The notes under the pieces: generated by a model
The model's input: only the letters and a program-made list of their open reading frames with translations
Told to the model about the DNA's origin: nothing
The model's database searches: none
Virus record (IMG/VR): IMGVR_UViG_3300027708_000057
Span: 1 to 64,000 of that record
Direction: 5' to 3' (one strand)
DNA: 64,000 nt
From: a virus
Made by a program: the position numbers and the translations under genes
Part shown: piece by piece, positions 1-64,000 of the stretch
How positions within the stretch are numbered: position 1 is the first letter of the stretch
Layout of the letters: the number at the start of each line of letters is the position of its first letter

Positions 1-726
1 ATAAGAAACGAACTAGTTAATGGGATATATAAAGGAGATATAAGAATTAAATCTAAATATATATTACCAAATCTATCTGATATTGTAGTTAGTGGATATT
101 TTAATTGTCCTGATAATAAACTTACGTCTTTAAAAGGATCTCCTAAAGAAGTTGGTGGAGATTTTTATTGTCCTTATACTAACCTTACATCTTTAGAAGG
201 AGCTCCGCAAAAAGTTGGTAGAGATTTTAATTGTTCTAGTAATAACCTTACATCTTTAGAAGGAGCTCCTAAAGAAGTTGGTGGAAATTTTAATTGTTCT
301 AATAATAACCTTACATCTTTAGAAGGAGCTCCGCAAAAAGTTGGTAGAGATTTTTATTGTGATAATAATAACCTTACATCTTTAGAAGGAGCTCCGCAAA
401 AAGTTGGTGGATATTTTAATTGTTCTGATAATAAACTTACGTCTTTAAAAGGAGCTCCTAAAGAAGTCCGCGGAGATTTTTATTGTGATAATAATAACCT
501 TACATCTTTAGAAGGAGCTCCTAAAGAAGTCCGCGGAGATTTTTATTGTTTTAATAATAAACTTACATCTTTAGAAGGGGGTCCAAAAGAAGTTGGTGGA
601 TATTTTAATTGTTCTAATAATAAACTTACGTCTTTAAAAGGAGCTCCGCAAAAAGTTGGTGGAAATTTTAATTGTTTAAGAAATCTAGCTAGTCTCGACT
701 ATAAAGCATGGTTGTCAAAACAATAA
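1..726 (+). CDS. C-terminal part of LRR-array protein, copy 1 (5' end outside window)
   Basis: Frame 1 is open from base 1 to TAA at 724-726: IRNELVNGIYKGDIRIKSKYILPNLSDIVVS, then nine 21-aa xxFxCxxNxLTSLxGxPxxVx repeats, then a terminal unit ending LDYKAWLSKQ. Paralog of 17151..19004. Not in the ORF track because it lacks a start codon in the window. Confidence 0.9.
   Translation: MRNELVNGIYKGDIRIKSKYILPNLSDIVVSGYFNCPDNKLTSLKGSPKEVGGDFYCPYTNLTSLEGAPQKVGRDFNCSSNNLTSLEGAPKEVGGNFNCSNNNLTSLEGAPQKVGRDFYCDNNNLTSLEGAPQKVGGYFNCSDNKLTSLKGAPKEVRGDFYCDNNNLTSLEGAPKEVRGDFYCFNNKLTSLEGGPKEVGGYFNCSNNKLTSLKGAPQKVGGNFNCLRNLASLDYKAWLSKQ
94..690 (+). repeat. 63-bp tandem LRR-coding repeat array (about 9.5 units)
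   Basis: Recurrent unit resembling ggagatttttattgttctaataataaacttacatctttagaaggagctcctaaagaagttggt. Confidence 0.95.
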
Positions 727-801
727 TCTTATTATGAATAATAAATGTGTGCCAGGAAATGAACCGTTTGGTTTCGTCAAAGGTATGAAACAAAAAGAAA
801 A

Positions 802-1260
802 ATGAAAAAATCAAAGGAAGATATTCTGGCATCTCTTACTGCTAACACTCCTAAGGAAATGCTGCCTATTGAAGTAGTTCCTGAATATATTGGACCAAGC
901 CATGACGATATTATAAAGGATACTGAAGAAGACTATGCATTTGCAAGAGCACATATGAAGAAACTCATAGATGTTTCTGATGAAGCAATTGCTACATTAG
1001 GAGCATTATGTGCCGATTGTGAACAACCAAAATCCTACGAATTTCTCTCAACATTGATAAAAAACTCTGCAGATATTAATAACAATCTCATGATTCTCCA
1101 AAGAGATCGTAAGAAGCTGATTCAAGATAAACCCAAAGAAACTCAAGCCGGTATTAATGTAGGGGGATCAATTACTACAAATAACAATTCTATCTTTGTA
1201 GGATCTACTATTGAATTGCAGAAGTTTTTGAAAGATCAACAAAAAACTATAGATATATGA
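802..1260 (+). CDS. gp16: Terminase small subunit (T4 gp16-like)
   Basis: Lies directly upstream of the large terminase; DYAFAR and NNNSIFVGSTIELQKFLK motifs typical of T4-like small terminases. Confidence 0.8.
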   Translation: MKKSKEDILASLTANTPKEMLPIEVVPEYIGPSHDDIIKDTEEDYAFARAHMKKLIDVSDEAIATLGALCADCEQPKSYEFLSTLIKNSADINNNLMILQRDRKKLIQDKPKETQAGINVGGSITTNNNSIFVGSTIELQKFLKDQQKTIDI

Positions 1261-1670
1261 TTTTTGATAATCAAAAAACTAAGGAAAATGGATATTTGGG
1301 AAATCTCAATGTAAAGAAAAATGGAGTAAATATAGACTTTACATCAGAACAGATTACTGAATATGTTAAATGTATGCAGGATCCTGCATATTTTATCTGT
1401 AACTATGTTAAAATTATAAGTTTGGATGATGGATTAGTTAATTTTAAATTGCGAGGATATCAGGAAAATCTGATTAGCCATATTACTGATAACAAATTTA
1501 TTGCAGTACTAGCGCCGAGACAATCGTCCAAGTGCCAACATATAAATACAATCGTAACCATTCGTAATAAGATGACAGGTTTAATTGAAAAAATAACAGT
1601 TGGAGATTTATATGAAAGAACTAAAATAAATTTGTCACAAGATATTGACAGAGACCAAACCAAACACTAG
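1257..1670 (+). CDS. gp17: Terminase large subunit fragment 1 (aa 1-92) fused to a 45-aa split-intein N-fragment
   Basis: YLGNLNVK, DPAYFICNYVKI, YQE and Walker A start APRQSSK, followed by intein-like CQHINTIVTIRNKMTGLIEKITVGDLY. Confidence 0.92.
   Translation: MIFDNQKTKENGYLGNLNVKKNGVNIDFTSEQITEYVKCMQDPAYFICNYVKIISLDDGLVNFKLRGYQENLISHITDNKFIAVLAPRQSSKCQHINTIVTIRNKMTGLIEKITVGDLYERTKINLSQDIDRDQTKH
1533..1667 (+). mobile_element. Split intein A, N-fragment (45 aa)
   Basis: Starts with Cys directly after the Walker A Lys; block A pattern C....T.V.....G.....I.DL. Confidence 0.85.
1541..1548 (+). promoter_or_regulatory. T4-type late promoter inside the IntN coding sequence, upstream of the endonuclease gene
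   Basis: Exact TATAAATA about 100 bp before the ATG at 1645. Confidence 0.55.
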
Positions 1671-2685
1671 AAAATTACATCCATTATATACTGAATATAT
1701 TTCTCATATAATAGAAACTCATGATAAAGTTTTCGAAAACTTTAAAACTAAAAGTCCTGTAATAAAAATTAGCAGGCTTTTTAATGCGTTAACTAAAGAT
1801 CATGAAGAAGGGGAAGTTGAATGTCAAATATGTAAACTATATAAAAGAAACAGCATAATTCAACACGTTAATATTTCTCATGGATTGTCTGGAAAAGAAT
1901 ATAAGAAACTATATAATGCAGAATTAGTATCTGATGGAATCAAAGAATATTCATCAGAAAAAATCAAAGGTGATAAAAATCCCGGCTGGCAGCATGGTGG
2001 GAGATTGTCTCCATTTTCAGAAAAATTCGTGAAGTATCAAGGAAAACCTAAGGAAGAAATCTCAGAATCTCTTAGAGAATTATATGAAAAAGTCGGATCA
2101 TCGAATAAAGAAAATGGAAACAATAATAAGACTATAATATATTGGACTTCGAGGGGATATTCAGAAGGAGATGCTAAAAAAGAACTTTCAAAACGAGGAA
2201 TTACATTTTCATTGGAAACTTGTATTGAAAAACATGGAGAAGAGATTGGTAGAAAACTATGGTTGGAACGTCAAGAAAAATGGCAAAAAACAATGAAATC
2301 AAAACCAATAGAAGAAATTGAACGAATCAATCGGGATAAATCTACTGGGCGAATGTGTCAGTTATTTAATAGTAATCCAGAAGTGAAACTTATTCCCAGT
2401 TTGTTATATTATGTTCGATTTTTTAATGATGATAATAGTGTTGAGTTTTGGAAAGTTGGAATTACATCACATGATCAAGTATCTAAAAGATTTCCTTCTA
2501 TTAAACGATATGGTTTACAATATGAAATAATATCTACAAATATTAATATGAATTTTTATGATGCATTTAAAGCTGAACAAAATTTTCTCCATAAATATAA
2601 AGAACATAGAATTAATATTGATTATAATGGATTTACAACAACAGAATCATTTTCAATCAATGTCTTGAATAATCAAATATTATGA
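1645..2685 (+). CDS. Free-standing homing endonuclease (GIY-YIG-like C-terminus, Zn finger, NUMOD-like motif) between the halves of split intein A
   Basis: CQIC...H...H Zn finger, GDKNPGW, LLYYVRF...FWKVGIT...RF; overlaps both terminase fragments. Confidence 0.75.
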   Translation: MTETKPNTRKLHPLYTEYISHIIETHDKVFENFKTKSPVIKISRLFNALTKDHEEGEVECQICKLYKRNSIIQHVNISHGLSGKEYKKLYNAELVSDGIKEYSSEKIKGDKNPGWQHGGRLSPFSEKFVKYQGKPKEEISESLRELYEKVGSSNKENGNNNKTIIYWTSRGYSEGDAKKELSKRGITFSLETCIEKHGEEIGRKLWLERQEKWQKTMKSKPIEEIERINRDKSTGRMCQLFNSNPEVKLIPSLLYYVRFFNDDNSVEFWKVGITSHDQVSKRFPSIKRYGLQYEIISTNINMNFYDAFKAEQNFLHKYKEHRINIDYNGFTTTESFSINVLNNQIL

Positions 2686-3050
2686 GTCCTTTATTATCTG
2701 AAACAGTTAAAAGAAAGTTCATTGATACTCTTCCTATAGATGATTATGAAATTCTGACAGATACTGGATGGGAAGACCTTACTCATATTAATGTAACTAT
2801 TCCATATGATGAATATGAGATTACATTAAAGGATAATAAATCTATGATATGCGCGGATACTCACATTTTCTTTAATGAAAATACTGAAGAAATCTTCGCA
2901 AAGGATTGTGATAATATCAAAATTCAAACAGTGGACGGGCCAATTCAAGTTGAGTCTGTTATCAAAAATGGTAAACAATCCAATATGTTTGATCTATCTG
3001 TAAATTCCGACAATAACAGATATTATACAAATGATATTTTGAGCCATAAT
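2682..3050 (+). mobile_element. Split intein A, C-fragment (123 aa)
   Basis: Block B CADTH, block F MFDLSV, C-terminal HN followed by Ser. Confidence 0.9.
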
Positions 3051-4076
3051 AGCACTACTGCTATTGCCTGGTTGTTTTGGTATATCATGTTTAATGCTGA
3101 TAAACAGGTTGGAATTCTTGCAAATAAAGGGGCTATATCTCGTGAAATGCTTGCTAGATTTACCTTAATGTTAGAAAATCTTCCATTCTGGTTACAACCC
3201 GGATGTAAGGTGCTTAATAAGGGTTCTATCAAATTTTCACATAATTCCGAAATTATTGCGGCTGCCACATCATCATCTAGTATTCGTGGAAGAAGTCTTA
3301 ACTGTGTTACAGGTGATACTAAAATATGTATATCAGCCAGAGATGGTATTTATTATATGACTACCATAGAGAATTTATATACAAATTTTTCTTATGGTAT
3401 GAAAGTAAAAACAAAGGAGGGGTTTAAGCCCTTTGATGGTGTATTAGATCAAGGGGTTTCAGAAAAAATATTATCTATATTTCTTAATAATGGGGAAACA
3501 TTAAATTGTACATATGATCATAAACTTTTATTAAATGATGGAATTTCTTTTATACCAGCAAGATTCTTAGAAAATAATGACATCTTATATCCTGATATAC
3601 AAATAATCAATATATCTGAGCATAAACCAGAAAAAGTATATGATCTTATAAATGTAAAAGATACACATTCTTATTTTACAAATGGTATTATTAGTCACAA
3701 TTGTCTAATGCTCGATGAGTTTGCATTCGTAAATAATGCCGACGAATTTTACACAGGTGTTTATCCGGTTATTACATCTGGCACAGATGTAAAAGTAATT
3801 ATTACATCTACACCGAACGGAGTTGGTAATATGTTTTATAAAATTTGGGAAGGAGCCATTCAAGGAACCAATGATTTTAAACCATTTCGTATTAGGTGGC
3901 AAGAAATACCCGGTAGAGATGAGGTGTGGAAAAGACAAACTATTGCAAATACTTCTATTGTAAAATTTTCTCAGGAATTTGAATGCATTTCATTTTCTTC
4001 AGATATTACTATAAAAGATACTACTACTGGTATTATTTCTAATAAGAAAATAGGAGAACTTCATTCCATTTTGTGA
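2682..4076 (+). CDS. gp17: Terminase large subunit fragment 2: IntC(A) - extein - cis mini-intein - extein - IntN(B)
   Basis: ...ILSHN|STTAIAW, ILANKG, RGRSLN|C...ISHN|CLMLDEFAF (Walker B), ITSTPNG, FSQEFE|CISFSS. Confidence 0.93.
   Translation: MSPLLSETVKRKFIDTLPIDDYEILTDTGWEDLTHINVTIPYDEYEITLKDNKSMICADTHIFFNENTEEIFAKDCDNIKIQTVDGPIQVESVIKNGKQSNMFDLSVNSDNNRYYTNDILSHNSTTAIAWLFWYIMFNADKQVGILANKGAISREMLARFTLMLENLPFWLQPGCKVLNKGSIKFSHNSEIIAAATSSSSIRGRSLNCVTGDTKICISARDGIYYMTTIENLYTNFSYGMKVKTKEGFKPFDGVLDQGVSEKILSIFLNNGETLNCTYDHKLLLNDGISFIPARFLENNDILYPDIQIINISEHKPEKVYDLINVKDTHSYFTNGIISHNCLMLDEFAFVNNADEFYTGVYPVITSGTDVKVIITSTPNGVGNMFYKIWEGAIQGTNDFKPFRIRWQEIPGRDEVWKRQTIANTSIVKFSQEFECISFSSDITIKDTTTGIISNKKIGELHSIL
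3303..3701 (+). mobile_element. Contiguous mini-intein (133 aa) in terminase, just before Walker B
   Basis: CVTGDT...CTYDH...VYDLINV...ISHN followed by Cys. Confidence 0.93.
3984..4073 (+). mobile_element. Split intein B, N-fragment (30 aa)
   Basis: CISFSSDITIKDTTTGIISNKKIGELHSIL* after QEFE. Confidence 0.88.
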
Positions 4077-4399
4077 AACCTAACTTTAAATACGAAATTC
4101 TTACTACGAAAGGTTTCAAGAAGTTTGATGGGATTTCTAAACAATCTTCATCAAAAACATATACTATTATTGGAGAAACTTTAGAATCTATTGTTGCAAC
4201 TGAAAATCATAAATTTCAATGCTCCGATGATTCATGGGTGTCAGTTCTGGATTTGCTTACTACACATAGAAACTCTATTCTCAAAAATATCGGAGAAATT
4301 GTTGATATATCTCCAAATAATATTACAGAAGATGTATATGATTTGATTAATGTCGCTGATACTAAATCCTTCATTGCATCTGGTTTTATATCTCATAAT
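4073..4399 (+). mobile_element. Split intein B, C-fragment (109 aa)
   Basis: Blocks B, F and G present; ends HN followed by Cys. Confidence 0.9.
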
Positions 4400-5203
4400 T
4401 GTGAATTCATCGGATCTGCTCAAACTTTAATTTCTTCTAATATTCTTCTAGGTCTTACTTCCCGAGAACCTATTAAGACTCAATATGAAATTAAATATTA
4501 TATTGAACCGTTGGAAGGGCATGTTTATATAATGACAGTTGATGTTAGTAAAGGCCGAGGGCAAGATTATTCAACATTCTCCATTTTTGATATTACAGAA
4601 CAACCCTTTAAACAAGTTTGCACATTTCGAGATAATATGATTTCTCCGTTAATGTTTCCCGAATATATTATCCGAGGAGCTAAATTATATAATAATGCTA
4701 TTGTTATTATTGAAAATAATGATGTAGGACAAGTTGTTTGTAATTCTGTATATTATGATTATGAATATGATAATCTATTTGTACAATCTTCTCTTAAGGC
4801 TTCAGGTGTTGGAGTTACTATGACTAAGAGGGTCAAACGCGTAGGTTGTTCTAACTTGAAAGATTTGCTTGAACAAGGAAAGTTAGAAGTATATGATGCA
4901 AATACAATAATTGAATTGACTTCATTTGAACCTAAGGGTGAAAGTTATGCAGCATCAGGGTCTAATCATGATGATATGGTCATGAATTTAGTATTATTTG
5001 CATGGTTTGTTTCAACAGAAGCTTTTGGAAATATATCATCCATTGATTTAAAATCATTATTGTATGCCGATAAGATTAAGGAAATGGAAGAGAATGATTT
5101 GCCATTCGCCATAATGACTTCTGAATATAACGAATATTCCAGCCCATCGATGGAGTATTATGAGAAAGCTAAGGCCGAACTTGAAGAGTGGGGTCACTTA
5201 TAA
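4073..5203 (+). CDS. gp17: Terminase large subunit fragment 3: IntC(B) (109 aa) plus nuclease domain
   Basis: ATENH, VYDLINV, ISHN|CEFIGS; RNase H-like motifs TVDVSKGRGQDYS, IENND, HDDMVM; GTG start overlaps the TGA of fragment 2. Confidence 0.93.
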   Translation: MKPNFKYEILTTKGFKKFDGISKQSSSKTYTIIGETLESIVATENHKFQCSDDSWVSVLDLLTTHRNSILKNIGEIVDISPNNITEDVYDLINVADTKSFIASGFISHNCEFIGSAQTLISSNILLGLTSREPIKTQYEIKYYIEPLEGHVYIMTVDVSKGRGQDYSTFSIFDITEQPFKQVCTFRDNMISPLMFPEYIIRGAKLYNNAIVIIENNDVGQVVCNSVYYDYEYDNLFVQSSLKASGVGVTMTKRVKRVGCSNLKDLLEQGKLEVYDANTIIELTSFEPKGESYAASGSNHDDMVMNLVLFAWFVSTEAFGNISSIDLKSLLYADKIKEMEENDLPFAIMTSEYNEYSSPSMEYYEKAKAELEEWGHL

Positions 5204-5217
5204 AAATGCTCAAAAAA

Positions 5218-5225
5218 TATAAATA
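5218..5225 (+). promoter_or_regulatory. T4-type late promoter
   Basis: TATAAATA upstream of tail sheath gene. Confidence 0.75.
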
Positions 5226-5287
5226 GAATTGAGTGAATTCTTCCTTATCATGAGTTTCTTATTATTAACACCCTCGAAAACAAATAT

Positions 5288-7102
5288 ATGTCTACCCTAT
5301 TATCAGCAGGAATTTCGGTCACTGAATCTGACTTAATTTCCTATATACCTCCTGTATCATCTTCAATTGCGGCCTATGTAGGTCATTTCAATTGGGGGCC
5401 TGCAGATGAATTAGTAAATGTAAATTCCGAAAAAGCTTTAGCTACTATCTTTGGCGCGCCAAATATTAATGCTCATGCTGAATCGAATTTTATTACTTCT
5501 TATTTGACTGCTGCGGCCTTTTTTCAATATGGCAACTCCATGAGAGTTGTACGTTCCGTTTCGGATAGTGCAACAAATGCAGTTGGATATATGGAAACTT
5601 ATGGTAACTCTTCAGCCACAGGACTTCTTATTAGAAATAAGGAAGCGTTTGATATTCATAACTTTGCTACCTTATCTCCAAATCATACCCATGATCTCAT
5701 CTTTGCTCGTTATCCAGGAAACCTTGGCAATGGGCTTGAAGTTCAATTTTATCATTTTGATAACTGCCCTCCTTCAGATATTTCAGTTTCAAATTCGTTA
5801 GCTAAAGATTGTAAAAGTTATTTTGGTAAATTGCCAACTACTACATATTGGGCTTCTAATTCACAAGTTCCATTTCTAGAGAATGATGAAATTTATATCA
5901 CAGTAACTGATAGTCTTGGTTACATTTCGGGATCTCCTGGAACTATACTTGAATCATATCAAGGTTTATCATTGTCATCTGGAGCGAAAACCAGCACTGG
6001 TTCTAACAACTACTATGTTGATGCTATTAATGAGGGATCTTCTTACATTTACATCAATGAAACTGCCCATAATTATGGGGTGCTTGCAACATTACATTCT
6101 GGTTCCAATATGTATAATCTTACTCATGAAAATGCCAATTTTATATTTACTGGAGGTTTAAATGGCACCAGTTCAGACTTAGTGTTTTCTTCGGACAATG
6201 TTTATAAGTCATTAACTCTTCTATTATTCTTGGATACTGAAAACACTATCATTGATTTATTGTGTGCGGAATCCTTTGAATCTGACACTATAGGATCAAA
6301 TCCTGCAGCTAATGCCAAGGTGAAGAATCAATTACTTAGTATTGCAGAAACTCGAAGAGATTTAATGGTATTCATCTCGGCACCTCTTGATCTATATAGA
6401 CAACAAACCACTCAAAAACTTCAATGGGTTCTTAGTGGAAGAGACAATCTTTCAGATCCTAGTTCGAGCTTTTCATTCTATGATAATACTCCGGTATATG
6501 TTTATAACAAATATACTGACAAATATTATTGGACTCCTGCTTGTACTCATATGGCTGGTTTGTGTGCATTCACAGATTCTATTACAGATCCATGGTTTTC
6601 TCCTGCTGGGCTTAATCGCGGTTCTCTTCGTGGAGTTACTAAGTTGGCATATAATGCTGCACAACAAGATCGGGATGATCTTTATAATGACAATATCAAT
6701 GCTATTATAAGCATTCCTGGAAGCGGTATTGTTCTTTATGGTGATAAAACGGGATTATCTCGACCATCATCATTTGATCGAATTAATGTTCGCCGACTAT
6801 TCATTAATATTGAAAAGGCTTGTCGTAAAGCTAGTCGCTATCAATTGTTTGAATTGAATGATGAGTTTACTCAACGAGCATTCCGCAATACTATTAATCC
6901 ATATCTCAGAGATATTCAATCGAGACGCGGCATTATTGATTTTGCGGTTGTTTGTGATTCTACGAATAATACTCCGGCCGTGGTATCTTCTAATAGATTT
7001 GTTGCTGACATTTATATCAAGCCAGCCTTCTCTATTAATTACATTCAACTTAACTTTATTGCTACGCGTGATACTATCACATTTACTCAAATTTCAGGTT
7101 AA
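5288..7102 (+). CDS. gp18: Tail sheath protein
   Basis: GHFNWGP, PWFSPAG.NRG, LYGDKT, FDRINVRRLF, IKPAFSINYI.LNF.A. Confidence 0.97.
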   Translation: MSTLLSAGISVTESDLISYIPPVSSSIAAYVGHFNWGPADELVNVNSEKALATIFGAPNINAHAESNFITSYLTAAAFFQYGNSMRVVRSVSDSATNAVGYMETYGNSSATGLLIRNKEAFDIHNFATLSPNHTHDLIFARYPGNLGNGLEVQFYHFDNCPPSDISVSNSLAKDCKSYFGKLPTTTYWASNSQVPFLENDEIYITVTDSLGYISGSPGTILESYQGLSLSSGAKTSTGSNNYYVDAINEGSSYIYINETAHNYGVLATLHSGSNMYNLTHENANFIFTGGLNGTSSDLVFSSDNVYKSLTLLLFLDTENTIIDLLCAESFESDTIGSNPAANAKVKNQLLSIAETRRDLMVFISAPLDLYRQQTTQKLQWVLSGRDNLSDPSSSFSFYDNTPVYVYNKYTDKYYWTPACTHMAGLCAFTDSITDPWFSPAGLNRGSLRGVTKLAYNAAQQDRDDLYNDNINAIISIPGSGIVLYGDKTGLSRPSSFDRINVRRLFINIEKACRKASRYQLFELNDEFTQRAFRNTINPYLRDIQSRRGIIDFAVVCDSTNNTPAVVSSNRFVADIYIKPAFSINYIQLNFIATRDTITFTQISG

Positions 7103-7124
7103 TTTTATAAACATTAAAAACTAA

Positions 7125-7132
7125 TATAAATA
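7125..7132 (+). promoter_or_regulatory. T4-type late promoter
   Basis: TATAAATA upstream of tail tube gene. Confidence 0.75.
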
Positions 7133-7140
7133 ATAATAAT

Positions 7141-7683
7141 ATGAGTCAAGGAATATCACAATTTAAAGGGCAATTTAATGGTGGAGGTGCTCGACCTAAT
7201 CTATTCAAAGTAGCTATGCAATTTCCCGGAAGTGTTGGAGTAAATGCATCTCAACTTTCGGAATATATGATTAAGGCTGCTTCATTACCATCGAGTGTAG
7301 TTGGAGAAATATCTGTTGGATATCGCGGGCGTAAATTGAAAATTGCCGGAGATCGTGTGTTTGCCAATTGGACCGTCACTGTATATAATGACACTGATAT
7401 GTTATTACGAAATGCGTTCGAATCTTGGATGAGTCTTATCGGGCAAAATGCGGCAAATATATCAAATTCAAATCCTCCCTTGGATGGATATATGACTGAT
7501 CTTGCTGTATATCAATTGGATCGCCAAGAAAATGTTACTAAATCCTATAAGTTTATTGATGCATGGCCAGTAAATATTCAGGACATTCCTCTAGACTTTG
7601 ATACCAATGATGCTATTGAAGAATTTACAGTTGAGTTTGCATATCAGTATTGGGTTTCTCCAGCTGATGGGCAAACTATGTAA
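7141..7683 (+). CDS. gp19: Tail tube protein
   Basis: GGARPNLF, GRKLKIAGDR.F..WTVT..ND, IEEFTVEFAYQYW. Confidence 0.97.
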   Translation: MSQGISQFKGQFNGGGARPNLFKVAMQFPGSVGVNASQLSEYMIKAASLPSSVVGEISVGYRGRKLKIAGDRVFANWTVTVYNDTDMLLRNAFESWMSLIGQNAANISNSNPPLDGYMTDLAVYQLDRQENVTKSYKFIDAWPVNIQDIPLDFDTNDAIEEFTVEFAYQYWVSPADGQTM

Positions 7684-7697
7684 TATCGACTATTATT

Positions 7698-7733
7698 GTC
7701 CGACTATCTCTAAATTATGAGGGATAGTCGGAC
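7698..7733 (+). terminator. Stem-loop between tail tube and portal genes
   Basis: gtccgactatctct / agggatagtcggac inverted repeat. Confidence 0.6.
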
Positions 7734-7746
7734 TTATATATAATTT

Positions 7747-10700
7747 ATGAAATTATTTGGATTTGAAATAAGTAAAAAGATTGATAAAAGGTCCTCTGAA
7801 AGTGGAGGTCTTGAGATTGATAATACTATTAAGTCATTTGCTATACCGTCGCAAAATGACGGTACTATGTTATTGCCCTCATCATCTGCTGCAGGGTATT
7901 ATGGTCAAATCCTTGATATTGATGGCACCTCCTTTGTTAATGAAAAGGATCTTATTCTTAAATATAGAGCGGCGGCAGGTCAGCCGGAATGTGATACTGC
8001 TATTGCTGATATTACCAATGCTGCAATTATCTCAGACTCAAAGGGAAGCCCAGTCAAGTTAGATCTTGATGTAGTTGATTTACCTCAAAAAGTTAAAGAA
8101 CGAATTTTTGAGGAATTTAATATTATTCTTCAACTACTTGATTTCAATTTTACGGGTTATGATATTTTTCGGAGATGGTATATTGATGGAAAAGTGTATT
8201 TCCATCTACAAATCGATTCATCAAAACCAAAGGACGGAATTAAAGGTATAGTACAAATTGATCCTTTAAAGATCAAGAAAATTAAAGAAATATCTACTAC
8301 TATTGATAGAGTATCTGGCATCAAATCAAATAAGATTACAGCAGAATACTTTTTATATTCCGATGATTTTTCCAGTAGTACAACCGGTGTTAAAATTGAT
8401 CCAAATGCTATTGTATATGTACCTTCAGGGATTCTAGATGAATCTGGGAAAATCTCGATTTCGTATTTACACAAATCCATTAAGTTGGTAAATCAATTGC
8501 AAAAGATGGAAGATTCATTGGTAATCTATCGTGTAGCAAGAGCACCAGAACGCAGAATCTTCTATATCGACGTAGGAAATCTTCCTAAAGGTAAAGCTGA
8601 AGAGTATGTTCAGGGTCTCATGGCGAAATACCGGAATAAATTAGTGTATGACGCTTGCTTGGATATGAATACTTTGATACCTCTTCTTGATGGGCGAACT
8701 TTATCATTAAGAGATATACAAACAGCATTCGAAAATGGTGAGAGATTATGGGCGTATTCATGTGATCCTAATACTGGTAAATTTGTCCCAGGTTTAATTA
8801 CAAGTGCAGGAGTTACTAAATTTAATCAAGATGTTATTAGATTGACTCTTGACAATGGTAAGACTATTACTTGTACTCACGATCATAAATTTCCTGTTTG
8901 GAATAAGGGTAAAGTTGAAGCTAAAGATTTAATTATTGGCGATTCAATGATTCCTTTTTATACACGAGAAGAAAAAATAGTATCTAAACATTCCGGTTAT
9001 CATCAACATTTCGATAATTCTGATAAAAAATGGATATTTACACATAGGGCAGTTTCTATCTGGAAAGATAAAAATTTATTAGATAACGAGTGGGTTTATG
9101 ATACATCTGTAGTAATGGAACAAAAAGGAACTATTCATCATAAGAATTATAATAGATATGATAATTCTCCCGAGAATCTAGTCAAAATGAATAGTAAAGA
9201 TCATTTTAAATATCATAAGCAACATAATGGTCTTGCTGGTAAAATTGGAGGTAAAGTTACAGCCGATAGAATTAGAGCAAAGGGAGATAAATTCTTTCCT
9301 AATTTAGATCCGATTAAAATGCGGCTAATTCATGCTGAGTGTGGAAAAATAGCTGGGCGGTTTGCAGTAGAGAATAAAATAGGAATTCATGGATTATCAC
9401 ATGAAGAAATATGTGATAATGCTAAATTAGGAAGTGATGCTTTATTAGCAAAATTTGCTGATCCTGCTTTTTATGCATCTATATGTGCAATACAAAAGGC
9501 CAGTTGGAATAATAGAGACGATCGTAGATTAGCAGCCGCCGAAAGAGGTAAAACCTTATCTATGGAGCATTTTCAAAATATGAGTGTTCTTGGTAATGGA
9601 TCTCGTTGGGGTTCTAATAAATCCGAAGAAAATAGAAAAGCTCTATCTGAATCACAACAGATAATGTATCCTAAGAATATATCATCAATAATCGAAGATG
9701 CAGTTCGAACAAATAAATCCGTTTCCGATATACTTATCCATATAAATGCTCATATTGATCATAATGAATGGACACATCTGAATGATAAAAAGATTATTAA
9801 ACTTCGTAAATCTATATCACCATTTACACATAAAGACCTTAGGCGTTTATGTAAAACTGCTAGCTTTAATACAATTAAAGAATATAAAGAGGCTCTACTT
9901 TATAAAAATCATAAGATTATTAATATAGAATATCTAGATGAAAAAATTGATGTTGGCACACTTGGTATTGATAAAGATGAAATTTATCATAACTATCACA
10001 CATTTGCTCTAGACGCTGGAATATATACATGCAATTCTACAGGCGACATACGAGATGACAGAAAATCAATGTCAATTTTGGAAGACTTTTTCCTTCCCAG
10101 AAGAGATGGGTGTATTTCTCTTGATACTAAGATTAAAATACTAGATGGCAGAGACACACCTCTAATTGATTTAATTCAAGATTATAATTCAGGTATTCAG
10201 AATTGGGTATATTCAGTATCTCCTGATGGTACTATAGTTCCTGGTAAAATCTCTTGGGCTGGTATAACAAGAAGAAATACTGAAGTTGTTAAAGTTTATC
10301 TCGATAATGGAGAAGTTGTTACAACAACTCCAGATCATAAATTCATTCTTCGTAATGGTGAAAAAGTTGAAGCTAAAGAATTAGTAGTTGGTAGTTCTCT
10401 TGCAACATATAATACTGAAGATACTAATAATCTTCATATAGTTGAAACTATTGAGTTTGTTCCTAATAAGATTGATGTTGGTACTCTTACTATTGATGAA
10501 CATCATGAACATCATGACTATCATAACTTCGCTTTAAGTTCTGGTATATTTGTAATGAATTCCAAAGGTACAGAAATCACCACACTTCCCGGCGGAGAGA
10601 ATCTTTCCGAAATTGCTGATATTAATTTTTTCCAAAAGAAGTTATATCGGTCTCTTAATGTACCATCTGCTCGACTTGAAGCTGATTCATTATTTGTATC

Positions 10701-11235
10701 TGGTCGTTCATCGGAAATTTCAAGAGAGGAAGTAAAGTTTCAAAAGTTTATTTCAAGACTTCGCAAAAAGTTTTCCATAATGTTTTCAGATATGTTGCGA
10801 GTACAGTGTATCCTTAAAGGGATTATCACTTTAAAAGATTGGCCAGCAATTCGAGAATGTATGGGCGTTGACTTTATTGAAGATAATTTTTATTCCGAAC
10901 TTAAAGATTCTGAGATTCTCAGAAATAGATTAGAAGTACTCGAATTGATTCAACCTAGTATAGGAATATATTATTCTAACAAATGGATTCGTTCAAATGT
11001 TCTGAATATGTCTGAGCATGATGTTATTCGTATGCAAGAAGAAATGGATGAAGAGAAAGCAGCTGAAGAAAAAACTCCAACAGAAGAAGAACCTTCCAGC
11101 GAGGAAGAAAAATCTGTTCCAGAAGAAGAACCAGAAGCCGAAGTTCCTGCATCTGAGGAAGAAGAACCATCTCCAGAAGGAGAAGAAGAGAAGCCTGGAA
11201 AAGAATGGTCAATTAATATGAATAAGAGAGCATAA
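7747..11235 (+). CDS. gp20: Portal protein with two inteins (mature protein about 552 aa)
   Basis: RRWYIDG, SYLHK, IYR..RAPERRIFYIDVGNLPK.KAEEY, EDFFLPRR, GTEITTLPGG; acidic C-terminal tail. Confidence 0.97.
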   Translation: MKLFGFEISKKIDKRSSESGGLEIDNTIKSFAIPSQNDGTMLLPSSSAAGYYGQILDIDGTSFVNEKDLILKYRAAAGQPECDTAIADITNAAIISDSKGSPVKLDLDVVDLPQKVKERIFEEFNIILQLLDFNFTGYDIFRRWYIDGKVYFHLQIDSSKPKDGIKGIVQIDPLKIKKIKEISTTIDRVSGIKSNKITAEYFLYSDDFSSSTTGVKIDPNAIVYVPSGILDESGKISISYLHKSIKLVNQLQKMEDSLVIYRVARAPERRIFYIDVGNLPKGKAEEYVQGLMAKYRNKLVYDACLDMNTLIPLLDGRTLSLRDIQTAFENGERLWAYSCDPNTGKFVPGLITSAGVTKFNQDVIRLTLDNGKTITCTHDHKFPVWNKGKVEAKDLIIGDSMIPFYTREEKIVSKHSGYHQHFDNSDKKWIFTHRAVSIWKDKNLLDNEWVYDTSVVMEQKGTIHHKNYNRYDNSPENLVKMNSKDHFKYHKQHNGLAGKIGGKVTADRIRAKGDKFFPNLDPIKMRLIHAECGKIAGRFAVENKIGIHGLSHEEICDNAKLGSDALLAKFADPAFYASICAIQKASWNNRDDRRLAAAERGKTLSMEHFQNMSVLGNGSRWGSNKSEENRKALSESQQIMYPKNISSIIEDAVRTNKSVSDILIHINAHIDHNEWTHLNDKKIIKLRKSISPFTHKDLRRLCKTASFNTIKEYKEALLYKNHKIINIEYLDEKIDVGTLGIDKDEIYHNYHTFALDAGIYTCNSTGDIRDDRKSMSILEDFFLPRRDGCISLDTKIKILDGRDTPLIDLIQDYNSGIQNWVYSVSPDGTIVPGKISWAGITRRNTEVVKVYLDNGEVVTTTPDHKFILRNGEKVEAKELVVGSSLATYNTEDTNNLHIVETIEFVPNKIDVGTLTIDEHHEHHDYHNFALSSGIFVMNSKGTEITTLPGGENLSEIADINFFQKKLYRSLNVPSARLEADSLFVSGRSSEISREEVKFQKFISRLRKKFSIMFSDMLRVQCILKGIITLKDWPAIRECMGVDFIEDNFYSELKDSEILRNRLEVLELIQPSIGIYYSNKWIRSNVLNMSEHDVIRMQEEMDEEKAAEEKTPTEEEPSSEEEKSVPEEEPEAEVPASEEEEPSPEGEEEKPGKEWSINMNKRA
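8656..10035 (+). mobile_element. Portal intein 1 (460 aa) with HNH endonuclease
   Basis: YDA|CLDMNT...CTHDHKF...IHHKNYNRYDNSPENL (HNH)...YTCN|STG. Confidence 0.92.
10111..10560 (+). mobile_element. Portal intein 2 (150-aa mini-intein)
   Basis: RRDG|CISLDT...TTPDHKF...YHNFAL..GIFVMN|SKGTE. Confidence 0.92.
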
Positions 11236-11261
11236 AATTCTAAATTATTTTATTTACAAAC

Positions 11262-11269
11262 TATAAATA
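11262..11269 (+). promoter_or_regulatory. T4-type late promoter
   Basis: TATAAATA. Confidence 0.7.
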
Positions 11270-11274
11270 CAAAT

Positions 11275-11694
11275 ATGATTGAAAACTTTTTAAATAATCT
11301 TGCTTCTGATAATACAGAAAAGACGGATGCATCATTCAATAACCTTATTATGACCAAGGTTAATACTGTTCTTGATATTAGTCGAATCGAGTTGACTTCT
11401 GATATCTTTAATAAGCAAAAGAGTGTGTCTGAATCTGCAGATGATGCTTATAAATGTGCTCTTGCACAAGAACAATCTAATCCACGATTTGTAGAATCTC
11501 AAGATATTATTGCTCAAGGACTTACTCCTACTCAAGCTCAAGCGTTTGATAGTATGATTTCTCAATGGGTTATTACTGGTGGAAATCTTCAACAACTACT
11601 TCGAAATTTCTATCAAAAACTTTTACTTTCCGGTAATAATATATCAAATCCTCGTATGCAAAAGGCTTTGGCATTTGTTCTCGATAAACTATAA
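11275..11694 (+). CDS. Prohead core/internal protein with gp67-like N-terminal module
   Basis: gp67 position after portal; MIENFLNNLASDN...IMTKVNTVLDISRIEL. Confidence 0.6.
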   Translation: MIENFLNNLASDNTEKTDASFNNLIMTKVNTVLDISRIELTSDIFNKQKSVSESADDAYKCALAQEQSNPRFVESQDIIAQGLTPTQAQAFDSMISQWVITGGNLQQLLRNFYQKLLLSGNNISNPRMQKALAFVLDKL

Positions 11695-11700
11695 AATCTT

Positions 11701-12129
11701 ATGATTAAAAAATTCATTAAACTTATATCGGAAGATAATAAATTTGCAAAAGATGCAATGCTTACTAATATTATTATGACTAAAGTCAATACGGCCCTTG
11801 ATATTAAACGGATTGAAATGGCTGTTAGTGTATATAATGAATCGATGGAGGATGATATAGCTTTTGGTAAGCAAGAATTTCTAAAATTAAACCTTAAAGT
11901 GGGAGCTCATACTAATGTAGGCGATTTTATTAAGTCAGATGATGATGCTGCTTATTTTATGAATGGTCCAAATAGGAAAACTATACCATTTGGAGCAAAA
12001 GTTATTGGTGGTAAATCTACTTTTTCTAATATCCGGGTATTAACTGATATAGAATGGGAAGAAAAACAGCAAACTCATACAGATACAATGCAAGCTCATG
12101 TGAATAGAACTCCCAAACGTATTGACTAA
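11701..12129 (+). CDS. Prohead core/internal protein with gp67-like N-terminal module
   Basis: N-terminal about 47 aa paralogous to the upstream ORF (IMTKVNTALDIKRIEM). Confidence 0.6.
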   Translation: MIKKFIKLISEDNKFAKDAMLTNIIMTKVNTALDIKRIEMAVSVYNESMEDDIAFGKQEFLKLNLKVGAHTNVGDFIKSDDDAAYFMNGPNRKTIPFGAKVIGGKSTFSNIRVLTDIEWEEKQQTHTDTMQAHVNRTPKRID

Positions 12130-13112
12130 TGATAAAATCTTTCTTAAATTACATAGCAGATGATAATACTGAATTGAGCAATTCAACTCTTCATAAATTA
12201 ATTAGGAAGAAGGTGAATGAATCTATCTTAGATAAAAAAGTAGAATTATCTGTTGATATTTTAAATGAAAATCCGGTAACTGATAAAGTAAAAATATTAG
12301 GTAAAGCTGGACTATATCCAAAAGATGATGAACTTGATATATTACGCAGTATAAACATTATTTCTAACGGTGGAGACCTTTCAACCATTCAAAGAAAAAA
12401 GGCTTATAATCTTTTACTTAAACTTATTGAAATTGATACAAGTTCAGATCTTTTTATTAAGATAAAACAACATCTAGAAAATGATCAAGTTAAGTTAGGG
12501 GAGAATATAATGAGAAACGAATCTATTGAAAATCCATCCATAGTTGATACTATTGAAAATGATTCAACAAAAAAGAAATCTAGTATAGATGCTATCTTTA
12601 AAAAATTAAGAGGCAAAGATTCTGAATTAACAATGCTTGATTATAACAGATTACATGATTTATTTTATGATGGAGATGGATCTGATAAAAATTGGTCTGA
12701 TACAAAGAAAAAATTAAAGGCTATCCTTGCTGATTATTCTGAAGATGAAGAGATTCCAGATTTAATTCAATCTTTGACTGCTGCTATTAATAAAGGAGCT
12801 AAACTTGTAATATCTCCTGAAAAGGATAATGAAGATAAAATTACTCTTGTAAATAAGCTTGGCAATAAACTTGAGATAATTAAAGAACTTGAAGGTAAAC
12901 TTGAGCCATTAGATTATGAGGATGTGTATAACATATTCTTTAGAAATAAAGCTGATATGGAAGCCGGAAAAGAAATATTGATTAGGTTAATCGCGCAATA
13001 TAAAGAAAATGAAGAGGCTACAACAGTATTAAATAAATTAGCTCCAATGTTAGGAATTAAATCTAAAGAATCTCCGGAAATTGCGCCTGAGGAAGATGAA
13101 GATGAGGAATAA
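12129..13112 (+). CDS. Prohead core/internal protein with gp67-like N-terminal module
   Basis: MIKSFLNYIADDN...IRKKVNESILDKKVEL; acidic tail. Confidence 0.6.
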   Translation: MIKSFLNYIADDNTELSNSTLHKLIRKKVNESILDKKVELSVDILNENPVTDKVKILGKAGLYPKDDELDILRSINIISNGGDLSTIQRKKAYNLLLKLIEIDTSSDLFIKIKQHLENDQVKLGENIMRNESIENPSIVDTIENDSTKKKSSIDAIFKKLRGKDSELTMLDYNRLHDLFYDGDGSDKNWSDTKKKLKAILADYSEDEEIPDLIQSLTAAINKGAKLVISPEKDNEDKITLVNKLGNKLEIIKELEGKLEPLDYEDVYNIFFRNKADMEAGKEILIRLIAQYKENEEATTVLNKLAPMLGIKSKESPEIAPEEDEDEE

Positions 13113-13134
13113 ATGCAGAAAAACATGCTAAAAC

Positions 13135-13184
13135 TATAAATAGAATTGTAATAAGTGCTTGAAAATGAGCACAAAATATAAATA
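13135..13184 (+). promoter_or_regulatory. Two T4-type late promoters
   Basis: TATAAATA at 13135-13142 and 13177-13184. Confidence 0.7.
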
Positions 13185-13189
13185 AACAC

Positions 13190-13852
13190 ATGCTTTTAAT
13201 AACAGAAACTCTTGATTCTACTGTAAACCACATAACCGAAATGAATGGTTCTGGAGGTCAGAATCATTATATCACTGGCTGCTATATGCAGAGTGAGGTT
13301 GAGAATCGTAATAGACGCATTTATCCACGACAGATTCTTGAAAGAGCTGTTACAAAATATATTGATGAATATGTAAGTAAAGGCCGGGCAATTTCTGAGT
13401 TGGCTCATCCGTCTGGGCCTGCTATTAATCTTGATAAAGTATCGCATCGAATTACTGAACTCGCTTGGGTTGGTAATGATGTTATGGGTAAGGCTTTGAT
13501 TCTTAATACTCCCATGGGTCTTATCGTAAAAGGTCTGCTTGATGGTGGTTGTAAGCTTGGTGTATCTTCTCGCGGATTGGGAACGGTTTCTTCTCGTAAT
13601 GGTAAGACTTATGTTAATGATGATTATGCTCTTACAGCAATTGATATTGTTCAAGATCCATCGGCTCCTGCTGCATTTGTTAATGGTATAATGGAAATGA
13701 CAGAATACTTCTATGACACCAATACAGATATTGTGGCAGAAACTTCTGAAAAATATAAGAAGTTCATGAAAAATTTAAGTTCGCCTCAATTGGTTGAACA
13801 ACAGACTAAATTGTTTGCTCAATTTTTAAATGAGATAAACATAAAACTTTAA
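13190..13852 (+). CDS. gp21: Prohead protease
   Basis: NRNRRIYP, ELAHP, GVSSRGLG, DIVQDPSAP.A.V.GIME. Confidence 0.97.
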   Translation: MLLITETLDSTVNHITEMNGSGGQNHYITGCYMQSEVENRNRRIYPRQILERAVTKYIDEYVSKGRAISELAHPSGPAINLDKVSHRITELAWVGNDVMGKALILNTPMGLIVKGLLDGGCKLGVSSRGLGTVSSRNGKTYVNDDYALTAIDIVQDPSAPAAFVNGIMEMTEYFYDTNTDIVAETSEKYKKFMKNLSSPQLVEQQTKLFAQFLNEINIKL

Positions 13853-13980
13853 CTATGGAGACCAACGTTGTTGTGAAGTGAATATTGGTATGGAACTAGT
13901 GAAAATAAACATGAGACTGAAAGCTAAAGAAATTGTTCTTTAATTTCCTCTCCAACTCAAACAAACAAAAGTAATAAAAT

Positions 13981-15372
13981 ATGAAGCATAAAACAAATAT
14001 TGAAGACGAGGATACCATTGAAGATATCTCCGAAAATACATTACTTTCTCTTGATGAGCTTGCAGGAATTGCAAAGGCAATTGCGGAAGCCAAAGGTAAG
14101 AAGAAAGATGATAAAGATAGTGATGAGGAAATAGATGCAAAGCTTGGTCCTAAGGATGAAGCTAAAAAGTCTAAGTCTAAAAAGATTACATCTGACGAAG
14201 ATGAAGATAATTCAGATGATGAAGATGATGAAGATGAAGAAAATTCAGATGATGAAGATGAAGAAAATTCAGATGATGAAGATGATGAAGATGATGAAGA
14301 TGACGAGAATTTAAATGAAGATGAAGAAAATTCAGATGATGAAGAAGAAGCTGAAAAAACTAAACAGTTGAAGCAAACTGGTTTGTTTAGTGATGCTGAT
14401 ATTAAGAAAGTCATTATTACCCTTAAACTAATTAAGGATGAGGAAGAAGTTAGCCAAGAACAAAAAGACTTGGTTGTTTCAGTATTTCTCAAATTAGTTG
14501 GTTTAGTTACTGGTGATGAAGATGTATTCGAAAAGCTTAAAAAAACTATAAAGAGTGCCGAAGAAAATTCAGAAAACAAGAAGTCTAAGAAAGAAGAATC
14601 CATCAAAGTTGATCATTCTGATATCACTCGTCTAGTTGAATCTGAAGAAGGTCTTACAGAAGAATTCAAGGAACGTGCTACTATTATTTTTGAAGCAGCA
14701 GTTCTTTCTAAGGTTTCTGAAATTAGATCTAATCTTGAAGAAGAATATGAAACTCGTTTGAGTGAAGAAACTGAAACTATTAAAGATAATCTCATTGAAA
14801 AGATTGATAATTATCTCACTTATGCAGTTGAGGCTTGGGTAGAAGAAAACAAAGTCGCCATTGAATCAAGTTTGCGTACTGAAATTGCAGAGAACTTCAT
14901 TACTTCTTTAAAATCTGTATTCGTCGAACATTATATTGAAGTGCCTGAAAGTAAGGTTGATCTGTTTGCTAATCTAGAAGCAGAAGTAATCAAGCTTAAA
15001 AAAGATGTACGTGAAGCTGAACGAATTTCTGAATCCTTAGCCGCCGGAGTAATCACTCTGACCCGCGAAAAGATTATGCAGGAATCATTCTCTGATCTTG
15101 CTGATACACAGGTAGAAAAACTAAAGTCACTTGTCGAAGACGTTGAGTTTGTTAATGCATCTTCTTACAAAAAGAAGATTGATACAATTAAGAAATTCTA
15201 TATTACCGGATTAGATAATGACACAGAAACATTGCACGAAGACTACGATGATAATGCATATGTTAGTACTGAAACCATTGTAGAAAATGAAACCATGGAT
15301 GAAGATTACGTATCTCCAATCATGTCAAGATATTTAACCGCTATCTCACGTTCAGCTAAGGCTGCAAGCTAA
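13981..15372 (+). CDS. gp22: Prohead scaffolding protein with long acidic insert
   Basis: LTEEFKERA.IIFEAAV, YL.YAVE.W..EN, LK.VF.EHYIEVP; lies between gp21 and gp23. Confidence 0.93.
   Translation: MKHKTNIEDEDTIEDISENTLLSLDELAGIAKAIAEAKGKKKDDKDSDEEIDAKLGPKDEAKKSKSKKITSDEDEDNSDDEDDEDEENSDDEDEENSDDEDDEDDEDDENLNEDEENSDDEEEAEKTKQLKQTGLFSDADIKKVIITLKLIKDEEEVSQEQKDLVVSVFLKLVGLVTGDEDVFEKLKKTIKSAEENSENKKSKKEESIKVDHSDITRLVESEEGLTEEFKERATIIFEAAVLSKVSEIRSNLEEEYETRLSEETETIKDNLIEKIDNYLTYAVEAWVEENKVAIESSLRTEIAENFITSLKSVFVEHYIEVPESKVDLFANLEAEVIKLKKDVREAERISESLAAGVITLTREKIMQESFSDLADTQVEKLKSLVEDVEFVNASSYKKKIDTIKKFYITGLDNDTETLHEDYDDNAYVSTETIVENETMDEDYVSPIMSRYLTAISRSAKAAS
14194..14349 (+). repeat. Low-complexity D/E-coding tandem repeat
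   Basis: Repeated gatgaagatgaagaaaattcagat units (DEDEENSD). Confidence 0.8.
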
Positions 15373-15430
15373 AGCAACATGAAATAAGGTTCTAACCAAA
15401 ACAACAACAACAACAAAATAGAATAAAAAT

Positions 15431-16846
15431 ATGTTCAACTCAGAACAACTCGAAAAGAAGTGGGCTCCTGTACTAGAAACTCGTGATGCTCCAAAGTTCA
15501 AGGATAACTATCGTCGTGCTATCACTGCGGTTCTCCTAGAAAATCAAGAAAAGGCGATGCATGAAGAAAATTCGGCATCTAATTTCCTCAACGAAAGTAA
15601 TACTATCGGTGGTTCAGCTATCGGTGGTGGTACTGGTGCAGTTAAGACTTGGGACCCTGTCCTTATTAGTCTTGTGCGTCGCGCAATGCCAAACATTGTT
15701 GCGTATGATATTGCTGGCGTTCAGCCAATGACCATGCCTACTGGCTTGATCTTTGCTATGCGTTCTCAATACCAAGATAAAGACGGTGCTAATACAGTTG
15801 AAGCATTGTATAACACTCCTGATACTAGTTTCTCTGGTGATGACCAAGTTGGTGGCCGTCAAGGTCTTACTACTGCTATTGGTGAAACTCTATCTGGCAA
15901 CTCAGCTTCTAATACAACAACATGGGTCGATCCAAATGCTGCTAATGGATATCGTACAGATGGTGGTACTGCTGCAACATATAACCTCGGTCAAACTAAT
16001 GGTGCTAGCGGCGGCGCTGCTGGTGGTTTCGGTCAAATGGGTTTCACTGTCGATAAAACAACTGTTACTGCTAAGACTCGCGCCCTTAAGGCTGAGTACA
16101 CAATGGAATTGGCCCAAGACCTTAAGGCCGTTCACGGTCTTGATGCTGAAGCTGAACTTGCTAACATCCTATCGGTTGAAATCCTTGCAGAAATTAATCG
16201 CGAAGTACTTAGCACTGTTAATGCCAAAGCAAAGCTTGGTGGTATTATCTCCAATGGAACTCCTTCTGGCTACTTCGATATCAATGAAGATGCAGATGGT
16301 CGCTGGGCCGTTGAAAAATTCAAGTCATTAATCTATCAGATTGAGCTTGAAGCTAATGCAGTCGCCAAAGCAACACGTAGAGGGAAAGGTAACATTGTTA
16401 TCTGTTCATCTAATGTAGCCTCAGCACTTGCTGCCGCTGGTGTTATGGACTATGCTCCTGCTATGTCAACCAACTTGAATGTTGATGATACTGGTAATGT
16501 ATTCACAGGTATGATCAATGGTCGTCTCAAGGTGTTCATTGACCCATATGCTGATACTGATTATATCAATGTTGGTTATCGTGGTTCTAATGCATATGAT
16601 GCAGGTATCTTTTACTGCCCATATGTCCCTCTAACCATGGTGCGTGCCGTCAATCCTGAAACCTTTCAACCAAAGATCGGCTTTAAGACACGTTATGGTC
16701 TTGTTGCCAATCCTTTCGCTGGTGGTGCAGCTTCAACTGAAACTGGTGCTAATCGCGCCAACCCTTACTTCCGTATCTTCGGAGTAACTGGTCTTGGTCA
16801 AGGTTCTGATATTCCTACTGGCCGTAGTAACAAATACGGTTACTAA
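15431..16846 (+). CDS. gp23: Major capsid protein
   Basis: KKWAPVL, GVQPMT.PTGLIFAMR, RALKAEYTMELAQDLKAVHGLDAE.EL, YCPYVPL, FQPKIGFKTRYG. Confidence 0.99.
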   Translation: MFNSEQLEKKWAPVLETRDAPKFKDNYRRAITAVLLENQEKAMHEENSASNFLNESNTIGGSAIGGGTGAVKTWDPVLISLVRRAMPNIVAYDIAGVQPMTMPTGLIFAMRSQYQDKDGANTVEALYNTPDTSFSGDDQVGGRQGLTTAIGETLSGNSASNTTTWVDPNAANGYRTDGGTAATYNLGQTNGASGGAAGGFGQMGFTVDKTTVTAKTRALKAEYTMELAQDLKAVHGLDAEAELANILSVEILAEINREVLSTVNAKAKLGGIISNGTPSGYFDINEDADGRWAVEKFKSLIYQIELEANAVAKATRRGKGNIVICSSNVASALAAAGVMDYAPAMSTNLNVDDTGNVFTGMINGRLKVFIDPYADTDYINVGYRGSNAYDAGIFYCPYVPLTMVRAVNPETFQPKIGFKTRYGLVANPFAGGAASTETGANRANPYFRIFGVTGLGQGSDIPTGRSNKYGY

Positions 16847-16898
16847 GCTAATTAGTAACAGATTATATTTCTAAAGTATAATCTGATTACGAAAATTC

Positions 16899-16931
16899 AA
16901 AGGGTCTCCTGTAAAAAGGAGATCCTTTTTT
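16899..16931 (+). terminator. Rho-independent terminator after the major capsid gene
   Basis: aaagggtctcct-gtaaaa-aggagatcc followed by T tract. Confidence 0.85.
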
Positions 16932-17035
16932 GTTTTATAATATCGGAAATTCATATAGGTTAATTCTATGAGGAATTGGAAGATAATCAAGTTTAGATGT
17001 GCAATCAAGAAATTCGTTCCAATATACATGAGCTT

Positions 17036-17068
17036 ATAGTTACAATTTTTAATAAAAATTGTAACTAT
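17036..17068. repeat. 33-bp palindrome sharing its arm with the tnpB element ends
   Basis: atagttacaattttta-a-taaaaattgtaactat; aataaaaattgtaactat also occurs at 34475-34492 and, reversed, at 27723-27740. Confidence 0.85.
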
Positions 17069-17135
17069 TCATATATGATGTTCTTATGTTTTATTCATTA
17101 TAGAGCAAAGAATAATTTAATAAAGACTTATCATA

Positions 17136-17143
17136 TATAAATA
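17136..17143 (+). promoter_or_regulatory. T4-type late promoter of the LRR gene
   Basis: TATAAATA 8 bp before the ATG. Confidence 0.75.
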
Positions 17144-17150
17144 ATACCAT

Positions 17151-19004
17151 ATGATATCATTTCGCCAATTTATTTCCGAAGATGTAGCTTCTCAAGAACG
17201 TCAAGCTCTTAACATTCTTAATAGAAACCATATTAAAGATCCTGAAGACGTTTTTAATGATCTTAAAGCTATTACCGAACCATATCAGGCCGGTGATAAT
17301 ATAACAAGACCTGCAAGAAATCAAGCTCATCTTCCTAAACTTGCTGAATTTCTTTCGAAAGGAAAAATTAAGATTAACACTTTAAAGGCCTATTATGATA
17401 GGTATATTAAGAATCCAAAATTAAATAAGACGGCAATAGTTAACTTTAAAGACTTTAGAGAGTTTGAACAATTTGTTGATGAAAATGAGGTAGTTAAGAT
17501 GTCAGATCATGATTCTAGAAATAATAAAATTTCCGAAAAGAATGCTATCTATCATGATAGCGAAATAGATGTTTATCTTGGAGACACCAAGCAAGCCTGT
17601 ATGCTTTATGGGCAAGGATCTAAGTTTAATTTATGTATTTCCAGAAATGATTCTAGTAATCTATTTCATGATTATAGATGGAAACATGAACTTACTACTT
17701 ACTTTGTATACTTTAAAGAAGCCGGGGTTAATAATCCTAATTTTATTATCGTAGATGCTTCTAAAAAATCTCCTAAAACGTTTAGCTATAATATAATCAA
17801 ACCTAATTCTGATAAAAATATATCAAAGGAAAATCTTATTACGAAATTCCCGCAATTAAAAACCGCAATGGAAAAGGGTATCTTTAAACATAAGAAAATT
17901 GAAGGAGATGAAAAGAAATATTATATAAAATATCATGGTAAATCTATTACAGATTTTTCAACTCTAGATGATAGAATTAACTTTATTGAAATGGGGGAAG
18001 AAATTGAAGGTAATCAATGGTCTAAATTAGGAGATATGGTTCCTAAACTGTTACCTTATTATATTGAAATCGGACATGATATTCCAAAGGAAGTACTTGA
18101 TAAGAATACATCTTTTAAAAAACGATATGAACAAAAGTTACAACAAAGAGTTCAAATGAATCTTGATGATAATACTGATCTTGATGATTATACAAAAGAT
18201 GAACTAGAATATGCTTTAAGAAATAATGATAGGGTAAAAGATAAGATAAAGCAGATAAGCAAACTAGAAGAACTTAAAATAAGAAACGAACTAGTTAATG
18301 GGATATATAAAGGAGATATAAGAATTAAATCTAAATATATATTACCAAATCTATCTGATATTGTAGTTAGTGGAGATTTTTATTGTCCTTATAATAAACT
18401 TACATCTTTAGAAGGAGCTCCTAAAGAAGTTGGTGGAGATTTTAATTGTTCTAGTAATAAACTTACATCTTTAGAAGGAGCTCCTAAAGAAGTTGGTGGA
18501 GATTTTTATTGTGATAATAATAACCTTACATCTTTAGAAGGAGCTCCTAAAGAAGTTGGTGGAGATTTTTATTGTTCTAGTAATAAACTTACATCTTTAG
18601 AAGGGGGTCCAAAAGAAGTTGGTGGATATTTTAATTGTGATAATAATAACCTTACATCTTTAGAAGGGGGTCCAAAAGAAGTTGGTGGATATTTTAATTG
18701 TTCTGATAATAAACTTACTTCTTTAGAAGGATCTCCGCAAAAAGTTGGTGGATATTTTAATTGTTCTGATAATAAACTTACTTCTTTAGAAGGATCTCCG
18801 CAAAAAGTTGGTGGATATTTTAATTGTTCTGATAATAAACTTACATCTTTAGAAGGAGCTCCTAAAGAAGTTGGTGGAGATTTTAATTGTTCTGATAATA
18901 AACTTACATCTTTAGAAGGAGCTCCTAAAGAAGTTGGTAGAGATTTTTATTGTTCTAATAATCTAGTCAAATTAGACTATAAAGCATGGTTGACAAAACA
19001 ATAA
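17151..19004 (+). CDS. Putative internal virion protein with capsid-targeting-like N-terminus and C-terminal 21-aa LRR array (copy 2)
   Basis: Starts MISFRQFISE (compare T4 internal protein MKTYQEFIAE); nine GxFxCxxNxLTSLEGxPxxVG repeats plus terminal unit. Confidence 0.8.
   Translation: MISFRQFISEDVASQERQALNILNRNHIKDPEDVFNDLKAITEPYQAGDNITRPARNQAHLPKLAEFLSKGKIKINTLKAYYDRYIKNPKLNKTAIVNFKDFREFEQFVDENEVVKMSDHDSRNNKISEKNAIYHDSEIDVYLGDTKQACMLYGQGSKFNLCISRNDSSNLFHDYRWKHELTTYFVYFKEAGVNNPNFIIVDASKKSPKTFSYNIIKPNSDKNISKENLITKFPQLKTAMEKGIFKHKKIEGDEKKYYIKYHGKSITDFSTLDDRINFIEMGEEIEGNQWSKLGDMVPKLLPYYIEIGHDIPKEVLDKNTSFKKRYEQKLQQRVQMNLDDNTDLDDYTKDELEYALRNNDRVKDKIKQISKLEELKIRNELVNGIYKGDIRIKSKYILPNLSDIVVSGDFYCPYNKLTSLEGAPKEVGGDFNCSSNKLTSLEGAPKEVGGDFYCDNNNLTSLEGAPKEVGGDFYCSSNKLTSLEGGPKEVGGYFNCDNNNLTSLEGGPKEVGGYFNCSDNKLTSLEGSPQKVGGYFNCSDNKLTSLEGSPQKVGGYFNCSDNKLTSLEGAPKEVGGDFNCSDNKLTSLEGAPKEVGRDFYCSNNLVKLDYKAWLTKQ
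18372..18968 (+). repeat. 63-bp tandem LRR-coding repeat array (about 9.5 units)
   Basis: Same unit family as 94..690. Confidence 0.95.
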
Positions 19005-19011
19005 TCTTATT

Positions 19012-19461
19012 ATGAATAATAATCTTCTTCCACTTACAGGGTTCAAACTATCCGTTGGCACAGACCAATTTAAACATCTCCGACACTTTGCTGTATCGGC
19101 TAATATGCCCGGTTGTAATATTGGAGAAGTATCTACGACATACCGAAATTTATCCGGGTATGTTCCATCTGATCATATATCGTATGATTCTTTGAATATT
19201 CGGTTTGCCGTCGATGAAAGTATGGTTGTATATGATGAAGTATTCCAATGGTTATCATCATGTACATCCTCTAATGTAATACCTGTACATGATATTGTCT
19301 TAAACTTTTTAACAAGTAAATTTAATATATCCCGAAGTGTAAGCTTTAGTAATGTATTTCCATCAAGTATTTCGGGTATTAATTTTGATGTACAAAATAC
19401 CGAAGTTGAGTATGCTTATATCGATGTTATATTTAGATATGACAATTTTGTGTTTGTATAA
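19012..19461 (+). CDS. gp3: Tail tube terminator / tail completion protein
   Basis: L.LTGFKL, YD.LNIRF.VDE.M..Y.E...W, FPSSISGINFD; usual position after the capsid genes. Confidence 0.8.
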   Translation: MNNNLLPLTGFKLSVGTDQFKHLRHFAVSANMPGCNIGEVSTTYRNLSGYVPSDHISYDSLNIRFAVDESMVVYDEVFQWLSSCTSSNVIPVHDIVLNFLTSKFNISRSVSFSNVFPSSISGINFDVQNTEVEYAYIDVIFRYDNFVFV

Positions 19462-19481
19462 CAAATTATCTGACATAATCG

Positions 19482-19522
19482 AAAACCCCCCTCATTACTT
19501 TTTATGGTAATGAGGGGGTTTT
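19482..19522. terminator. Bidirectional terminator at the convergence of + and - strand blocks
   Basis: aaaacccccctcattac...gtaatgagggggtttt. Confidence 0.85.
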
Positions 19523-19581
19523 ATTTTTATTGTAATTATATATTATTCAGATTCTAAATAGCGATAAGGATCAACAAATAT

Positions 19582-20568
19582 TTATACCTTCTTTTTTCCT
19601 TTGGGAAACACTTTATCATATACTTCCGTGATAGATATAATATTTCCACGTCCACCTCTAGGGCTTATGTTTAATCTAGTATTTGGAATACCATAATCAG
19701 ATCTATCTCCACCTTTATGAGTAGCCATTAATACAGGTTGATATTCATATATGGCTAAATCACCATTATAATATATGTGATTCGCCTTAATTTCATATAT
19801 GCCATTAGAATTAATAAGAACAATATCTCCTTGTATGATTAAAGATACATTATTCCTTCCCATACTTTTGCCATAATCCTTACCATACATTGCCAATAAT
19901 TGTAATTTTTTATTAACTATATTTTCATATACAGTTGTATTAGGAGGCAATCCATTAGGATATAATAGCTTTATGTTTTCAATAAAAGTTTTAGTTTCTA
20001 ATTGTTTTGCTATTATTTCCTCTTCTCTTAAAGAAATACCACCCCATTGATGAAAATCATTAGCTTTAGAACCTGACTTATGCGATATCCATACTATTTC
20101 TTTTCCATCAATATCAATTAAATGAAAATCAGATTTTGCATTGGGAGGATTTGATCTTGGAGTTGATTTTACGGCAGATACTTCATATATCTTACCTTTA
20201 ATTTTAATTTTAATACTCGAATATCCTTCAGTCTCTTTTGCTTTATCAATTTGTTTATTCAATGATTCTATTACTTTATCTTCATTAGAAACTCTATAAT
20301 ATATATCTTTTCCTATGAACTCAGTATTCAATAGTATTGATTTAAACATATAAGATGACTTACAATCCGTGGATAATAGAATTAAATCATCTATAGATTT
20401 ACTTTGATTTTCTATTGCCTCTATAATAGTAGGAAGAATTTCAAATACAACTTTTTTTCTATCACTTAATTCAAACGGTTCTTTAGCTTTATATTTTCTA
20501 AGAAATACAGTCGAAGTCCATGTATATTGTTTTCTCGTTATGTCCGAAAAAGTTTCTAAAATAGCCAT
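19582..20568 (-). CDS. Hypothetical protein, possible PD-(D/E)xK-like nuclease
   Basis: AKSDFHL...VWISHK resembles a restriction-endonuclease-like active site. Confidence 0.45.
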   Translation of the reverse strand: MAILETFSDITRKQYTWTSTVFLRKYKAKEPFELSDRKKVVFEILPTIIEAIENQSKSIDDLILLSTDCKSSYMFKSILLNTEFIGKDIYYRVSNEDKVIESLNKQIDKAKETEGYSSIKIKIKGKIYEVSAVKSTPRSNPPNAKSDFHLIDIDGKEIVWISHKSGSKANDFHQWGGISLREEEIIAKQLETKTFIENIKLLYPNGLPPNTTVYENIVNKKLQLLAMYGKDYGKSMGRNNVSLIIQGDIVLINSNGIYEIKANHIYYNGDLAIYEYQPVLMATHKGGDRSDYGIPNTRLNISPRGGRGNIISITEVYDKVFPKGKKKV

Positions 20569-20569
20569 A

Positions 20570-21052
20570 TTATTTTAGATTGTAGATATTTCCTATATAT
20601 GCATCAAACTCTATATGATGCTTTCTAAAAGAAAGCGTTAACTTCTTTTCTAAATGTTCAGCTTCATATTCCCATGGATATTCAGATGTATAAACTATAT
20701 CTTTTTCAAATCTTTCTTTTTTCCATTTAGTATGTTTTGAAAAAAATACAAGTTCTCTTTTATCAAATTGTTTTACATGAACCATTTCATGAGCAAGAGT
20801 TCTAATAGTTTCATACGGAGACATATCAGCATTCAACTGAATTATATATTTAGAAGGATTGATTTTATTACTATAGTTATAACATTCACCATAAGCTTTT
20901 TCCTTCTTAACTAGATTATTCACAATCTTAACTATAATATCAATATTGTGTTTGTTTGGTAACAACTGATTCAAAAAATAAACAGATGCCCTAGATAAAC
21001 ACTTCTTGAGAAGTTTATCATTAGAGCATCCGTATATTTTGAGATTAATCAT
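20570..21052 (-). CDS. Zn metallopeptidase-like protein (HEXXH)
   Basis: TLAHEMVHVKQ...PWEYEA. Confidence 0.75.
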   Translation of the reverse strand: MINLKIYGCSNDKLLKKCLSRASVYFLNQLLPNKHNIDIIVKIVNNLVKKEKAYGECYNYSNKINPSKYIIQLNADMSPYETIRTLAHEMVHVKQFDKRELVFFSKHTKWKKERFEKDIVYTSEYPWEYEAEHLEKKLTLSFRKHHIEFDAYIGNIYNLK

Positions 21053-21054
21053 TA

Positions 21055-22128
21055 TTATGCATACGCCATGATTAGCCGAGTAAGATCATCATCTTTAATA
21101 GAAACTCCGGCAGCGACAGCACCACCGGCAATAGCAAGACCTCGGGATAATTTGCGAAGATTGGCGGATTGTTTAGAGTTGCCTTTACGAAGTAATTCAA
21201 CTACATGTTTACGTTGAGCTAATGTTAATTGTAGACCATCTTCTAACTCCATATCTCCTACAATCTTATCCATGAAGTCATAAATCTCTTCTACTGTTGG
21301 ATCAATGTCAATGATAAATGCTCTTGTACGAAGAGCTTTATCTGGATCTAATTTATCAAGAGACATATTAGAAATAAATATAATCTTTCCAGTAAATTCA
21401 AAATATCTAGGAATCATCCCAGCATCAAGAATTTCATCATCTGTCATTGTATCTGGATCAACGACGTTCTTACCCATCTTATTCCATACGAGCTTGCGTT
21501 TTTTCTTAGTATCTGTTGCAGCTTTTAGAATATTACGTCCTTCTGTATCCCCAAAGACATCATCTGAATCATCGAATAGAATAATTTTATCCTTATATCT
21601 GAATAACAGTGAATATAGACCAGCAGCCGAAGCAGAACCTGTATTTTTGAAATACCCCTTACCATCCTTAAGCCCCATGGAATGTAGGACTTTTTCAGTT
21701 GTGTGAGTTTTACCGGTATTGTGATGACAAATACCATTTGCTGTAAAATATAGATGATCGGCTGAATCAATTTCAACATCATAATAATCCGAAACAGAAT
21801 CTGAAATTATTATATTAATAATTTTCACATAAGATCCATCTTGCGTCATCACTTCATCCCCAATTACTAAATCTCTTACTTGTAAACTTCCTTTACTTGT
21901 AGTTAATAGATGTACATCCGAACATTTAATAATTCGATCATCTTCAAATTTAACCAATGTATCTTTACCAGGTTTAATAACAAATGATACAATCTTTGAA
22001 CTTCCAGAAGGAGTATCGATTTTTATATTTAAGGAAGAAATATCATAAAATTTGAAATGTTCTAGATAATCGCCATACAATTTTTCTGTAAGGTCTTTAA
22101 TATCTTGTATTGTGTTAAGTTTTTTCAT
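21055..22128 (-). CDS. Split AAA ATPase, C-terminal half, preceded by a 137-aa intein C-fragment
   Basis: CSDVH, YYDVEID, GICHHN|TGKTHT; Walker B IILFDDSD, IIFISN, ALRTR. Confidence 0.88.
   Translation of the reverse strand: MKKLNTIQDIKDLTEKLYGDYLEHFKFYDISSLNIKIDTPSGSSKIVSFVIKPGKDTLVKFEDDRIIKCSDVHLLTTSKGSLQVRDLVIGDEVMTQDGSYVKIINIIISDSVSDYYDVEIDSADHLYFTANGICHHNTGKTHTTEKVLHSMGLKDGKGYFKNTGSASAAGLYSLLFRYKDKIILFDDSDDVFGDTEGRNILKAATDTKKKRKLVWNKMGKNVVDPDTMTDDEILDAGMIPRYFEFTGKIIFISNMSLDKLDPDKALRTRAFIIDIDPTVEEIYDFMDKIVGDMELEDGLQLTLAQRKHVVELLRKGNSKQSANLRKLSRGLAIAGGAVAAGVSIKDDDLTRLIMAYA
21718..22128 (-). mobile_element. Split intein C, C-fragment (137 aa)
   Basis: Blocks B, F and G; ends HN followed by Thr. 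Confidence 0.88.
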
Positions 22129-22157
22129 TGATTAAATTTGATTTGGTCTCTATGATG

Positions 22158-22289
22158 TTATTTATATATTCCTAACAATCCTTCATTACATCTTCTAATA
22201 AAGAATTTTAGTACTTCAACCCATCCGAATATAACAATAAAAGAAACAAATAATATAAAGATATTTAATACTTTATTCCATAGTAGCAT
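22158..22289 (-). CDS. Possible 43-aa hydrophobic peptide between the split-intein halves
   Basis: MLLWNKVLNIFILFVSFIVIFGWVEVLKFFIRRCNEGLLGIYK*; fills most of the gap. Confidence 0.3.
   Translation of the reverse strand: MLLWNKVLNIFILFVSFIVIFGWVEVLKFFIRRCNEGLLGIYK
22159..22166 (-). promoter_or_regulatory. Late promoter for the IntC-ATPase half
   Basis: TATAAATA on the minus strand 30 bp upstream of the ATG at 22128. Confidence 0.65.
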
Positions 22290-23157
22290 TAATTTCCGTA
22301 TCTGCTGATAAACAACCCCCAACACCAGATACAAATATTGCGTTAGACGCCCCTGATATTGTTAATTTAAGGAGATGTTCTAAGTCTGCCAACTGTTGTT
22401 CAAACGTAAGTTTATCAATCTTAGTTTCAAGAGTATCAATATCTTGAATATCTTCATAAGTTTCTTTTGAAGAACCTTTAGTAATCTTACCTGTAACGAT
22501 ACCAATAGAATCTGTAATATCATCAAGATCCTTCATAATATTTTGAAGTTGTTTTGGTGTGCCTGTCCATTCATAATCAACACCATTCTTAACGATTTCC
22601 TTTGAATATGTTGTAAGAAGATAATCAAAAATCTTAATTCCAGGTGATGCATATTTAGCTCTTACATCCCCTTTGCTTGCGCCTGGACCAGAAATCATAT
22701 CGAGTATACCAGAAAGAATATCTTTTGGTGTATCTCCTCTAGCTTCATTCAGAGGAATTCCATCAGGCATTGTATTAATTTCTCCAGTATAACCGTTAGC
22801 TGATATAATATCTGCAATAACAGGAAGTGTCTTTATAAGCGATACTTCTTTATCAAACTCTATATGATATGGTCTGGCACTTTCTCCATTCCAGAAATCA
22901 ACAGATTCTAAACCACTTAATCCGATAGAATTGGATAACGACCAATTGAATCGGATAGATTTACTATCTTTAGTACTATAAAACCGAATACCTCGACCCT
23001 TACCAGACTCGTTTTGATATACTTCGACCCCGGCAGATTTAAAGAATAATAATCCGGTTTTCTTTTGAAGATATTTTGTAATGATCAGACCAGCCTTCTC
23101 AGCTGAACTTGAAGTCATTGCTTCGACAATACATGGTTTGAAACTTAAATTGCTCAT
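22273..23157 (-). CDS. Split AAA ATPase, N-terminal half, ending in a 13-aa intein N-fragment
   Basis: Ends NAIFVSGVGG|CLSADTEINATME*; GVGG plus TGKT rebuilds Walker A. Confidence 0.88.
   Translation of the reverse strand: MSNLSFKPCIVEAMTSSSAEKAGLIITKYLQKKTGLLFFKSAGVEVYQNESGKGRGIRFYSTKDSKSIRFNWSLSNSIGLSGLESVDFWNGESARPYHIEFDKEVSLIKTLPVIADIISANGYTGEINTMPDGIPLNEARGDTPKDILSGILDMISGPGASKGDVRAKYASPGIKIFDYLLTTYSKEIVKNGVDYEWTGTPKQLQNIMKDLDDITDSIGIVTGKITKGSSKETYEDIQDIDTLETKIDKLTFEQQLADLEHLLKLTISGASNAIFVSGVGGCLSADTEINATME
22276..22314 (-). mobile_element. Split intein C, N-fragment (13 aa)
   Basis: CLSADTEI matches intein block A (CL..DT.I). Confidence 0.85.
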
Positions 23158-23165
23158 ATATGTTA

Positions 23166-23173
23166 TATTTATA
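23166..23173 (-). promoter_or_regulatory. T4-type late promoter
   Basis: TATAAATA on the minus strand 9 bp before the ATG at 23157. Confidence 0.7.
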
Positions 23174-23185
23174 TATTGAGAAGAA

Positions 23186-24583
23186 TTACATCTTAAAATC
23201 CTTGAAATTACCTTTAGGTTTGGAACCTAGTATAAATGGGGTTTGCTTTACATCTGGTAATGCTGGTGCAGAATCATTCATGATATTAGCTGTAGGATCG
23301 GCAATATCATAAAGCCGCATTTTGCATCGTTCTATACCAACAGTGAATCTTCGGTTTTCAGCTAAACTATCATAACGATTCTTCAACTGCTTAAACATTA
23401 TTTGATTCATTTTTTCTAATTGTTCTGTAGAAATAATAGATAAAAACAAATCTACAGTAAAAACAAGTCCGATTGATTCACTAACATCTGTTAATTCTGT
23501 ATCCGATGCTAATTGAGATCCCCGGTTTGACTGAGTTGCGCTCCAAATTGGAACATTAAATTCTACAGCAAGACCGCGAATTTCTTCTGCAATAGATTTA
23601 ATTAAACCATAAGTACCGACGCTTCCAGATACACCTCCTTTAATTCTTGAAGATGCGCAAATATTCAAATAATCAATAAATATGAGTTCCGGTATAAAGT
23701 TTTTCTTTAGTCTTAATTCTTGAAGTAATGCTCTGAAATGTCCAACATGAGCCGCAGCTGTTGGATATTCCTTAATAATCAATTTACCATGAGTTTTAGA
23801 TTTTATTCCTGCGACTTTTTTTGTAAATGAATCTTTAGATAGATTAAATATCTGTTTAATATCAACATCGAATAAATTAGCATCTATACGTTCTGCTATT
23901 TTTTCTTCACTCATTTCCATTGTAATATATAATACATTTTTACCTGCAGCTAATGCAGCGGAAGCAAAATGACACATTACAAGACTTTTCCCAACTCCGG
24001 TTCCCGCCATGAGTACGGAAAGAGTTTTCTTAGAAATTCCTCCATTCGTGATTTTATTAAGTATTTCAATATCAAACTTGATTTTCTCTTCATGTCGATG
24101 ATAGAAATCATAACGAGCTTCTCCATCCTCCAAAAAATCATGTCCAACATTCGTATCAAATGAAACTGATAGAGCATTTGATAAAATCTCTGGTATAGAT
24201 CCAGTCGCAAGAGTTTTATCAGAGCCATCAATAATTTCTACAGATTTCATGATGGCTAGATTTATGGCTCTATCTTTACACCATTTTTCCGTTTCTGTAA
24301 GAAGCCAATCCATATCAACCTGAGTCTCTTCTGATAATAATTTGATGGTATGAAGGATTTCATTTCTATCTTGCCGATTAATATGATTTGAAGATCTATA
24401 ATCAATATCTAGTGTAGACGAATTCGGAAGCTTGTTATACTTCGAGATAAAATTAAGAATCAATTCATATATTACTCGATATTGATTAGAAAAATAATCA
24501 AGTTTTAAATGAGGAATTGCCTTTCGTACAAATGGTTCATTATGGCATAGATTATTAAGTATAATTAGTTCTAGATTTTCCAT
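23186..24583 (-). CDS. gp41: Replicative DNA helicase
   Basis: AGTGVGKSL, YITMEMSEEKIAERIDAN, IKEYPT, IDYLNIC, SATQ.NR, QLKNRY. Confidence 0.98.
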   Translation of the reverse strand: MENLELIILNNLCHNEPFVRKAIPHLKLDYFSNQYRVIYELILNFISKYNKLPNSSTLDIDYRSSNHINRQDRNEILHTIKLLSEETQVDMDWLLTETEKWCKDRAINLAIMKSVEIIDGSDKTLATGSIPEILSNALSVSFDTNVGHDFLEDGEARYDFYHRHEEKIKFDIEILNKITNGGISKKTLSVLMAGTGVGKSLVMCHFASAALAAGKNVLYITMEMSEEKIAERIDANLFDVDIKQIFNLSKDSFTKKVAGIKSKTHGKLIIKEYPTAAAHVGHFRALLQELRLKKNFIPELIFIDYLNICASSRIKGGVSGSVGTYGLIKSIAEEIRGLAVEFNVPIWSATQSNRGSQLASDTELTDVSESIGLVFTVDLFLSIISTEQLEKMNQIMFKQLKNRYDSLAENRRFTVGIERCKMRLYDIADPTANIMNDSAPALPDVKQTPFILGSKPKGNFKDFKM

Positions 24584-24588
24584 TATTG

Positions 24589-24617
24589 ATTATATATTAT
24601 TTTGTGAGACCTGTAAA
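24589..24617 (-). promoter_or_regulatory. Sigma70-like early/middle promoter
   Basis: TTTACA-N17-TATAAT. Confidence 0.75.
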
Positions 24618-24620
24618 TGC

Positions 24621-24663
24621 AAATAACCTATGTTAGATCGAGAGACCATAACATAGGTTATTT
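24621..24663. terminator. Stem-loop / probable terminator
   Basis: aaataacctatgtta / taacataggttattt. Confidence 0.6.
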
Positions 24664-24677
24664 CTAATTCGAGACTA

Positions 24678-24980
24678 TTAAGAAGAAAGTTTACCAATTT
24701 TGAAATCATTACAAAGAATACTATTCAAAATATTACCCATGTGTTCTTTAAACTCTGGATTCTTTTTTAGAGATTCCTCCGAAATATCAATTGGAGTTTC
24801 GATAATTTCATAATCAAATGAAACTCTCAATTGTTTTTTCTCTTCATGAAACTTAACAGATCCATATTTGTAGATAACATCTGTATATTTACCTTTAATA
24901 ATTTGAACATGGTACTGATTTTCAGAATCAATACTTTCAATTAGTTTGTAATCAACAGTTTCACGTAAGTTCATCTTCAA
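24678..24980 (-). CDS. Conserved T4-like protein at the gp40 position
   Basis: I.KGKY.DVIYKYG.V.F; lies between uvsX and gp41. Confidence 0.55.
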   Translation of the reverse strand: MKMNLRETVDYKLIESIDSENQYHVQIIKGKYTDVIYKYGSVKFHEEKKQLRVSFDYEIIETPIDISEESLKKNPEFKEHMGNILNSILCNDFKIGKLSS

Positions 24981-26040
24981 TGACTTCAGCTGGTTCTACT
25001 TTATCAAATGCTAACAAATCTTTCAAAGATATAGTAAAGTGTTTTTTAACGGCTTGTTTAAAATCTGTCACATTAAAAATTGTATCTTCCCAAAACTCCT
25101 TAGTCATTGTTGCAGCTACTCGAAGATTTCCTGTAAGGGCTGTTTGAGTTTTTGGATCAAATGCGTAATACCATCCTTGTTTTTCAGACTTAACATATCC
25201 TAACTCTTTTGCCACATCAAGGAGTCCTGAGTATTTCTCAATACCATTTTTCCAAGAAATAGAAATCGGAATTTTAGATTTTTCTTTAACAAACCTAGAT
25301 TTTTCCACATTAATAACGAAATTATATCCAGTAATATCGGTCCCGAATTTTTCTTGCTGACGCCCAATGAAAAAGATAGAATTTGCCCCATAATAATTTC
25401 CAGTTCCCCCGCTCATAATATCTTTCGGGTATAAGGATTGTTCTTTGTATGTATGATTTACTACAATTAGAGGAATATCATTAATTTCCAAATATGGAAC
25501 GATCATTCGAAAAAGACTTTTCAACGCCTTTGCCCTCGTCATATCTCCTACTGATTTTTCTGCTAATGTATCTTCGATTTCCTTTTTACTAGCCACGTTA
25601 CCTACGGAATCTATAATAATAATGACTTTATCGGCCCGATTGATATTCTCTAATTGTCCAACTAAATCGAATTTCAGTTCCTCTAAATTCTTCACAGGAA
25701 TATGCAGTACTCGATTTAGATCAATTCCACAACTAGTAAAATATGATTGAGGCGCACCAAATTCTGTATCATAGAACATCAAAATCGCATCTTTATCTTT
25801 TTTAAGATACGCGGAAGCAATAATTAAAGAGTATAGACTTTTTAGATGCTTACTTGGTCCAGCAAATGTAGTTACGCCAGATGTTAACCCTCCATCAATA
25901 TCTCCTGATAATGCCACATTTAGCATTGGAATTCCTGTTGAAGTGAAATCTTTGATTCCAAAGAATTTGGAGTCAGCTAGTACATCTGCTTCTTTGATCT
26001 TACAATTTTTTTTTAATTTTTCTAGTAATGAATTTGACAT
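24961..26040 (-). CDS. uvsX: RecA-like recombinase
   Basis: NVALSG, AGPSKH.KS, FYDTEFG, DSVGN.ASKKE, DMTRAK.LKSLFR. Confidence 0.97.
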   Translation of the reverse strand: MSNSLLEKLKKNCKIKEADVLADSKFFGIKDFTSTGIPMLNVALSGDIDGGLTSGVTTFAGPSKHLKSLYSLIIASAYLKKDKDAILMFYDTEFGAPQSYFTSCGIDLNRVLHIPVKNLEELKFDLVGQLENINRADKVIIIIDSVGNVASKKEIEDTLAEKSVGDMTRAKALKSLFRMIVPYLEINDIPLIVVNHTYKEQSLYPKDIMSGGTGNYYGANSIFFIGRQQEKFGTDITGYNFVINVEKSRFVKEKSKIPISISWKNGIEKYSGLLDVAKELGYVKSEKQGWYYAFDPKTQTALTGNLRVAATMTKEFWEDTIFNVTDFKQAVKKHFTISLKDLLAFDKVEPAEVIEDELT

Positions 26041-26072
26041 ATGTTTATATATTGTATTCTTTTATTGTTAAA

Positions 26073-26477
26073 TCAAGCAGGGTCATTTGTTAAGAAAAAA
26101 TGATTAATAATATAATCATCTCCAATTAATCCATCTTTCACAGTTCCCATTCCAGAAGGTCTTAGAAATAAAGTTTTATTGAACTGCGATTCAAATGACG
26201 GAAGATGAATCGGAAAATGTTTTGATAATAATACCGGAGAAAACTCAGCTTCTCCAATTAAGTTATCACCTTCAATTTTAATATCGGTAATCATTCCAAC
26301 AGCATCTTCTAAATTCACTTCAGATCTTTCCAATGATAGATGTGATGTTACAAATAACCTTCGTTCTTCCATATCTTTCCTCGATTTTTCAATTGCTTTT
26401 TCAATGACTTCGCTTGGGTAAATTCGGTCATTATGGTTCGGAGAATTTAGTGTAAGTAAAGTAGTTGTATATTTCAT
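26073..26477 (-). CDS. Degenerate paralog of the prohead protease gp21
   Basis: NHNDRIYP.EVIEKA...RPSGMGTV...DDY...NDPA aligns by eye with gp21 NRNRRIYP..ILERA...SSRGLGTV...DDY...QDPS. Confidence 0.65.
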   Translation of the reverse strand: MKYTTTLLTLNSPNHNDRIYPSEVIEKAIEKSRKDMEERRLFVTSHLSLERSEVNLEDAVGMITDIKIEGDNLIGEAEFSPVLLSKHFPIHLPSFESQFNKTLFLRPSGMGTVKDGLIGDDYIINHFFLTNDPA

Positions 26478-26719
26478 TTGGTTATATTGATTTTTAGAAG
26501 AACTTTAGGATTTTTCGGAATATCAATTGATATTTTGTAGTCAGTGATTATTCCTGATAACAAACCATTCGTTAAATCTTTTTCAAGAAGTTGCGTAACT
26601 AATTTTTCAATTTCTGATATTGAAACAGGAATATCATTATATAAAATGGAGAAACTCTTTTGTAAATATGCAACAGCACACGCAATAAGATGACACCGTT
26701 TTTTCTCTTCTACAGTCAT
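26474..26719 (-). CDS. Hypothetical protein
   Basis: ATG ORF in a tightly packed minus-strand run. Confidence 0.55.
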   Translation of the reverse strand: MTVEEKKRCHLIACAVAYLQKSFSILYNDIPVSISEIEKLVTQLLEKDLTNGLLSGIITDYKISIDIPKNPKVLLKINITK

Positions 26720-26724
26720 AATTA

Positions 26725-26934
26725 TTAACCTTCTAGATATTTCTCTAAAGTCAATTCATGTTTGTGAAAACTCTCCTCAATGAAACATCCATATTCGCTT
26801 TTATACTGCACCCACCAACAATTAGGATTTGTCAAATATAAGGACGTAATTACTCCCCAACAATTGACGGAGCCGCCATATCCACATGCATCAATATCCT
26901 GATGCGAAATCCACACATTATCTCCGATTTTCAT
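26725..26934 (-). CDS. Hypothetical protein
   Basis: Packed ORF; MKIGD.V start typical of small SH3-like phage proteins. Confidence 0.55.
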   Translation of the reverse strand: MKIGDNVWISHQDIDACGYGGSVNCWGVITSLYLTNPNCWWVQYKSEYGCFIEESFHKHELTLEKYLEG

Positions 26935-27164
26935 TTTCGAATTAGTAAAAGTTTAATGAGATTGAAAGTGACAATACACATTTCAATTATAAGTACACTA
27001 ATAATTGCCACAACAACACCAAGCCAAAAATTTTCACAAAGTTTTCCATATTGAATTAACCATGGTGGTACATTAATTACCAAAGTGGTAAATGGTATTG
27101 AAATCAGTGATGTGGCAAGGAATAGTGTAACAATCAATGCTAAGATATTACTAATGATTTTCAT
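26931..27164 (-). CDS. Small membrane protein
   Basis: Two hydrophobic segments; likely start MKIISN. Confidence 0.55.
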   Translation of the reverse strand: MKIISNILALIVTLFLATSLISIPFTTLVINVPPWLIQYGKLCENFWLGVVVAIISVLIIEMCIVTFNLIKLLLIRK

Positions 27165-27165
27165 A

Positions 27166-27363
27166 TTATTTCGTTGGTAGATTTCGAGTAGATTCATAAC
27201 CTTTACGGCAAGCATCAATTACTTTTGGATGAATATAATGTTCTGGTACAGTAGCTTCATGATCATTAATTCTACACCAATCACCATCATCAGTTCCAAA
27301 ATAGTACGCAATCCTAAGATCGTGAACATTAGGTTCTTCGTCAATTGCACATGTTGAATGCAT
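27166..27363 (-). CDS. Hypothetical protein
   Basis: Packed ORF. Confidence 0.45.
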   Translation of the reverse strand: MHSTCAIDEEPNVHDLRIAYYFGTDDGDWCRINDHEATVPEHYIHPKVIDACRKGYESTRNLPTK

Positions 27364-27370
27364 TAGATTA

Positions 27371-27724
27371 TTAATTATTCCCATGATTGTTAAAGATGTG
27401 TTTTCTATATCGCATAATATTAGTAAGATAAAGTAAATCCATATCTTCTAAATCTTGTTCATACGTCTTCATATTTTTTGAAGTCAATTCAGCTTTAATG
27501 ATAGAATCGATATGTACTCCTCGATCTCGCTCGATATACTCCTTAAATTCTTCAAAAAACCCTTGTTCAAACGACGAAAACTTTCTCGAGGAGAATTCCC
27601 TAGATTTAATAAATTCCATTGTACAAGCAAATAGAATATTTAAAATTGGATCTTCATTAGTAGTTGCAGATGCGGAGAACATCTCAGAAAGACGTTCATA
27701 TAACGATTGTGTTTTATTTTTCAT
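27371..27724 (-). CDS. Hypothetical protein
   Basis: ATG abuts the 3' end of the tnpB element. Confidence 0.55.
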   Translation of the reverse strand: MKNKTQSLYERLSEMFSASATTNEDPILNILFACTMEFIKSREFSSRKFSSFEQGFFEEFKEYIERDRGVHIDSIIKAELTSKNMKTYEQDLEDMDLLYLTNIMRYRKHIFNNHGNN

Positions 27725-28952
27725 AGTTACAATTTTTATTGAAAATTTTCAGTAAGATTGTTTTTAGTATCCGGGGCTATAAGCTCCGAACCATCAATCT
27801 TAAATAAACCTTCTGGTTTCCAAAAGAAACCCTTGCCTAAGTTAAGACCTTTGCCTAAAAAGTTAAACGGAATCGGTTCAAGATCACATTCATGATTCAT
27901 AGCGGCGTTAAAGTCGGCATCACCGACCCATCCGCAGTTTTTACATGAATACTCCTTCCCTTCCTATTAGCCTTCCGGACCAGACTGTATTGATGGCATC
28001 TTTGAGACCGATAAACACTTTCTTGCAAAACAACTGGAACCTCCAGTTCTTCACAACGCCATAAAACCTTATCTCTTATCTCAGGATTCGACCAATGAGT
28101 CATACTTCTGGAAGTTTTAACACCTTTATTGATGTTGACGATCTTTTCCAACCTAACTTCCGATAGGTTAGAAAAATCCAATTGGTTTATGCTCCAATTG
28201 ACAAAATTTTTACGATGGGTTTGAGCTTTCTTAAAGCCTTTAGAACCCTTCTTTTTTCTTGATAACTTTTTGATTACTGATTGTAATGAATGGCCATGGC
28301 AATCGGCATCTGGTGTGGTTTGACCATCGGAAAGAGTTGCAACTGTTTTAAGACCTTGATCAATACCAATAATCTTATCACCTTGTGCTTTTGGACTCTT
28401 TTCTACCTTCCAAGCAAGCTGAAAATGATTCTTGAAAATCTTAATGGAATTACAGATAGTTCCGTTCTTACTCCACTTTTGGAAAGGTTTTGTTTTATCA
28501 ATAGGAATATTAATATGACCAAATACTTTCCCTAAAGATTTTAGTCTGGCAAATCCAGCAAACTCTTTACTTTTATCAAATTCGAAGTCTAAACATAATC
28601 AACTCAGTTGAGGATATATGATATTCTTTATTTCAGGTTTTGAATATACTGAATTTAAATTCTTCCCATACTTTTCATTTATGAATAATCGCCGTTTTTG
28701 CTTTTCAATAGTTCCCGCAACAATTCCTCTTGCTTGATCAATGCAACGCCTTAAAGCTCTAGCAGACATGCCAGTTTTATCGACATAAGAAGTATCTAGA
28801 TATTTTGCGATTACTAAATTGTCTGGTAAATTATCCCAAATATTATTAATAGCAATTCTACATATCTTATCATACTTATGAACAAATGCTTCCAGACGAG
28901 AATCCTTTCCGAGATTCAATTTCTTGAAGGAATGCCTTGTGGAACCCATCAT
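27723..28952 (-). pseudogene. tnpB: IS200/IS605-family tnpB, near full length but inactivated
   Basis: RuvC-I IIGIDQG, RuvC-II VRLEKI, RuvC-III DADFNAA and Zn finger; in-frame TGA at 28599-28601 and a 1-nt frameshift near 27960. Confidence 0.88.
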
Positions 28953-28968
28953 GGTAAAATGGTCCCTT

Positions 28969-30048
28969 TCAAGGATATAAATAAGTTATTACTGAGCTTT
29001 TAAGTTTATTTTGAAACCATGTAGCTGCCTTTTTAGATACAGCTCCTGTAATTTCCTTTCGGGAAATATCAGATGCTAACAATGAATCAGATTCTTCATT
29101 CCAGATATCTTCAACAACCCATTTAATAAAATTGGCAATTTTCTGAGGAACTGCATCTGCGGGAGATGATACTACAATACCATAACCTTGCTCAAGTCTA
29201 TCTTCATTACAATAAGTCTCTACCGCAACTTGTATTGAATCCAGCTTTACAACCTCAACTGTTATTGTCTTTTTTACATGAGATTTTGAATGAGATTCAC
29301 CCTTAACTTTAAAAGCTCTTGAAAAGCTAGGATCATCAATGGGTTTAAAAACAATACCTTCTCCATGGCCTGAAATATCGAAAGTTTTTGCGAAAGGGCA
29401 TTCCTTATCAATACTATCAACCCATTGATTCATGATCTCAATAGATTTATTGGCTTGATTCAAATCAACTTCAATAATATATGGTTTTGTTCGGCGAACA
29501 TTAAATACTCCGATATCAGGATTCTCGTAGGATGTAGAACTCCATACAGAAGTAACTTCTTCATTACTATTGTCAGTTGTAAACACTTGCTTAACTCCAA
29601 AGATAACAAACATTTTTTGCATAGAACTGAGAGCAACTCCCCCTTGAATTGAGCCCCCACACCATTCGCCATAAACAATAGTTCTTACCCCATCATTATC
29701 TGACTTAAAATGAGGGACGATCTTATACCCATCCTTGGCGACCCAATGAGCAAATCCTGCATTATCTTTAATCTGATCAATTACATTTTCTCGGGATTGA
29801 CAGTAATATGTCCCATCAGAATTAATTACGATTGCTGCATTAGTGCCATGAAGTTTTACAAAACCTTCAAATGTTATAATGGGCAATTCTTTTGTATCAT
29901 CATAGATTGGATCTCCTTTCTCATCAACTCCTGAGAATTGGTAAGACAGTTTTAAGCTTTGTAATACTTGATGATATTGTCGAATTTTTGGGAACGCGTA
30001 GTGTTTCATATTAGTAGTTATTGGTGAGTGACTCTTATTAATTTTCAT
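28969..30048 (-). CDS. RNA ligase (Rnl2-like nucleotidyltransferase)
   Basis: KLHGTN, QSR, YGEWCG, GEGIV, FKVKG. Confidence 0.88.
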   Translation of the reverse strand: MKINKSHSPITTNMKHYAFPKIRQYHQVLQSLKLSYQFSGVDEKGDPIYDDTKELPIITFEGFVKLHGTNAAIVINSDGTYYCQSRENVIDQIKDNAGFAHWVAKDGYKIVPHFKSDNDGVRTIVYGEWCGGSIQGGVALSSMQKMFVIFGVKQVFTTDNSNEEVTSVWSSTSYENPDIGVFNVRRTKPYIIEVDLNQANKSIEIMNQWVDSIDKECPFAKTFDISGHGEGIVFKPIDDPSFSRAFKVKGESHSKSHVKKTITVEVVKLDSIQVAVETYCNEDRLEQGYGIVVSSPADAVPQKIANFIKWVVEDIWNEESDSLLASDISRKEITGAVSKKAATWFQNKLKSSVITYLYP

Positions 30049-30060
30049 TTTGTTTGTTTT

Positions 30061-30288
30061 TTAGATTGGTTTAATATATTTTACAGCTAATGGATTTTCA
30101 AATTGAGCAATTCGTATTCGATTATGTCTTGCCCGAATTCGTTGACCATCAATTGTAATATTGTGCCCACGACCACCGTCAGTGAAATCGGAAATCGCAT
30201 AAACCATTAAAGAAGCTTTTTCAATTCTTGAATCATAATCAGAGCCAAGAATATGCTTGTAATATAATTTATAGAGATAATGGATCAT
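30061..30288 (-). CDS. Hypothetical protein
   Basis: ATG ORF. Confidence 0.5.
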   Translation of the reverse strand: MIHYLYKLYYKHILGSDYDSRIEKASLMVYAISDFTDGGRGHNITIDGQRIRARHNRIRIAQFENPLAVKYIKPI

Positions 30289-30355
30289 AATTTTGTTAGA
30301 GAGATTACTTAGAATTAGTTGCGATTTCAGTAAGTAAATTTTTAGACGAATATCC

Positions 30356-30526
30356 CTATTCTGATGCAGATTCTTCTGAATCCTTGGAAATCTTCTTAAG
30401 AAATGCGGCTTCTAACTCTGCGCATTCTTCAGGAGACTTTCCTATACATTCCTCAACCAATTTTTTAGTGAGAATCTTTGCGAGCTGTTTTGTGCCCGTG
30501 TGTCTAATATATTTACTTTTGCTCAT
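30356..30526 (-). CDS. Small hypothetical protein
   Basis: Likely start MSKSKY. Confidence 0.45.
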   Translation of the reverse strand: MSKSKYIRHTGTKQLAKILTKKLVEECIGKSPEECAELEAAFLKKISKDSEESASE

Positions 30527-30962
30527 TCTGTTTTTTATTATTTGTTTCACTTCTTTTCACTATGATCTCCATATATTCAGGCATTGTTCGGGCTAATTTT
30601 TTCATTTCAGCTCTATTTTTACAAAATATATCAAAAACATATTTACTATCCTTTTTTCCACCAGCTGCCGTTTTTCTTGTTACCGCCGGTCCTCTATCTT
30701 CTACGATATATTCATGTCCTAATTTTGGAATAATGATGTGAGTCCCAAATTTAAAGTTAGGGTGTGCAGCAACCGTATGATTAGGAGTAGCTTTCTTTAC
30801 ATTAGCTTGAGCAACATGTGAACCAAAAGGTTCCTCAGCACAATAATAAGTGATCCTAGCTTTGATGGTTTGATCTGTAGATTCAATGTTTGTTTGTGGT
30901 GATGCAATAGAACTACAGGACGATAGTATTAAAAACATAAGTGTTGATAATAGATATTTCAT
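30513..30962 (-). CDS. 3D-domain (MltA/RlpA-like) putative cell-wall-active lipoprotein
   Basis: Lipobox LSSC; ITYY, VAAHP..FGT.I.IP, VEDRG.A, FDIF. Confidence 0.7.
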   Translation of the reverse strand: MKYLLSTLMFLILSSCSSIASPQTNIESTDQTIKARITYYCAEEPFGSHVAQANVKKATPNHTVAAHPNFKFGTHIIIPKLGHEYIVEDRGPAVTRKTAAGGKKDSKYVFDIFCKNRAEMKKLARTMPEYMEIIVKRSETNNKKQNEQK

Positions 30963-31004
30963 ATTTGTTTATGGTTGAAGGCATTTAAATTCCCATAAAA
31001 GGAA

Positions 31005-31033
31005 ATTATATCATATGCCATTGTTATTGTACA
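31005..31033 (-). promoter_or_regulatory. Sigma70-like promoter
   Basis: TGTACA-N17-TATAAT. Confidence 0.6.
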
Positions 31034-31135
31034 TGAAGAAATAAATCATCACACACTAGACTTCAATCACGATGCCGAAATGCATCTATCGAATATTCTA
31101 CATTACCAACTTATAGTAAATGCAGCTATTTTTAT

Positions 31136-31861
31136 TTATAACTTAGAATCTGATAAATACTCAGATTTCACCAAAATATATTTCATTTTCTTTGCCATTT
31201 TTGGAGATAAAGTTTTGTACCAACTATATCCTTCAGCTTTTTTGTATAATTTTCCAGGCTCTCCTGAAATTTCACATGTTTTTGAAGATAAATTCTCAAC
31301 TAATCGTACCATACCTGCAACAACCTGATCTCCGCCTGAGTAGTAGAAGCGAAGTTCTCCAAATTTTTCCTTAATTTGGTTTATAACTACTTTAGGAACT
31401 TTTTCTATATGCCACTTATAATGTGGTCGAAACCAGGAGAAAAAATATTGGGTATTTGTAAAAATTGATAATCTCCAAGGATGTTTTTCTTTTATTAATT
31501 CTAAAATCTCAGGTTTAATAAGCCAATATTCATCGGTCTTATCTGATTTTGTTTTATATTTTTTATATGGATCAAGCAATCTATAGAAAACTTCACCTAA
31601 GGGTCTAATAAATTTATTATAGATAAACAGTTTAATAGTAAACAACATTTTATTTTTCTGAGTATGGCTTTCTCCAAATGTTGTATAATTATTAATGGAT
31701 GCACAAAGATTTTCCACAAGAAATTTCCATCCATCTGGGACATAAATTCCACAATCTGTGCAAATTGGTTTATTCTCACAATCTTTATTAAAAAGATTGG
31801 GATAAAGGTTCATAAGATGCTCTTCGAATGATATTTCTGGTTGTGTTATTTTTTTACTCAT
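31136..31861 (-). CDS. Conserved phage hypothetical protein
   Basis: GW..LV..L, QIKEKFGELRFYY, TCE..G.PG; likely start MSKKITQ. Confidence 0.7.
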   Translation of the reverse strand: MSKKITQPEISFEEHLMNLYPNLFNKDCENKPICTDCGIYVPDGWKFLVENLCASINNYTTFGESHTQKNKMLFTIKLFIYNKFIRPLGEVFYRLLDPYKKYKTKSDKTDEYWLIKPEILELIKEKHPWRLSIFTNTQYFFSWFRPHYKWHIEKVPKVVINQIKEKFGELRFYYSGGDQVVAGMVRLVENLSSKTCEISGEPGKLYKKAEGYSWYKTLSPKMAKKMKYILVKSEYLSDSKL

Positions 31862-31877
31862 AATTAACATTGGGGGG

Positions 31878-32078
31878 TTAAAAAGGATGTGGGATATTCG
31901 GAACAAGTGGTAAATGAAACAGTGGAAGAACTTTACAATCTGAATAAAACAGAATCGAAGGGTTAGGAGGATTATTTCTGAATTCCTCAAATTCTTTCCG
32001 AAGATATGCAAGTTCTTTACGTAGATCCTCAATTTCTTTAAGTAATTCTGATTTTTTATGTCCATAGATATCCAACAT
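31878..32078 (-). CDS. Small coiled-coil hypothetical protein
   Basis: Packed ORF. Confidence 0.45.
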   Translation of the reverse strand: MLDIYGHKKSELLKEIEDLRKELAYLRKEFEEFRNNPPNPSILFYSDCKVLPLFHLPLVPNIPHPF

Positions 32079-32874
32079 TTTTTGTGATTACTCCCATAGC
32101 CCATTGATCTTTCTCTTCGATCAATGCTTCAATCCGATTAGTCTCTGCATAAATTTTTTCATACGTTGCTCCAAATCGTTCTTCACAAGACTTAAGTACT
32201 GTAAATGAAATCCCATTTACAATCTTTTTATCTTTTTGAATCCAATCATCAGAAAAAGTACTTTCCGGATATGATGCATTAAGATCAATCTCTAATTGCG
32301 GCCGTTCGGTCTTTACATATTCATATGCTTTTTTAAGATCACCATATAATTTATTGATATTATCGACATACTCTTGTGTTGCATATCCTTTCTCAATATC
32401 TTCACTCCAGTCCATATCGAGCTGATCCAAACAATTTTCTTCTTCAACGAAGTTTATCAAACAAGTGAATAGAAGATTTGGAATTAAATCAACTTTATCC
32501 GTCCAAGTTTTTGGAATGGAATTTCTCAACCAATCTTGGCAATCTTCATTATCTTCACTAGTTTCTGTTTTTGTAGAAGGTTTCTCCATCAATGCAGCCT
32601 TTAATTCCTCAACTATTTTTTTCTGATAAATGAGTTCATTCCTATAAGCTTGAATTAGATTATTAGCATTATGAGTATCTGTTAAAAGAGCTTTATCGAC
32701 TTCTTTTAGCCACAATTGACATATTGGATCAGACAGTTTAAATTCATACTCTTCTGGTTCGGTGTAATTTGAATCACTTGTATATTTACACATAATAGCT
32801 TCTCGTACTTCTTTAGGATATGCATAATCAGTAGGTTCAAATTTATAATCCGTCGGTTTAAATTTGGAATTCAT
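32056..32874 (-). CDS. Hypothetical protein
   Basis: 272-aa ORF with W.DK..LIP..LF...FVEEE motif. Confidence 0.65.
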   Translation of the reverse strand: MNSKFKPTDYKFEPTDYAYPKEVREAIMCKYTSDSNYTEPEEYEFKLSDPICQLWLKEVDKALLTDTHNANNLIQAYRNELIYQKKIVEELKAALMEKPSTKTETSEDNEDCQDWLRNSIPKTWTDKVDLIPNLLFTCLINFVEEENCLDQLDMDWSEDIEKGYATQEYVDNINKLYGDLKKAYEYVKTERPQLEIDLNASYPESTFSDDWIQKDKKIVNGISFTVLKSCEERFGATYEKIYAETNRIEALIEEKDQWAMGVITKNVGYLWT

Positions 32875-32888
32875 ATTATTATTATAAA

Positions 32889-33464
32889 CTAATTTTGATG
32901 CTTTGTAAATGCGTATTTTCTAACCCACCCTATAATATCTCCAAGTAGATTTTTCCCAGACCAAAGTGTTTGATCAAAACATGCAGGATCATCAATATCA
33001 ATTCCAGTTCCCCAAACGAGATCAATTGCAGTAGATTCTGCAAATTTTGTGTCATAAGGAAATTGCATTATGAAGTTTTTAAGATGTTCATTTTGTGTGA
33101 ATTTTTGAAAATTTCCAATAGAAACTAATTCGAATTTCATACTATCCCAAATCTCCTGATCATAATTCTTAACTTGTCTGCCGAGCGCTTGCATTTCCCG
33201 AGGATTTCTTTCATTCATGATCTTTTCAAGAGTCTCTTTATCACCAAACAATTTAGCCTTTGCTGCCATCATAAATTGTTCTGCGCACATATAAGTGATC
33301 GGAGGATCATCCCAGTTATCACATAATTTATGACTTGTAAAGTTTGATGATTGATTAGAGAAACACCCCCACCATTGGGAAAAAGGGCTTGTTTTGAAAA
33401 GACATACTCTGTTCTCAATTTTGCACCCGTATTCTTCGGGACTCTTCAATGTTTCTATTTTCAT
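32889..33464 (-). CDS. NADAR family protein (YbiA / T4 gp30.3-like)
   Basis: FSQW, AEQFMMA.KA.LFGD, LGRQVKNYD..W, KF.QN, E....D..WG.G, GKNLLG. Confidence 0.92.
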   Translation of the reverse strand: MKIETLKSPEEYGCKIENRVCLFKTSPFSQWWGCFSNQSSNFTSHKLCDNWDDPPITYMCAEQFMMAAKAKLFGDKETLEKIMNERNPREMQALGRQVKNYDQEIWDSMKFELVSIGNFQKFTQNEHLKNFIMQFPYDTKFAESTAIDLVWGTGIDIDDPACFDQTLWSGKNLLGDIIGWVRKYAFTKHQN

Positions 33465-33468
33465 ATTG

Positions 33469-33843
33469 TTAATTAAATTTCCGCGTTTGACTTTGATTGA
33501 ATTGTGGAATCCCCAAAGCATCTTTACCTGAACTCTTCGATCCCTTTATAAGATAGTATCCAGCATTACTCCATTCCTCATAAGACATTGCCGTATCATC
33601 CATTTCTAATTTTAAACTCTTTAGATTTTTAACTCCTCCTCTTGGTAATATATAACCATCTTTATGATAATGGAATAAAAACTTATCTTCTTTAACTTTC
33701 TTCTGTTTTGCTACTGTACTCGCCGACAATAATTCATGATCAATTGGTTGGGTCTCGAAAAAGTCCATTCCAGAATCATCATGAAATAATTCTGGAAGTT
33801 TTAATGGAGAATGATCACATAGGAAATCAAGTAGATTGTTCAC
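33469..33843 (-). CDS. Hypothetical protein, probably 5'-disrupted by the tnpB fragment
   Basis: SYEEWSNAGY...KGSKS...G..QF...Q motif; abuts the insertion. Confidence 0.5.
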   Translation of the reverse strand: MNNLLDFLCDHSPLKLPELFHDDSGMDFFETQPIDHELLSASTVAKQKKVKEDKFLFHYHKDGYILPRGGVKNLKSLKLEMDDTAMSYEEWSNAGYYLIKGSKSSGKDALGIPQFNQSQTRKFN

Positions 33844-33859
33844 AGATTATAATGAGATG

Positions 33860-34492
33860 TTTCAAAACAGTTGCTACTTTATCCGATGGCCAAACTACAC
33901 CGGATACAGATCGCCATGGGCATTCCTTGCAATCAGTAATTAAAAAGTTATCAAGAAAAAAGAAGGGATCTAAAGTATTTAAACTGGCTCAAACCCATCG
34001 TAAGAATTTTGTCAATTAGTCTATCAACCAATTGGATTTTTCAGGTCTGAAGGAAGTCAGACTAGAAAAGATTGTCAACATCAAAAAAGGTGTTAAAACT
34101 TCCAGAAGTATGGCTCATTGGTCTAATCCTGAGATTAGAGATAAGATAAAACACAGATGTGAAGAATTGGAGGTTCCAGTTGTAGAACAATCATGTGCTT
34201 ATCGGTCTCAAAGGTGTCACCAATGTTCTCAGGTCCGAAAGGTTAATAGGAAAGGTAAAGAATATTCATGTAGTAATTGCGGATGGGTCGGCGACGCCGA
34301 CTTTAACGCATCTAAGAATCATGAATGTAATCTTACACCAATTCCATTTAGTCTTGTCGGCAAAGGTCTTAATTTAGGCTCGGGTTTCTTTTGGAAACCA
34401 GAAGGCTTATTTAAGATTGATGGTTCGGAGCTTATAGTCTCGGATACTAAAAACAATTTTTATTGAAAATTTTCAATAAAAATTGTAACTAT
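33860..34492 (+). pseudogene. tnpB: 5'-truncated second tnpB copy, inverted relative to the first
   Basis: High similarity to 27723..28355; TGG>TAG at 34017-34019; intact CHQC/CSNC finger and DADFNA; 34-bp palindrome at 34453-34486. Confidence 0.88.
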
Positions 34493-34564
34493 AACCACGA
34501 TCAATTAGTTTTTCAAGTACTTCTCGCACTTCGGAATATTGTTCGGTTATTTTCATATATGAAT

Positions 34565-34593
34565 ATTCTATATTATTTTTGAAGCTTTGTAAA
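34565..34593 (-). promoter_or_regulatory. Sigma70-like promoter
   Basis: TTTACA-N17-TAGAAT. Confidence 0.65.
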
Positions 34594-34603
34594 TAATAAA
34601 TTA

Positions 34604-34864
34604 TCAATAATCACATATATAAGGAAGCAGTCGTGTATCCTCATCCGGTCGCGACTTGAGAGAAAGAGATTCACTTTCGCCAGTACATTTACCCCATCGA
34701 ATAAATCCTGCAGAAATTGGTTTACGTGTTACTCGTTCCCAAGAACCCCACGATTGATCTCGCATGTGAGAAATACTTTCAGCCATAATGTTATGCGGTA
34801 CCGATTCAGGAAAGATAAAGATTTCTTCCATGCCAGCATCTTGGGTAGTTACAATATATTTCAT
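34604..34864 (-). CDS. Hypothetical protein
   Basis: KYIV..IFP..V.H...SAGF...C.G.S.SL; paralog of the adjacent ORF. Confidence 0.65.
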   Translation of the reverse strand: MKYIVTTQDAGMEEIFIFPESVPHNIMAESISHMRDQSWGSWERVTRKPISAGFIRWGKCTGESESLSLKSRPDEDTRLLPYICDY

Positions 34865-35115
34865 TCTTGAATTTTTAAGTTAAGTTCTTCTGCAATTGTT
34901 TCATCATCAAAAGATCCTCCAGATTCAATTCCTAGAGAATGCGAAGATCCATGGCAATGGATCTTTCCTTCATTATCAAAGTCAATATAACCGGCTCCAG
35001 TAATTGCTGAATGCGCAGATTGCTTGAGTAATGTTCCTGCATCAATGTGTTGTACATATTCAGGAAAAATCATGAATCCTCCCAGCTCGTCTATTACATA
35101 TTTAAGATTTTTCAT
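34861..35115 (-). CDS. Hypothetical protein, paralog of 34604..34864
   Basis: KYVI..IFP..V.H...GAGY...C.G.S.SL. Confidence 0.65.
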   Translation of the reverse strand: MKNLKYVIDELGGFMIFPEYVQHIDAGTLLKQSAHSAITGAGYIDFDNEGKIHCHGSSHSLGIESGGSFDDETIAEELNLKIQE

Positions 35116-35117
35116 AA

Positions 35118-35390
35118 TTATTCTTTTATAGTTGACCTTGTGCATAATGGGAATGTACAACCCAGCATGAATCCAAAGTCATATAAATGGCCTGTATTAG
35201 AAACTGCATAAATCACAACATTAGAATCAAAAAAAGATATTAGAAATGAAATTGGAAGGATCATACCATGCCAAACCCCATGGAAGAATCCAGGAATATC
35301 AGTGGATACAACATTTGCAGAATCTGCACAACTCGATAAAAGTAGAGCAAATAATACAAGGAATATTTTTGTCATTGTTTTGTTTTTCAT
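35118..35390 (-). CDS. Small membrane lipoprotein
   Basis: LSSC lipobox; GFFHGVWHG...P...NTG..YDFGF. Confidence 0.7.
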   Translation of the reverse strand: MKNKTMTKIFLVLFALLLSSCADSANVVSTDIPGFFHGVWHGMILPISFLISFFDSNVVIYAVSNTGHLYDFGFMLGCTFPLCTRSTIKE

Positions 35391-35487
35391 ATGTTTGTTT
35401 TTATGTAGGAAATTATTAAGTCTTGATGCGGGAACATGCTAATACACTCATAATTTAACGTGGTTAAGTTGTGGTTTCCTTGCGGAA

Positions 35488-36252
35488 TTATTCTACACTA
35501 TTTCTGACCCAGTGTAAACAAAAAAGTGTATAAAACTGAATTATTTTTTCACCGTTGATTTTCGACGGCTTACGCAATTTCTTTAGGTATTCCCACCCTT
35601 TTTCCAGAAAAATCCCGTATTTCATGAATTCTTTTGACTCGCCATACCAGCCAATACCGAACGGGTTATGACATTCCACAATGATGATTTCTCCGGATTT
35701 CAGCTCTGCTACATCAATCGTTCCACACCAACTTTTCGGAATCTCAAGACCAACTGGTAATGGCGGAGATTCCGATTCTTCCTCCTTCGGATCATGAGAG
35801 TACCAGCCATCACAAATCATTTCTCCATGGACAATATAATAACGTCCTTCTTTTACGATTTCAACAAGGGTTTGCAATTCATATGGTCCAACGGGAAGTT
35901 CATCATATACTTTTAAAGGATCATAGATAAATCCATCAAATCTCTTAAATGCATCCGCAGGTTTCACAAACGTTTTTTCGTGAATATTATCAAGATCATT
36001 AGCGTACCAAATTTTCCGACCAGCAAATTCTTTTGTAAATTCTGGAAAATAATCTGGAACAAATGTTCGATTCAGAGCTTTTTGAACAATCTCAACAGAA
36101 CCAGAAATCATTACACCTTCTTCAATATCTTCATATGGAATTTCTGATAAATCTCTAAATAATCTTAATCTTCGATCAGTTTCCATTGCATATCTTGCTA
36201 ATGCTTGAGATTCTCTAGAACCTCCATCAAACAAATGCCAAATATTTTTCAT
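35488..36252 (-). CDS. ATP-grasp-fold protein (DUF4343/R2K-like)
   Basis: FVKP...K.F.G, E.R.YIV.G, IDVA....G...IVE.H.. Confidence 0.7.
   Translation of the reverse strand: MKNIWHLFDGGSRESQALARYAMETDRRLRLFRDLSEIPYEDIEEGVMISGSVEIVQKALNRTFVPDYFPEFTKEFAGRKIWYANDLDNIHEKTFVKPADAFKRFDGFIYDPLKVYDELPVGPYELQTLVEIVKEGRYYIVHGEMICDGWYSHDPKEEESESPPLPVGLEIPKSWCGTIDVAELKSGEIIIVECHNPFGIGWYGESKEFMKYGIFLEKGWEYLKKLRKPSKINGEKIIQFYTLFCLHWVRNSVE
35490..35519 (-). promoter_or_regulatory. T4-like early promoter
   Basis: GTTTACA-N17-TAGAAT. Confidence 0.7.
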
Positions 36253-36256
36253 ATTA

Positions 36257-37312
36257 TTAAATCTCAATGAAATCTTTCCAGATATATGCAGAATTTTTTA
36301 CATACTTTTTTAGACCTCTTTTATGGAGATACACATTAATCTTTGGGAATGTATATGATAAGCAAAGAGCATCAATCATACTTTTATGATCTGTCGCCTT
36401 TGCAGAAAACATTCTTGATGCCCATGGGATTTCTTTATGAGTAACAATTATTGGAACATTACAACTAATAAAATCTGCAGATACTATATTGAACGTCTCA
36501 CTTAAACTTATTTGCATACCCATATCCATTGTCGCACATAATTCAAGGAATTCTGTCCGAGGGAGCCAATCATGACATATCAATTTATGCCCAATAGAAT
36601 TCAAATGCTTGAACATCTCAAATAGATTCTTCATCGCACTATCACCTTTTTGTTCAATGCGACTACTATTAATATGAAAATGTAGTTTCTTTCCAATAAT
36701 ATTGACAAAATCTAATGCAGCAATAGCTTGTGCCAAATGATTCTTGAGAGGACGAATAGCGCCAAAGCAAGCAATGTCAATATGGTCTTTACACTTATTA
36801 AGGTTCTTACAAGATAAATCATATACAGGATAGTAATTCGGTAAATAAACGATCTTATCCTCAATATTATGAGTATGAAGAATTGTTTTAAGTACAATCT
36901 CCAGGGAATGTTCCATCCGGGGAGAATTAACCCCAACCATAACATTTGGAATATGACAATATTCTCCAATCCATTTCAAAGCAATACCTTCACCTGCAAG
37001 AAATGGAACTTCAGAATGAATACGAACAACCCACTTGATTTTAGGATATAGTCTCTGGAGTTGTGCAAGTTTCTCAGGTGTTACCCATAAAGCTTCTATA
37101 ATAACAAGAGTAGCCCTATGCTTTACAATTTCGTGTTCAATAGAGTTGGCATCATGCACAACAGAAATATTACTAATATATCCATTCTCGATAAGCATAT
37201 CGGAAACATATTTTGCTGAGTTATAAAGACCTGAACTTAAACTCAGATTACTAGAACTTTTCTCATTATAGATTTCACGATGTTTGAGAATGAAGAGAAT
37301 AGATTGCGTCAT
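36257..37312 (-). CDS. Glycosyltransferase (GT-B, GT4-like)
   Basis: FGAIRPLKN, S.SETFNIV.AD....VP. Confidence 0.8.
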   Translation of the reverse strand: MTQSILFILKHREIYNEKSSSNLSLSSGLYNSAKYVSDMLIENGYISNISVVHDANSIEHEIVKHRATLVIIEALWVTPEKLAQLQRLYPKIKWVVRIHSEVPFLAGEGIALKWIGEYCHIPNVMVGVNSPRMEHSLEIVLKTILHTHNIEDKIVYLPNYYPVYDLSCKNLNKCKDHIDIACFGAIRPLKNHLAQAIAALDFVNIIGKKLHFHINSSRIEQKGDSAMKNLFEMFKHLNSIGHKLICHDWLPRTEFLELCATMDMGMQISLSETFNIVSADFISCNVPIIVTHKEIPWASRMFSAKATDHKSMIDALCLSYTFPKINVYLHKRGLKKYVKNSAYIWKDFIEI

Positions 37313-37321
37313 ATATGAAAC

Positions 37322-37329
37322 TATTTATA
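37322..37329 (-). promoter_or_regulatory. T4-type late promoter for the glycosyltransferase
   Basis: TATAAATA on the minus strand. Confidence 0.65.
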
Positions 37330-37332
37330 CTA

Positions 37333-37370
37333 AGAAAGGATTCATTTGTTTTTCTTCATGAATCCTTTCT
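37333..37370. terminator. Stem-loop
   Basis: agaaaggattcat / atgaatcctttct. Confidence 0.6.
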
Positions 37371-37456
37371 CATGTTATTAATTTAGAAGTTAATCAATTA
37401 CTTTAATGAAATTTGTAACTATTGTATATATTCTCGTGTCATATTGTTTATGTTTG

Positions 37457-37909
37457 TTATTTCAAAATTTCCAGGATCTTTACTGAAACTGTTTTAGGAT
37501 CTGCATGCCCATCTGCAATTTCCAGAACTTTCTTAATCACTATTCACACGTGTTTTCGGCCAGTTGCATTTTCTTCTGTAATCACTCTATTAATAATTTC
37601 TACAATTTCACAATCTTCTAATTGTTGTGGTAGAAATGATTCTAGAATTGCAACTTTTAACTTTTCTTTTAATGCAAGTTCGGGTCGATTACCATTTGTA
37701 AATTGGGTAATACTATCTTTTCCTGAAGCAATCTTTTTTCGAATTACTCCAAGAACTTCGGCATCTGTTAATTCAGTATTTACATTCCCTTTTCGTAAAG
37801 ATGCATGGATCAATTCGGTTTTCAATGCCCGAAGTACAGTAAGTCGAGTATTTCCTGAATCTCGATTCTTGATTGATCGAGTTATTTCTAAGTCTATATT
37901 TAAAATCAT
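37457..37909 (-). pseudogene. GatB/YqeY-domain protein with an internal TGA
   Basis: LTVLRALK, LTDAEV..VI.K, FLPQQL; frame continues after TGA (37544-37546) with IVIKKV...GHADPKTVS, the expected YqeY C-terminus. Confidence 0.75.
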
Positions 37910-38445
37910 AATTTGTTTTCTAGTTTATTCAAAGCTTCAAAGAGGAGTCTTGCACTTAATCGAGAATCCGCAAGAGGTTCATGCGCAGGTAATTCATTAG
38001 GAAGTCGATCATATGTTTTCATTGGATCCATTCCCGCACAGAGCATTACAGTTGCAATTTCATGCATAGGATATGGACTATCCTGGGATCGAGATGATAT
38101 CATCTCATTATCAATACACACCCTTACAAAATTAGTTTCCACAGGAAAACCACACTCGACAAACACGACAGCATCATAAATAAGATTTGCATATATCCAT
38201 TCATTCCAGAATACATCCTGAATTCTACATGGGCTGTTAAATTCAATTGAAGATTCATGAACGGTCACATTATCATTAATCCATTGTCTATCTTCAAAAG
38301 AACCACCAGATGCATTACCAGAAAAACAATGAAACGCGAATTCTTTTATACATGAACCATCTCTTCTATAAATTCCCCCAGCAACTGCAAATCCTTCCCC
38401 ATATAAACCAACCGACTCTACATCAAAAATAAAATAATTCTTCAT
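37906..38445 (-). CDS. DEDDh 3'-5' exonuclease
   Basis: FDVES.G...HEPLADSR. Confidence 0.75.
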   Translation of the reverse strand: MKNYFIFDVESVGLYGEGFAVAGGIYRRDGSCIKEFAFHCFSGNASGGSFEDRQWINDNVTVHESSIEFNSPCRIQDVFWNEWIYANLIYDAVVFVECGFPVETNFVRVCIDNEMISSRSQDSPYPMHEIATVMLCAGMDPMKTYDRLPNELPAHEPLADSRLSARLLFEALNKLENKL

Positions 38446-38521
38446 AGTTTCAAAAATTTATAAGATATATAAAAAATAATTATCCAAACAATTATTTCAC
38501 AAAAGGTTATTACTAAGTTTT

Positions 38522-38833
38522 TTAACATAATTTTGGAACGGTCTCCATCAGATACACTGAATTCATTGTCTTAAATCCATTTTCTGTAATTTCTGTAATA
38601 GGTGATGTTGCAAAGACCCCAGGAATTTCGACATCATTTCGGATATATCTAAACATCCTCAAAGATTCTCCGATGATAGGTCCATCTAAAATTTCTCCAA
38701 TAACCCAATAATCAACATTGGGGGAAAGACCAATATCATCTATAAGAGATTCTCTATATTCATCATGTGATACGGCTGTGGTAACTTGAAAGTTCACAGT
38801 TGGTTTAATTTTTGTTATTTTATGTAGTTTCAT
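38522..38833 (-). CDS. Hypothetical protein
   Basis: TS.I......F.T.NSVY motif common in phage early genes. Confidence 0.6.
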   Translation of the reverse strand: MKLHKITKIKPTVNFQVTTAVSHDEYRESLIDDIGLSPNVDYWVIGEILDGPIIGESLRMFRYIRNDVEIPGVFATSPITEITENGFKTMNSVYLMETVPKLC

Positions 38834-39035
38834 ATTTGTTTATCATATATTGGTGCCAAGCTTCAGCAGCTTCTTCGGCAGAATTGTAATCTTCTCTGAG
38901 ATCAGTTATATATGCAGATGCATCATGAATCTGGGCTCGGTTATCAAGTTCTTTTATTAGAAGCCAAATGTTTTCTCGAACTTCATTAATGTGAGCTAGT
39001 GTAGCCTGATCATGTTGTAATAGATTATCATTCAT
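38820..39035 (-). CDS. Short hypothetical protein, possibly a truncated HD-like fragment
   Basis: T..HI..V.......EL..R...HDAS followed by unrelated sequence. Confidence 0.4.
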   Translation of the reverse strand: MNDNLLQHDQATLAHINEVRENIWLLIKELDNRAQIHDASAYITDLREDYNSAEEAAEAWHQYMINKYETT

Positions 39036-39211
39036 ATATTATTTAATAGATTTTTGCAATCAATCAGTGATTCTCATAGTAATTTTAATTCAGTAAATAG
39101 TTGTATACAAAATAAACATCAAGCCCCAATAAGATTATCAAACCTGTTAGTATTTTTCTATTATCGAATTGATGATCACCTGATAAAAAAGATAGCAAAT
39201 ACTTCTTCATA

Positions 39212-39406
39212 TTAAAAATCAAATTGAAGTTGTTTATGAGTTTTCAAACAATCTCTTTTCAATTCATGTTTAATCATTTCAGATAAGTCTTGCAATATCT
39301 CCGAAATATCATGATCTGTGTATTCAAGTTTTGTAGGAATACTAGATCCCATGCGGAATACAGTATTGATATTAGTGTCTTTGATTATTACTTTAATTCG
39401 GTTCAT
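39212..39406 (-). CDS. Hypothetical protein
   Basis: ATG ORF MNRIKV. Confidence 0.45.
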   Translation of the reverse strand: MNRIKVIIKDTNINTVFRMGSSIPTKLEYTDHDISEILQDLSEMIKHELKRDCLKTHKQLQFDF

Positions 39407-39407
39407 A

Positions 39408-39603
39408 TTAAGGATTCTTTGTGAAATAGTCAATCATACATTTTGTGGAACAGAAATCAAATTGGGATTTTGTATGAGGAACCCATAGTGTTGTGCTTTC
39501 GTTTACAATATTCACATCAACCCAATCATTGAGTGCACTACCCCCCATATTGAGGATTATTCTCAAATTTACAATTGTCACAAATACTTCGTGTTTGTTT
39601 CAT
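39408..39603 (-). pseudogene. Small Zn-binding protein frameshifted in a G6 tract
   Basis: MKQTRSICDNC...YG and GSALND...FDFCSTKCMIDYF join in frame if one G is removed at 39541-39546. Confidence 0.6.
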
Positions 39604-39667
39604 AGTAGTGGTAAATGAGTTGTAATTCCTTCAAAACAGTAATCCCAAGCAGGTCCAATGGCAATAC

Positions 39668-40042
39668 TCATAGATTTGAAAAGTAATAGAATGTACCAAA
39701 TAAGGTAATGTAATGAATCATTTGATCAGCACCAATGATAACAAATGCATTGTGATAATCGTTCTCTTTGAATAGTAGAGATGATGCTTGGGATGTGCAA
39801 TAATCAGTGAAGAAATGTGCAACACTATTAACTACTAACCAAAATGACACATGTAACCAATTATGAAAATATATCGAGTTTAAAACTGTCATACAACATA
39901 GACCACTAATGTAAACATTAATATGTTCCCAAAGAGCTAAATTGGACTTGGATTTATTCTTCGCCATTTCATCTGTTTGTAGAAAAAAGTCAAAGATCCA
40001 ATGAATAATTAGAAATGTAAAAATAGTGTAAAGCGAGATCAT
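39668..40042 (-). CDS. DUF3307-like membrane protein
   Basis: HWIFDFFLQ..MA.NK, H...D, G.DQ..H. Confidence 0.8.
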   Translation of the reverse strand: MISLYTIFTFLIIHWIFDFFLQTDEMAKNKSKSNLALWEHINVYISGLCCMTVLNSIYFHNWLHVSFWLVVNSVAHFFTDYCTSQASSLLFKENDYHNAFVIIGADQMIHYITLFGTFYYFSNL

Positions 40043-40053
40043 AATTTTTAACT

Positions 40054-40590
40054 TTATTTCTCATTATAAGCTTCTTCAAGACGACGATAATCCTTCCAAA
40101 GAGTTGCTAATTCCAGTTTGAGCATTAGATTATCTTCACAGAGTTCTTTTTGATCAAGCTTCTCAACATCCTTCCAGTCCAATGCTTTATTAGCCAAGTC
40201 TTGAGCATATTCTGTACCATCTCGAATCATTTCAAGAGTTTCTTTATATATACAGTAATCATTTTGAAGACATTCGATAGTTTTCTCAACTTGGTCAATG
40301 TCAATATCTAGTCCAAGTATATCACACAACCTTTCTTCGGCTTCTGCATACTTAGAATATTTCTCAACAAAGAAACCAATTCGTTCAGAAAGATTTTCGG
40401 GCTTGTGTGTAGTTACATTACCTACAGGAATCTCTCTCATACAATCATTGATAATCTTCGATTGTTCAATAACTAATTTAGCAAGAGTTTCCCCAGCTTT
40501 TTTGTACTCTGCTATCTTTCGGTCAGCGTTTGCGAGTTGCTGATTAAGATTTGCTATCATTTCTAACGTATTTATTTGTATTGTTTTCAT
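40054..40590 (-). CDS. Coiled-coil hypothetical protein
   Basis: Long ORF, likely start MKTIQ. Confidence 0.6.
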   Translation of the reverse strand: MKTIQINTLEMIANLNQQLANADRKIAEYKKAGETLAKLVIEQSKIINDCMREIPVGNVTTHKPENLSERIGFFVEKYSKYAEAEERLCDILGLDIDIDQVEKTIECLQNDYCIYKETLEMIRDGTEYAQDLANKALDWKDVEKLDQKELCEDNLMLKLELATLWKDYRRLEEAYNEK

Positions 40591-40597
40591 ATTATTT

Positions 40598-40780
40598 TTA
40601 ATTAAAGTTTTCAGAATTGTCTCGGAATAACATATCAATAGTGGCAAGCTCAGCCAGAACTTCCTCTTGGTTTAAAGCTATATTTCGATAAATATAGATT
40701 CTTCCGCAAATATCTTTGAGAATTATCAGTTGTTCTTCGGGTGTGTAATCAAGAATATTTTTTAGTTTCTCTTTTTCCAT
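40598..40780 (-). CDS. Hypothetical protein
   Basis: ATG directly after a promoter. Confidence 0.55.
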   Translation of the reverse strand: MEKEKLKNILDYTPEEQLIILKDICGRIYIYRNIALNQEEVLAELATIDMLFRDNSENFN

Positions 40781-40785
40781 GGATT

Positions 40786-40814
40786 ATTATATCACATTTT
40801 TCAAGGAGCGTAAA
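40786..40814 (-). promoter_or_regulatory. Sigma70-like promoter
   Basis: TTTACG-N17-TATAAT. Confidence 0.65.
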
Positions 40815-40822
40815 TAAAATAA

Positions 40823-41902
40823 TCAGCAATTAAAATACCACCCTCGATCAGTAAGTGTTAGTATTTGTTCAAATGCTGTTGTATATTGTTTACCACAAGT
40901 TTCAAGACTATACCTTGATCGTGCAATTTCAGCTACTTTACTACGATCTATATCAGAACATTTTTCAATCGCTTCCAACCATTGTTGCAACATTTTACAG
41001 CGATAACCTGTAACTCCTTCAATTGAATTTGTTTCTTGAAAACAACCGTAATCAACACTAATCATTGGAGTTCCACAAAGAGCTGCTTCGATATTACTAC
41101 CGCCTAGAGGTTCTATGTACTCAGTAGGAGCAAGAATTGCTCTCGCATTACCCAAAAACTTAGATCTGTCTTTGCCAGTAATAGGATCTCGAAATATAAT
41201 TTTAGATTCCCTCCATGGAGTAGTATCACCTTGGCCACATGCAATAACTGGAAGGTTTATACGATTAGCAATTTCAGCGACGGTATTTAATCCTTTGGCT
41301 GAACAGATTCTCCCAAAGTATGCAATATATCCTTCAGGATTTAAATTAATATCCCAATCATCAATATCAAAATAATTCGGAATTACAAAATCAAAGTTCT
41401 TTCCAGAACTATTACTTTTGCCATAACAGAAATTACGCCATGCATGTGATTCAAAAATTTTAAAAGTTGATTCCATTTGATCTGGATAACCGATTCCACT
41501 TTCCACATGATAACAGTTCGGAAACAAAGAAACTACCTTTGAATGTGCAGTACCAAATGGATGGCAAATTATATCTCCATCCTTAACATTATTAAGTAAT
41601 GCAATTAATAATCTTTTTTCAAATTCTATATGATGTGGAGAACCAATTGTTGCAACGTCTCCATGGAAAATACTTTCTTTTCCAATAAGGGATTTGAGTT
41701 CGGTTTCAGAAAGAATTTGAATAATTCTATTACACCCCGATTCACTGTTTCCATTCGAGTATTCAATACAATCCCAACCTTCTCGCTGCATCATTTTTGC
41801 CCATCTCAAGACTTTTCCTGTAAATGCACAATGAGAATATTCTTGATTTGGAATTGTGTGAAACAATCCAATCATGTGAAGAGATGTCCTATTATTGCTC
41901 AT
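40823..41902 (-). CDS. Glycosyltransferase (GT4 family)
   Basis: VIPNYFD, YFGRI...KG, EPLGGSNIEAALCGTPMI, GVTGY. Confidence 0.88.
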   Translation of the reverse strand: MSNNRTSLHMIGLFHTIPNQEYSHCAFTGKVLRWAKMMQREGWDCIEYSNGNSESGCNRIIQILSETELKSLIGKESIFHGDVATIGSPHHIEFEKRLLIALLNNVKDGDIICHPFGTAHSKVVSLFPNCYHVESGIGYPDQMESTFKIFESHAWRNFCYGKSNSSGKNFDFVIPNYFDIDDWDINLNPEGYIAYFGRICSAKGLNTVAEIANRINLPVIACGQGDTTPWRESKIIFRDPITGKDRSKFLGNARAILAPTEYIEPLGGSNIEAALCGTPMISVDYGCFQETNSIEGVTGYRCKMLQQWLEAIEKCSDIDRSKVAEIARSRYSLETCGKQYTTAFEQILTLTDRGWYFNC

Positions 41903-42416
41903 TATGAAGTTGAATTAGAAATTCTGTAACATCCAAAAATTCACCATTCCCATATTCTACTCCATAGAAATCATCACATTGATAATAACGATCTGTATCG
42001 ATCCCGATCAAATCAATCTTATTCATATTATATTTCCATGGTAGATTATCGATAAGAACATTATTTTTATGAGCCATAGCGCATGGACAAGTTGTTCCTC
42101 CTCCGTATACAGTTGATGCCCAATGATTGTTAATCATTTCTTTATGGAAAATATGATCTTCATCAAACCCGAATTTACCCAGCTCATTAACTTTGGTAGC
42201 ATAATCCTTGGTGGCAACAGTCAAAATATATACATTATCACGTCCAACGAGATTACGAGAAAATTCAATAAGATCCAATGCTCTGGGATGAATGATTGAA
42301 AAATATCGTAATGCTCGTTCTCCAAGCACGAATGTGATATGATCCTGTTCTGGAGCAGGATATAAAGTATGAATTAGAGTCTCATCAAGGTCTATAAAAA
42401 TACAATTGATTGCCAT
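41892..42416 (-). CDS. HAD-superfamily (FCP1/NIF-like) phosphatase
   Basis: IDLDETLIH, LIDN. Confidence 0.8.
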   Translation of the reverse strand: MAINCIFIDLDETLIHTLYPAPEQDHITFVLGERALRYFSIIHPRALDLIEFSRNLVGRDNVYILTVATKDYATKVNELGKFGFDEDHIFHKEMINNHWASTVYGGGTTCPCAMAHKNNVLIDNLPWKYNMNKIDLIGIDTDRYYQCDDFYGVEYGNGEFLDVTEFLIQLHNEQ

Positions 42417-42456
42417 TAATTTATTATATCAGGATTGGCTTGTAAAGGATAATTTA

Positions 42457-42666
42457 TTAAGAAATGATATCCCAATTATGAAGAAATTCTTTAAAGCTTC
42501 CTTCCCATCTAAAATCTCGATCTGTATTTACTAGAACGAAATCTCCATTTAAATCTGCAGCAATTAATGTAGCAATAACTTCAGGATCAAGACTATATGA
42601 AGAATAGTTACGACCAAGCAATATTGAATATTTTTTACACAATTCGATTTTTTCGGAATTATTCAT
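42457..42666 (-). CDS. Hypothetical protein
   Basis: Packed ORF. Confidence 0.5.
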   Translation of the reverse strand: MNNSEKIELCKKYSILLGRNYSSYSLDPEVIATLIAADLNGDFVLVNTDRDFRWEGSFKEFLHNWDIIS

Positions 42667-43051
42667 GAGTTTCAAATTCTATATCATCTGAGATTCCACA
42701 CTCTTTACAACTATCCCAAAGAAGACTAAATTTATCATCACTAAAATCTCCTTGTTTTAGAAAATGACAGAAACCATTTGCTTGTTTTGGAAATTGTAAT
42801 ATTTTATCCCAGAAAGGGCATTGTTTATAAGTACCATCTTCGCCTCGACTATAACAATAAAGTGTATTCTTTGGAATAAATGAATGAGCTTCTTCTTCTG
42901 TCAATGCAGCTTCGATTACACATTCTTCATTAAGACTTGGCCAGATACCCAGTGGATGTACTCCAGCATCAAGCAATTCTTGTTTGGTCGCATAGAGCCA
43001 ATATAAATTTCTATTTGTGTAGAAATCATTAGGATAGTCTTGATAGTTCAT
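42659..43051 (-). CDS. Cys-rich hypothetical protein
   Basis: IP...YCY, CPFW, G.C.FL, LLWD.CKECG. Confidence 0.65.
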   Translation of the reverse strand: MNYQDYPNDFYTNRNLYWLYATKQELLDAGVHPLGIWPSLNEECVIEAALTEEEAHSFIPKNTLYCYSRGEDGTYKQCPFWDKILQFPKQANGFCHFLKQGDFSDDKFSLLWDSCKECGISDDIEFETHE

Positions 43052-43055
43052 ATTA

Positions 43056-43289
43056 TTAACAGTATGGTTGTTTAAATTTAACAAAGTAATCTTCACTAAC
43101 TAATTCAAAGAAATGAGTCTTAATCATATTTCGTTTTTGAGCTTCTTTGACTATAGCAGCAATAGATTCTTCACTTTCAGCTTCTTTCATGGTGTTCCAA
43201 TAAAAGTTATGGAATTTCTCCCAGGTTTTATTATCTGTTGAACAAATGACTATAGTCTTTAAAGCTTTTTTAGTTCCTTTGATTTTCAT
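43056..43289 (-). CDS. Hypothetical protein
   Basis: Packed ORF. Confidence 0.5.
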   Translation of the reverse strand: MKIKGTKKALKTIVICSTDNKTWEKFHNFYWNTMKEAESEESIAAIVKEAQKRNMIKTHFFELVSEDYFVKFKQPYC

Positions 43290-43719
43290 AATCTGATAAA
43301 ACTTTTGCAATATTTACAGCACCAACCGAATTTGCACTATGTACATGCCATACAGGAAGTGCTACATTAGCTTCTTTACATTTCTGCACTAACAATTGAG
43401 CACAATGATATCCGGTACTTTTTGGACTTAGATTTCCATATTCAATAAGATTAGTAAGTTGTGTAACTTTAAAGTAATGTTGAATATGTTCAAATGATAA
43501 ATCATGATCAAATGAAACCATGGAAGGAATTCCATATTCATTAATAGCATTTTCAAATTCAGAATATGATCTTACAATATCCCAATCATGTGATTCAGTA
43601 CTCGTTAGAACAAGTAATGAAATAGTTGCAACAAGACCTAAATCTTTTCTACGTACTCCCGACACAAATGCATCGGAAGGATTTCTCAGATCATCTAGAA
43701 AGAGATTGAATGGTTTCAT
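43270..43719 (-). CDS. Cyclic-phosphate-processing receiver-domain protein
   Basis: LFLDDLR, VRSY.EF, SFDHDL, TGY, HSAN.VG. Confidence 0.8.
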   Translation of the reverse strand: MKPFNLFLDDLRNPSDAFVSGVRRKDLGLVATISLLVLTSTESHDWDIVRSYSEFENAINEYGIPSMVSFDHDLSFEHIQHYFKVTQLTNLIEYGNLSPKSTGYHCAQLLVQKCKEANVALPVWHVHSANSVGAVNIAKVLSDYENQRN

Positions 43720-44267
43720 GTGAATTGTTTATCTAATTGATAATGGCAATTTTCAATAGCTTTAAAAATATCTTCATTCGAACAATTAAACATATTATAT
43801 ACAGGAATCCCTAAATCTTGTGCAATACGGATTGCTTGTCCGGTCCCTCCAACAATCTCTCCTCCAGGTGTCCAACAAAGCACAAATTCTGAATTAGCTT
43901 CTCCATTACGTCCAACTATCTGTCGATAGTTTCTTGCCATCAATTTCAGACTGTTTGAATTTAGACTATTCATTTTAGGATGATACTTGGCGATAGATGC
44001 AAATGCTTCCTTATCATCAGGAAAAATTACTTCATAGATATGTTTAGGATATCTATTAGAAAATCCCTTATTGAATCCATAATATGGTAACCAAATCTGA
44101 GCTTCACTTTTAACTCCTGATGAAAATGCTTGATCTGAACCAATAGCATTTCCGGATCGTAATGTGTAACCTTTAATTTCGAGAACAATTGCTATTGCCC
44201 ACATTCGATCTTGAATATCTTGTGGAGCTTTTCGGCTTCCAATACCAGCATAGAATTTTTTACTCAT
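43716..44267 (-). CDS. SLOG/DprA-like nucleotide-binding protein
   Basis: YAGIGSR..P, LRSG.A.G.D.AF, ARN..QI.G, GGTGQAIRIA. Confidence 0.82.
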   Translation of the reverse strand: MSKKFYAGIGSRKAPQDIQDRMWAIAIVLEIKGYTLRSGNAIGSDQAFSSGVKSEAQIWLPYYGFNKGFSNRYPKHIYEVIFPDDKEAFASIAKYHPKMNSLNSNSLKLMARNYRQIVGRNGEANSEFVLCWTPGGEIVGGTGQAIRIAQDLGIPVYNMFNCSNEDIFKAIENCHYQLDKQFT

Positions 44268-44272
44268 ATAGA

Positions 44273-44482
44273 CTATTTCTCAAAAATATGTTCTTCAGCA
44301 AGTTCTGGGTTCCAGGTCGGATTCATCACGTAATCCCATAACCAATTCTTCTCACTTTTAGAAAGGTGATCAGGTAATGATTCTTCAAGATCAATATATT
44401 TCAAATCAATTGCTGATTGTAATACTTCAATTTCATTTTTTACAAAATCAACCCGCTCTTTTTGTTCTTTGTTTAATTTCAT
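44273..44482 (-). CDS. Hypothetical protein
   Basis: Packed ORF. Confidence 0.55.
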   Translation of the reverse strand: MKLNKEQKERVDFVKNEIEVLQSAIDLKYIDLEESLPDHLSKSEKNWLWDYVMNPTWNPELAEEHIFEK

Positions 44483-44485
44483 ATT

Positions 44486-45184
44486 TTATTTCCAAATGTC
44501 GAATTGTTTTCTGTATTCGATAATGATATCCTCTATATTATTCAGTTTTGAAACCATGCCCCATTCATCATGAATACATTCAGGAGAATGGATAATATCC
44601 ATGATTGAATCTATCAATTTTTGTTCAGGGGTTGGATATTTCGATCTACTTTGTCGAAGATTATTTTCAAGTTCTGCTCTTTGAATCTTAAACTTAATTT
44701 CATTTTCTTGAATCTGTTCTTCACTATATTCAATAGGATCTTCAACTAAAAACAATTCAATTGTTTGAAGAAGTCCTTGATAAAATATAGCTTTATATTC
44801 AACCCACCCAGTTTCAAATTTATGCTGATTATTAATATCAATCTTATAATTAAGATGATGCCAAACTTCATAGAAATTGATAGTTCCAGTAAATAATACA
44901 GGTTCCCACCAAGTCTTAGTTCTAATATAAGAACCTAAAGCTTTTAATTTTTCATGACACGAGGCAGATTCTATATTTTCTACTGGGTCACTTTCAGACC
45001 AAACCCCTTCATATTTTTCCAATAGAAGAATACCACTCGATTCAATCTTATAGTAAGATATTGAATTGTCAATATCTTTCGTTTGCCACATTATTTCAGA
45101 AGAATTGCCGCCACGGTGTGCTAAAAATTCTAAAGGTAAGTTTGGTAATGTAAATTCACACAAGATATAATCGAACATTGACAT
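44486..45184 (-). CDS. Conserved phage hypothetical protein
   Basis: MSMFDY..C, QTKD, TG.INFY, W.EY.A.F..G. Confidence 0.65.
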   Translation of the reverse strand: MSMFDYILCEFTLPNLPLEFLAHRGGNSSEIMWQTKDIDNSISYYKIESSGILLLEKYEGVWSESDPVENIESASCHEKLKALGSYIRTKTWWEPVLFTGTINFYEVWHHLNYKIDINNQHKFETGWVEYKAIFYQGLLQTIELFLVEDPIEYSEEQIQENEIKFKIQRAELENNLRQSRSKYPTPEQKLIDSIMDIIHSPECIHDEWGMVSKLNNIEDIIIEYRKQFDIWK

Positions 45185-45192
45185 AAAAATAT

Positions 45193-45393
45193 CTATACAA
45201 TAGAAATATCCCTTGGATCACAATCCCCATAATCATCTTCATCATCATCTTGAAATAATTTATCGGATTGTAATTGCTTCTTTCCAAGAAGTCTATGACA
45301 AAGACACAATTGAATAAGCTCAGAAATTGAAATCTTTACAAGCCTATTACTATTTTCTTCACTAAATTGTACATGTGTATTATAAATAGTCAT
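45193..45393 (-). CDS. Hypothetical protein
   Basis: Packed ORF. Confidence 0.45.
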   Translation of the reverse strand: MTIYNTHVQFSEENSNRLVKISISELIQLCLCHRLLGKKQLQSDKLFQDDDEDDYGDCDPRDISIV

Positions 45394-45677
45394 AGTTCTG
45401 TCAATGAAGTTAGAAGACGATTTAGAGCGTTTGGAAATTGTTTTTCATATTCTTTATTTGGATCTCCTAAGGAATACATTGAACCTGATTTAGTTACAAT
45501 GAAATCTTTATATCTACCCTTGATTGTAGAAGTAATAATTGGATCTCCATCCTTAAAATTTTGTCGGTCCGTAACAAACCCAGCAATTGCCATTCGACGT
45601 AGTTCGGGGGCTAGACACGGGTTTTGATCGTCAAGAGCAATAATAGACCAATCGTTAATTTTTGGAAAATAATTCAT
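45390..45677 (-). CDS. Conserved phage hypothetical protein
   Basis: APE...G......F.DG..I.TS, T.SGS.Y.LG.P. Confidence 0.65.
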   Translation of the reverse strand: MNYFPKINDWSIIALDDQNPCLAPELRRMAIAGFVTDRQNFKDGDPIITSTIKGRYKDFIVTKSGSMYSLGDPNKEYEKQFPNALNRLLTSLTEL

Positions 45678-45680
45678 TTT

Positions 45681-46130
45681 TTAATGTGTTAAAATATATT
45701 GGCTCATTCGATATTTATCGAGAAGTGTTCCCGGGTTTAAATCATATGCGTTATGTTCATTATCTGCCCATTTCACACGCCGAGCAAAGTAATTATCTTT
45801 TGCGCGAAGAACTGCATTGATATATGGTTCTTCACTATGTTTGGTCAATGCATCAACGGCATCAGCAATGATAGAACCGAAACGACTATAAAGTTCATGA
45901 CGATCCACCCAACTAACATCTTCAATAGTGTCATGTAAAAGTGCTACTGTATACAAGATATCCCCCTCTAGAGTACTAAAGGGTTCGAACACTTTATCAC
46001 ATTTAGCCAAAACAATTTCTGCAGCCGCAATAGGATGAGTGATATAAGGAAGTCCAGAACCATTTCGTAATTGTCCTTGATGAGCAATTGTTGCAAATTC
46101 TAAAGCGTGTTCTTTGAGTGATTGTTTCAT
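45681..46130 (-). CDS. HD-domain (p)ppGpp hydrolase-like protein (Mesh1/SpoT-type)
   Basis: AH.GQ.R..G.PYI.HP, ALLHDTIED, VK.AD..HN. Confidence 0.88.
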   Translation of the reverse strand: MKQSLKEHALEFATIAHQGQLRNGSGLPYITHPIAAAEIVLAKCDKVFEPFSTLEGDILYTVALLHDTIEDVSWVDRHELYSRFGSIIADAVDALTKHSEEPYINAVLRAKDNYFARRVKWADNEHNAYDLNPGTLLDKYRMSQYILTH

Positions 46131-46131
46131 A

Positions 46132-46590
46132 TTAAAGTCGAATACTACTTTTCTTTAATTGTTCAAATTCTTCAAGAATATCAAATTCGTCGATATCCAC
46201 TGTTTCTGTATTCTTTTTCACGTAGAGATCCTTAACTAAATTACGCTCAGTCATGTGACGTTTGACAATCTTAGCAATCAAATTTTTGCGAGCAAGCAAG
46301 GTTTCTTCTGAAATTTCAGTCTCTGTCTTGATATGCTTTAGAATCTTCGGGGCTTTTGGAGTTTTTGGACTCTTCGTCTTTTTATAAGTCTTTTCAGCGA
46401 CGATTGCGCTTTCTACTGCATACTTGCCAGGACTTATTTTCTTAGAATTTCCAAGAAATAGTTCTCGAATAATACGGCCAGGCACCTTGAAAGTTTTCGC
46501 AGTATTAAATAGAAATACTGGCGAAAACCCCAAGTCAGAATTTGGGAGCGCCTTCAAATAGGTAATCATCGAATCGAATTTATTTTGCAT
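46132..46590 (-). CDS. Hypothetical protein
   Basis: 152-aa ORF. Confidence 0.6.
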   Translation of the reverse strand: MQNKFDSMITYLKALPNSDLGFSPVFLFNTAKTFKVPGRIIRELFLGNSKKISPGKYAVESAIVAEKTYKKTKSPKTPKAPKILKHIKTETEISEETLLARKNLIAKIVKRHMTERNLVKDLYVKKNTETVDIDEFDILEEFEQLKKSSIRL

Positions 46591-46626
46591 AATTTAGCTT
46601 TGGTTGTAGTATTGTTTTGAGATTTT

Positions 46627-46980
46627 TCAATAATCACAAACGGTTCCACGATTTGCAGGATTGGAATCCCATGCGAATTGCCGCGCCATATCCTCTTCTT
46701 GCCAAGCAACTGATCCATAAACCGAAAATGTTTCGGACCAAAGACCTGGAGAAATTGCACCCACATTCTTAATTCGAGTAACCAGCTTTTGAGCTTTTTT
46801 AATTTCTTCAAGATTGAATTGAATTCCCGAAAGAATATACCGACGACCATCCGAAGTGGTTGCACTAATAAACAAGGCTTTATCATATCTGTCACCATTC
46901 GGATTACCCATATCGGAATATTCCGAATCTGAGTCGAAAATATACTCGTCTTCAAATAGAACGACATCATGAATTCTCAT
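46627..46980 (-). CDS. Hypothetical early protein
   Basis: First ORF after a strong early promoter; W......YGS.A motif. Confidence 0.6.
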   Translation of the reverse strand: MRIHDVVLFEDEYIFDSDSEYSDMGNPNGDRYDKALFISATTSDGRRYILSGIQFNLEEIKKAQKLVTRIKNVGAISPGLWSETFSVYGSVAWQEEDMARQFAWDSNPANRGTVCDY

Positions 46981-47012
46981 GGTAGTGGTGTTTGAGGTTT
47001 CCGTACGGGCTC

Positions 47013-47042
47013 ACTATACCACAAAAACCAGTTCCTGTAAAC
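47013..47042 (-). promoter_or_regulatory. T4-like early promoter
   Basis: GTTTACA-N17-TATAGT with extended TGTGG before -10. Confidence 0.8.
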
Positions 47043-47185
47043 AAAAAAGTGTGTAAAAAGAGAAAATAATTTTGACCATTGATTTACAACGAGTTACGTC
47101 CAAAATTCCGAGTTTTTTCTATTCCTCAAAGAAAAGAGACGCAGTGGACGCATTTTCTGTGCTGGGAAACCAGATTCGAGGAGCG

Positions 47186-48280
47186 TTAGGAGAAGAATTG
47201 ATCTAAGGAGTTACGAATTTGTGATGCAATTGGAATGCTTGAGTCTTGTCCTGTCCAATATGGGTAGAACTCACGACTAAGATGAATTGATTTAGGAGTT
47301 TCCATATATGCAAAATCGAGTTCGCCACTTGCATTAATAAGGTAATTAGTCCATTTCTTAAAGGTAATAGTAGGATGAGAATCACATAGATTTTCAAGAG
47401 TATTATTAAATTCTGTCCGAACTGCATTTCGCTCAAGCCATGTTCCCCAAAATGGCTTTCCTTTATAGAACCCGGTCTTAGGAATCTTTCGAGATGGATT
47501 TTCAATAGGTAACAATTCATACAATACAATATTAGGAATTGTTAATTCTTTTGCGGCATTAAAATAGCGTGTTGCTAATTCCTTTGCATTATGAATATGA
47601 TTGCCTTCTAGACGGCATAGGTGATGGCGAACATCAATATTTCCAAAATAACATTCTAAATATTTAACTTCATTTAGCGGACGAATTTCTTCAACAAATG
47701 AACTTAATCCGCTGGTCAATGCACCATTCAATGTTTTAGACTTAACAGAGTTAACTGTCCAGCCTGGGCGATACATACAAATTGCGTGAGAATCACCAAT
47801 TACAACCTTATCAGTAATGTGAGGAAATGGAACACATTGCATAGATTCGACCATTTTACCCAGATTATCCATGTCTACATCATACCAACCTGGTTGAATA
47901 ACCCAAGTACCTTTAACTTCTGCTGAATGTAGCCTTCTTTTAAGAAGCGTATGATATTCTGGGCATTGTACTCCCAAAGAGTATACTTTTCCTTTAAATT
48001 TTGATACATTGATAACATTGGATAGATATAGAAATCCGTATACTCCATTATATAAATTTATAACTTTATTCCAATCAGATCCATGGTAAAGGAACATATC
48101 ATCAAACTCATTATGATTTGTTATTGTTTTAGCTCGCCAATCAATAACAACTTCATCATACTTACCAGATTGTTTGATCATATCAGCATAGATGACACCT
48201 AAGGCTGATCTATGAGAACCCAATATAGATGTAATTGGAACAAACGGACATGTAACTAGTGCTCTTCTTGTAGTAGTCAT
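47186..48280 (-). CDS. Hypothetical protein with SGNH-like C-terminal domain in the DNA-modification cluster
   Basis: VIGDSH, FGNID, SIHL; likely start MTTTRR. Confidence 0.55.
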   Translation of the reverse strand: MTTTRRALVTCPFVPITSILGSHRSALGVIYADMIKQSGKYDEVVIDWRAKTITNHNEFDDMFLYHGSDWNKVINLYNGVYGFLYLSNVINVSKFKGKVYSLGVQCPEYHTLLKRRLHSAEVKGTWVIQPGWYDVDMDNLGKMVESMQCVPFPHITDKVVIGDSHAICMYRPGWTVNSVKSKTLNGALTSGLSSFVEEIRPLNEVKYLECYFGNIDVRHHLCRLEGNHIHNAKELATRYFNAAKELTIPNIVLYELLPIENPSRKIPKTGFYKGKPFWGTWLERNAVRTEFNNTLENLCDSHPTITFKKWTNYLINASGELDFAYMETPKSIHLSREFYPYWTGQDSSIPIASQIRNSLDQFFS

Positions 48281-48285
48281 ATATG

Positions 48286-49491
48286 TTAGGAAAATATTAG
48301 AGTAGCATATGTCCAATCTGAATATTGAGGAAGTTCCTTTACCTTTTTTATATATTGGATAGGGGTTAATCCAGCAGATCGTATTACTTGATCTGAGAAA
48401 AATCCTCCAGAAAGATTATTAAAAGATTTTACCAATCCTAAATCCAGCATAGCCTTTTGCCTGCCGTATGGATGAATAAGTTTACTTGAATTCCATAAAG
48501 TATCACCATCAATATGATTATAATCAGAACCTGAACGGTAATAATTTGTAATGTATCGAATAAAATCACAAGCAACATCTTCTGCATTATAAGGCTCTGA
48601 CCCAGTATCTTCAAAGATTTGCATCATAATAGCATCCAACAAATCATCTGTTTTCATTTTAACCTTAGTTTTTGCAAGGTATGAAATACATTCTGTTGCA
48701 TTACTACCATAATAAAATAAAGAATTTCGATTAACATACTGAGGAAACCAATCTGCAATATCAGAGATTGTTGCTGCATACTGGAAGAAGTATTTTCTAA
48801 GACCATTCTTAACATTCCAATCTAGCATAAAAGTACCAATCTCACGCAGGTCTTTTTTATTACCCTTTACCAACCAATCTGCTAATTCTCTTGCAAGACG
48901 AGGAGCATACTCACATAAGTAATAATCACCACCCCGTTTATATTCGGATGGTGGTTTAGGAAATGCTGGAAATTGATATCCAACTGAAGAATAAAAAGAA
49001 TTCTTTTCGTTTTTAATCATATGACACATCTTTTCAATACTATCGGCTCGATAAAGTTTTGATAATATTGTATTGTAATACCCCGACGGTCTTAATGAAT
49101 AATTAATACCTGAGCCACATACACGATGTAAAATGAATATGTATAGCCATTCAGGTAAACCAAACTGTGATTGTTTGCCGGTCCAATCATGTGCTATAAC
49201 ATTCCTCTGTTCACAATAAAGACCGGCGCTCATCTTTTTCCAATACGGATGATCTTCTGACCAACCATAAAAACAATCATGTATAATCTGTGAAAATCCT
49301 GCATATGATCTTTCAACAACATCATATAACTCAATCTGCTCCATAAGGTCATCTCCTATACCAGATTGAGCATGTGGAATCATTCCATACGGAGGATCTT
49401 GTGAAACATTACATTTCTTCTGTTGTTCCTTGGCGAAATTATAATAACGAATAAATTCATTATAATATTCAGTTTTTTCAATTAAAGACAT
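48286..49491 (-). CDS. Putative aGPT-Pplase / amino acid:DNA transferase-like base-modification enzyme
   Basis: C-terminal NAEDVACDFIRY resembles the family's E..LCE..KY motif; lies next to the hydroxymethylase. Confidence 0.5.
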   Translation of the reverse strand: MSLIEKTEYYNEFIRYYNFAKEQQKKCNVSQDPPYGMIPHAQSGIGDDLMEQIELYDVVERSYAGFSQIIHDCFYGWSEDHPYWKKMSAGLYCEQRNVIAHDWTGKQSQFGLPEWLYIFILHRVCGSGINYSLRPSGYYNTILSKLYRADSIEKMCHMIKNEKNSFYSSVGYQFPAFPKPPSEYKRGGDYYLCEYAPRLARELADWLVKGNKKDLREIGTFMLDWNVKNGLRKYFFQYAATISDIADWFPQYVNRNSLFYYGSNATECISYLAKTKVKMKTDDLLDAIMMQIFEDTGSEPYNAEDVACDFIRYITNYYRSGSDYNHIDGDTLWNSSKLIHPYGRQKAMLDLGLVKSFNNLSGGFFSDQVIRSAGLTPIQYIKKVKELPQYSDWTYATLIFS

Positions 49492-49492
49492 A

Positions 49493-49843
49493 TTAATCTT
49501 TTTTGTAAGGGCGATTTAGAAAATCATGATCTAGATTTTGACCATTAATCTTTCCACGAGAATATGCAATTGCGAAAGATAGGTAATTAATTGCATCCTT
49601 AAAACTGTCTTCAAAAGATTCAAAATTAGGTTCATATGTAGGATCATTTGTCATGGCTTCAATAACAGATCGAGCTCTAAGAATCTTAGCATGTACAATA
49701 TCAACAATTGTAGATACACCATTGAGATAGTAGTCGGCTTGTTTAATCCGCGAATATGGATTTTGATAATCTCGAGATTTTAATTTTTGAGTCTCAATAC
49801 ATTCTTTGAGAACTGTTACAGATTCAGCTTGAATTTGATTCAT
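49493..49843 (-). CDS. Nucleotide-modification-associated domain protein (Nmad1/DUF1599-like)
   Basis: K..DY, K..R, ES.EDS..D.INY. Confidence 0.7.
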   Translation of the reverse strand: MNQIQAESVTVLKECIETQKLKSRDYQNPYSRIKQADYYLNGVSTIVDIVHAKILRARSVIEAMTNDPTYEPNFESFEDSFKDAINYLSFAIAYSRGKINGQNLDHDFLNRPYKKD

Positions 49844-49891
49844 TTAGTTTTAGTTATAGAGATTTTAAGAAGCGATTTGGGACTCTTAGGT

Positions 49892-50596
49892 TCAACAATA
49901 TGTGATATTATTTACTAAGTAAAGATAGTCTTCAATATATTTGAAATGACGTTCATATAAATGTAGTGATCCTACCTGCCAAGTAATGTTCCCTTTTAAG
50001 AGAGGATTATCTCCATTAACTCCATTGTAATCACTAATAAGAGAATTAAGCATATATTCCTGCCATGCATAATCATTGGCATATCCGAAGATGAGATCAT
50101 TGCTCCTCATTTGCACAACTGCATGCATTTTACTACTACGAATTAGATATTGAACAGTATTTGTGCAAATAAAATCAGACATACCATCCTTATTATAATC
50201 AGTATGCATGGTAGGCCTTGTGTAAATCATGACAGCACGACGACTATGGGGATTAATAAGCAGTTCGTTAAGAACGTTTATATATTGATCTCCGTTTTTA
50301 TATGAATCAACAAGGTATCCATAATTCGAATTGATGAGACCTTCAGGAGATGCGACTTCTTGCCAAATCTTAGGCGTAACACCGCGAATATCATTCACGT
50401 TAAGAGATTGAGATTGATACCATTCAAGTTCTCTCGCAATATATTCTATATTAGGTTTACCAAAAATAGCCGGTTCATCTGCAATAAAACTTGTACCAAC
50501 CAATTCAATAGTTTTTACTCCGCTCTTATCAATTACAAATTCACTTGTTTGATACTTTACTAATAATTGGCGTCGTATTGATTCTACATTATCCAT
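49892..50596 (-). CDS. gp42: dCMP hydroxymethylase (thymidylate synthase family)
   Basis: INSNYG, SRRA, GMSDFICT, MRSNDLIFGYANDYAWQ (Asp at the E. coli TS Asn177 position, as in T4 gp42), GSLHLYERHF. Confidence 0.88.
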   Translation of the reverse strand: MDNVESIRRQLLVKYQTSEFVIDKSGVKTIELVGTSFIADEPAIFGKPNIEYIARELEWYQSQSLNVNDIRGVTPKIWQEVASPEGLINSNYGYLVDSYKNGDQYINVLNELLINPHSRRAVMIYTRPTMHTDYNKDGMSDFICTNTVQYLIRSSKMHAVVQMRSNDLIFGYANDYAWQEYMLNSLISDYNGVNGDNPLLKGNITWQVGSLHLYERHFKYIEDYLYLVNNITYC

Positions 50597-50607
50597 ATGT
50601 ATTTAAT

Positions 50608-50637
50608 ATTATACGTTATTTTTATCTAATAGTAAAC
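50608..50637 (-). promoter_or_regulatory. Early promoter
   Basis: GTTTACT-N17-TATAAT. Confidence 0.7.
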
Positions 50638-50773
50638 AACAAAAACGAAAATAATTGACTCACTACTATAAACAAGCGGCTTAGGAAGATGGTAAAAATC
50701 CATGAGACTTTCAATTCCTTTATCTTATCGGATATTCTACTGTAGATGGTTGTAAGTTGTCTCAAACTATGGG

Positions 50774-51715
50774 TTATAACGACTTACACACGAAAGCTAG
50801 CGCTCTAACTGCCTCAGTTTCGAGAGGCCGATTTTTGTACCATCCACCAGTGGCTGTATCAATTTCCGAACAAAGAACAGCAATCTCGTGTGATGAAATT
50901 GGATACCCTCGGCGCATAGCCGATGATGCGATTGACACCATTATCTGATACATCTTGCTATACCAACCTGTTTCTGATATATGTCGATATTCAGCAATGA
51001 GTGTATGATTGACGAAAGGACAATCTAAGTATGACTTCCAAGAATATGATGTATTAGTCAGTTTCTCTTTTCGATATGCAATAATTCGTTCACGTATTTC
51101 TGGTGATAGACTATCCACTAATGAGTTTGAACTCATAGAAATGAATGGATGGGTTTCCATTAGCTCATTAGGATTAATCATAGAAGCATCCTTATGAGAG
51201 AATATGAATTGGTATGAATCTGGATATTGTGCCGGGATGTAGTACATTCTAGATAAATCCTTTGTTTGTGGATCACTCAATGATTTAAATTCCTTATTCA
51301 ATGCATATACGAAATGACGAATTTTATTTGCAGGAACAGATGATAGTAAAGGAAGTACTACTCGAAATTTTGGTTTTTTGTATGTACTAGAAGATGTTGA
51401 ATAACATACAAACCTATTTGTTTTAAATACAGCAACAGCATCTTCAAAAGGTGTATCATAATTATCAACATCCATACATGCCCATGACGCCCATTCTAAA
51501 ACATTTTCATTTTTTCGGGTAGTACCTTCTTTAAAGATAGCCGGAGTAATTAAAGGAGATGCATTTTTAATGCGCTCTCCCTTTTTAGGTTTATATCCTG
51601 GTTCTTTAGATAGGTTATACAACAAAGTCTCAAACATATCCCAGGAATTAAAATCCATACGTCGATGGGTTTTATTATCAAAGATTGACGTAAAGATTGT
51701 TAATGAATACTTCAT
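50774..51715 (-). CDS. AEP-superfamily primase-polymerase-like protein
   Basis: ACMDVD, YST.SS....PKFRVVLPL, D....D.SR.YY.P. Confidence 0.7.
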   Translation of the reverse strand: MKYSLTIFTSIFDNKTHRRMDFNSWDMFETLLYNLSKEPGYKPKKGERIKNASPLITPAIFKEGTTRKNENVLEWASWACMDVDNYDTPFEDAVAVFKTNRFVCYSTSSSTYKKPKFRVVLPLLSSVPANKIRHFVYALNKEFKSLSDPQTKDLSRMYYIPAQYPDSYQFIFSHKDASMINPNELMETHPFISMSSNSLVDSLSPEIRERIIAYRKEKLTNTSYSWKSYLDCPFVNHTLIAEYRHISETGWYSKMYQIMVSIASSAMRRGYPISSHEIAVLCSEIDTATGGWYKNRPLETEAVRALAFVCKSL

Positions 51716-51716
51716 A

Positions 51717-52223
51717 TTAGGTTGTATGATTTAGAGCAGTTTGAATTACTCCCAAGTTATCTTTATGACAAGGAGCCTGCCACCCAAACTCCTTGATAAG
51801 ATCCGGTAATGAAAGTGGATTTGGTCTACTTGCTTTAATACCTACTTTTTTATTCATATTAGCAATCAATACTTTATTCCAGGCTGTTCTAAAGTCAACT
51901 CCAAGAAGATCTAACGTGCCTACGGCAACAACAACGAGGTCAATAATGCTATCAACAACTCCGTCTCCATCTTTGTCATCAATCGCTTTAAACCCTTCTG
52001 TAACTTCCTCTTGAAGGAATCGGAAGCGGAATGAAATAAATTCCTTAAGTTGTTCTGGACTAAGTTTTTCCATCGCTTGATGAATACCATAATAAGAGTG
52101 CATAAGATTCATATCATCTTGTACTACTCCTGGATTAATAATACTATTCTCATATTCATCATTTCTGATAAATGCTTCTTTTTTGTAACCCCATTTTATT
52201 TGTGCTTGTTCAATTGTCATCAT
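51717..52223 (-). CDS. MazG-like all-alpha NTP pyrophosphatase
   Basis: FLQEEVTE...DGVVDSIIDL, V..ANM.K, DL.K..GW..P; start MMTIEQ follows a promoter. Confidence 0.8.
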   Translation of the reverse strand: MMTIEQAQIKWGYKKEAFIRNDEYENSIINPGVVQDDMNLMHSYYGIHQAMEKLSPEQLKEFISFRFRFLQEEVTEGFKAIDDKDGDGVVDSIIDLVVVAVGTLDLLGVDFRTAWNKVLIANMNKKVGIKASRPNPLSLPDLIKEFGWQAPCHKDNLGVIQTALNHTT

Positions 52224-52229
52224 ATAGAT

Positions 52230-52258
52230 ATTATATATTTTATTATAGTGTTTGTAAA
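52230..52258 (-). promoter_or_regulatory. Sigma70-like promoter
   Basis: TTTACA-N17-TATAAT. Confidence 0.7.
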
Positions 52259-52269
52259 TATAAAAGATA

Positions 52270-53597
52270 TTAACAAAAGAAATCACTAAGATCAGATAAT
52301 GGTATAGCCTTCCAGTTAATTGCGTCCAAAATTAATTGTAATGGGGAGATAAATGTCTTTTCGAATAATAAATCTCTATCTACATATTTGTCAAGATCAA
52401 ATTCTGTTGGAAGTTTATCAAGGAACGCAATTACGTTTTCTCCTGTAGGATTGCCTTTACGAAGGAAGATATATTTAATACGATCACCTCCTTTAATATA
52501 TTGGTGCTTGTTTGTCAATCCCATAGTTTTTATTAAGTGATTATACATGATAGATGCCCTACTATTCATAGGGGTTCCTTTGATATATGGAACTTTAATT
52601 CCATTTGCTCCTACCTTTTGAATATATTTTTTAATATTAGTAAGACCACGAGGAAATGCAATCTTTTCAATTGGTTCTTGTTCAAACTCTTCTCGAAATC
52701 GTTCCACCTCTGTCTGAATTTCCAATTCAGATGCTGCCATAAGAAGTTTAAATAACTTTTTAAATTCAGTTCGACAAATCTTAGGTGTTGAAGATTTAAT
52801 AGCCTCAATACCTTTCATAACAAGTTTAGGTTCTTTATAGACTACCCCTTCACTTGAAATTACATTGAATATGTATCTTTTTTTCGCTTGGATAATTCCA
52901 ACAGAACAAATTTTTTCTGTTTTCATAACCATAGTGTTCTTATATGTATTAACTTTCAAAGCTAATTCAGAATATGCTTTTTCAATAACAGGTTCTAAAG
53001 CACTTCTTCCAAAATCTAAAAGAAATTGATGAGGATCTCTTGGCTTGCATTTATCAACGACATCTCCGAGATGAGTGGCAATTGAATCAGTGTCGGACAT
53101 AAGGATTCGATCATTAAAAGTAGAATCTTTTAATGAGGTTGATAAGAAATTATTTACGGCATGTTCAGCTGTTTGTACTGCTAATTGACCAGATAACGTA
53201 ATAGCTTCTGCAATGTCAATATTATAATATCGGAAAAACCTATTTGAAAATGCTCCATAGCAGGAATTTAATCATTTATGTTAAGTATGATTCGTTAATT
53301 TCATACTCAGTATTACTACTGCTTATAGTTTCCTATAAGATCAGACTATATCTTCAACTCAGAGAGTTGTCATGCGCTTCCACTCACTTGAGTGTACTCC
53401 TTACGGATAGTCGTTGCACCTTCTATTTCTAGCTTGGCTCAGGATTAGCATATTAAAGCCTTCCCTGAATTCACATGAAGTTTACCTCTATATTGCTATA
53501 GAGGGTCCCATTAGTTTAGGATTTTAAGACCCATTTGTTCATTATTAAGTCGATCAATTTCAATTTCCAATTCTCTTTTTCTTTTTTCTATATTCAT
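52270..53597 (-). CDS. gp43: DNA polymerase, C-terminal subunit (gp43B), spliced: join(53597..53518, 53272..52270)
   Basis: After intron removal reads MNIEKRK...QMGLKILLNSCYGAFSNRFFRYY...AEAITLSGQL...SDTDS...KKRY...KGIEAIKSSTP. Confidence 0.92.
53273..53517 (-). ncRNA. Group I intron (245 nt, no ORF) in polymerase motif B
   Basis: Core elements GAAUUCAGGGAAG, AAUCCUGAGCCAAG, GUGCAACGACUA, AAGAUAUAGUCUG; 5' exon ends in U paired to GGGA (P1); intron ends in G; excision restores KILLNSCYG. Confidence 0.93.
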
Positions 53598-53797
53598 ATT
53601 ATTTTGTTTACGTTTTTCAAAATGATACCTGGTCATATTGCTAACTTTACTATGACAGTCGCAATGGGGACTTATCATTAACTTTAAATTTCTAGGATTA
53701 TGCAGATACGGTGTGGTTTTTTAATATGATTTAGAGACATATCTGGGCATAATATGATGCTTTTATAAAAACACATCATACTAAATTCTCTATATGG
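53598..53797 (-). pseudogene. Homing endonuclease remnant between gp43A and gp43B
   Basis: Fragments KHHIMPR and PHCDCHSKVSNMTRYHFEK remain. Confidence 0.6.
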
Positions 53798-53799
53798 GA

Positions 53800-55293
53800 T
53801 TATTTTAACAATTCTAATTCTTTCTGAGCTTCAATCATTCGTCTCTTTACAAGAACTCTATTCATATAGATATCTTCCATAAGAGCTCCAAGAAACCCCT
53901 GTTTATCTCGTTTAAAGCAACAACCATTTGCTGCTATTGCTAAGTTTTCCTCAGGAGACCATTGTTTTCTATCAATATTTTCTAATATCTTTTCTGGTGT
54001 AATTCCCGGAACTTTCATATGAGGTACAATAGTTTCTGGGCTCATATTATATTGAATGATAGTATTTGGATATAGACTATTTAAATCATATGTCATTACC
54101 CAATCAAACCGGCCTTTGTGAGCTTCTTTAACATAACCTCCTTCATATTCAGTTTTAAAAGAAACTTCATTTTGAGGAATTGCAATACGTTTATTAGCAA
54201 GATATCTAAAGATAATAGCATCCCAAATTGCAACAGTTCCTAATGTATCATTATAATTAGTACCTGCATAATATGATAAAGTAAATACTAGATTGATTGT
54301 TCCTAGCTTTTCTTCAAGCTTTGTAATAAGTTCAATATCGACGAGATTGTATGAACAGTAGAAATCATAATCCTTTTCATATAGTTCAGTAAGATTTGAA
54401 TAGCCAGATTCTCCATAATTAATCTTACCTTCTCCAAGGACGAGATCGGCAATAAAATCTAGCTTGTGTGACTCTTGTTTACCGTAAGTATTTAAACTGA
54501 ATTTAATAAATAAATCAAGATAATCTAATTGTTGAACTCCACTGATATCAAAGAATGTACAGTCCTTGCCAGTTTTATCTATCTTAGTTCTTTGAGAAAT
54601 ATTATTCCATGGAGATAATCTTTTAGCTTCATCTGATCCTAAAACTCTTGATAATCGATTGATTAAATATGGAACATCATATAATTTTGTATTCCATCCA
54701 GTAATTACATCAGGTGTATTCATGGGGTCAGACCACCATGTAATAAAATCTGATAACATTTCGTGTTCAGAATCAAATTCTCTACGCTCAAGATTAATAT
54801 GAGGAACTAGAGACTTGTCTTGATCGAAATGTTTTGTCCCCCACTGAATATAATGAGAATGAGTAGATGCTTTCAAACCGATGAGAGTAATTTCTTGATC
54901 GGCAACTGTAGACTCCGTAAATTCTCCCGTAGAAGAAACCATATTTTCTATATCTAGGAAGCAAATCTCAATTCTGCTTGACTTAAATTGAATCTTATCT
55001 GGAAACTTTTCTTGAATATATGATATGATATGCCGATCATTTCCATAAATCTTAAAAGACTTGATATCTTCATAAGTCTTTTGAAAGTTTCTACAATCAC
55101 TCATTGACTCAAATTTCATTTCTTCAACTGGTGTACCTTCAAGTGTATGCCAAAGAGTATCTGAACTTTTTGCTTCGAGATACATTGTAGGCTTATACTT
55201 GATTTTATTGTAAATCTTTCGTCCATCTGCATCATATCCTCTATAGAGAATATTATTCATATGGCGGTCAACACAAGTGTAAAATTCAATCAT
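53800..55293 (-). CDS. gp43: DNA polymerase, N-terminal subunit (gp43A: exonuclease plus motif A)
   Basis: FLDIE, TGWN...YD.PY, YN..D, YEGGYVKE, YDLNSLYP; stops in the fingers domain. Confidence 0.96.
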   Translation of the reverse strand: MIEFYTCVDRHMNNILYRGYDADGRKIYNKIKYKPTMYLEAKSSDTLWHTLEGTPVEEMKFESMSDCRNFQKTYEDIKSFKIYGNDRHIISYIQEKFPDKIQFKSSRIEICFLDIENMVSSTGEFTESTVADQEITLIGLKASTHSHYIQWGTKHFDQDKSLVPHINLERREFDSEHEMLSDFITWWSDPMNTPDVITGWNTKLYDVPYLINRLSRVLGSDEAKRLSPWNNISQRTKIDKTGKDCTFFDISGVQQLDYLDLFIKFSLNTYGKQESHKLDFIADLVLGEGKINYGESGYSNLTELYEKDYDFYCSYNLVDIELITKLEEKLGTINLVFTLSYYAGTNYNDTLGTVAIWDAIIFRYLANKRIAIPQNEVSFKTEYEGGYVKEAHKGRFDWVMTYDLNSLYPNTIIQYNMSPETIVPHMKVPGITPEKILENIDRKQWSPEENLAIAANGCCFKRDKQGFLGALMEDIYMNRVLVKRRMIEAQKELELLK

Positions 55294-55298
55294 GTGTT

Positions 55299-55327
55299 AT
55301 TATAACATAAAGGGCTCACTCTGTAAA
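55299..55327 (-). promoter_or_regulatory. Polymerase promoter overlapping a hairpin
   Basis: TTTACA-N17-TATAAT within the aaagggctcact/agtgagcccttt inverted repeat. Confidence 0.7.
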
Positions 55328-55348
55328 TATCAAAGTGAGCCCTTTTTT
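55309..55348. terminator. Terminator hairpin downstream of hsp20
   Basis: aaagggctcact...agtgagccctttttt. Confidence 0.7.
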
Positions 55349-55362
55349 AAGTTAGATTATAA

Positions 55363-55776
55363 TTAGTATTCAATTGCAATATTGCGCGGTTTCTTTTCTT
55401 CAGGAATTTCCAATTTTAAAGAAACTCCAAGAATACCATTCGCTAATGTCGCATTTTCGACAATAACTTGCTCAGCCAATTTAAAAGATCGTTCAAATGC
55501 ACGCGTACCAATCCCTTTATGAGAATAATTACGTTCATCTTTATCCGTCTTCTTGCCTGTTATAGTTAATGTGTTGTTTTTCACCTCAATGTTTAACTCA
55601 TTCCCAGAGAAGCCTGCTACCGCAAGTTCTACGAGGAATTCATTGCCTTCATTTCCTATTCGCACAATATTATGTGGTGGATAGGATAAAGCAGGACCAA
55701 CTGCGAGGGCTTGTTCAAATTCAGTAAAGAATCGTTCAAATCCGATACCGAAATTACTATTGTTTATGTATTTCAT
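55363..55776 (-). CDS. hsp20: Small heat-shock protein
   Basis: YPPHNI, ELAVAGF, HKGI..RAF.RSF.L, NGIL, IPEEKKPR.I.I. Confidence 0.95.
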   Translation of the reverse strand: MKYINNSNFGIGFERFFTEFEQALAVGPALSYPPHNIVRIGNEGNEFLVELAVAGFSGNELNIEVKNNTLTITGKKTDKDERNYSHKGIGTRAFERSFKLAEQVIVENATLANGILGVSLKLEIPEEKKPRNIAIEY

Positions 55777-55871
55777 TTTTAACTTCAATTTATGCTAGTT
55801 ATTTTGTTGGTTATTCTACACATGACCCAAAGGCATCATATGTTTTATGACCGCAACAACACGATCAGAAA

Positions 55872-56777
55872 TTATTTCTTTACAAAATCCTTGAAACTCA
55901 AAAGCTTACGATTAGAAATGATCTCAAAGAAAGTCTTATTTTTTTCATTAGAAAGTTTGTGATAGCAAAATTCGACAGACGAATATATTGGAGTATAATG
56001 TAAAGTACTTTCTGCAGGAACTACCAATAAAGTTCCAGTTGTAACCATATCTCCTTTTTTAGGATCCCCGGTACGAATTGGATTCATGAAGGGATCCTTA
56101 CTCGGGCTTTGGTTTAAAGCATCTAATAATCCCTTTGGGTTTGTTATATCATTATCTCTCAAATAGTTATTTACTATTTTCCATCTTGATTCAGAACTTT
56201 CTCGGCATTTTTTGATATAAGGATCCTTAGAATCTTTTACATATCCTAACATGGGCATATCAATTCCATGATTAGTACGTACTGCATAATTAGCTTCCTT
56301 GGTAATTTCTTTTAGATTGTAAATATAATCCCTAGGATAATCTTTAGTTGCCTTCTTTTTTCTGATAGTAAAACCTCCTTCAAGAAGATAACATATGTCT
56401 CTATTAAAAATGAAGGTGGCTCCAGCTAATTGTTTATTAATCAAATATTCTGCAGCTTTCTTAGGATCTTTTAATAATAAAGCATTACGAATTGCAAGAC
56501 CGTCTGGAGATATAATAGGTTTTTTGGTTTTCTTTTTCAATAATATTTTTTTACCTTCCTTCTCATCATCAGCTACAGAAAAGGATGCAGATATAATTGA
56601 TAAGCCTGTTTCATTTAAACCTTCAGTCCAACGAGTTGTCTGATCATCAATATAAAGTCTTTGAATTGAATCTCTATTCGAATTAATGATTTTAATGAAA
56701 CACGGATAATTTCTATCTCTGCATTTGGCTCCAACAAAACCAATATCTTTTAAAAATTTCACAGCAATGCAGCACAT
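55872..56777 (-). CDS. Ntn-hydrolase-fold peptidase-like protein
   Basis: N-terminal Cys, K.RDRNY, EGLNE.G, RTNHG, SS..R. Confidence 0.7.
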   Translation of the reverse strand: MCCIAVKFLKDIGFVGAKCRDRNYPCFIKIINSNRDSIQRLYIDDQTTRWTEGLNETGLSIISASFSVADDEKEGKKILLKKKTKKPIISPDGLAIRNALLLKDPKKAAEYLINKQLAGATFIFNRDICYLLEGGFTIRKKKATKDYPRDYIYNLKEITKEANYAVRTNHGIDMPMLGYVKDSKDPYIKKCRESSESRWKIVNNYLRDNDITNPKGLLDALNQSPSKDPFMNPIRTGDPKKGDMVTTGTLLVVPAESTLHYTPIYSSVEFCYHKLSNEKNKTFFEIISNRKLLSFKDFVKK

Positions 56778-56783
56778 ATCTAT

Positions 56784-56791
56784 TATTTATA
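56784..56791 (-). promoter_or_regulatory. T4-type late promoter
   Basis: TATAAATA on the minus strand. Confidence 0.7.
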
Positions 56792-56800
56792 AAAATAAGA

Positions 56801-57223
56801 TCATTTCTTACCTATTGAATATTTTACGCGAAATTCCCAATTACATTTATCTTTATGTGGTACAATCTTAATTTTTTTTAAATCTGATACTGGAACAGCT
56901 TTCGATATATCTGCAATTTTCAATAAATTCCAATCTTGTAAAAGAACTGCAATGGTATTTCTGCGTGAAATATCTTCCTTAGTGATTGTAGTAATTTTAC
57001 CATCTAGGGCAAACATCTCTTTAAAGGATACAATATAATAATGACCTCTCTTATGAAGTATATGGCAACTTTGAAATAATACATTAGGTTCTCGTTTAGA
57101 CTCAATACCTATCCTAGAAAGAGTTTCCTTAACTTTTAGAAAGTTATCGGGAGTTTCCAAAATAATTTCAAGCATTATAGAGGAAGACCAGTTTATAACA
57201 CTATCTTGTGGAGAATGATTCAT
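56801..57223 (-). CDS. regA: Translational repressor RegA
   Basis: FLKVKETL.RIG, L.QSCHILHK.G.YYIV.FKE.F.LDG, RRN.IA.LL..W, KY.IG. Confidence 0.97.
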   Translation of the reverse strand: MNHSPQDSVINWSSSIMLEIILETPDNFLKVKETLSRIGIESKREPNVLFQSCHILHKRGHYYIVSFKEMFALDGKITTITKEDISRRNTIAVLLQDWNLLKIADISKAVPVSDLKKIKIVPHKDKCNWEFRVKYSIGKK

Positions 57224-57261
57224 AATAAGTAAATTTATTTATATGCAAAATTTGCATAGTT

Positions 57262-57486
57262 TTACTTACGATGTTGCTGCCGTCGATGCCTCGATTTTCT
57301 TGAAACTTTCGATGCTGCCCGTCTCTTAGAAAATCTCTTGGGAGATAAATTCTTTTTTGACTTGCATATCGGCTGAGCTTTGCTAAGTTTAATCTCAGGT
57401 TTGGAATTAAGATATTCCGAATTCATATGACTCCGACTATCTGTCGAGTTTGGATCATATGTTTCTATCATAGTACTATTATTCAT
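57262..57486 (-). CDS. Small basic hypothetical protein
   Basis: Arg/Lys-rich C-terminus. Confidence 0.5.
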   Translation of the reverse strand: MNNSTMIETYDPNSTDSRSHMNSEYLNSKPEIKLSKAQPICKSKKNLSPKRFSKRRAASKVSRKSRHRRQQHRK

Positions 57487-57487
57487 G

Positions 57488-57961
57488 CTATTGCTTTCCT
57501 CCTTTATCAACTCTTTTCCGCAACACAATCATCTGATCTTCCGTTAAACATGGCAACGCAGCACGAGCTTTTTCTGCACTATAATTATACAATTCCATTA
57601 GAACTGCAACATCTCCAGAATTATCACTTGCTTTACCCCATTTTGCAAATCTTTTTTTAGGTCGAATAGTATTCCTTAAAAATTCATATTGCATTTTATG
57701 AGGAAGACCTGGATATGAATTTAATACATTTGCAAGGAGAATAGTGTCTGAAAAATTTGAGAAATTTCGATTGATTAGAAATGAATTGTATAATTTCTCA
57801 ATTTCAGTTTTTGCATTTTCAGATTGATCTGCTGAGCAATCCTTCATTAAGTTTTCACCCCGAATCCCTTCATTGATATTAAATACAATATCAAAAACTC
57901 CAAAAGATTTAATCTTCGGAGGAAGTTGAGACTTTTCCTCTACTTTCTTTTTTGCAGCCAT
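57488..57961 (-). CDS. gp62: Clamp loader small subunit
   Basis: F.INR.FS.F.DT...AN, QY.FL...I...KRF.KW.K, YS.EKA, KGG. Confidence 0.92.
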   Translation of the reverse strand: MAAKKKVEEKSQLPPKIKSFGVFDIVFNINEGIRGENLMKDCSADQSENAKTEIEKLYNSFLINRNFSNFSDTILLANVLNSYPGLPHKMQYEFLRNTIRPKKRFAKWGKASDNSGDVAVLMELYNYSAEKARAALPCLTEDQMIVLRKRVDKGGKQ

Positions 57962-57968
57962 GATATAA

Positions 57969-58922
57969 TTAGTGCTTCCAATTAATGCTTCCCATAATTT
58001 CTGTACAAGCCGCAACTAATTGTAACTCCTTATCAACTGTATTTTGTGACTTGAAACTATACTCTGCAAGAATTAGAACAGCACTAGGAATACTTGAAGC
58101 TTCAACATGTTCAGATAGAGCGTCATAGATTTTATGATATACAACTGTAGAATCTAAACTTGAATTAGTTGCGACCCATGAACGCATTTTTCCAAAGTCT
58201 TTTGTTTTCAGATACGTAATAAGTTCACCTAAATTCTCATCAGAACTTCCAACAAGAATATCAGATGTAATTTCCCCAGATACTGAATAACGTTGACATT
58301 CTCCCAAGACTCGACGCCAATCCGGAGCAAATTTAAGAATAAGTTCGACAAGGATTTTATCATCAGCACATTTAATATTTTCAGTTTTGAGAATAAACTT
58401 CATGCGCTTCATAAACTGCTGAGCAAGAGATACGATATCTTTTTTTGAAGGATTAAAATCAATTATAGTACAACGGCTTTGAATAGCATCTAAAATTTTA
58501 CCTTGAAAGTTTGCGGTAAAAATGAAACGAGTGTTTAAAGCGAATGTTTCAATACTAGATTTGAGCGCCATCTGGAAGGCTGACGTAAGTCCGCAAGCTT
58601 CATCAATTATTACAACCTTAACGCCACCTCCAAATGAAACAGTTGATGAAAATTGAGTTATCTTATTTCTAAGGATGTCAACTCCATTTTCCGAGGATCC
58701 ATTTATGAAGATATAATCCAATCCCATTGCTTTACACATAGAAATTGCGCTTGCCGATTTTCCGCAACCGCTTTTTCCAACTAAAAGCATATTTGGAATA
58801 TCCCTAGACTTTACTATTTCACTTAGAGTATTTTTAATGCTTTGTGGTAAAATACAATCCTCAATTATTTGCGGACGATATTTTTCTACCCACAATGATT
58901 CATTTAAGTTAATTTTTTTCAT
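57969..58922 (-). CDS. gp44: Clamp loader large subunit
   Basis: LWVEKYRP, G.SG.GKS, INGS, IIDEA, FIFTAN, SRC, PDWRR.L.E.Q. Confidence 0.97.
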   Translation of the reverse strand: MKKINLNESLWVEKYRPQIIEDCILPQSIKNTLSEIVKSRDIPNMLLVGKSGCGKSASAISMCKAMGLDYIFINGSSENGVDILRNKITQFSSTVSFGGGVKVVIIDEACGLTSAFQMALKSSIETFALNTRFIFTANFQGKILDAIQSRCTIIDFNPSKKDIVSLAQQFMKRMKFILKTENIKCADDKILVELILKFAPDWRRVLGECQRYSVSGEITSDILVGSSDENLGELITYLKTKDFGKMRSWVATNSSLDSTVVYHKIYDALSEHVEASSIPSAVLILAEYSFKSQNTVDKELQLVAACTEIMGSINWKH

Positions 58923-58928
58923 GTTTTG

Positions 58929-58984
58929 TATAAATAGATTATATATTAAGTTATGTGATTTGTAAATAACCTTTCATATAAATA
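58929..58984 (+). promoter_or_regulatory. Two late promoters for the endonuclease gene, interleaved with the divergent gp44 promoter
   Basis: TATAAATA at 58929 and 58977; TTTACA-N17-TATAAT on the minus strand at 58938-58966. Confidence 0.65.
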
Positions 58985-58988
58985 ATAT

Positions 58989-59938
58989 ATACCCGAAGGT
59001 TTAACATGTAAAGATCCTTATGTTTATGGGATACGACACAGACCGTCCATGGAATTATATATAGAATCTAAATATTCAAAATTTACATGTGATTCTTCAA
59101 TATTGATGATGAAATTTGGATATTTAACATCATCAGAATATATCAAAAAATACATTGAAAGGGACGGATTAGATTCATTTGAAATCTTATTCATTAAGCA
59201 TTTTGCAACAGGTCCTGAAGCTATTGCATATGAAACATGGTCTTTTACAACAGTTAATGCCGCAAGACATCCTAGATATACAAATAAATCCAATGGTGGT
59301 ATTTCATTTTATTGTATAACTCGTACCGAAGAGGCGAACCGCAAAATTACAGAATTTCAAAATAACAGTCCCTATTGGACTAATGGAACTGTAAACAAGC
59401 GAGCGAGAACATCTCCCGGACCTGATTTTTATAAAGGGTTTACTACATCAGAAGATTTTCATACAAGATTGCATGATATTAATATAGATATGATCTTATG
59501 GACTAATGGTACTATATCAACATATTCAAAAGAGTGTCCAGGTCCTGATTATATTAAGGGTCACCATGATCGTGAAAATATAAATCAAAAACAGAGTAAA
59601 GCTAAACAGGGTATGTTAGTTGGACCAATGGAACTATTAATAAATTTTGTATAGAATGCCCCGATTCTAATTATATATTAGGAATTACAGTGTCAGAGGC
59701 TTCTCTAGAAATAAGAAGAAATAAAAAACTTAATATAAGATGCTGGAATAATGGGATAATTAATATAAGCTCACTTGATTGTCCAGGAGAGGATTTCTCT
59801 TTAGGTAAGATAGTTTCAATTGAAGAAAATCAAAATAGAGCCAAAGCTAGAAAAGGTAAAAAACTCTATGATAAAGAAGGTGAGGGTCAACAATATTTCT
59901 TTGAACAACCAGAAGATACGGCATGGGTTCTTAGATAA
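58989..59938 (+). pseudogene. Frameshifted GIY-YIG (Seg-like) homing endonuclease with four W.NG repeats
   Basis: PYVYGIRH...LYIES, YLTSS, Y.N.SNG; repeats WTNG...PG..F..G; frame change near 59620 joins the two listed ORFs. Confidence 0.75.
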
Positions 59939-59943
59939 TCAAA

Positions 59944-59982
59944 ATAAAAAAACTCTTGAAAGACATAATGATCTTTCAAGAG
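59944..59982 (-). terminator. Terminator hairpin
   Basis: ctcttgaaaga / tctttcaagag with an A tract on the left. Confidence 0.7.
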
Positions 59983-59997
59983 GCTATTTCGTATCTT

Positions 59998-60258
59998 TTA
60001 AGGCTGCGGCTTCGTAATCGCAGAATATAACTCCTTAACTTCTCCAACTTCAGCTTCAAACAATGCCACAGTTCTACTGTGAAACAACTTTGCTACCTTT
60101 CGCAGTGTTTTCTTTTCTAGCTCGAACGCCGCCGAACTTGTGTCAATGATCTCCTTAATTTGCTCTCTCGCATCGTCAATCTTCGACATCTCTAGAGAGA
60201 TTTCACGAATAGAATCAAGAATTTCTTGGTTCTTTTTAGGGTCTGTTAGATCAATCAT
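59998..60258 (-). CDS. T4 DsbA-like dsDNA-binding protein
   Basis: EIS..M..ID...E.IKEI, L.K.AKLFH, ELY. Confidence 0.7.
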   Translation of the reverse strand: MIDLTDPKKNQEILDSIREISLEMSKIDDAREQIKEIIDTSSAAFELEKKTLRKVAKLFHSRTVALFEAEVGEVKELYSAITKPQP

Positions 60259-60264
60259 ATATGT

Positions 60265-60768
60265 TTATTCTTGATGTTGTTTGAGAAATTCTAAGGCTTG
60301 GGAAGTAATATCTTTCATATCATTTGTTGTAACGTTCATAATTTCTTTATAGAACACTTCAAAGGCTTCTTCTTTACTACGTGTAACCTCTAAATCTTGT
60401 ACACGTTTTAGACTATATGTAACAATAGTGTTATCCTCTTGGCCGATAACACTAATCATAGGCATGAATGTATTGCAATCTATAAAGCGAAGAATTCTAA
60501 ATGGTGGTCTAGTTTCTGTTAGGAGTTTACGGCAATGATCTTGGAGATGATCAATTGCTTCAAGGACAAGTTCCTTTTCTTCTTCTGTTGATGCAGCAAT
60601 TTCAACTTTTCGCAACAATTCAAAAACAAAATTCTGATTAAATAATCCCGGATGAATTGGATCCATATCAACTTTAACAAGTAATTGATTATCCTTTTCA
60701 CGTAATGTCATTACTCCGAGACGCCGCTGATGATTATCGACTGAAATGATCTTATACGAGTTTTTCAT
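60265..60768 (-). CDS. Hypothetical protein
   Basis: 167-aa ORF. Confidence 0.6.
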   Translation of the reverse strand: MKNSYKIISVDNHQRRLGVMTLREKDNQLLVKVDMDPIHPGLFNQNFVFELLRKVEIAASTEEEKELVLEAIDHLQDHCRKLLTETRPPFRILRFIDCNTFMPMISVIGQEDNTIVTYSLKRVQDLEVTRSKEEAFEVFYKEIMNVTTNDMKDITSQALEFLKQHQE

Positions 60769-60769
60769 A

Positions 60770-60946
60770 TTAATTGGTTAGTTTATAATCAGTATCTTCA
60801 ACAAGCCCATTAGCTTTCAAAGTCATCATCGCTTGAGTAATAGCACCTGTCGTGAAAAACTTCAAAACAGTTTCAGAATCAAATGAATCAAAGCAGACAT
60901 TTCCAATAAGACAAGCTTTTGCAATGTTCAATGATTGTGTATTCAT
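60770..60946 (-). CDS. Hypothetical protein
   Basis: Likely start MNTQSL. Confidence 0.45.
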   Translation of the reverse strand: MNTQSLNIAKACLIGNVCFDSFDSETVLKFFTTGAITQAMMTLKANGLVEDTDYKLTN

Positions 60947-61025
60947 AAATTTAAGAAATAACATAATAATTATAGATAGAAGGGCATATCAATATAAAAT
61001 CAATATGCCCTTCTGGGTTAGCCTC

Positions 61026-61301
61026 TTAGGCTTTAACTCCCGTGAAATCGATGGAAATTACATTTGATTCTTTTTCTGAATTCACGGTATCTAATGTAGT
61101 AGGTACTTGTTCAGTATCAGAAGAATCGTCTTCATTCTCTTGAACTGGTAGAAATGCACGAAGTCGTTCAAAGAACGCTCCAACCACACTAAATTCCTCA
61201 GGAGCAATTGCTCCACGTCGACTAACTGTAGAAATAATGGAAACCATTAATGAGATATCTTCTAGACTAAGTGCTACTGTATTTTGTGTTTCTTGTGTCA
61301 T
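61026..61301 (-). CDS. Conserved hypothetical protein
   Basis: L.L.D......II....RRGA....E...VG....RL motif. Confidence 0.7.
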   Translation of the reverse strand: MTQETQNTVALSLEDISLMVSIISTVSRRGAIAPEEFSVVGAFFERLRAFLPVQENEDDSSDTEQVPTTLDTVNSEKESNVISIDFTGVKA

Positions 61302-61599
61302 ATTATGTTTTGTTTTTGTTTATTGTGAGATTTTATCAGAATCGAGAAGGATTAATACGTTGTTTTGGAGCAATACTTGGTCCGCCAGTTGGTGTTGCAT
61401 TAATGTTCACATCAACTTCTTCAGAAAAAACCAGCTGTTCAATATCAAGGGTAATACAATCTGTAGGCATACCATCTTTCAATACTTTCGGCTGAAAACT
61501 TACCCTTCGACCAATGCGATACACAAACCACAACTCCAGATGCTCCTGTAATTTTATCAGTTGCAAGATGGCCTAATTTCAATTCGTTTTTCATAATTA

Positions 61600-62274
61600 T
61601 TAGATAGTAAATGTTGAGCTTTTTTCAAGAGCAAGATAATATTGTACTGGAACTGTTGCATGAGTCCAATGAGAAATCAATTTGGATGAAATATTAACAG
61701 TATAATCTCCAGAAATTACTTTCAAGTTTGAGATTAGAAATTCAAGAGAGAAAACACTTTTGCAATCATTATTTTCATCAATAAGAATATCAAAACTATT
61801 AGCTGAACTATTCTTGGGATCCATCACTGATAATGAAATTACGCCATTATCTCCCTTGATTGAAACCACACTGTGCGATAATGCACTTGCAGCTTTTCTG
61901 ACTTGCGCAATATCTTCTGCAGTGATCGTAAGTGTCAGATCAGATGCAGGCATTTTTACCGCTGACTTTGGAGTTGTAAGAATACTAATATCTGCAAATC
62001 GGAAATTAGCCTTACTACGACCACACGAAAATTGAACCGAGCTTTCGTTAAATTCAAGTTCCGGGGAATCTCCAGTAAGATTATAAATTGCTAGGAATTC
62101 ATTCAAAGAATAAATACCAAATTCTTGTGGAAAAGAATCTGTAAGTTCTGCAATTGAAATCACATTCTTCGCTTCAGAAATTGAAGAAATAGTAGAGCCT
62201 TGCTTTACTACAAGATTTTCATTGATTGTACTAAAATTCTTGAGAATATCTAGAGTTTGTTGAGATAACTTCAT
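61600..62274 (-). CDS. gp45: Sliding clamp
   Basis: MKLS..T..ILKNFS.IN, FGIY.LNEFL, NLK...GDY.V.ISSK, Y..ALE..S. Confidence 0.96.
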   Translation of the reverse strand: MKLSQQTLDILKNFSTINENLVVKQGSTISSISEAKNVISIAELTDSFPQEFGIYSLNEFLAIYNLTGDSPELEFNESSVQFSCGRSKANFRFADISILTTPKSAVKMPASDLTLTITAEDIAQVRKAASALSHSVVSIKGDNGVISLSVMDPKNSSANSFDILIDENNDCKSVFSLEFLISNLKVISGDYTVNISSKLISHWTHATVPVQYYLALEKSSTFTI

Positions 62275-62306
62275 ATTTTATATTATTGAGTGTTTATGTT
62301 AAAATT

Positions 62307-62335
62307 ATTATATACTATTTTGAGAGAATTGTAAA
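62307..62335 (-). promoter_or_regulatory. Sigma70-like promoter
   Basis: TTTACA-N17-TATAAT. Confidence 0.7.
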
Positions 62336-62662
62336 TTACTTTGTTATATTTCCGGGATGAGATAGTTCATACAGAAACATCAGATTACACAATGCATGAG
62401 CTAAATGAGAAAACCCTGATTCTGGATCATTTGTTTCTCCGCGTTTCCATGCCCAAAGGTGTCTATTGATTGCAGCAAAATATCTCGTTTCTCCATTATC
62501 GACATGCCGCCAATTATCTGGAGAATATTTTGCGGCACCATGTGTAAGTACGGCTACCATAGAATCCAGCGCAAAAGGAGGAATCAAATCATACCGATGT
62601 TTTTCGGTATCATATTTAATTCCAACTTCTTTTATCGGTACTGCAGTATCTTTGCTTTTCAT
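62336..62662 (-). CDS. dATP/dGTP diphosphohydrolase-like protein (DUF5664)
   Basis: KYD..K.RYDLIP, GA.KY..DNW, RHL.AW..GE..DPESG..HLAHA. Confidence 0.88.
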   Translation of the reverse strand: MKSKDTAVPIKEVGIKYDTEKHRYDLIPPFALDSMVAVLTHGAAKYSPDNWRHVDNGETRYFAAINRHLWAWKRGETNDPESGFSHLAHALCNLMFLYELSHPGNITK

Positions 62663-62765
62663 TCGGGAAAATTTGTAACTATATTATTGATCAAGTTGAA
62701 TTATAAAGGATATAATTGCTGATTTCTATTTCATAATATAGAGACTCTGTGATGTTTATCTAAGA

Positions 62766-62804
62766 AGGAGACGGTATTGCACACCACACACAATACCGTC
62801 TCCT
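62766..62804. terminator. 14-bp-stem hairpin
   Basis: aggagacggtattg / caataccgtctcct. Confidence 0.65.
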
Positions 62805-62819
62805 ATTTTACCCTACCAA

Positions 62820-63068
62820 TTAGTAATTTTCGCCAAGGGAATAAACTGTGGTAGTTGTACCATCGCGAAGAGTACGGCGGCTAGAATTGATTTTGATGCC
62901 ATGCTCTGTGCGCAGTTTATTCACTACACGCTTCGGATCCTTGACTGCTACCGACTTTGCATCGGTTGCAGCCAGCTCATTTCCCGCAGCAAGGAATGCA
63001 TACACAGATTCCTTTTGGGTGTACTTCGAGAGTAGAGCGGTCAACTTCTTAGTTTGTGGCTTTGTCAT
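62820..63068 (-). CDS. Small winged-HTH DNA-binding protein
   Basis: L..G......A.....P..V..LR..G..I...Y.LG. Confidence 0.65.
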   Translation of the reverse strand: MTKPQTKKLTALLSKYTQKESVYAFLAAGNELAATDAKSVAVKDPKRVVNKLRTEHGIKINSSRRTLRDGTTTTVYSLGENY

Positions 63069-63150
63069 ATCGTTTTTTATTTTTGTTGTTTTTGTTTTAT
63101 GTGAGATAGTATTATAAACTATTCTTTATGATTTGCAAATAAAATTTTGA

Positions 63151-64000
63151 TTAAACCAGAACTTCATCCAAAGTATCAGTTTCTGCAACTAGTTCCATAC
63201 TTTCTGAATTATCAGCTTTGATTAGATTTGCATCAATTTTCTGATAAAGATCCAAAAAGGCTTCACGGACTTCGACTTCAAATCGAGCAATACACATTGA
63301 GATTGCGATAAGACGATCTTGGAAAACCGAATATGTTTTTGCAATATGGCAAAGCCGACGAGTGCTAATCAGTTCGTCAACACCTTCATCTGCATAAGTT
63401 TTGCGAATAACTGAAGACCATGAGACCAGCTTATCAGTAAATTCTTCATCATTACAACCATAAGCTTTCATGTGTTTTGCGAGAATATTACGCTCGATCT
63501 TAAACCCAGGATATGGTTGATCGATTGTGGCGACAAAGCGTTCAAGGAAAGCTTCATCAATAATAGTCGCTGCGGTATAATGATTATCATCACCATACCC
63601 ACGACCCTTTGTATTTGCCGTTGCAATAACATTGAATCCTTGGGCTGGATGAATAATTTCTCCAGTTTGAGGAATCATAATAGGTTTGCCTTCAAGTGCC
63701 CCATTTAGTGCGAAGTATGCCTTATTATTTCCACGGTCAATTTCGTCGATTAGAAGAATTGCTCCAGCTTCCATAGCTTTTACCAAAGGTCCTTTATGGA
63801 AAAATGTCTCTCCATTAATAAGTCGAAATCCTCCTAAAATTTGGTCATTATCAGTTTCAGGTGTAATTTGAAGTCGAATATATTCACGACCAAGCTTTGC
63901 ACAACATTGTTCCACAGAAATAGTTTTGCCTCCCCCGCTTAAACCAAAAATATACACAGGAAAGAACATACGAGATTCAATGATTTTCTTGATATTCTTA
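63151..64000 (-). CDS. CobS/MoxR-like AAA ATPase (5' end outside window)
   Basis: GLSGGGKT, LLIDEID, ATANTKG.G, EAFLERF, ISTRRL. Confidence 0.92.
   Translation of the reverse strand, partial: KNIKKIIESRMFFPVYIFGLSGGGKTISVEQCCAKLGREYIRLQITPETDNDQILGGFRLINGETFFHKGPLVKAMEAGAILLIDEIDRGNNKAYFALNGALEGKPIMIPQTGEIIHPAQGFNVIATANTKGRGYGDDNHYTAATIIDEAFLERFVATIDQPYPGFKIERNILAKHMKAYGCNDEEFTDKLVSWSSVIRKTYADEGVDELISTRRLCHIAKTYSVFQDRLIAISMCIARFEVEVREAFLDLYQKIDANLIKADNSESMELVAETDTLDEVLV

Follow-up and report, generated by a model that had tools for sequence, protein, structure and literature searches.

Do the leucine-rich repeat (LRR) genes at this locus form a system that reshuffles binding surfaces from a shared pool of repeat segments, and what might their products do for the phage? 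The window, the whole 64,000-nucleotide stretch of DNA that was analysed, belongs to a 74-kb record of a freshwater T4-like myophage with a genome of roughly 185 kb, of which the record covers ~41%. The first-pass annotation had described two LRR genes and read them as a VLR-like reservoir; a search for further copies raised the number on the 74-kb contig to three. Copy 1 (1..726, + strand) is the 3′ part of a gene truncated at its 5′ side by the contig end, and contains a 93-nt constant cap region, nine full 63-bp units, a terminal unit and the stop codon. Its full-length form is P0123, an identical 407-aa N-terminus followed by the copy-1 array, and its upstream context, gp13-gp14-gp15, is present in contigs L011, L012 and L045. 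Copy 2, annotated at 18279-19004, is the 3′ part of a complete gene (17151..19004, +) encoding a 617-aa protein (P0002) found exactly on three contigs. Its array (18372..19004, +) again holds nine full 63-bp units, followed by a terminal unit with the C-terminal cap and the stop, so the equal repeat count reported for these two copies held. Copy 3 (G000 73742-74353, − strand) has nine units and lies inverted at the far contig end, beyond the window; P0125 joins the same N-terminus to the copy-3 array.

The copies share far more than their repeats. The 93 nt preceding the arrays of copies 1 and 2 are 100% identical, as had been noted, and are the end of a 1,240-nt segment present three times without a mismatch (17135..18374, +), which runs from 16 nt upstream of the ATG to the array start and includes the late promoter, start codon, leader, N-domain and LRR N-cap. 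On the 3′ side, copies 1 and 2 share a flank (727..745, + for copy 1) in which identity ends ~18-19 nt beyond the stop. A T4-type late promoter motif, TATAAATA (17136..17143, +), is located 7 nt upstream of the copy 2 ATG and recurs 5-12 nt upstream of the starts of gp19 (7141), gp21 (13190) and the ORF at 11275; this motif suggests that the LRR genes are transcribed late. Each cassette extends from this promoter to a few bases beyond the stop codon and encodes the leader MISFRQFISE|D, a domain of ~370 aa and 9-10 LRR units of 21 aa, giving a predicted protein of ~69 kDa. The cassettes occupy three loci: gp15/gp16, gp23/gp3-like and, inverted, upstream of uvsY-uvsW.

The 21-aa unit, present 9-10 times per copy, follows the pattern V-x-x-x-F-x-C-x-x-N-x-L, in keeping with LRR proteins, whose tandem units span 20-29 residues and carry an LxxLxLxxNxL-type core. 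Copy 1 matched Pfam LRR_4 with 35.2 bits (cut-off 27) and copy 2 with just 11.5 bits. The AlphaFold2 (AF2) model of the copy 2 array (pLDDT 95.7) places one strand pair per 21 residues, and its top PDB matches were all LRR proteins: YopM (4ow2; E = 4e-5), SspH1 (4nkg) and SspH2 (3g06; TMq 0.71, 30% identity), together with IpaH LRR domains. The array is thus confidently predicted to be a bacterial short-type LRR solenoid of the YopM/IpaH type, with a parallel strand face. YopM and the IpaH/SspH/SlrP 'LPX' proteins likewise have short bacterial repeats of 20-22 residues in the same solenoid fold, and the concave LRR face of these type III secreted effectors recruits the host target. They are delivered proteins, as the phage proteins putatively are. 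In contrast, the 21-aa phage unit carries a Cys ladder (F-x-C), the NEL E3 ligase domain is absent, the partner is a phage-only domain and the proteins would be delivered through ejection from the capsid. The likeness is one of fold and logic rather than of demonstrated common descent.

Comparison of variable and framework positions showed where the arrays differ. Within codons 1-9 of the unit (the x-x-F-x-C-x-x-N-x slots) variation was wholly nonsynonymous (pS = 0, pN = 0.176), while codons 10-21 gave pS = 0.151 and pN = 0.069 (pN/pS 0.46). Among the slots, variability peaks at the xxLxLxx positions of the predicted solenoid. The earlier proposal that the variable residues line the concave face is upheld for these slots; it does not extend to about four variable codons (E/K, A/S/G, K/Q and E/K), which fall in the convex loop, off that face.

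How the arrays came to differ was addressed by re-reading and aligning the units, which reproduced the variable slots and the linked synonymous markers described at first pass. Two units from the same array differed on average at 7.25 positions and two from different arrays at 7.36 (permutation p = 0.30), consistent with all arrays being drawn from one shared variant pool. Positional homology was absent (7.32 differences at the same index vs 7.37 at different indices). As few as 20 variable sites yielded 24 distinct units among the 26 internal ones. Mosaicism was evident in the four-gamete test, failed by 101 of 190 site pairs (Rm at least 6), and it extended to alleles defined by three to five linked nucleotides: DNNN/SDNK and PKE/PQK, each with at least three linked nucleotides, occurred in all four combinations. 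The blocks ccg-caa-aaa (10 units), ggg-ggt-cca (3 units) and gtc-cgc (2 units) were each perfectly linked, and acg...aaa was found in three units of copy 1. This re-assortment of linked blocks bears out the segment exchange by recombination suggested earlier, and the arrays are mosaics in which about seven sub-unit variant blocks have been re-assorted. Tandem duplication is evident from two pairs of identical neighbours, c2.06/07 and c3.03/04.

Evidence on the unique part came from unitigs of four freshwater metagenome runs, X1-X4, taken in one year and one habitat and maybe in a single campaign. The substitution E43K (G>A at 17277) was carried in X4 by a single multi-copy unitig, while every copy in X1-X3 has G, a pattern across runs that points to homogenisation of the unique part between copies. 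The phage also encodes the UvsX that had been proposed to drive the exchange: a RecA-family recombinase gene (25240..25947, −) matched PF00154 with 32.1 bits, above the cut-off. We consider it very probable that three real paralogs are shuffled by ordinary recombination. The sequences show homologous recombination, in the form of ectopic gene conversion among the paralogs together with unequal or out-of-register exchange and tandem duplication inside arrays; it homogenises the unique part, the first 1,240 nt being identical in all, and scrambles the repeats, and selection maintains diverse amino acids at the x-x-F-x-C-x-x-N-x strand positions. The general recombination system UvsX/UvsY/UvsW suffices with nothing further needed, and together with selection on the binding face it can account for the array pattern. 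Concerted evolution in the LRRs of plant NLRs and in bacterial surface-repeat genes has the same features: unique parts are homogenised and repeats scrambled, site pairs fail the four-gamete test, units occur as tandem duplicates, and nonsynonymous change is in excess at xxLxLxx. The phage family differs from these in that it resides in a lytic phage genome, its cassettes start exactly at a late promoter, and its inverted copies could invert large genome segments.

The leader bears on function. MISFRQFISE (17151..17180, +) ends in I-x-E and resembles the T4 capsid-targeting sequence (CTS) MKTYQEFIAE, in which residues 4 and 7 act in targeting and residues 8 and 10 in processing (PMC8442874); position 4 is aromatic in both sequences, which also share F7, I8 and E10. 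It has been proposed that the CTS allows a variety of proteins to be loaded by T4-like phages (PMC9026906; PMC3012670). Among 50 family members at least 90% keep E10, and residues 1-40 are enriched for the leader motif (64% of the family vs 11-17% in controls); phi-x-E is short and arises by chance in 11-17% of control windows. pLDDT is low across the leader, and the glutamate stands at the boundary before the first helix. Leaders of this kind were also found on LRR paralogs of other phages and on unrelated neighbouring genes in relatives. Homologs of gp21, gp22 and gp23 lie at 13190-16846, the first being a gp21-type prohead protease (13190..13852, +; phrog_207, E = 7.7e-68). A small ORF at the gp67/gp68 (prohead core) position (11701..12129, +) begins MIKKFIKLISED, with the phi-I-S-E-D ending of the LRR leader; no family match was found for it, and from its position only it would be a core protein.

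Behind the leader, the conserved N-domain (residues 11-376, ~370 aa; 17181..18278, +) is phage-restricted, with 373 representative clusters, and was modelled by AF2 with pLDDT 91. It had no match in Pfam or among solved folds. Its nearest Atlas clusters are viral, and its BFVD matches are uncharacterised phage proteins, one of which, a distant fold match from phage PA5oct, is named 'Structural protein'. Foldseek gave weak matches to phage 'PcfJ like' models (E = 3e-3 and above), with one Atlas neighbour scoring 0.88; hhalign gave a probability of 0.25% against PcfJ (PF14284).

The likeness of the leader to the T4 CTS and its family-wide conservation mark the LRR proteins as candidate head cargo, injected into the host, a reading of the sequence that we regard as plausible while stopping just short of calling it the likelier outcome. 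Accounts that combine three recombining paralogs with head-cargo function seem to us, taken whole, rather probable. According to the proposed mechanism, the leader would act as a T4-like CTS and the proteins would be built into the prohead core; a gp21-type protease would clip the leader after I-x-E; the proteins would be ejected into the host along with the DNA; and there a host protein would be bound by the LRR face, with three different specificities per virion. Several features recall T4 IPI, IPII, IPIII and Alt: the leader, like their N-terminal propeptide of 10-19 residues, ends at a putative (L/I)-x-E cleavage site for the gp21 protease, of which a homolog is present; the genes, predicted to be late-expressed, are polymorphic, multi-copy and non-core, like the hyperplastic IP loci of T-even phages; and Alt is close in size to the LRR protein. 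Unlike the T4 set, however, the cargo here would be a 43-kDa phage-only domain with an LRR array, lacking sequence homology to any T4 IP; the predicted mature LRR protein is not basic (pI 6.1), whereas IPI-III are; and the copies are scattered between core structural genes instead of being gathered in one IP locus.

The strongest competing view of function is that the proteins sit on the outside of the virion, as head or neck decorations, fibres or adhesins, with LRR faces that bind the host surface and make the three paralogs host-range determinants, the phi-x-E being incidental. Late promoters and a position among structural genes (gp15/gp16, gp23/gp3-like) suit such proteins equally well, LRR domains often bind surface ligands, and the distant fold relative in PA5oct is labelled a structural protein. 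Against it, the family keeps the leader glutamate exactly at the boundary ahead of the first helix, the leader type recurs on unrelated neighbours in relatives and on the ORF in the prohead-core position, and no resemblance was found to the known families of fibre, Hoc, Soc or baseplate proteins. We consider this view unlikely.

With regard to diversification, the boldest alternative would make the three cassettes a population-level combinatorial repertoire, with the 1.24-kb arms serving as UvsX recombination handles and segments continually exchanged between loci. We give it a slim chance. If it were true, large genome segments would be inverted between the inverted copies, and the set of LRR binders injected would vary from one sibling phage to the next, countering variable targets in host defence or takeover and making the system a phage analogue of cassette-based antigen-receptor diversification.

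Slimmer still is the chance of programmed diversification, either VLR-like, with donors copied into an expressed locus so that individuals differ, or DGR-like, with a template and a reverse transcriptase. In its favour, the arrays draw on a single variant pool devoid of positional homology, the flanks are perfectly constant, and variation is concentrated at AAT-type codons of the strand face, where all of it is nonsynonymous. The VLR locus pairs one incomplete germline gene with non-coding donor cassettes in the hundreds and with AID-like deaminases, and somatic assembly takes place cell by cell. Lamprey and hagfish VLRs and the phage arrays both combine LRR binding faces from a limited set of cassette variants between constant flanks. 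In the phage, however, all three copies carry their own promoter, start codon and full ORF, with no donor-only cassettes, which rules out an incomplete gene with non-expressed donors, and short reads from the four runs gave no sign of individual differences. The same array pieces were seen in all four runs, although as k = 31 contigs of short reads these are blind to unit order and rare variants and say little on long-term stability; alternatives to the assembled arrays appeared solely at low depth, and the exact copy-2 protein recurred on three contigs. DGR-type variation, which affects template adenines only and at independent sites, is at odds with variable sites that never hold A (nt 46, 47, 60, 61 and 63) and with the perfectly linked multi-nucleotide blocks. 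No RVT_1 match to a reverse transcriptase was found in the 74-kb record, a genome fragment in which absence is not proof. The VLR-like reservoir-and-reshuffle system of the first-pass annotation is thus not supported.

Finally, both contig ends break within the 1,240-nt repeat and related contigs stop 111-127 nt into it, as they might if one LRR gene had been mis-assembled into several chimeric copies from short-read metagenomes. In X1-X4 the repeat is a single unitig joining three upstream and three downstream contexts (not every junction is listed per run), at 2.4-2.9 x flank depth in X1-X3 and ~5 x, at low cover, in X4; a depth of ~3 x with three contexts on each side indicates that the copies are not an artefact. 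Exact matches of at least 64 nt between arrays are absent, so each array is uniquely assemblable at k of at least 64, and P0002, P0123 and P0125 came from separate assemblies. Mis-assembly, of the second copy or any other, is largely refuted already and is the least probable explanation. With an assembler k below 103, too few copies of the identical c2.06/07 unit may have been counted; pairing of arrays with upstream contexts across the 1.24-kb repeat is beyond short-read phasing, and short reads do not establish how genes are ordered across the three repeats, where an inversion of 55-110 kb is possible. The repeat accounts for the breaking of assemblies of this phage lineage into the same pieces.

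The three LRR paralogs represent a clean natural case of concerted evolution in a lytic phage, with unique arms homogenised and repeats scrambled. Should the leader prove to be a capsid-targeting signal, large LRR effectors would be entering abundant freshwater and marine bacteria together with the DNA of their T4-like phages. Such effectors would parallel the LRR proteins that bacterial pathogens secrete, their binding faces evolving via repeat shuffling under diversifying selection, and would form a class of phage proteins for counter-defence or host takeover that is open to testing.

Judged by its gene set, the virus shows itself to be a T4-like myophage. The 74,353-bp linear IMG/VR record, whose first 64 kb make up the window (completeness estimate ~41%; GC content ~32%), encodes the small and large terminase subunits, sheath, tube, portal, gp21 protease, gp22 scaffold and gp23 major capsid protein, the last sharing 55% identity with its counterpart in Pelagibacter phage HTVC008M and 54% with the one in Methylophilales phage Melnitz, together with the recombination proteins UvsX, UvsY and UvsW. 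Every run containing the region is a freshwater metagenome of 2017. The large terminase subunit is split across ORFs 1257-1670, 2682-4076 and 4073-5203 (window 1257-5203), among which sits a 346-aa ORF of no assignment (1645-2685); the split suggests inteins or homing elements. The portal ORF (7747-11235) is 1,162 aa long, about twice the usual length, with internal stretches matching HNH endonuclease and helicase-intein-like PHROGs, and probably contains an intein. An acidic GAT/GAA tandem repeat lies within the gp22 scaffold gene (14193-14355).

Tandem Repeats Finder placed 63-bp arrays at 87-676 and 18365-18962, with a translated unit of 21 residues (G-x-F-x-C-x-x-N-x-L-T-S-L-E-G-A-P-x-x-V-G). 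The copy-1 ORF is left open by the contig start, and copy 2 forms the C-terminal third of a 617-aa ORF (17151-19004); read codon by codon, each contains nine full units and a terminal unit, bearing out the equal repeat count reported by the first-pass annotation. A scan of the whole record for further copies, which that annotation had proposed, revealed a third at 73742-74353 on the minus strand, at the far end of the record and cut by the contig end, with eight units plus one. The linked synonymous markers named earlier were all found as stated. The description of identical 5′ and near-identical 3′ flanks stood for the 93 nt before the arrays, which are identical in all three copies, and only for a short stretch on the 3′ side, where copies 1 and 2 stay identical for ~19 nt past the stop codon and copies 2 and 3 for 6-8 nt.

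Logan contigs (k = 31) of four freshwater runs (X1-X4) were placed on 16900-19300. The segment 17135-18374 was recovered as a single unitig with zero variants, at 2.9x, 2.5-2.8x and 2.4-2.6x the depth of its flanks in X1-X3, respectively; three distinct continuations were found upstream of it, and on the downstream side those belonging to copies 1 and 3. One unitig of about threefold depth with multiple junctions excludes the possibility that the extra copies are an assembly artefact. The ends of the record and of related contigs are instead graph breaks at an exact 1,240-nt three-copy repeat. Three related contigs, L011 and L012 from IMG/VR and L045 from a metagenome, terminate 111 nt into the gene and match the window at 100% across just 123-127 nt, from 17135; their upstream genes are gp13-, gp14- and gp15-like, as expected to the left of copy 1, after which comes the small terminase gene. 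L046, a metagenome contig of 110 kb, stops in like manner and adds a third context upstream. Clustering at 90% groups the copy-2 protein with P0123, an identical 407-residue N-terminus joined to the copy-1 array, and P0125, the same N-terminus with the single change E43K joined to the copy-3 array.

Because the longest exact match between arrays is shorter than 64 nt, the arrays are uniquely determined at assembler k-mer sizes, the sole risk being a 103-nt identity created by two identical adjacent units in copy 2. Unit order is beyond the reach of the k = 31 contigs, and a low-depth variant piece in X3 (18832-18891, depth 5.4) is not interpretable. Which array belongs to which upstream context is likewise beyond short reads, and gene order in the contig is the assembler's choice, backed by T4 synteny solely for gp15-copy 1-gp16. 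The three copies have 1.24 kb of sequence exactly in common (17135-18374; ~74262-75500 in the numbering of the whole record, beyond the contig end; and the window start), with copy 3 in the opposite orientation to copies 1 and 2, so recombination between these arms could also invert segments of 55-110 kb and swap arrays among contexts, yielding isomers that look alike to short reads. Exact-pattern scans for the flank-to-first-unit junction in metagenome contigs and for the conserved 3′ tail in viral contigs returned no more array variants and have no bearing on variation; a protein search with shortened copy 1 (132-422 aa range), the ranking of which favours long arrays, returned nothing above 71% identity.

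The first-pass annotation had ascribed the differences among arrays to segment exchange rather than independent point mutation and had called for a test of mosaicism. Among the 26 internal units there are 24 different sequences, which vary at just 20 nucleotide sites; these sites group into some seven blocks, each with two to eleven alleles. Units differ by a mean of 7.25 nt within an array and 7.36 nt between arrays (permutation p = 0.30), and those at equal index in two arrays differ by 7.32 nt versus 7.37 nt at unequal indices. The four-gamete test was failed by 101 of the 190 pairs of variable sites, and at least six exchange points are needed within the 63-nt unit; at codons 6-9, for instance, the alleles DNNN and SDNK are each found both with cct-aaa-gaa and with ccg-caa-aaa. 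Every within-unit combination lies within a single assembler k-mer, so these are not assembly chimeras. Recurrent point mutation could account for re-assortment at single sites (D/Y/N and N/Y are one-step changes), but not for alleles of three to five linked differences, and since it is these that re-assort, the inference of segment exchange holds. Neighbouring units differ by 6.6 nt compared with 7.4 nt for non-neighbouring ones, which, with two identical neighbour pairs, points to tandem duplication; some alleles are private to copy 1 (acg..aaa, gtc-cgc), copy 2 (act) or copy 3 (gat-gat), and within-array expansion contributes alongside exchange between arrays. A diversity-generating retroelement, raised by variation at AAT-like codons, was rejected on the linked blocks, the non-A variable sites and the lack of any reverse transcriptase in the 74,353-bp record.

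The homogenized arms may record the same process. Site 17277 is G in the single three-copy unitig of X1-X3 and A (E43K) in the single unitig of X4, which holds identical pieces of the copy-2 array; P0125 pairs K43 with the copy-3 array. A change carried by most or all copies in one strain and by none in another, with the arrays shared, would be the product of gene conversion between paralogs (concerted evolution), although X4 depth is low (~10) and E43K is therefore a hint of gene conversion, not proof.

A comparison of variable with framework positions, as had been suggested, gave pairwise pS 0 and pN 0.176 for codons 1-9 (x-x-F-x-C-x-x-N-x) and pS 0.151 and pN 0.069 for codons 10-21. In canonical LRR geometry, alternating x positions about the strand face the concave surface, and the strand residues of the model are the N/Y-C pair in every unit. 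Thus, the main variable slots are predicted to lie where LRR proteins bind ligands, an assignment based on DSSP strand positions of the model and canonical geometry, not measured solvent exposure. The earlier placement of variable residues on the concave face applies to these main slots at strand x positions; the E/K, A/S/G and KE/QK slots lie in the convex loop.

The shared repeat begins ATATAAATAATACCAT-ATG, placing a T4 late promoter motif 7 nt 5′ of the start codon. In this phage gp19, gp21 and further genes have the identical motif 5-12 nt ahead of their starts, and therefore the cassettes carry its normal late signal. The leader (MISFRQFISE|D) has low AF2 confidence, with the first helix starting at residue 12, and is followed by a confidently folded N-domain (residues 11-376, pLDDT 91). 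The N-domain matched no Pfam family, nothing in a profile search of PDB sequences and no PDB structure by Foldseek at E <= 0.001; the top score of a wide VIA-align search, an unconvincing Z of 6.2, was for designed helical repeats aligned over residues 9-125 only. Its relatives number 373 representatives at E <= 0.001 among 1.84 billion cluster representatives, with C162, Y175, R176 and F185 invariant, and the nearest Atlas clusters are 83-100% viral. Fold matches in BFVD were uncharacterised phage proteins, one of them a 'Structural protein' of jumbo phage PA5oct; there were also weak matches to phage PcfJ-like models, and a profile-to-profile test against PcfJ-LRR proteins came out negative (hhalign probability 0.25%). 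In relatives the C-terminal partners of the N-domain are LRRs, ankyrin repeats, ParB_N or DUF4116. The LRR domain model (pLDDT 95.7) best matched YopM, SspH1, SspH2 (TMq 0.71, 30% identity), IpaH and SlrP in the PDB, resembling these short bacterial-type LRRs.

LRRs of this 21-aa type abound in metagenome proteins of phage origin: among 8,000 candidates scored for each query, 2,912 matched the copy-2 protein P0002 at E <= 0.001 and 1,880 matched the truncated copy-1 protein at E <= 1e-40. The N-terminal domains joined to it are many, PcfJ and dUTPase among them, and in some phages four to nine or more paralogs stand in tandem. Other large phages (L004 1-6200, L005 300-5700) have LRR-only paralogs with short phi-phi-E leaders in tandem runs of 5 to 9 or more, and L005 has an unrelated 638-aa gene with a matching leader. 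On the related viral contig L008 (2839-5289), an N-domain and LRR gene continues in frame, with no stop, into a second N-domain; this is a fusion or else a tandem duplicate that reads as a single ORF (>817 aa). Literature searches for LRR families of T4-like phages or myoviruses gave nothing specific, and no paper on a putatively capsid-tagged, recombining LRR family was found.

The T4 capsid-targeting sequence (CTS) is MKTYQEFIAE, with residues 4 and 7 serving targeting and 8 and 10 processing (PMC8442874); gp21 cleaves after Glu in (L/I)-x-E (PMC5694885), and the CTS is thought to allow T4-like phages to pack a variety of proteins into the head (PMC9026906, PMC3012670). At the corresponding positions the LRR leader has F4, F7, I8 and E10. 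Across 50 N-domain relatives the leader glutamate column is >=90% conserved although leader length varies, and phi-x-E-[GDS] occurs within residues 1-40 of 64% of 148 representatives versus 11-17% in later windows or shuffled leaders. LRR-only paralog families of other large phages start alike (MKYLIKYRLFE|S, MKKLLESLLE|Q, ...EYINE|K), as do some unrelated genes adjoining them. The genome encodes a gp21 homolog, and the ORF in the gp67/gp68 position begins MIKKFIKLISED. Three ORFs between portal and gp21 (11275-13112) match no family, and their N-termini (MIENFLNNLASDN, MIKKFIKLISEDN, MIKSFLNYIADDN) are paralogous to one another; with leaders similar to the LRR leader, they are candidate prohead-core proteins. 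The mature LRR protein is acidic to neutral (pI 6.1). From the likeness to the CTS, the conserved glutamate, the motif enrichment and the gp21 homolog, we infer that capsid loading and delivery with the DNA is the best-supported function, while action on the outside of the virion is conceivable.

The first-pass annotation had proposed a dedicated, VLR-like variable system in which several loci serve as a reservoir for reshuffling binding surfaces. All three copies are complete genes with their own promoter, array pieces are the same across the four runs, and the exact copy-2 protein was seen on three contigs. These observations leave a special VLR-like system unsupported, whereas the recombination reading is supported: the pattern needs nothing beyond UvsX, UvsY and UvsW, the recombination proteins that T4-like phages share. 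The finding joins known kinds, namely the concerted evolution of repeat paralogs and, putatively, CTS-tagged head cargo.

Follow-up and report, generated by a model that had tools for sequence, protein, structure and literature searches.

A probable natural split intein with a 13-residue N-fragment in the Walker A loop of a phage ATPase

The question raised by the locus described here is how a phage makes a P-loop ATPase whose coding sequence is divided inside the Walker A loop. The window analysed is a stretch of 64,000 nucleotides from a metagenome-assembled virus record (IMG/VR IMGVR_UViG_3300027708_000057, positions 1 to 64,000), and on its minus strand the ATPase is encoded by two separate open reading frames, ORF1 (22273-23157, 294 aa) and ORF2 (21055-22128, 357 aa). 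The answer that we consider highly probable is that a class-1 intein, intact, evolutionarily maintained and split both naturally and atypically, occupies the Walker A loop of an NrdC.10-like ATPase in a freshwater T4-like phage.

The split locus and its host protein

ORF1 comprises a 281-aa N-extein (22315-23157) closing on FVSGVGG and, directly after it, the 13 codons of the IntN, CLSADTEINATME (22276-22314), which amount to block A with the catalytic Cys1 and are followed by a TAA stop (22273-22275) that is unchanged in every run compared. ORF2, with a TAA two codons 5' of its ATG, opens with the 137 codons of the IntC (21718-22128), in which block B (CSDVH), block F (YYDVE) and block G (HHN) can be recognised; this segment ends in GICHHN and is followed by TGKTHT, the Thr+1 of TGKT being the first residue of a 220-aa C-extein (21058-21717). 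The spacer between the two frames (22129-22272) is exactly 144 nt long, has 22% G+C, and lies in the same frame as both ORFs. Joining the exteins gives a protein of 501 aa with GVGG abutting TGKT, and the predicted junction peptide of the spliced ATPase ends in VSGVGGTGKTHTTEK. A sequence-only reading of this stretch had already taken the Walker A loop to be interrupted by a split intein with 13 IntN residues and Thr at +1, giving about 501 aa once joined, and the open reading frames and their translations bear out every detail it gave of the ORF1 end, the 144-bp gap and the 137-aa IntC running through HHN into TGKT.

The host protein is an NrdC.10-like P-loop ATPase, as indicated by a profile match of ORF2 residues 139-318 to phrog_1250 (E 5.5e-23), by the Walker A motif GVGG-TGKT once rejoined, and by the Walker B motif ILFDDSDD in the C-extein. 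A tblastn search matched 1228 phage records, including S16 gp55, annotated as ‘similar to NrdC.10’. The N-extein matched no Pfam or PHROG family and nothing in GenBank phage records, NrdC.10-like isolates included, and a Pfam search with the whole of ORF1 was likewise empty; the N-extein is 57-76% identical to the N-fragments of three relatives (P0122-P0124), aligns to the N-halves of uninterrupted homologs, and carries a conserved (I/L)-x-E-A motif at its N-terminus. The uninterrupted ATPase homologs for which the sequence-only reading had suggested a search are common and measure 503-516 aa. The same reading had called the host unusual, which holds in that the ATPase is new as an intein host, but not for the position, since P-loops are a usual kind of insertion site and a cis intein sits in a helicase P-loop of the same phage.

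Conservation and predicted fold of the intein

The element belongs among the class-1 inteins, having the catalytic Cys1, the His of block B, the Asp of block F, the HHN motif, Thr+1 and a predicted HINT fold. Cys1 (Cys282 of ORF1) directly follows GVGG and is invariant in six N-fragments and in all cis relatives; an alignment of the six N-fragments shows G280, G281, C282, L283, S284, D286 and T287 to be invariant (GG-C-L-S-x-D-T). Among 22 C-fragments the invariant positions are H73, D117, H135, H136, N137, T138, G139, K140 and T141, the last four being the TGKT of the C-extein, and in block B (S70-D-V-H73), which aligns to the CSDNH of CatC, both C69 and S70 are at least 90% conserved. As the catalytic residues stay constant while IntC identity falls to 32-35% among the same 22 sequences, the split intein is, judged from these alignments, under selection. 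The residue at the Thr+1 position is V or I in many intein-free homologs. Threonine is a less common +1 nucleophile, and often a slower one.

In sequence searches the IntC found its best PDB match in the consensus atypical TerL intein CatC (6DSL_B, E 2.9e-5), with gp41-1 next, and Pfam Hint and intein models reached ORF2 below their cut-offs only (Hint_2 at 17.8 bits versus 28.4). The two fragments together amount to 150 aa, against 144-150 aa over eight split pairs, and no part is missing when the split pairs are aligned with the cis mini-inteins, 148-151 aa long, that full-length homologs carry at this P-loop site (P0111, P0144, P0160, P0164 and P0170). An AlphaFold model of one of these cis relatives, P0111 (mean pLDDT 80.1), was matched by Foldseek with probability 1.00 to 6VGV, 6QAZ and many other inteins, which is the HINT horseshoe fold, the top match being the VidaL intein 6VGV (E 5.3e-10, TM by target 0.78). 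The model has strands 53-58 and 61-66 around a turn at Q59-P60, and the end of the 13-aa IntN maps onto this turn, that of the beta2/beta3 hairpin, so that the predicted split position is the S1 site, directly after beta-strand 2.

A complex prediction, with the IntN docked on the IntC, scored 0.73 (best control 0.22), a mark attained by 58 out of 80 solved complexes and by 2 out of 110 mismatched pairs. Because split-intein complexes have already been solved, this pass may reflect memory of such structures. The docking runs agreed in at least 75% of contacts with a partner pLDDT of at least 54, and residues 279-294 of the first chain contacted IntC residues 1-11, 33-38, 67-74, 113-117, 128-131 and 135-138, an IntN of 13 residues being a small interface.

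On this evidence, the two ATPase gene products would almost certainly rejoin by protein trans-splicing. Gene 1 would supply the 281-aa N-extein with its 13-aa IntN, and gene 2 the 137-aa IntC with its 220-aa C-extein; the IntN strand would pair with IntC residues 1-6, closing the beta2/beta3 hairpin and completing the HINT fold. A thioester formed by Cys1 would then be attacked by Thr+1, and cyclisation of Asn137 would free the 501-aa ATPase with its GVGGTGKT loop intact.

The spacer, the putative endonuclease relic and alternative readings

The spacer is more than filler and holds the relic of a deleted, putative homing-endonuclease gene. In two relatives, L002 and L085, homologous ORFs of 417 and 433 aa lie between IntN and IntC (39% identical, E 4e-90), and a tblastn comparison of the spacer with the 417-aa ORF of L002 gave 60% identity over 30 aa plus FGWVEVL (E 3.75e-5), the two DNAs agreeing at 80 of 110 positions. 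The relic (22118-22232) covers about the last 39 codons, carries one internal stop and one frameshift, and its last codons overlap the start of the IntC, as they do in L002. Pfam and PHROGs returned no usable family for the intervening ORFs of L002 and L085; a paralog gave a sub-threshold match to MUG113 (E 0.0023), and Atlas look-alikes pointed to T5orf172 (score 0.95), so that these are putatively T5orf172/MUG113-like free-standing endonuclease genes. Because the spacer carries a broken 3' remnant of such a gene, the locus is best described as a probable ‘fractured gene’ minus its putative endonuclease. A free-standing homing endonuclease gene of the T5orf172/MUG113 type may have entered the hairpin-turn codons of a contiguous mini-intein, thus generating the fractured gene, and a later deletion in the window phage would have spared some 115 nt from the 3' end of the endonuclease gene within the spacer. 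A 58-aa hydrophobic ORF (22158-22334) that had been considered as a small gene was dropped, its tail being the relic read in one frame.

With relatives included, one protein family appears to display at one site the whole series of intein-free, cis mini-intein, endonuclease-fractured, and fractured forms from which the endonuclease has been lost. At least ten lineages have a 13-aa IntN, and among them IntC identity goes down to about 41%; besides the window phage, for which it was confirmed on DNA, these include P0122, P0123, P0124/L002, P0130, P0132, P0168, P0190, L087 and L057, and 13 aa is the commonest IntN length in the ATPase intein family. Spacers of the split relatives range from 13 nt to 1.3 kb. 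Four further members (P0134, P0163, P0187 and P0237), known from protein entries alone, may have an IntN of 11-12 aa; viral contigs scanned for P0134, P0163 and P0237 yielded none closely related to them, and L099 is an intein-free homolog. A short DNA pattern for HHNTGKT was present in 76 stretches of viral contigs, with true relatives on only two contigs.

A degraded gene relic in the spacer means that the locus has undergone deletions, and in T4-like phages genes fractured without splicing are known, such as split gp43 and NrdA (PMC2677866). It could thus be argued that the halves are the decaying, non-functional remains of a fractured gene, or that they associate, by way of the intein pieces, into a two-subunit ATPase without a covalent link. 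We regard this as unlikely: both ORFs are intact, and the catalytic residues, from Cys1 through the His of block B and the Asp of block F to HHN and Thr+1, have remained invariant or nearly so in spite of IntC divergence. Moreover, a mere dimerisation tag would have no need for Asn137 or Thr+1, and without ligation the Walker A loop would stay cut between its glycines and GKT.

A second alternative, that the intein is made in cis, either by removal of the 144-nt spacer from the RNA or by translational bypassing or readthrough, draws on the shared reading frame of ORF1 and ORF2, and T4 gene 60 provides a precedent for bypassing. We consider it very improbable. Beyond the TAA the spacer holds seven more in-frame stops, with all three kinds represented, and an Rfam search of it matched no family; IntN and IntC already add up to the full length of a cis intein; and the spacers of relatives are as different as 13 nt out of frame (L087), 93 nt (L057) and 1.3 kb with a whole gene (L002 and L085). 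In addition, an RNA-library contig (21990-22226), colinear with the DNA, spans the IntC start with 98 nt of spacer still joined to it, though it could possibly represent DNA carried over into the RNA library; this RNA run and run X4 cover the region only in part.

That a false stop and start were introduced by assembly or sequencing into a contiguous intein gene, as might be suspected of a metagenome-assembled record estimated to be about 41% complete, is effectively already refuted, since contigs from two runs (possibly the source samples) at word depths of 156 and 52 are identical across the spacer, low-depth contigs of another sample also match it without differences, the exact ORF1 protein is present on 11 contigs, and the stop falls after the same 13 aa in several diverged lineages.

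A promoter belonging to ORF2 itself had also been suggested. The T4 late-promoter consensus TATAAATA is present at 22159-22166, starting 38 nt upstream of the IntC ATG with 30 nt between motif and ATG, and it is kept at the same position in one close relative (L002); it is, however, a consensus match only, and the RNA contig extends upstream of it. A second copy at 23166-23173, again a consensus match only, lies very near the ORF1 start codon, with 8 nt between motif and ATG. Within the window the motif shows no enrichment (18 copies against 13.25 expected, with at least 18 in 16 of 100 shuffles), and therefore no promoter is claimed; no clear Shine-Dalgarno sequence precedes either ATG.

Comparison with known short and split inteins

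A short IntN can be made by peptide synthesis with any chemical label and then spliced onto a recombinant protein, and the current tools for such labelling are VidaL with 16 aa, the slow PolB16 with 15 aa and M86, an engineered one, with 11 aa. An IntN of 13 aa that is natural and selected would extend this toolbox, comes with many diverged orthologs and cis forms, and would also test how small a part of block A is enough for assembly. Natural IntN fragments have been given as 15-37 aa long, with PolB16 at 15 aa ‘the shortest characterized’, VidaL at 16 and AceL-TerL at 25 (PMC10189870, PMC13014065), in agreement with the lengths that the sequence-only reading had given (shortest about 15-16 aa; AceL-TerL 25 aa). 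At 13 residues the IntN falls below the 15 residues of the shortest one yet characterised from a natural split intein. Its suggested place among the shortest is thus upheld by a length below the published range, but it is not unique, being the commonest in a family whose members may go down to 11-12. In 2020 an intein laboratory predicted that ultra-short natural variants ‘might be very rare’ (PMC7891396); in the ATPase intein family such variants exist and are more than singletons. On balance we lean slightly towards regarding this family as holding the shortest natural IntN known, with 11-12-aa relatives that equal the engineered limit of 11 aa, and as offering dozens of diverged orthologs and cis forms for consensus design.

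The nearest solved fold is that of VidaL, from a Lake Vida metagenome (6VGV), which is likewise natural and cysteine-dependent and is split at S1 after beta-strand 2, with an IntN of 16 aa (PMC13014065). In the published construct, as given in the supplement of PMC10264447, the VidaL C-extein begins with SGK, and for this reason VidaL too may sit in a P-loop. It differs in an IntN that begins with CLPKEAVVQIRLTKG and is three residues longer, and in having Ser at +1 in that construct, where Thr is found here (PMC10264447). In structure VidaL matches the cis relative P0111 better than any other entry does, but at 18% identity in the structural alignment, and a phmmer search with the IntC did not recover 6VGV at E values up to 10; fold and split site are similar in the two, which are nevertheless different inteins. 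PolB16 OarG shares the natural S1 split and has the published shortest characterised IntN, of 15 aa (PMC10189870), yet it is cysteine-less (Ser1), resides in a PolB DNA polymerase, comes from a sheep gut metagenome, and has an IntN two residues longer.

AceL-TerL, GOS-TerL and the consensus ‘Cat’ resemble the present intein in being phage-borne and in combining a short IntN with a long IntC, and CatC, the closest solved sequence, shares with it the CSDxH of block B and the YD...LYYT of block F; they differ in their S2 split site, which follows helix alpha1 and leaves an IntN of 25-30 aa, and in residing in the terminase large subunit. Ssp DnaB M86, artificially split with an IntN of 11 aa, demonstrates that trans-splicing can proceed with an IntN of roughly block A, but it is a product of laboratory engineering and evolution and is not natural. 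In genomic arrangement the parallel is with the fractured genes of Dassa et al. 2009 (PMC2677866), in which the two genes with the split-intein halves lie on either side of a free-standing homing endonuclease gene; the arrangement in L002 and L085 is exactly the same, with the putative endonuclease gene in between. The published fractured-gene inteins gp41-1, NrdJ-1 and AceL NrdHF, however, are split canonically, with an IntN of about 100 aa rather than 13, and their endonucleases are classical GIY-YIG or Vsr-like enzymes, in contrast to the T5orf172/MUG113-like candidate seen here and reduced to a relic in the window.

The gene pair and its phage

ORF1 (22273-23157, minus strand; 294 aa) ends in ...FVSGVGG, the 13-residue IntN CLSADTEINATME and TAA, and ORF2 (21055-22128, minus strand; 357 aa) opens with a 137-residue IntC that closes with GICHHN and is followed by TGKTHT. 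The ORF2 start is the first possible ATG, as a TAA lies two codons upstream. The spacer is exactly 144 nt long with 22% G+C, and is in frame with both ORFs. The exteins total 501 aa (281 + 220) and would meet at GVGG/TGKT (slashes mark insertion points). Coordinates and ORF reading thus agree with the layout of the sequence-only reading, namely GVGG-IntN-stop, a 144-bp gap, and a 137-aa IntC ending HHN-TGKT, as well as with its joined product of about 501 aa containing GVGGTGKT. The observation is confirmed as described, and the view that the ATPase gene pair encodes a naturally split intein is supported by the sequence comparisons below.

The IMG/VR virus record is 74 kb long, with completeness estimated at about 41%; the whole stretch is present in runs labelled freshwater metagenome, and part of it in a lake-water RNA run. 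The ATPase gene is accompanied by those for a gp41-type DnaB helicase and UvsX, and the gp41 homolog shares about 55% identity with its marine cyanomyovirus counterparts, which indicates a T4-like phage. The profile matched by the C-extein is phrog_1250 (E 5.5e-23). The C-extein also finds matches in 1228 phage records; among them is Salmonella phage S16 gp55, annotated 'similar to NrdC.10'. The 281-aa N-extein matched no Pfam family, PHROG family or GenBank phage. In the closest relative (database homologs P0001 and P0122) identity is 93% over the C-fragment but no more than 76% over the N-fragment, so the N-terminal domain of the ATPase evolves much faster than the core. The first 13 codons of ORF1 (23119-23157, minus strand) read MSNLSFKPCIVE/A, a hydrophobic-x-E-A motif kept in split and unsplit ATPase homologs (e.g. 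...YLSEA, ...YITEA) and similar to the T4 capsid-targeting sequence cut by gp21; if the ATPase goes into the phage head, splicing would need to come before packaging. Directly 3' of the ATPase (19582-21052, minus strand) lie genes for a 160-aa Peptidase_M78/IrrE-like metalloprotease (HEMVH motif, phrog_10499) and a 328-aa phrog_13937 protein with no assigned function.

Completeness, fold and conservation of the intein

Pfam Hint models matched below their cut-off only. The best PDB sequence match of IntC is CatC, the consensus atypical terminase intein (6DSL_B, E 2.9e-5), followed by gp41-1, and the CatC alignment spans CSDxH (block B) and YD...LYYT (block F). The search for uninterrupted ATPase homologs, proposed as a check, found them in abundance (503-516 aa; e.g. 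P0008, GRGG/IGKTHT); their +1 position is V or I in many and T in a few. Contiguous mini-inteins of 148-151 aa occupy exactly the same site in full-length P0144, P0160, P0164 and P0170 and in N-truncated P0111. Eight split pairs, each with its IntN and IntC joined by script, gave products of 144-150 aa that aligned end to end with these cis inteins, with a few residues at most absent at the split. On this alignment the split intein is complete, no part being absent, and its Cys1 makes it, by sequence, a class 1 intein.

Across the 22 C-fragments compared, IntC is as little as 32-35% identical to the window while the C-extein keeps 46-59% identity, but H73 (block B), D117 (block F), H135, H136, N137 and Thr+1 are invariant, which bears out the earlier assignment of blocks B, F and G and of Thr as the +1 residue in TGKT after HHN. 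In six N-fragments G-G-C-L-S-x-D-T is invariant.

The AlphaFold model of P0111 (mean pLDDT 80.1) places strands at 53-58 and 61-66, with a turn at Q59-P60 between them and a helix at 67-78. Since Cys1 is residue 47, a 13-residue IntN would end at Q59, in the hairpin turn, and the second strand corresponds to IntC residues 1-6. Such split positions are named S1, as in VidaL and PolB16 (PMC13014065). The top Foldseek match of the model is the VidaL intein (6VGV; E 5.3e-10, TM by target 0.78, 18% identity), and the second is gp41-1. Complex prediction with ORF1 residues 255-294 and ORF2 residues 1-160 gave a docking score of 0.73 (best control 0.22), a mark that 58 of the 80 solved complexes and 2 of the 110 mismatched pairs attained; contact agreement among runs was at least 75% and the partner pLDDT at least 54. 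The predicted interface joins N-fragment 279-294 to IntC 1-11, 33-38, 67-74 (block B), 113-117 (block F), 128-131 and 135-138 (HHN-T). Because split-intein complexes have already been solved, the result signifies likeness to these rather than demonstrating binding.

Origin of the split and rival explanations

In L002, a viral contig relative with 81% identical IntC, the 1.28 kb from the stop of the 13-aa IntN to the IntC start are taken up by a 417-aa ORF. A 433-aa homolog (39% identity, E 4e-90) holds the same position in L085 (IntC about 35% identical, IntN 15 aa), and a third (E 2e-22), at 1645-2685 of the window, separates two terminase large subunit pieces joined by an atypically split intein. 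The intervening ORF is probably a free-standing homing endonuclease, as the C-terminal domain of the 1645-2685 ORF has a sub-threshold match to MUG113 (Pfam; E 0.0023) and a domain of the L002 ORF adjoins T5orf172/MUG113 clusters in the Atlas (score 0.95, 187 shared features), some of them auto-named GIY-YIG nuclease family proteins. A tblastn search of the window with the L002 ORF matched its last 30 residues at 22207-22118 (60% identity, one internal stop) and, in a second frame, FGWVEVL against FGWTEVI at 22232-22206 (E 3.75e-5). Some 115 of the 144 spacer bases, continuing into the first IntC codons, are thus a broken remnant of the 3' end of the putative endonuclease gene. With the intact gene in relatives, this fits the 'fractured gene' of Dassa et al. 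2009 (PMC2677866), the endonuclease having afterwards been lost. The T4 late-promoter consensus motif TATAAATA begins 38 nt before the IntC ATG, and at the same distance in L002, within the endonuclease tail; it was not found upstream of IntC in L085, L087 or L057.

It is unlikely that the halves are joined at the RNA or translation level, so that the intein is made in cis. Beyond the ORF1 TAA the spacer carries seven more stops, of all three kinds; it matches no Rfam family, and among relatives the spacer varies from 13 nt (in a different frame) through 93 nt to 1.3 kb. A contig from the RNA library (21990-22226) stays colinear with the DNA through the start of IntC and 98 nt into the spacer, although this is weak evidence, as carried-over DNA is possible. 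A dead or non-splicing gene pair fits poorly with the invariance of Asn137, Thr+1 and Cys1 despite deep divergence. An assembly artefact is excluded, as the Logan contigs from two runs, possibly the source samples, with word depths of 156 and 52, do not differ from the window, low-depth contigs of a further sample span the spacer without change, and 11 contigs on record carry the exact ORF1 protein.

The phage appears to have at least five inteins, counting three reported in the terminase. The terminase large subunit (1257-5203, plus strand) is in three pieces (1257-1670, 2682-4076, 4073-5203), the latter two with intein splicing domains beside Terminase_6N and Terminase_6C; the 1645-2685 ORF (346 aa, T5orf172/MUG113-like), homologous to the endonuclease-like ORFs at the ATPase split site of relatives, lies between pieces 1 and 2. 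Outside the window, a 632-aa helicase-like ORF (G000:C1 ~71329-73227, minus strand; L006:418-2316) holds a contiguous P-loop mini-intein (...SPTA/CLDGNTEII...GILHHN/SGKS), with 27% identity to the IntC of the ATPase (E 1.5e-6).

IntN length and known split inteins

The 13-aa IntN is recurrent and not peculiar to this phage. It is found in relatives with N-extein 57-76% or IntC 41-47% identical to the window: P0122 (CLSADTKINATLE), P0123 (CLSADTEIVATIE), P0124/L002 (CLSADTAIVATQD), L087 (CLSADTELDIRTE) and L057/P0168 (CLAGKTEINIQIG), and likewise P0130, P0132 and P0190. An exhaustive HMMER search over cluster representatives, with lengths read from protein records, returned candidates of 11 aa (P0134) and 12 aa (P0163, P0187, P0237) besides others of 14, 15, 16, 18, 20, 21, 26 or 33 aa. 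These four relatives possibly have an IntN of 11-12 aa; P0163 occurs on 4 contigs, the longest 31.7 kb, which argues against contig-end truncation. The N-fragments of P0177, P0157 and P0208 end ...GGxGK/C... with IntN tails of 14-23 aa, placing the intein three residues later in Walker A, after GK, so that this P-loop would have two insertion sites. The L057 contig (IMGVR_UViG_3300035661_000023) has four in-frame TAG codons over both ATPase halves where relatives have ordinary residues, and TAA or TGA as its IntN and spacer stops; it may read TAG as sense.

The published range of natural atypical IntN is 15-37 aa (PMC10189870, PMC13014065). PolB16, at 15 aa, has been called 'the shortest characterized' (PMC10189870), and VidaL and AceL-TerL have 16 and 25 aa (PMC10189870, PMC13014065), in line with the figures of the sequence-only reading (15-16 aa as the shortest, 25 aa for AceL-TerL). 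The only published IntN of 11 aa is that of engineered M86 (PMC13014065). A 2020 paper expected natural variants so short, but considered that they 'might be very rare' (PMC7891396). The claim of one of the shortest natural IntN fragments therefore holds, at 13 aa against a published minimum of 15 aa, and a predicted split intein of this kind is of real practical interest for protein semisynthesis. The host protein is as unusual as was proposed: a full-text literature search found no description of an intein in an NrdC.10-like ATPase, and NrdC.10 was mentioned only in a 2006 genome comparison. Precedents are known for the mechanism, for class 1 (Cys1), for a split at S1 and for an origin as a fractured gene; new are the IntN length of 13 aa, verified on DNA, and possibly of 11-12 aa in relatives, the host protein, the putative T5orf172-like endonuclease partner, and a complete evolutionary series inside one protein family.
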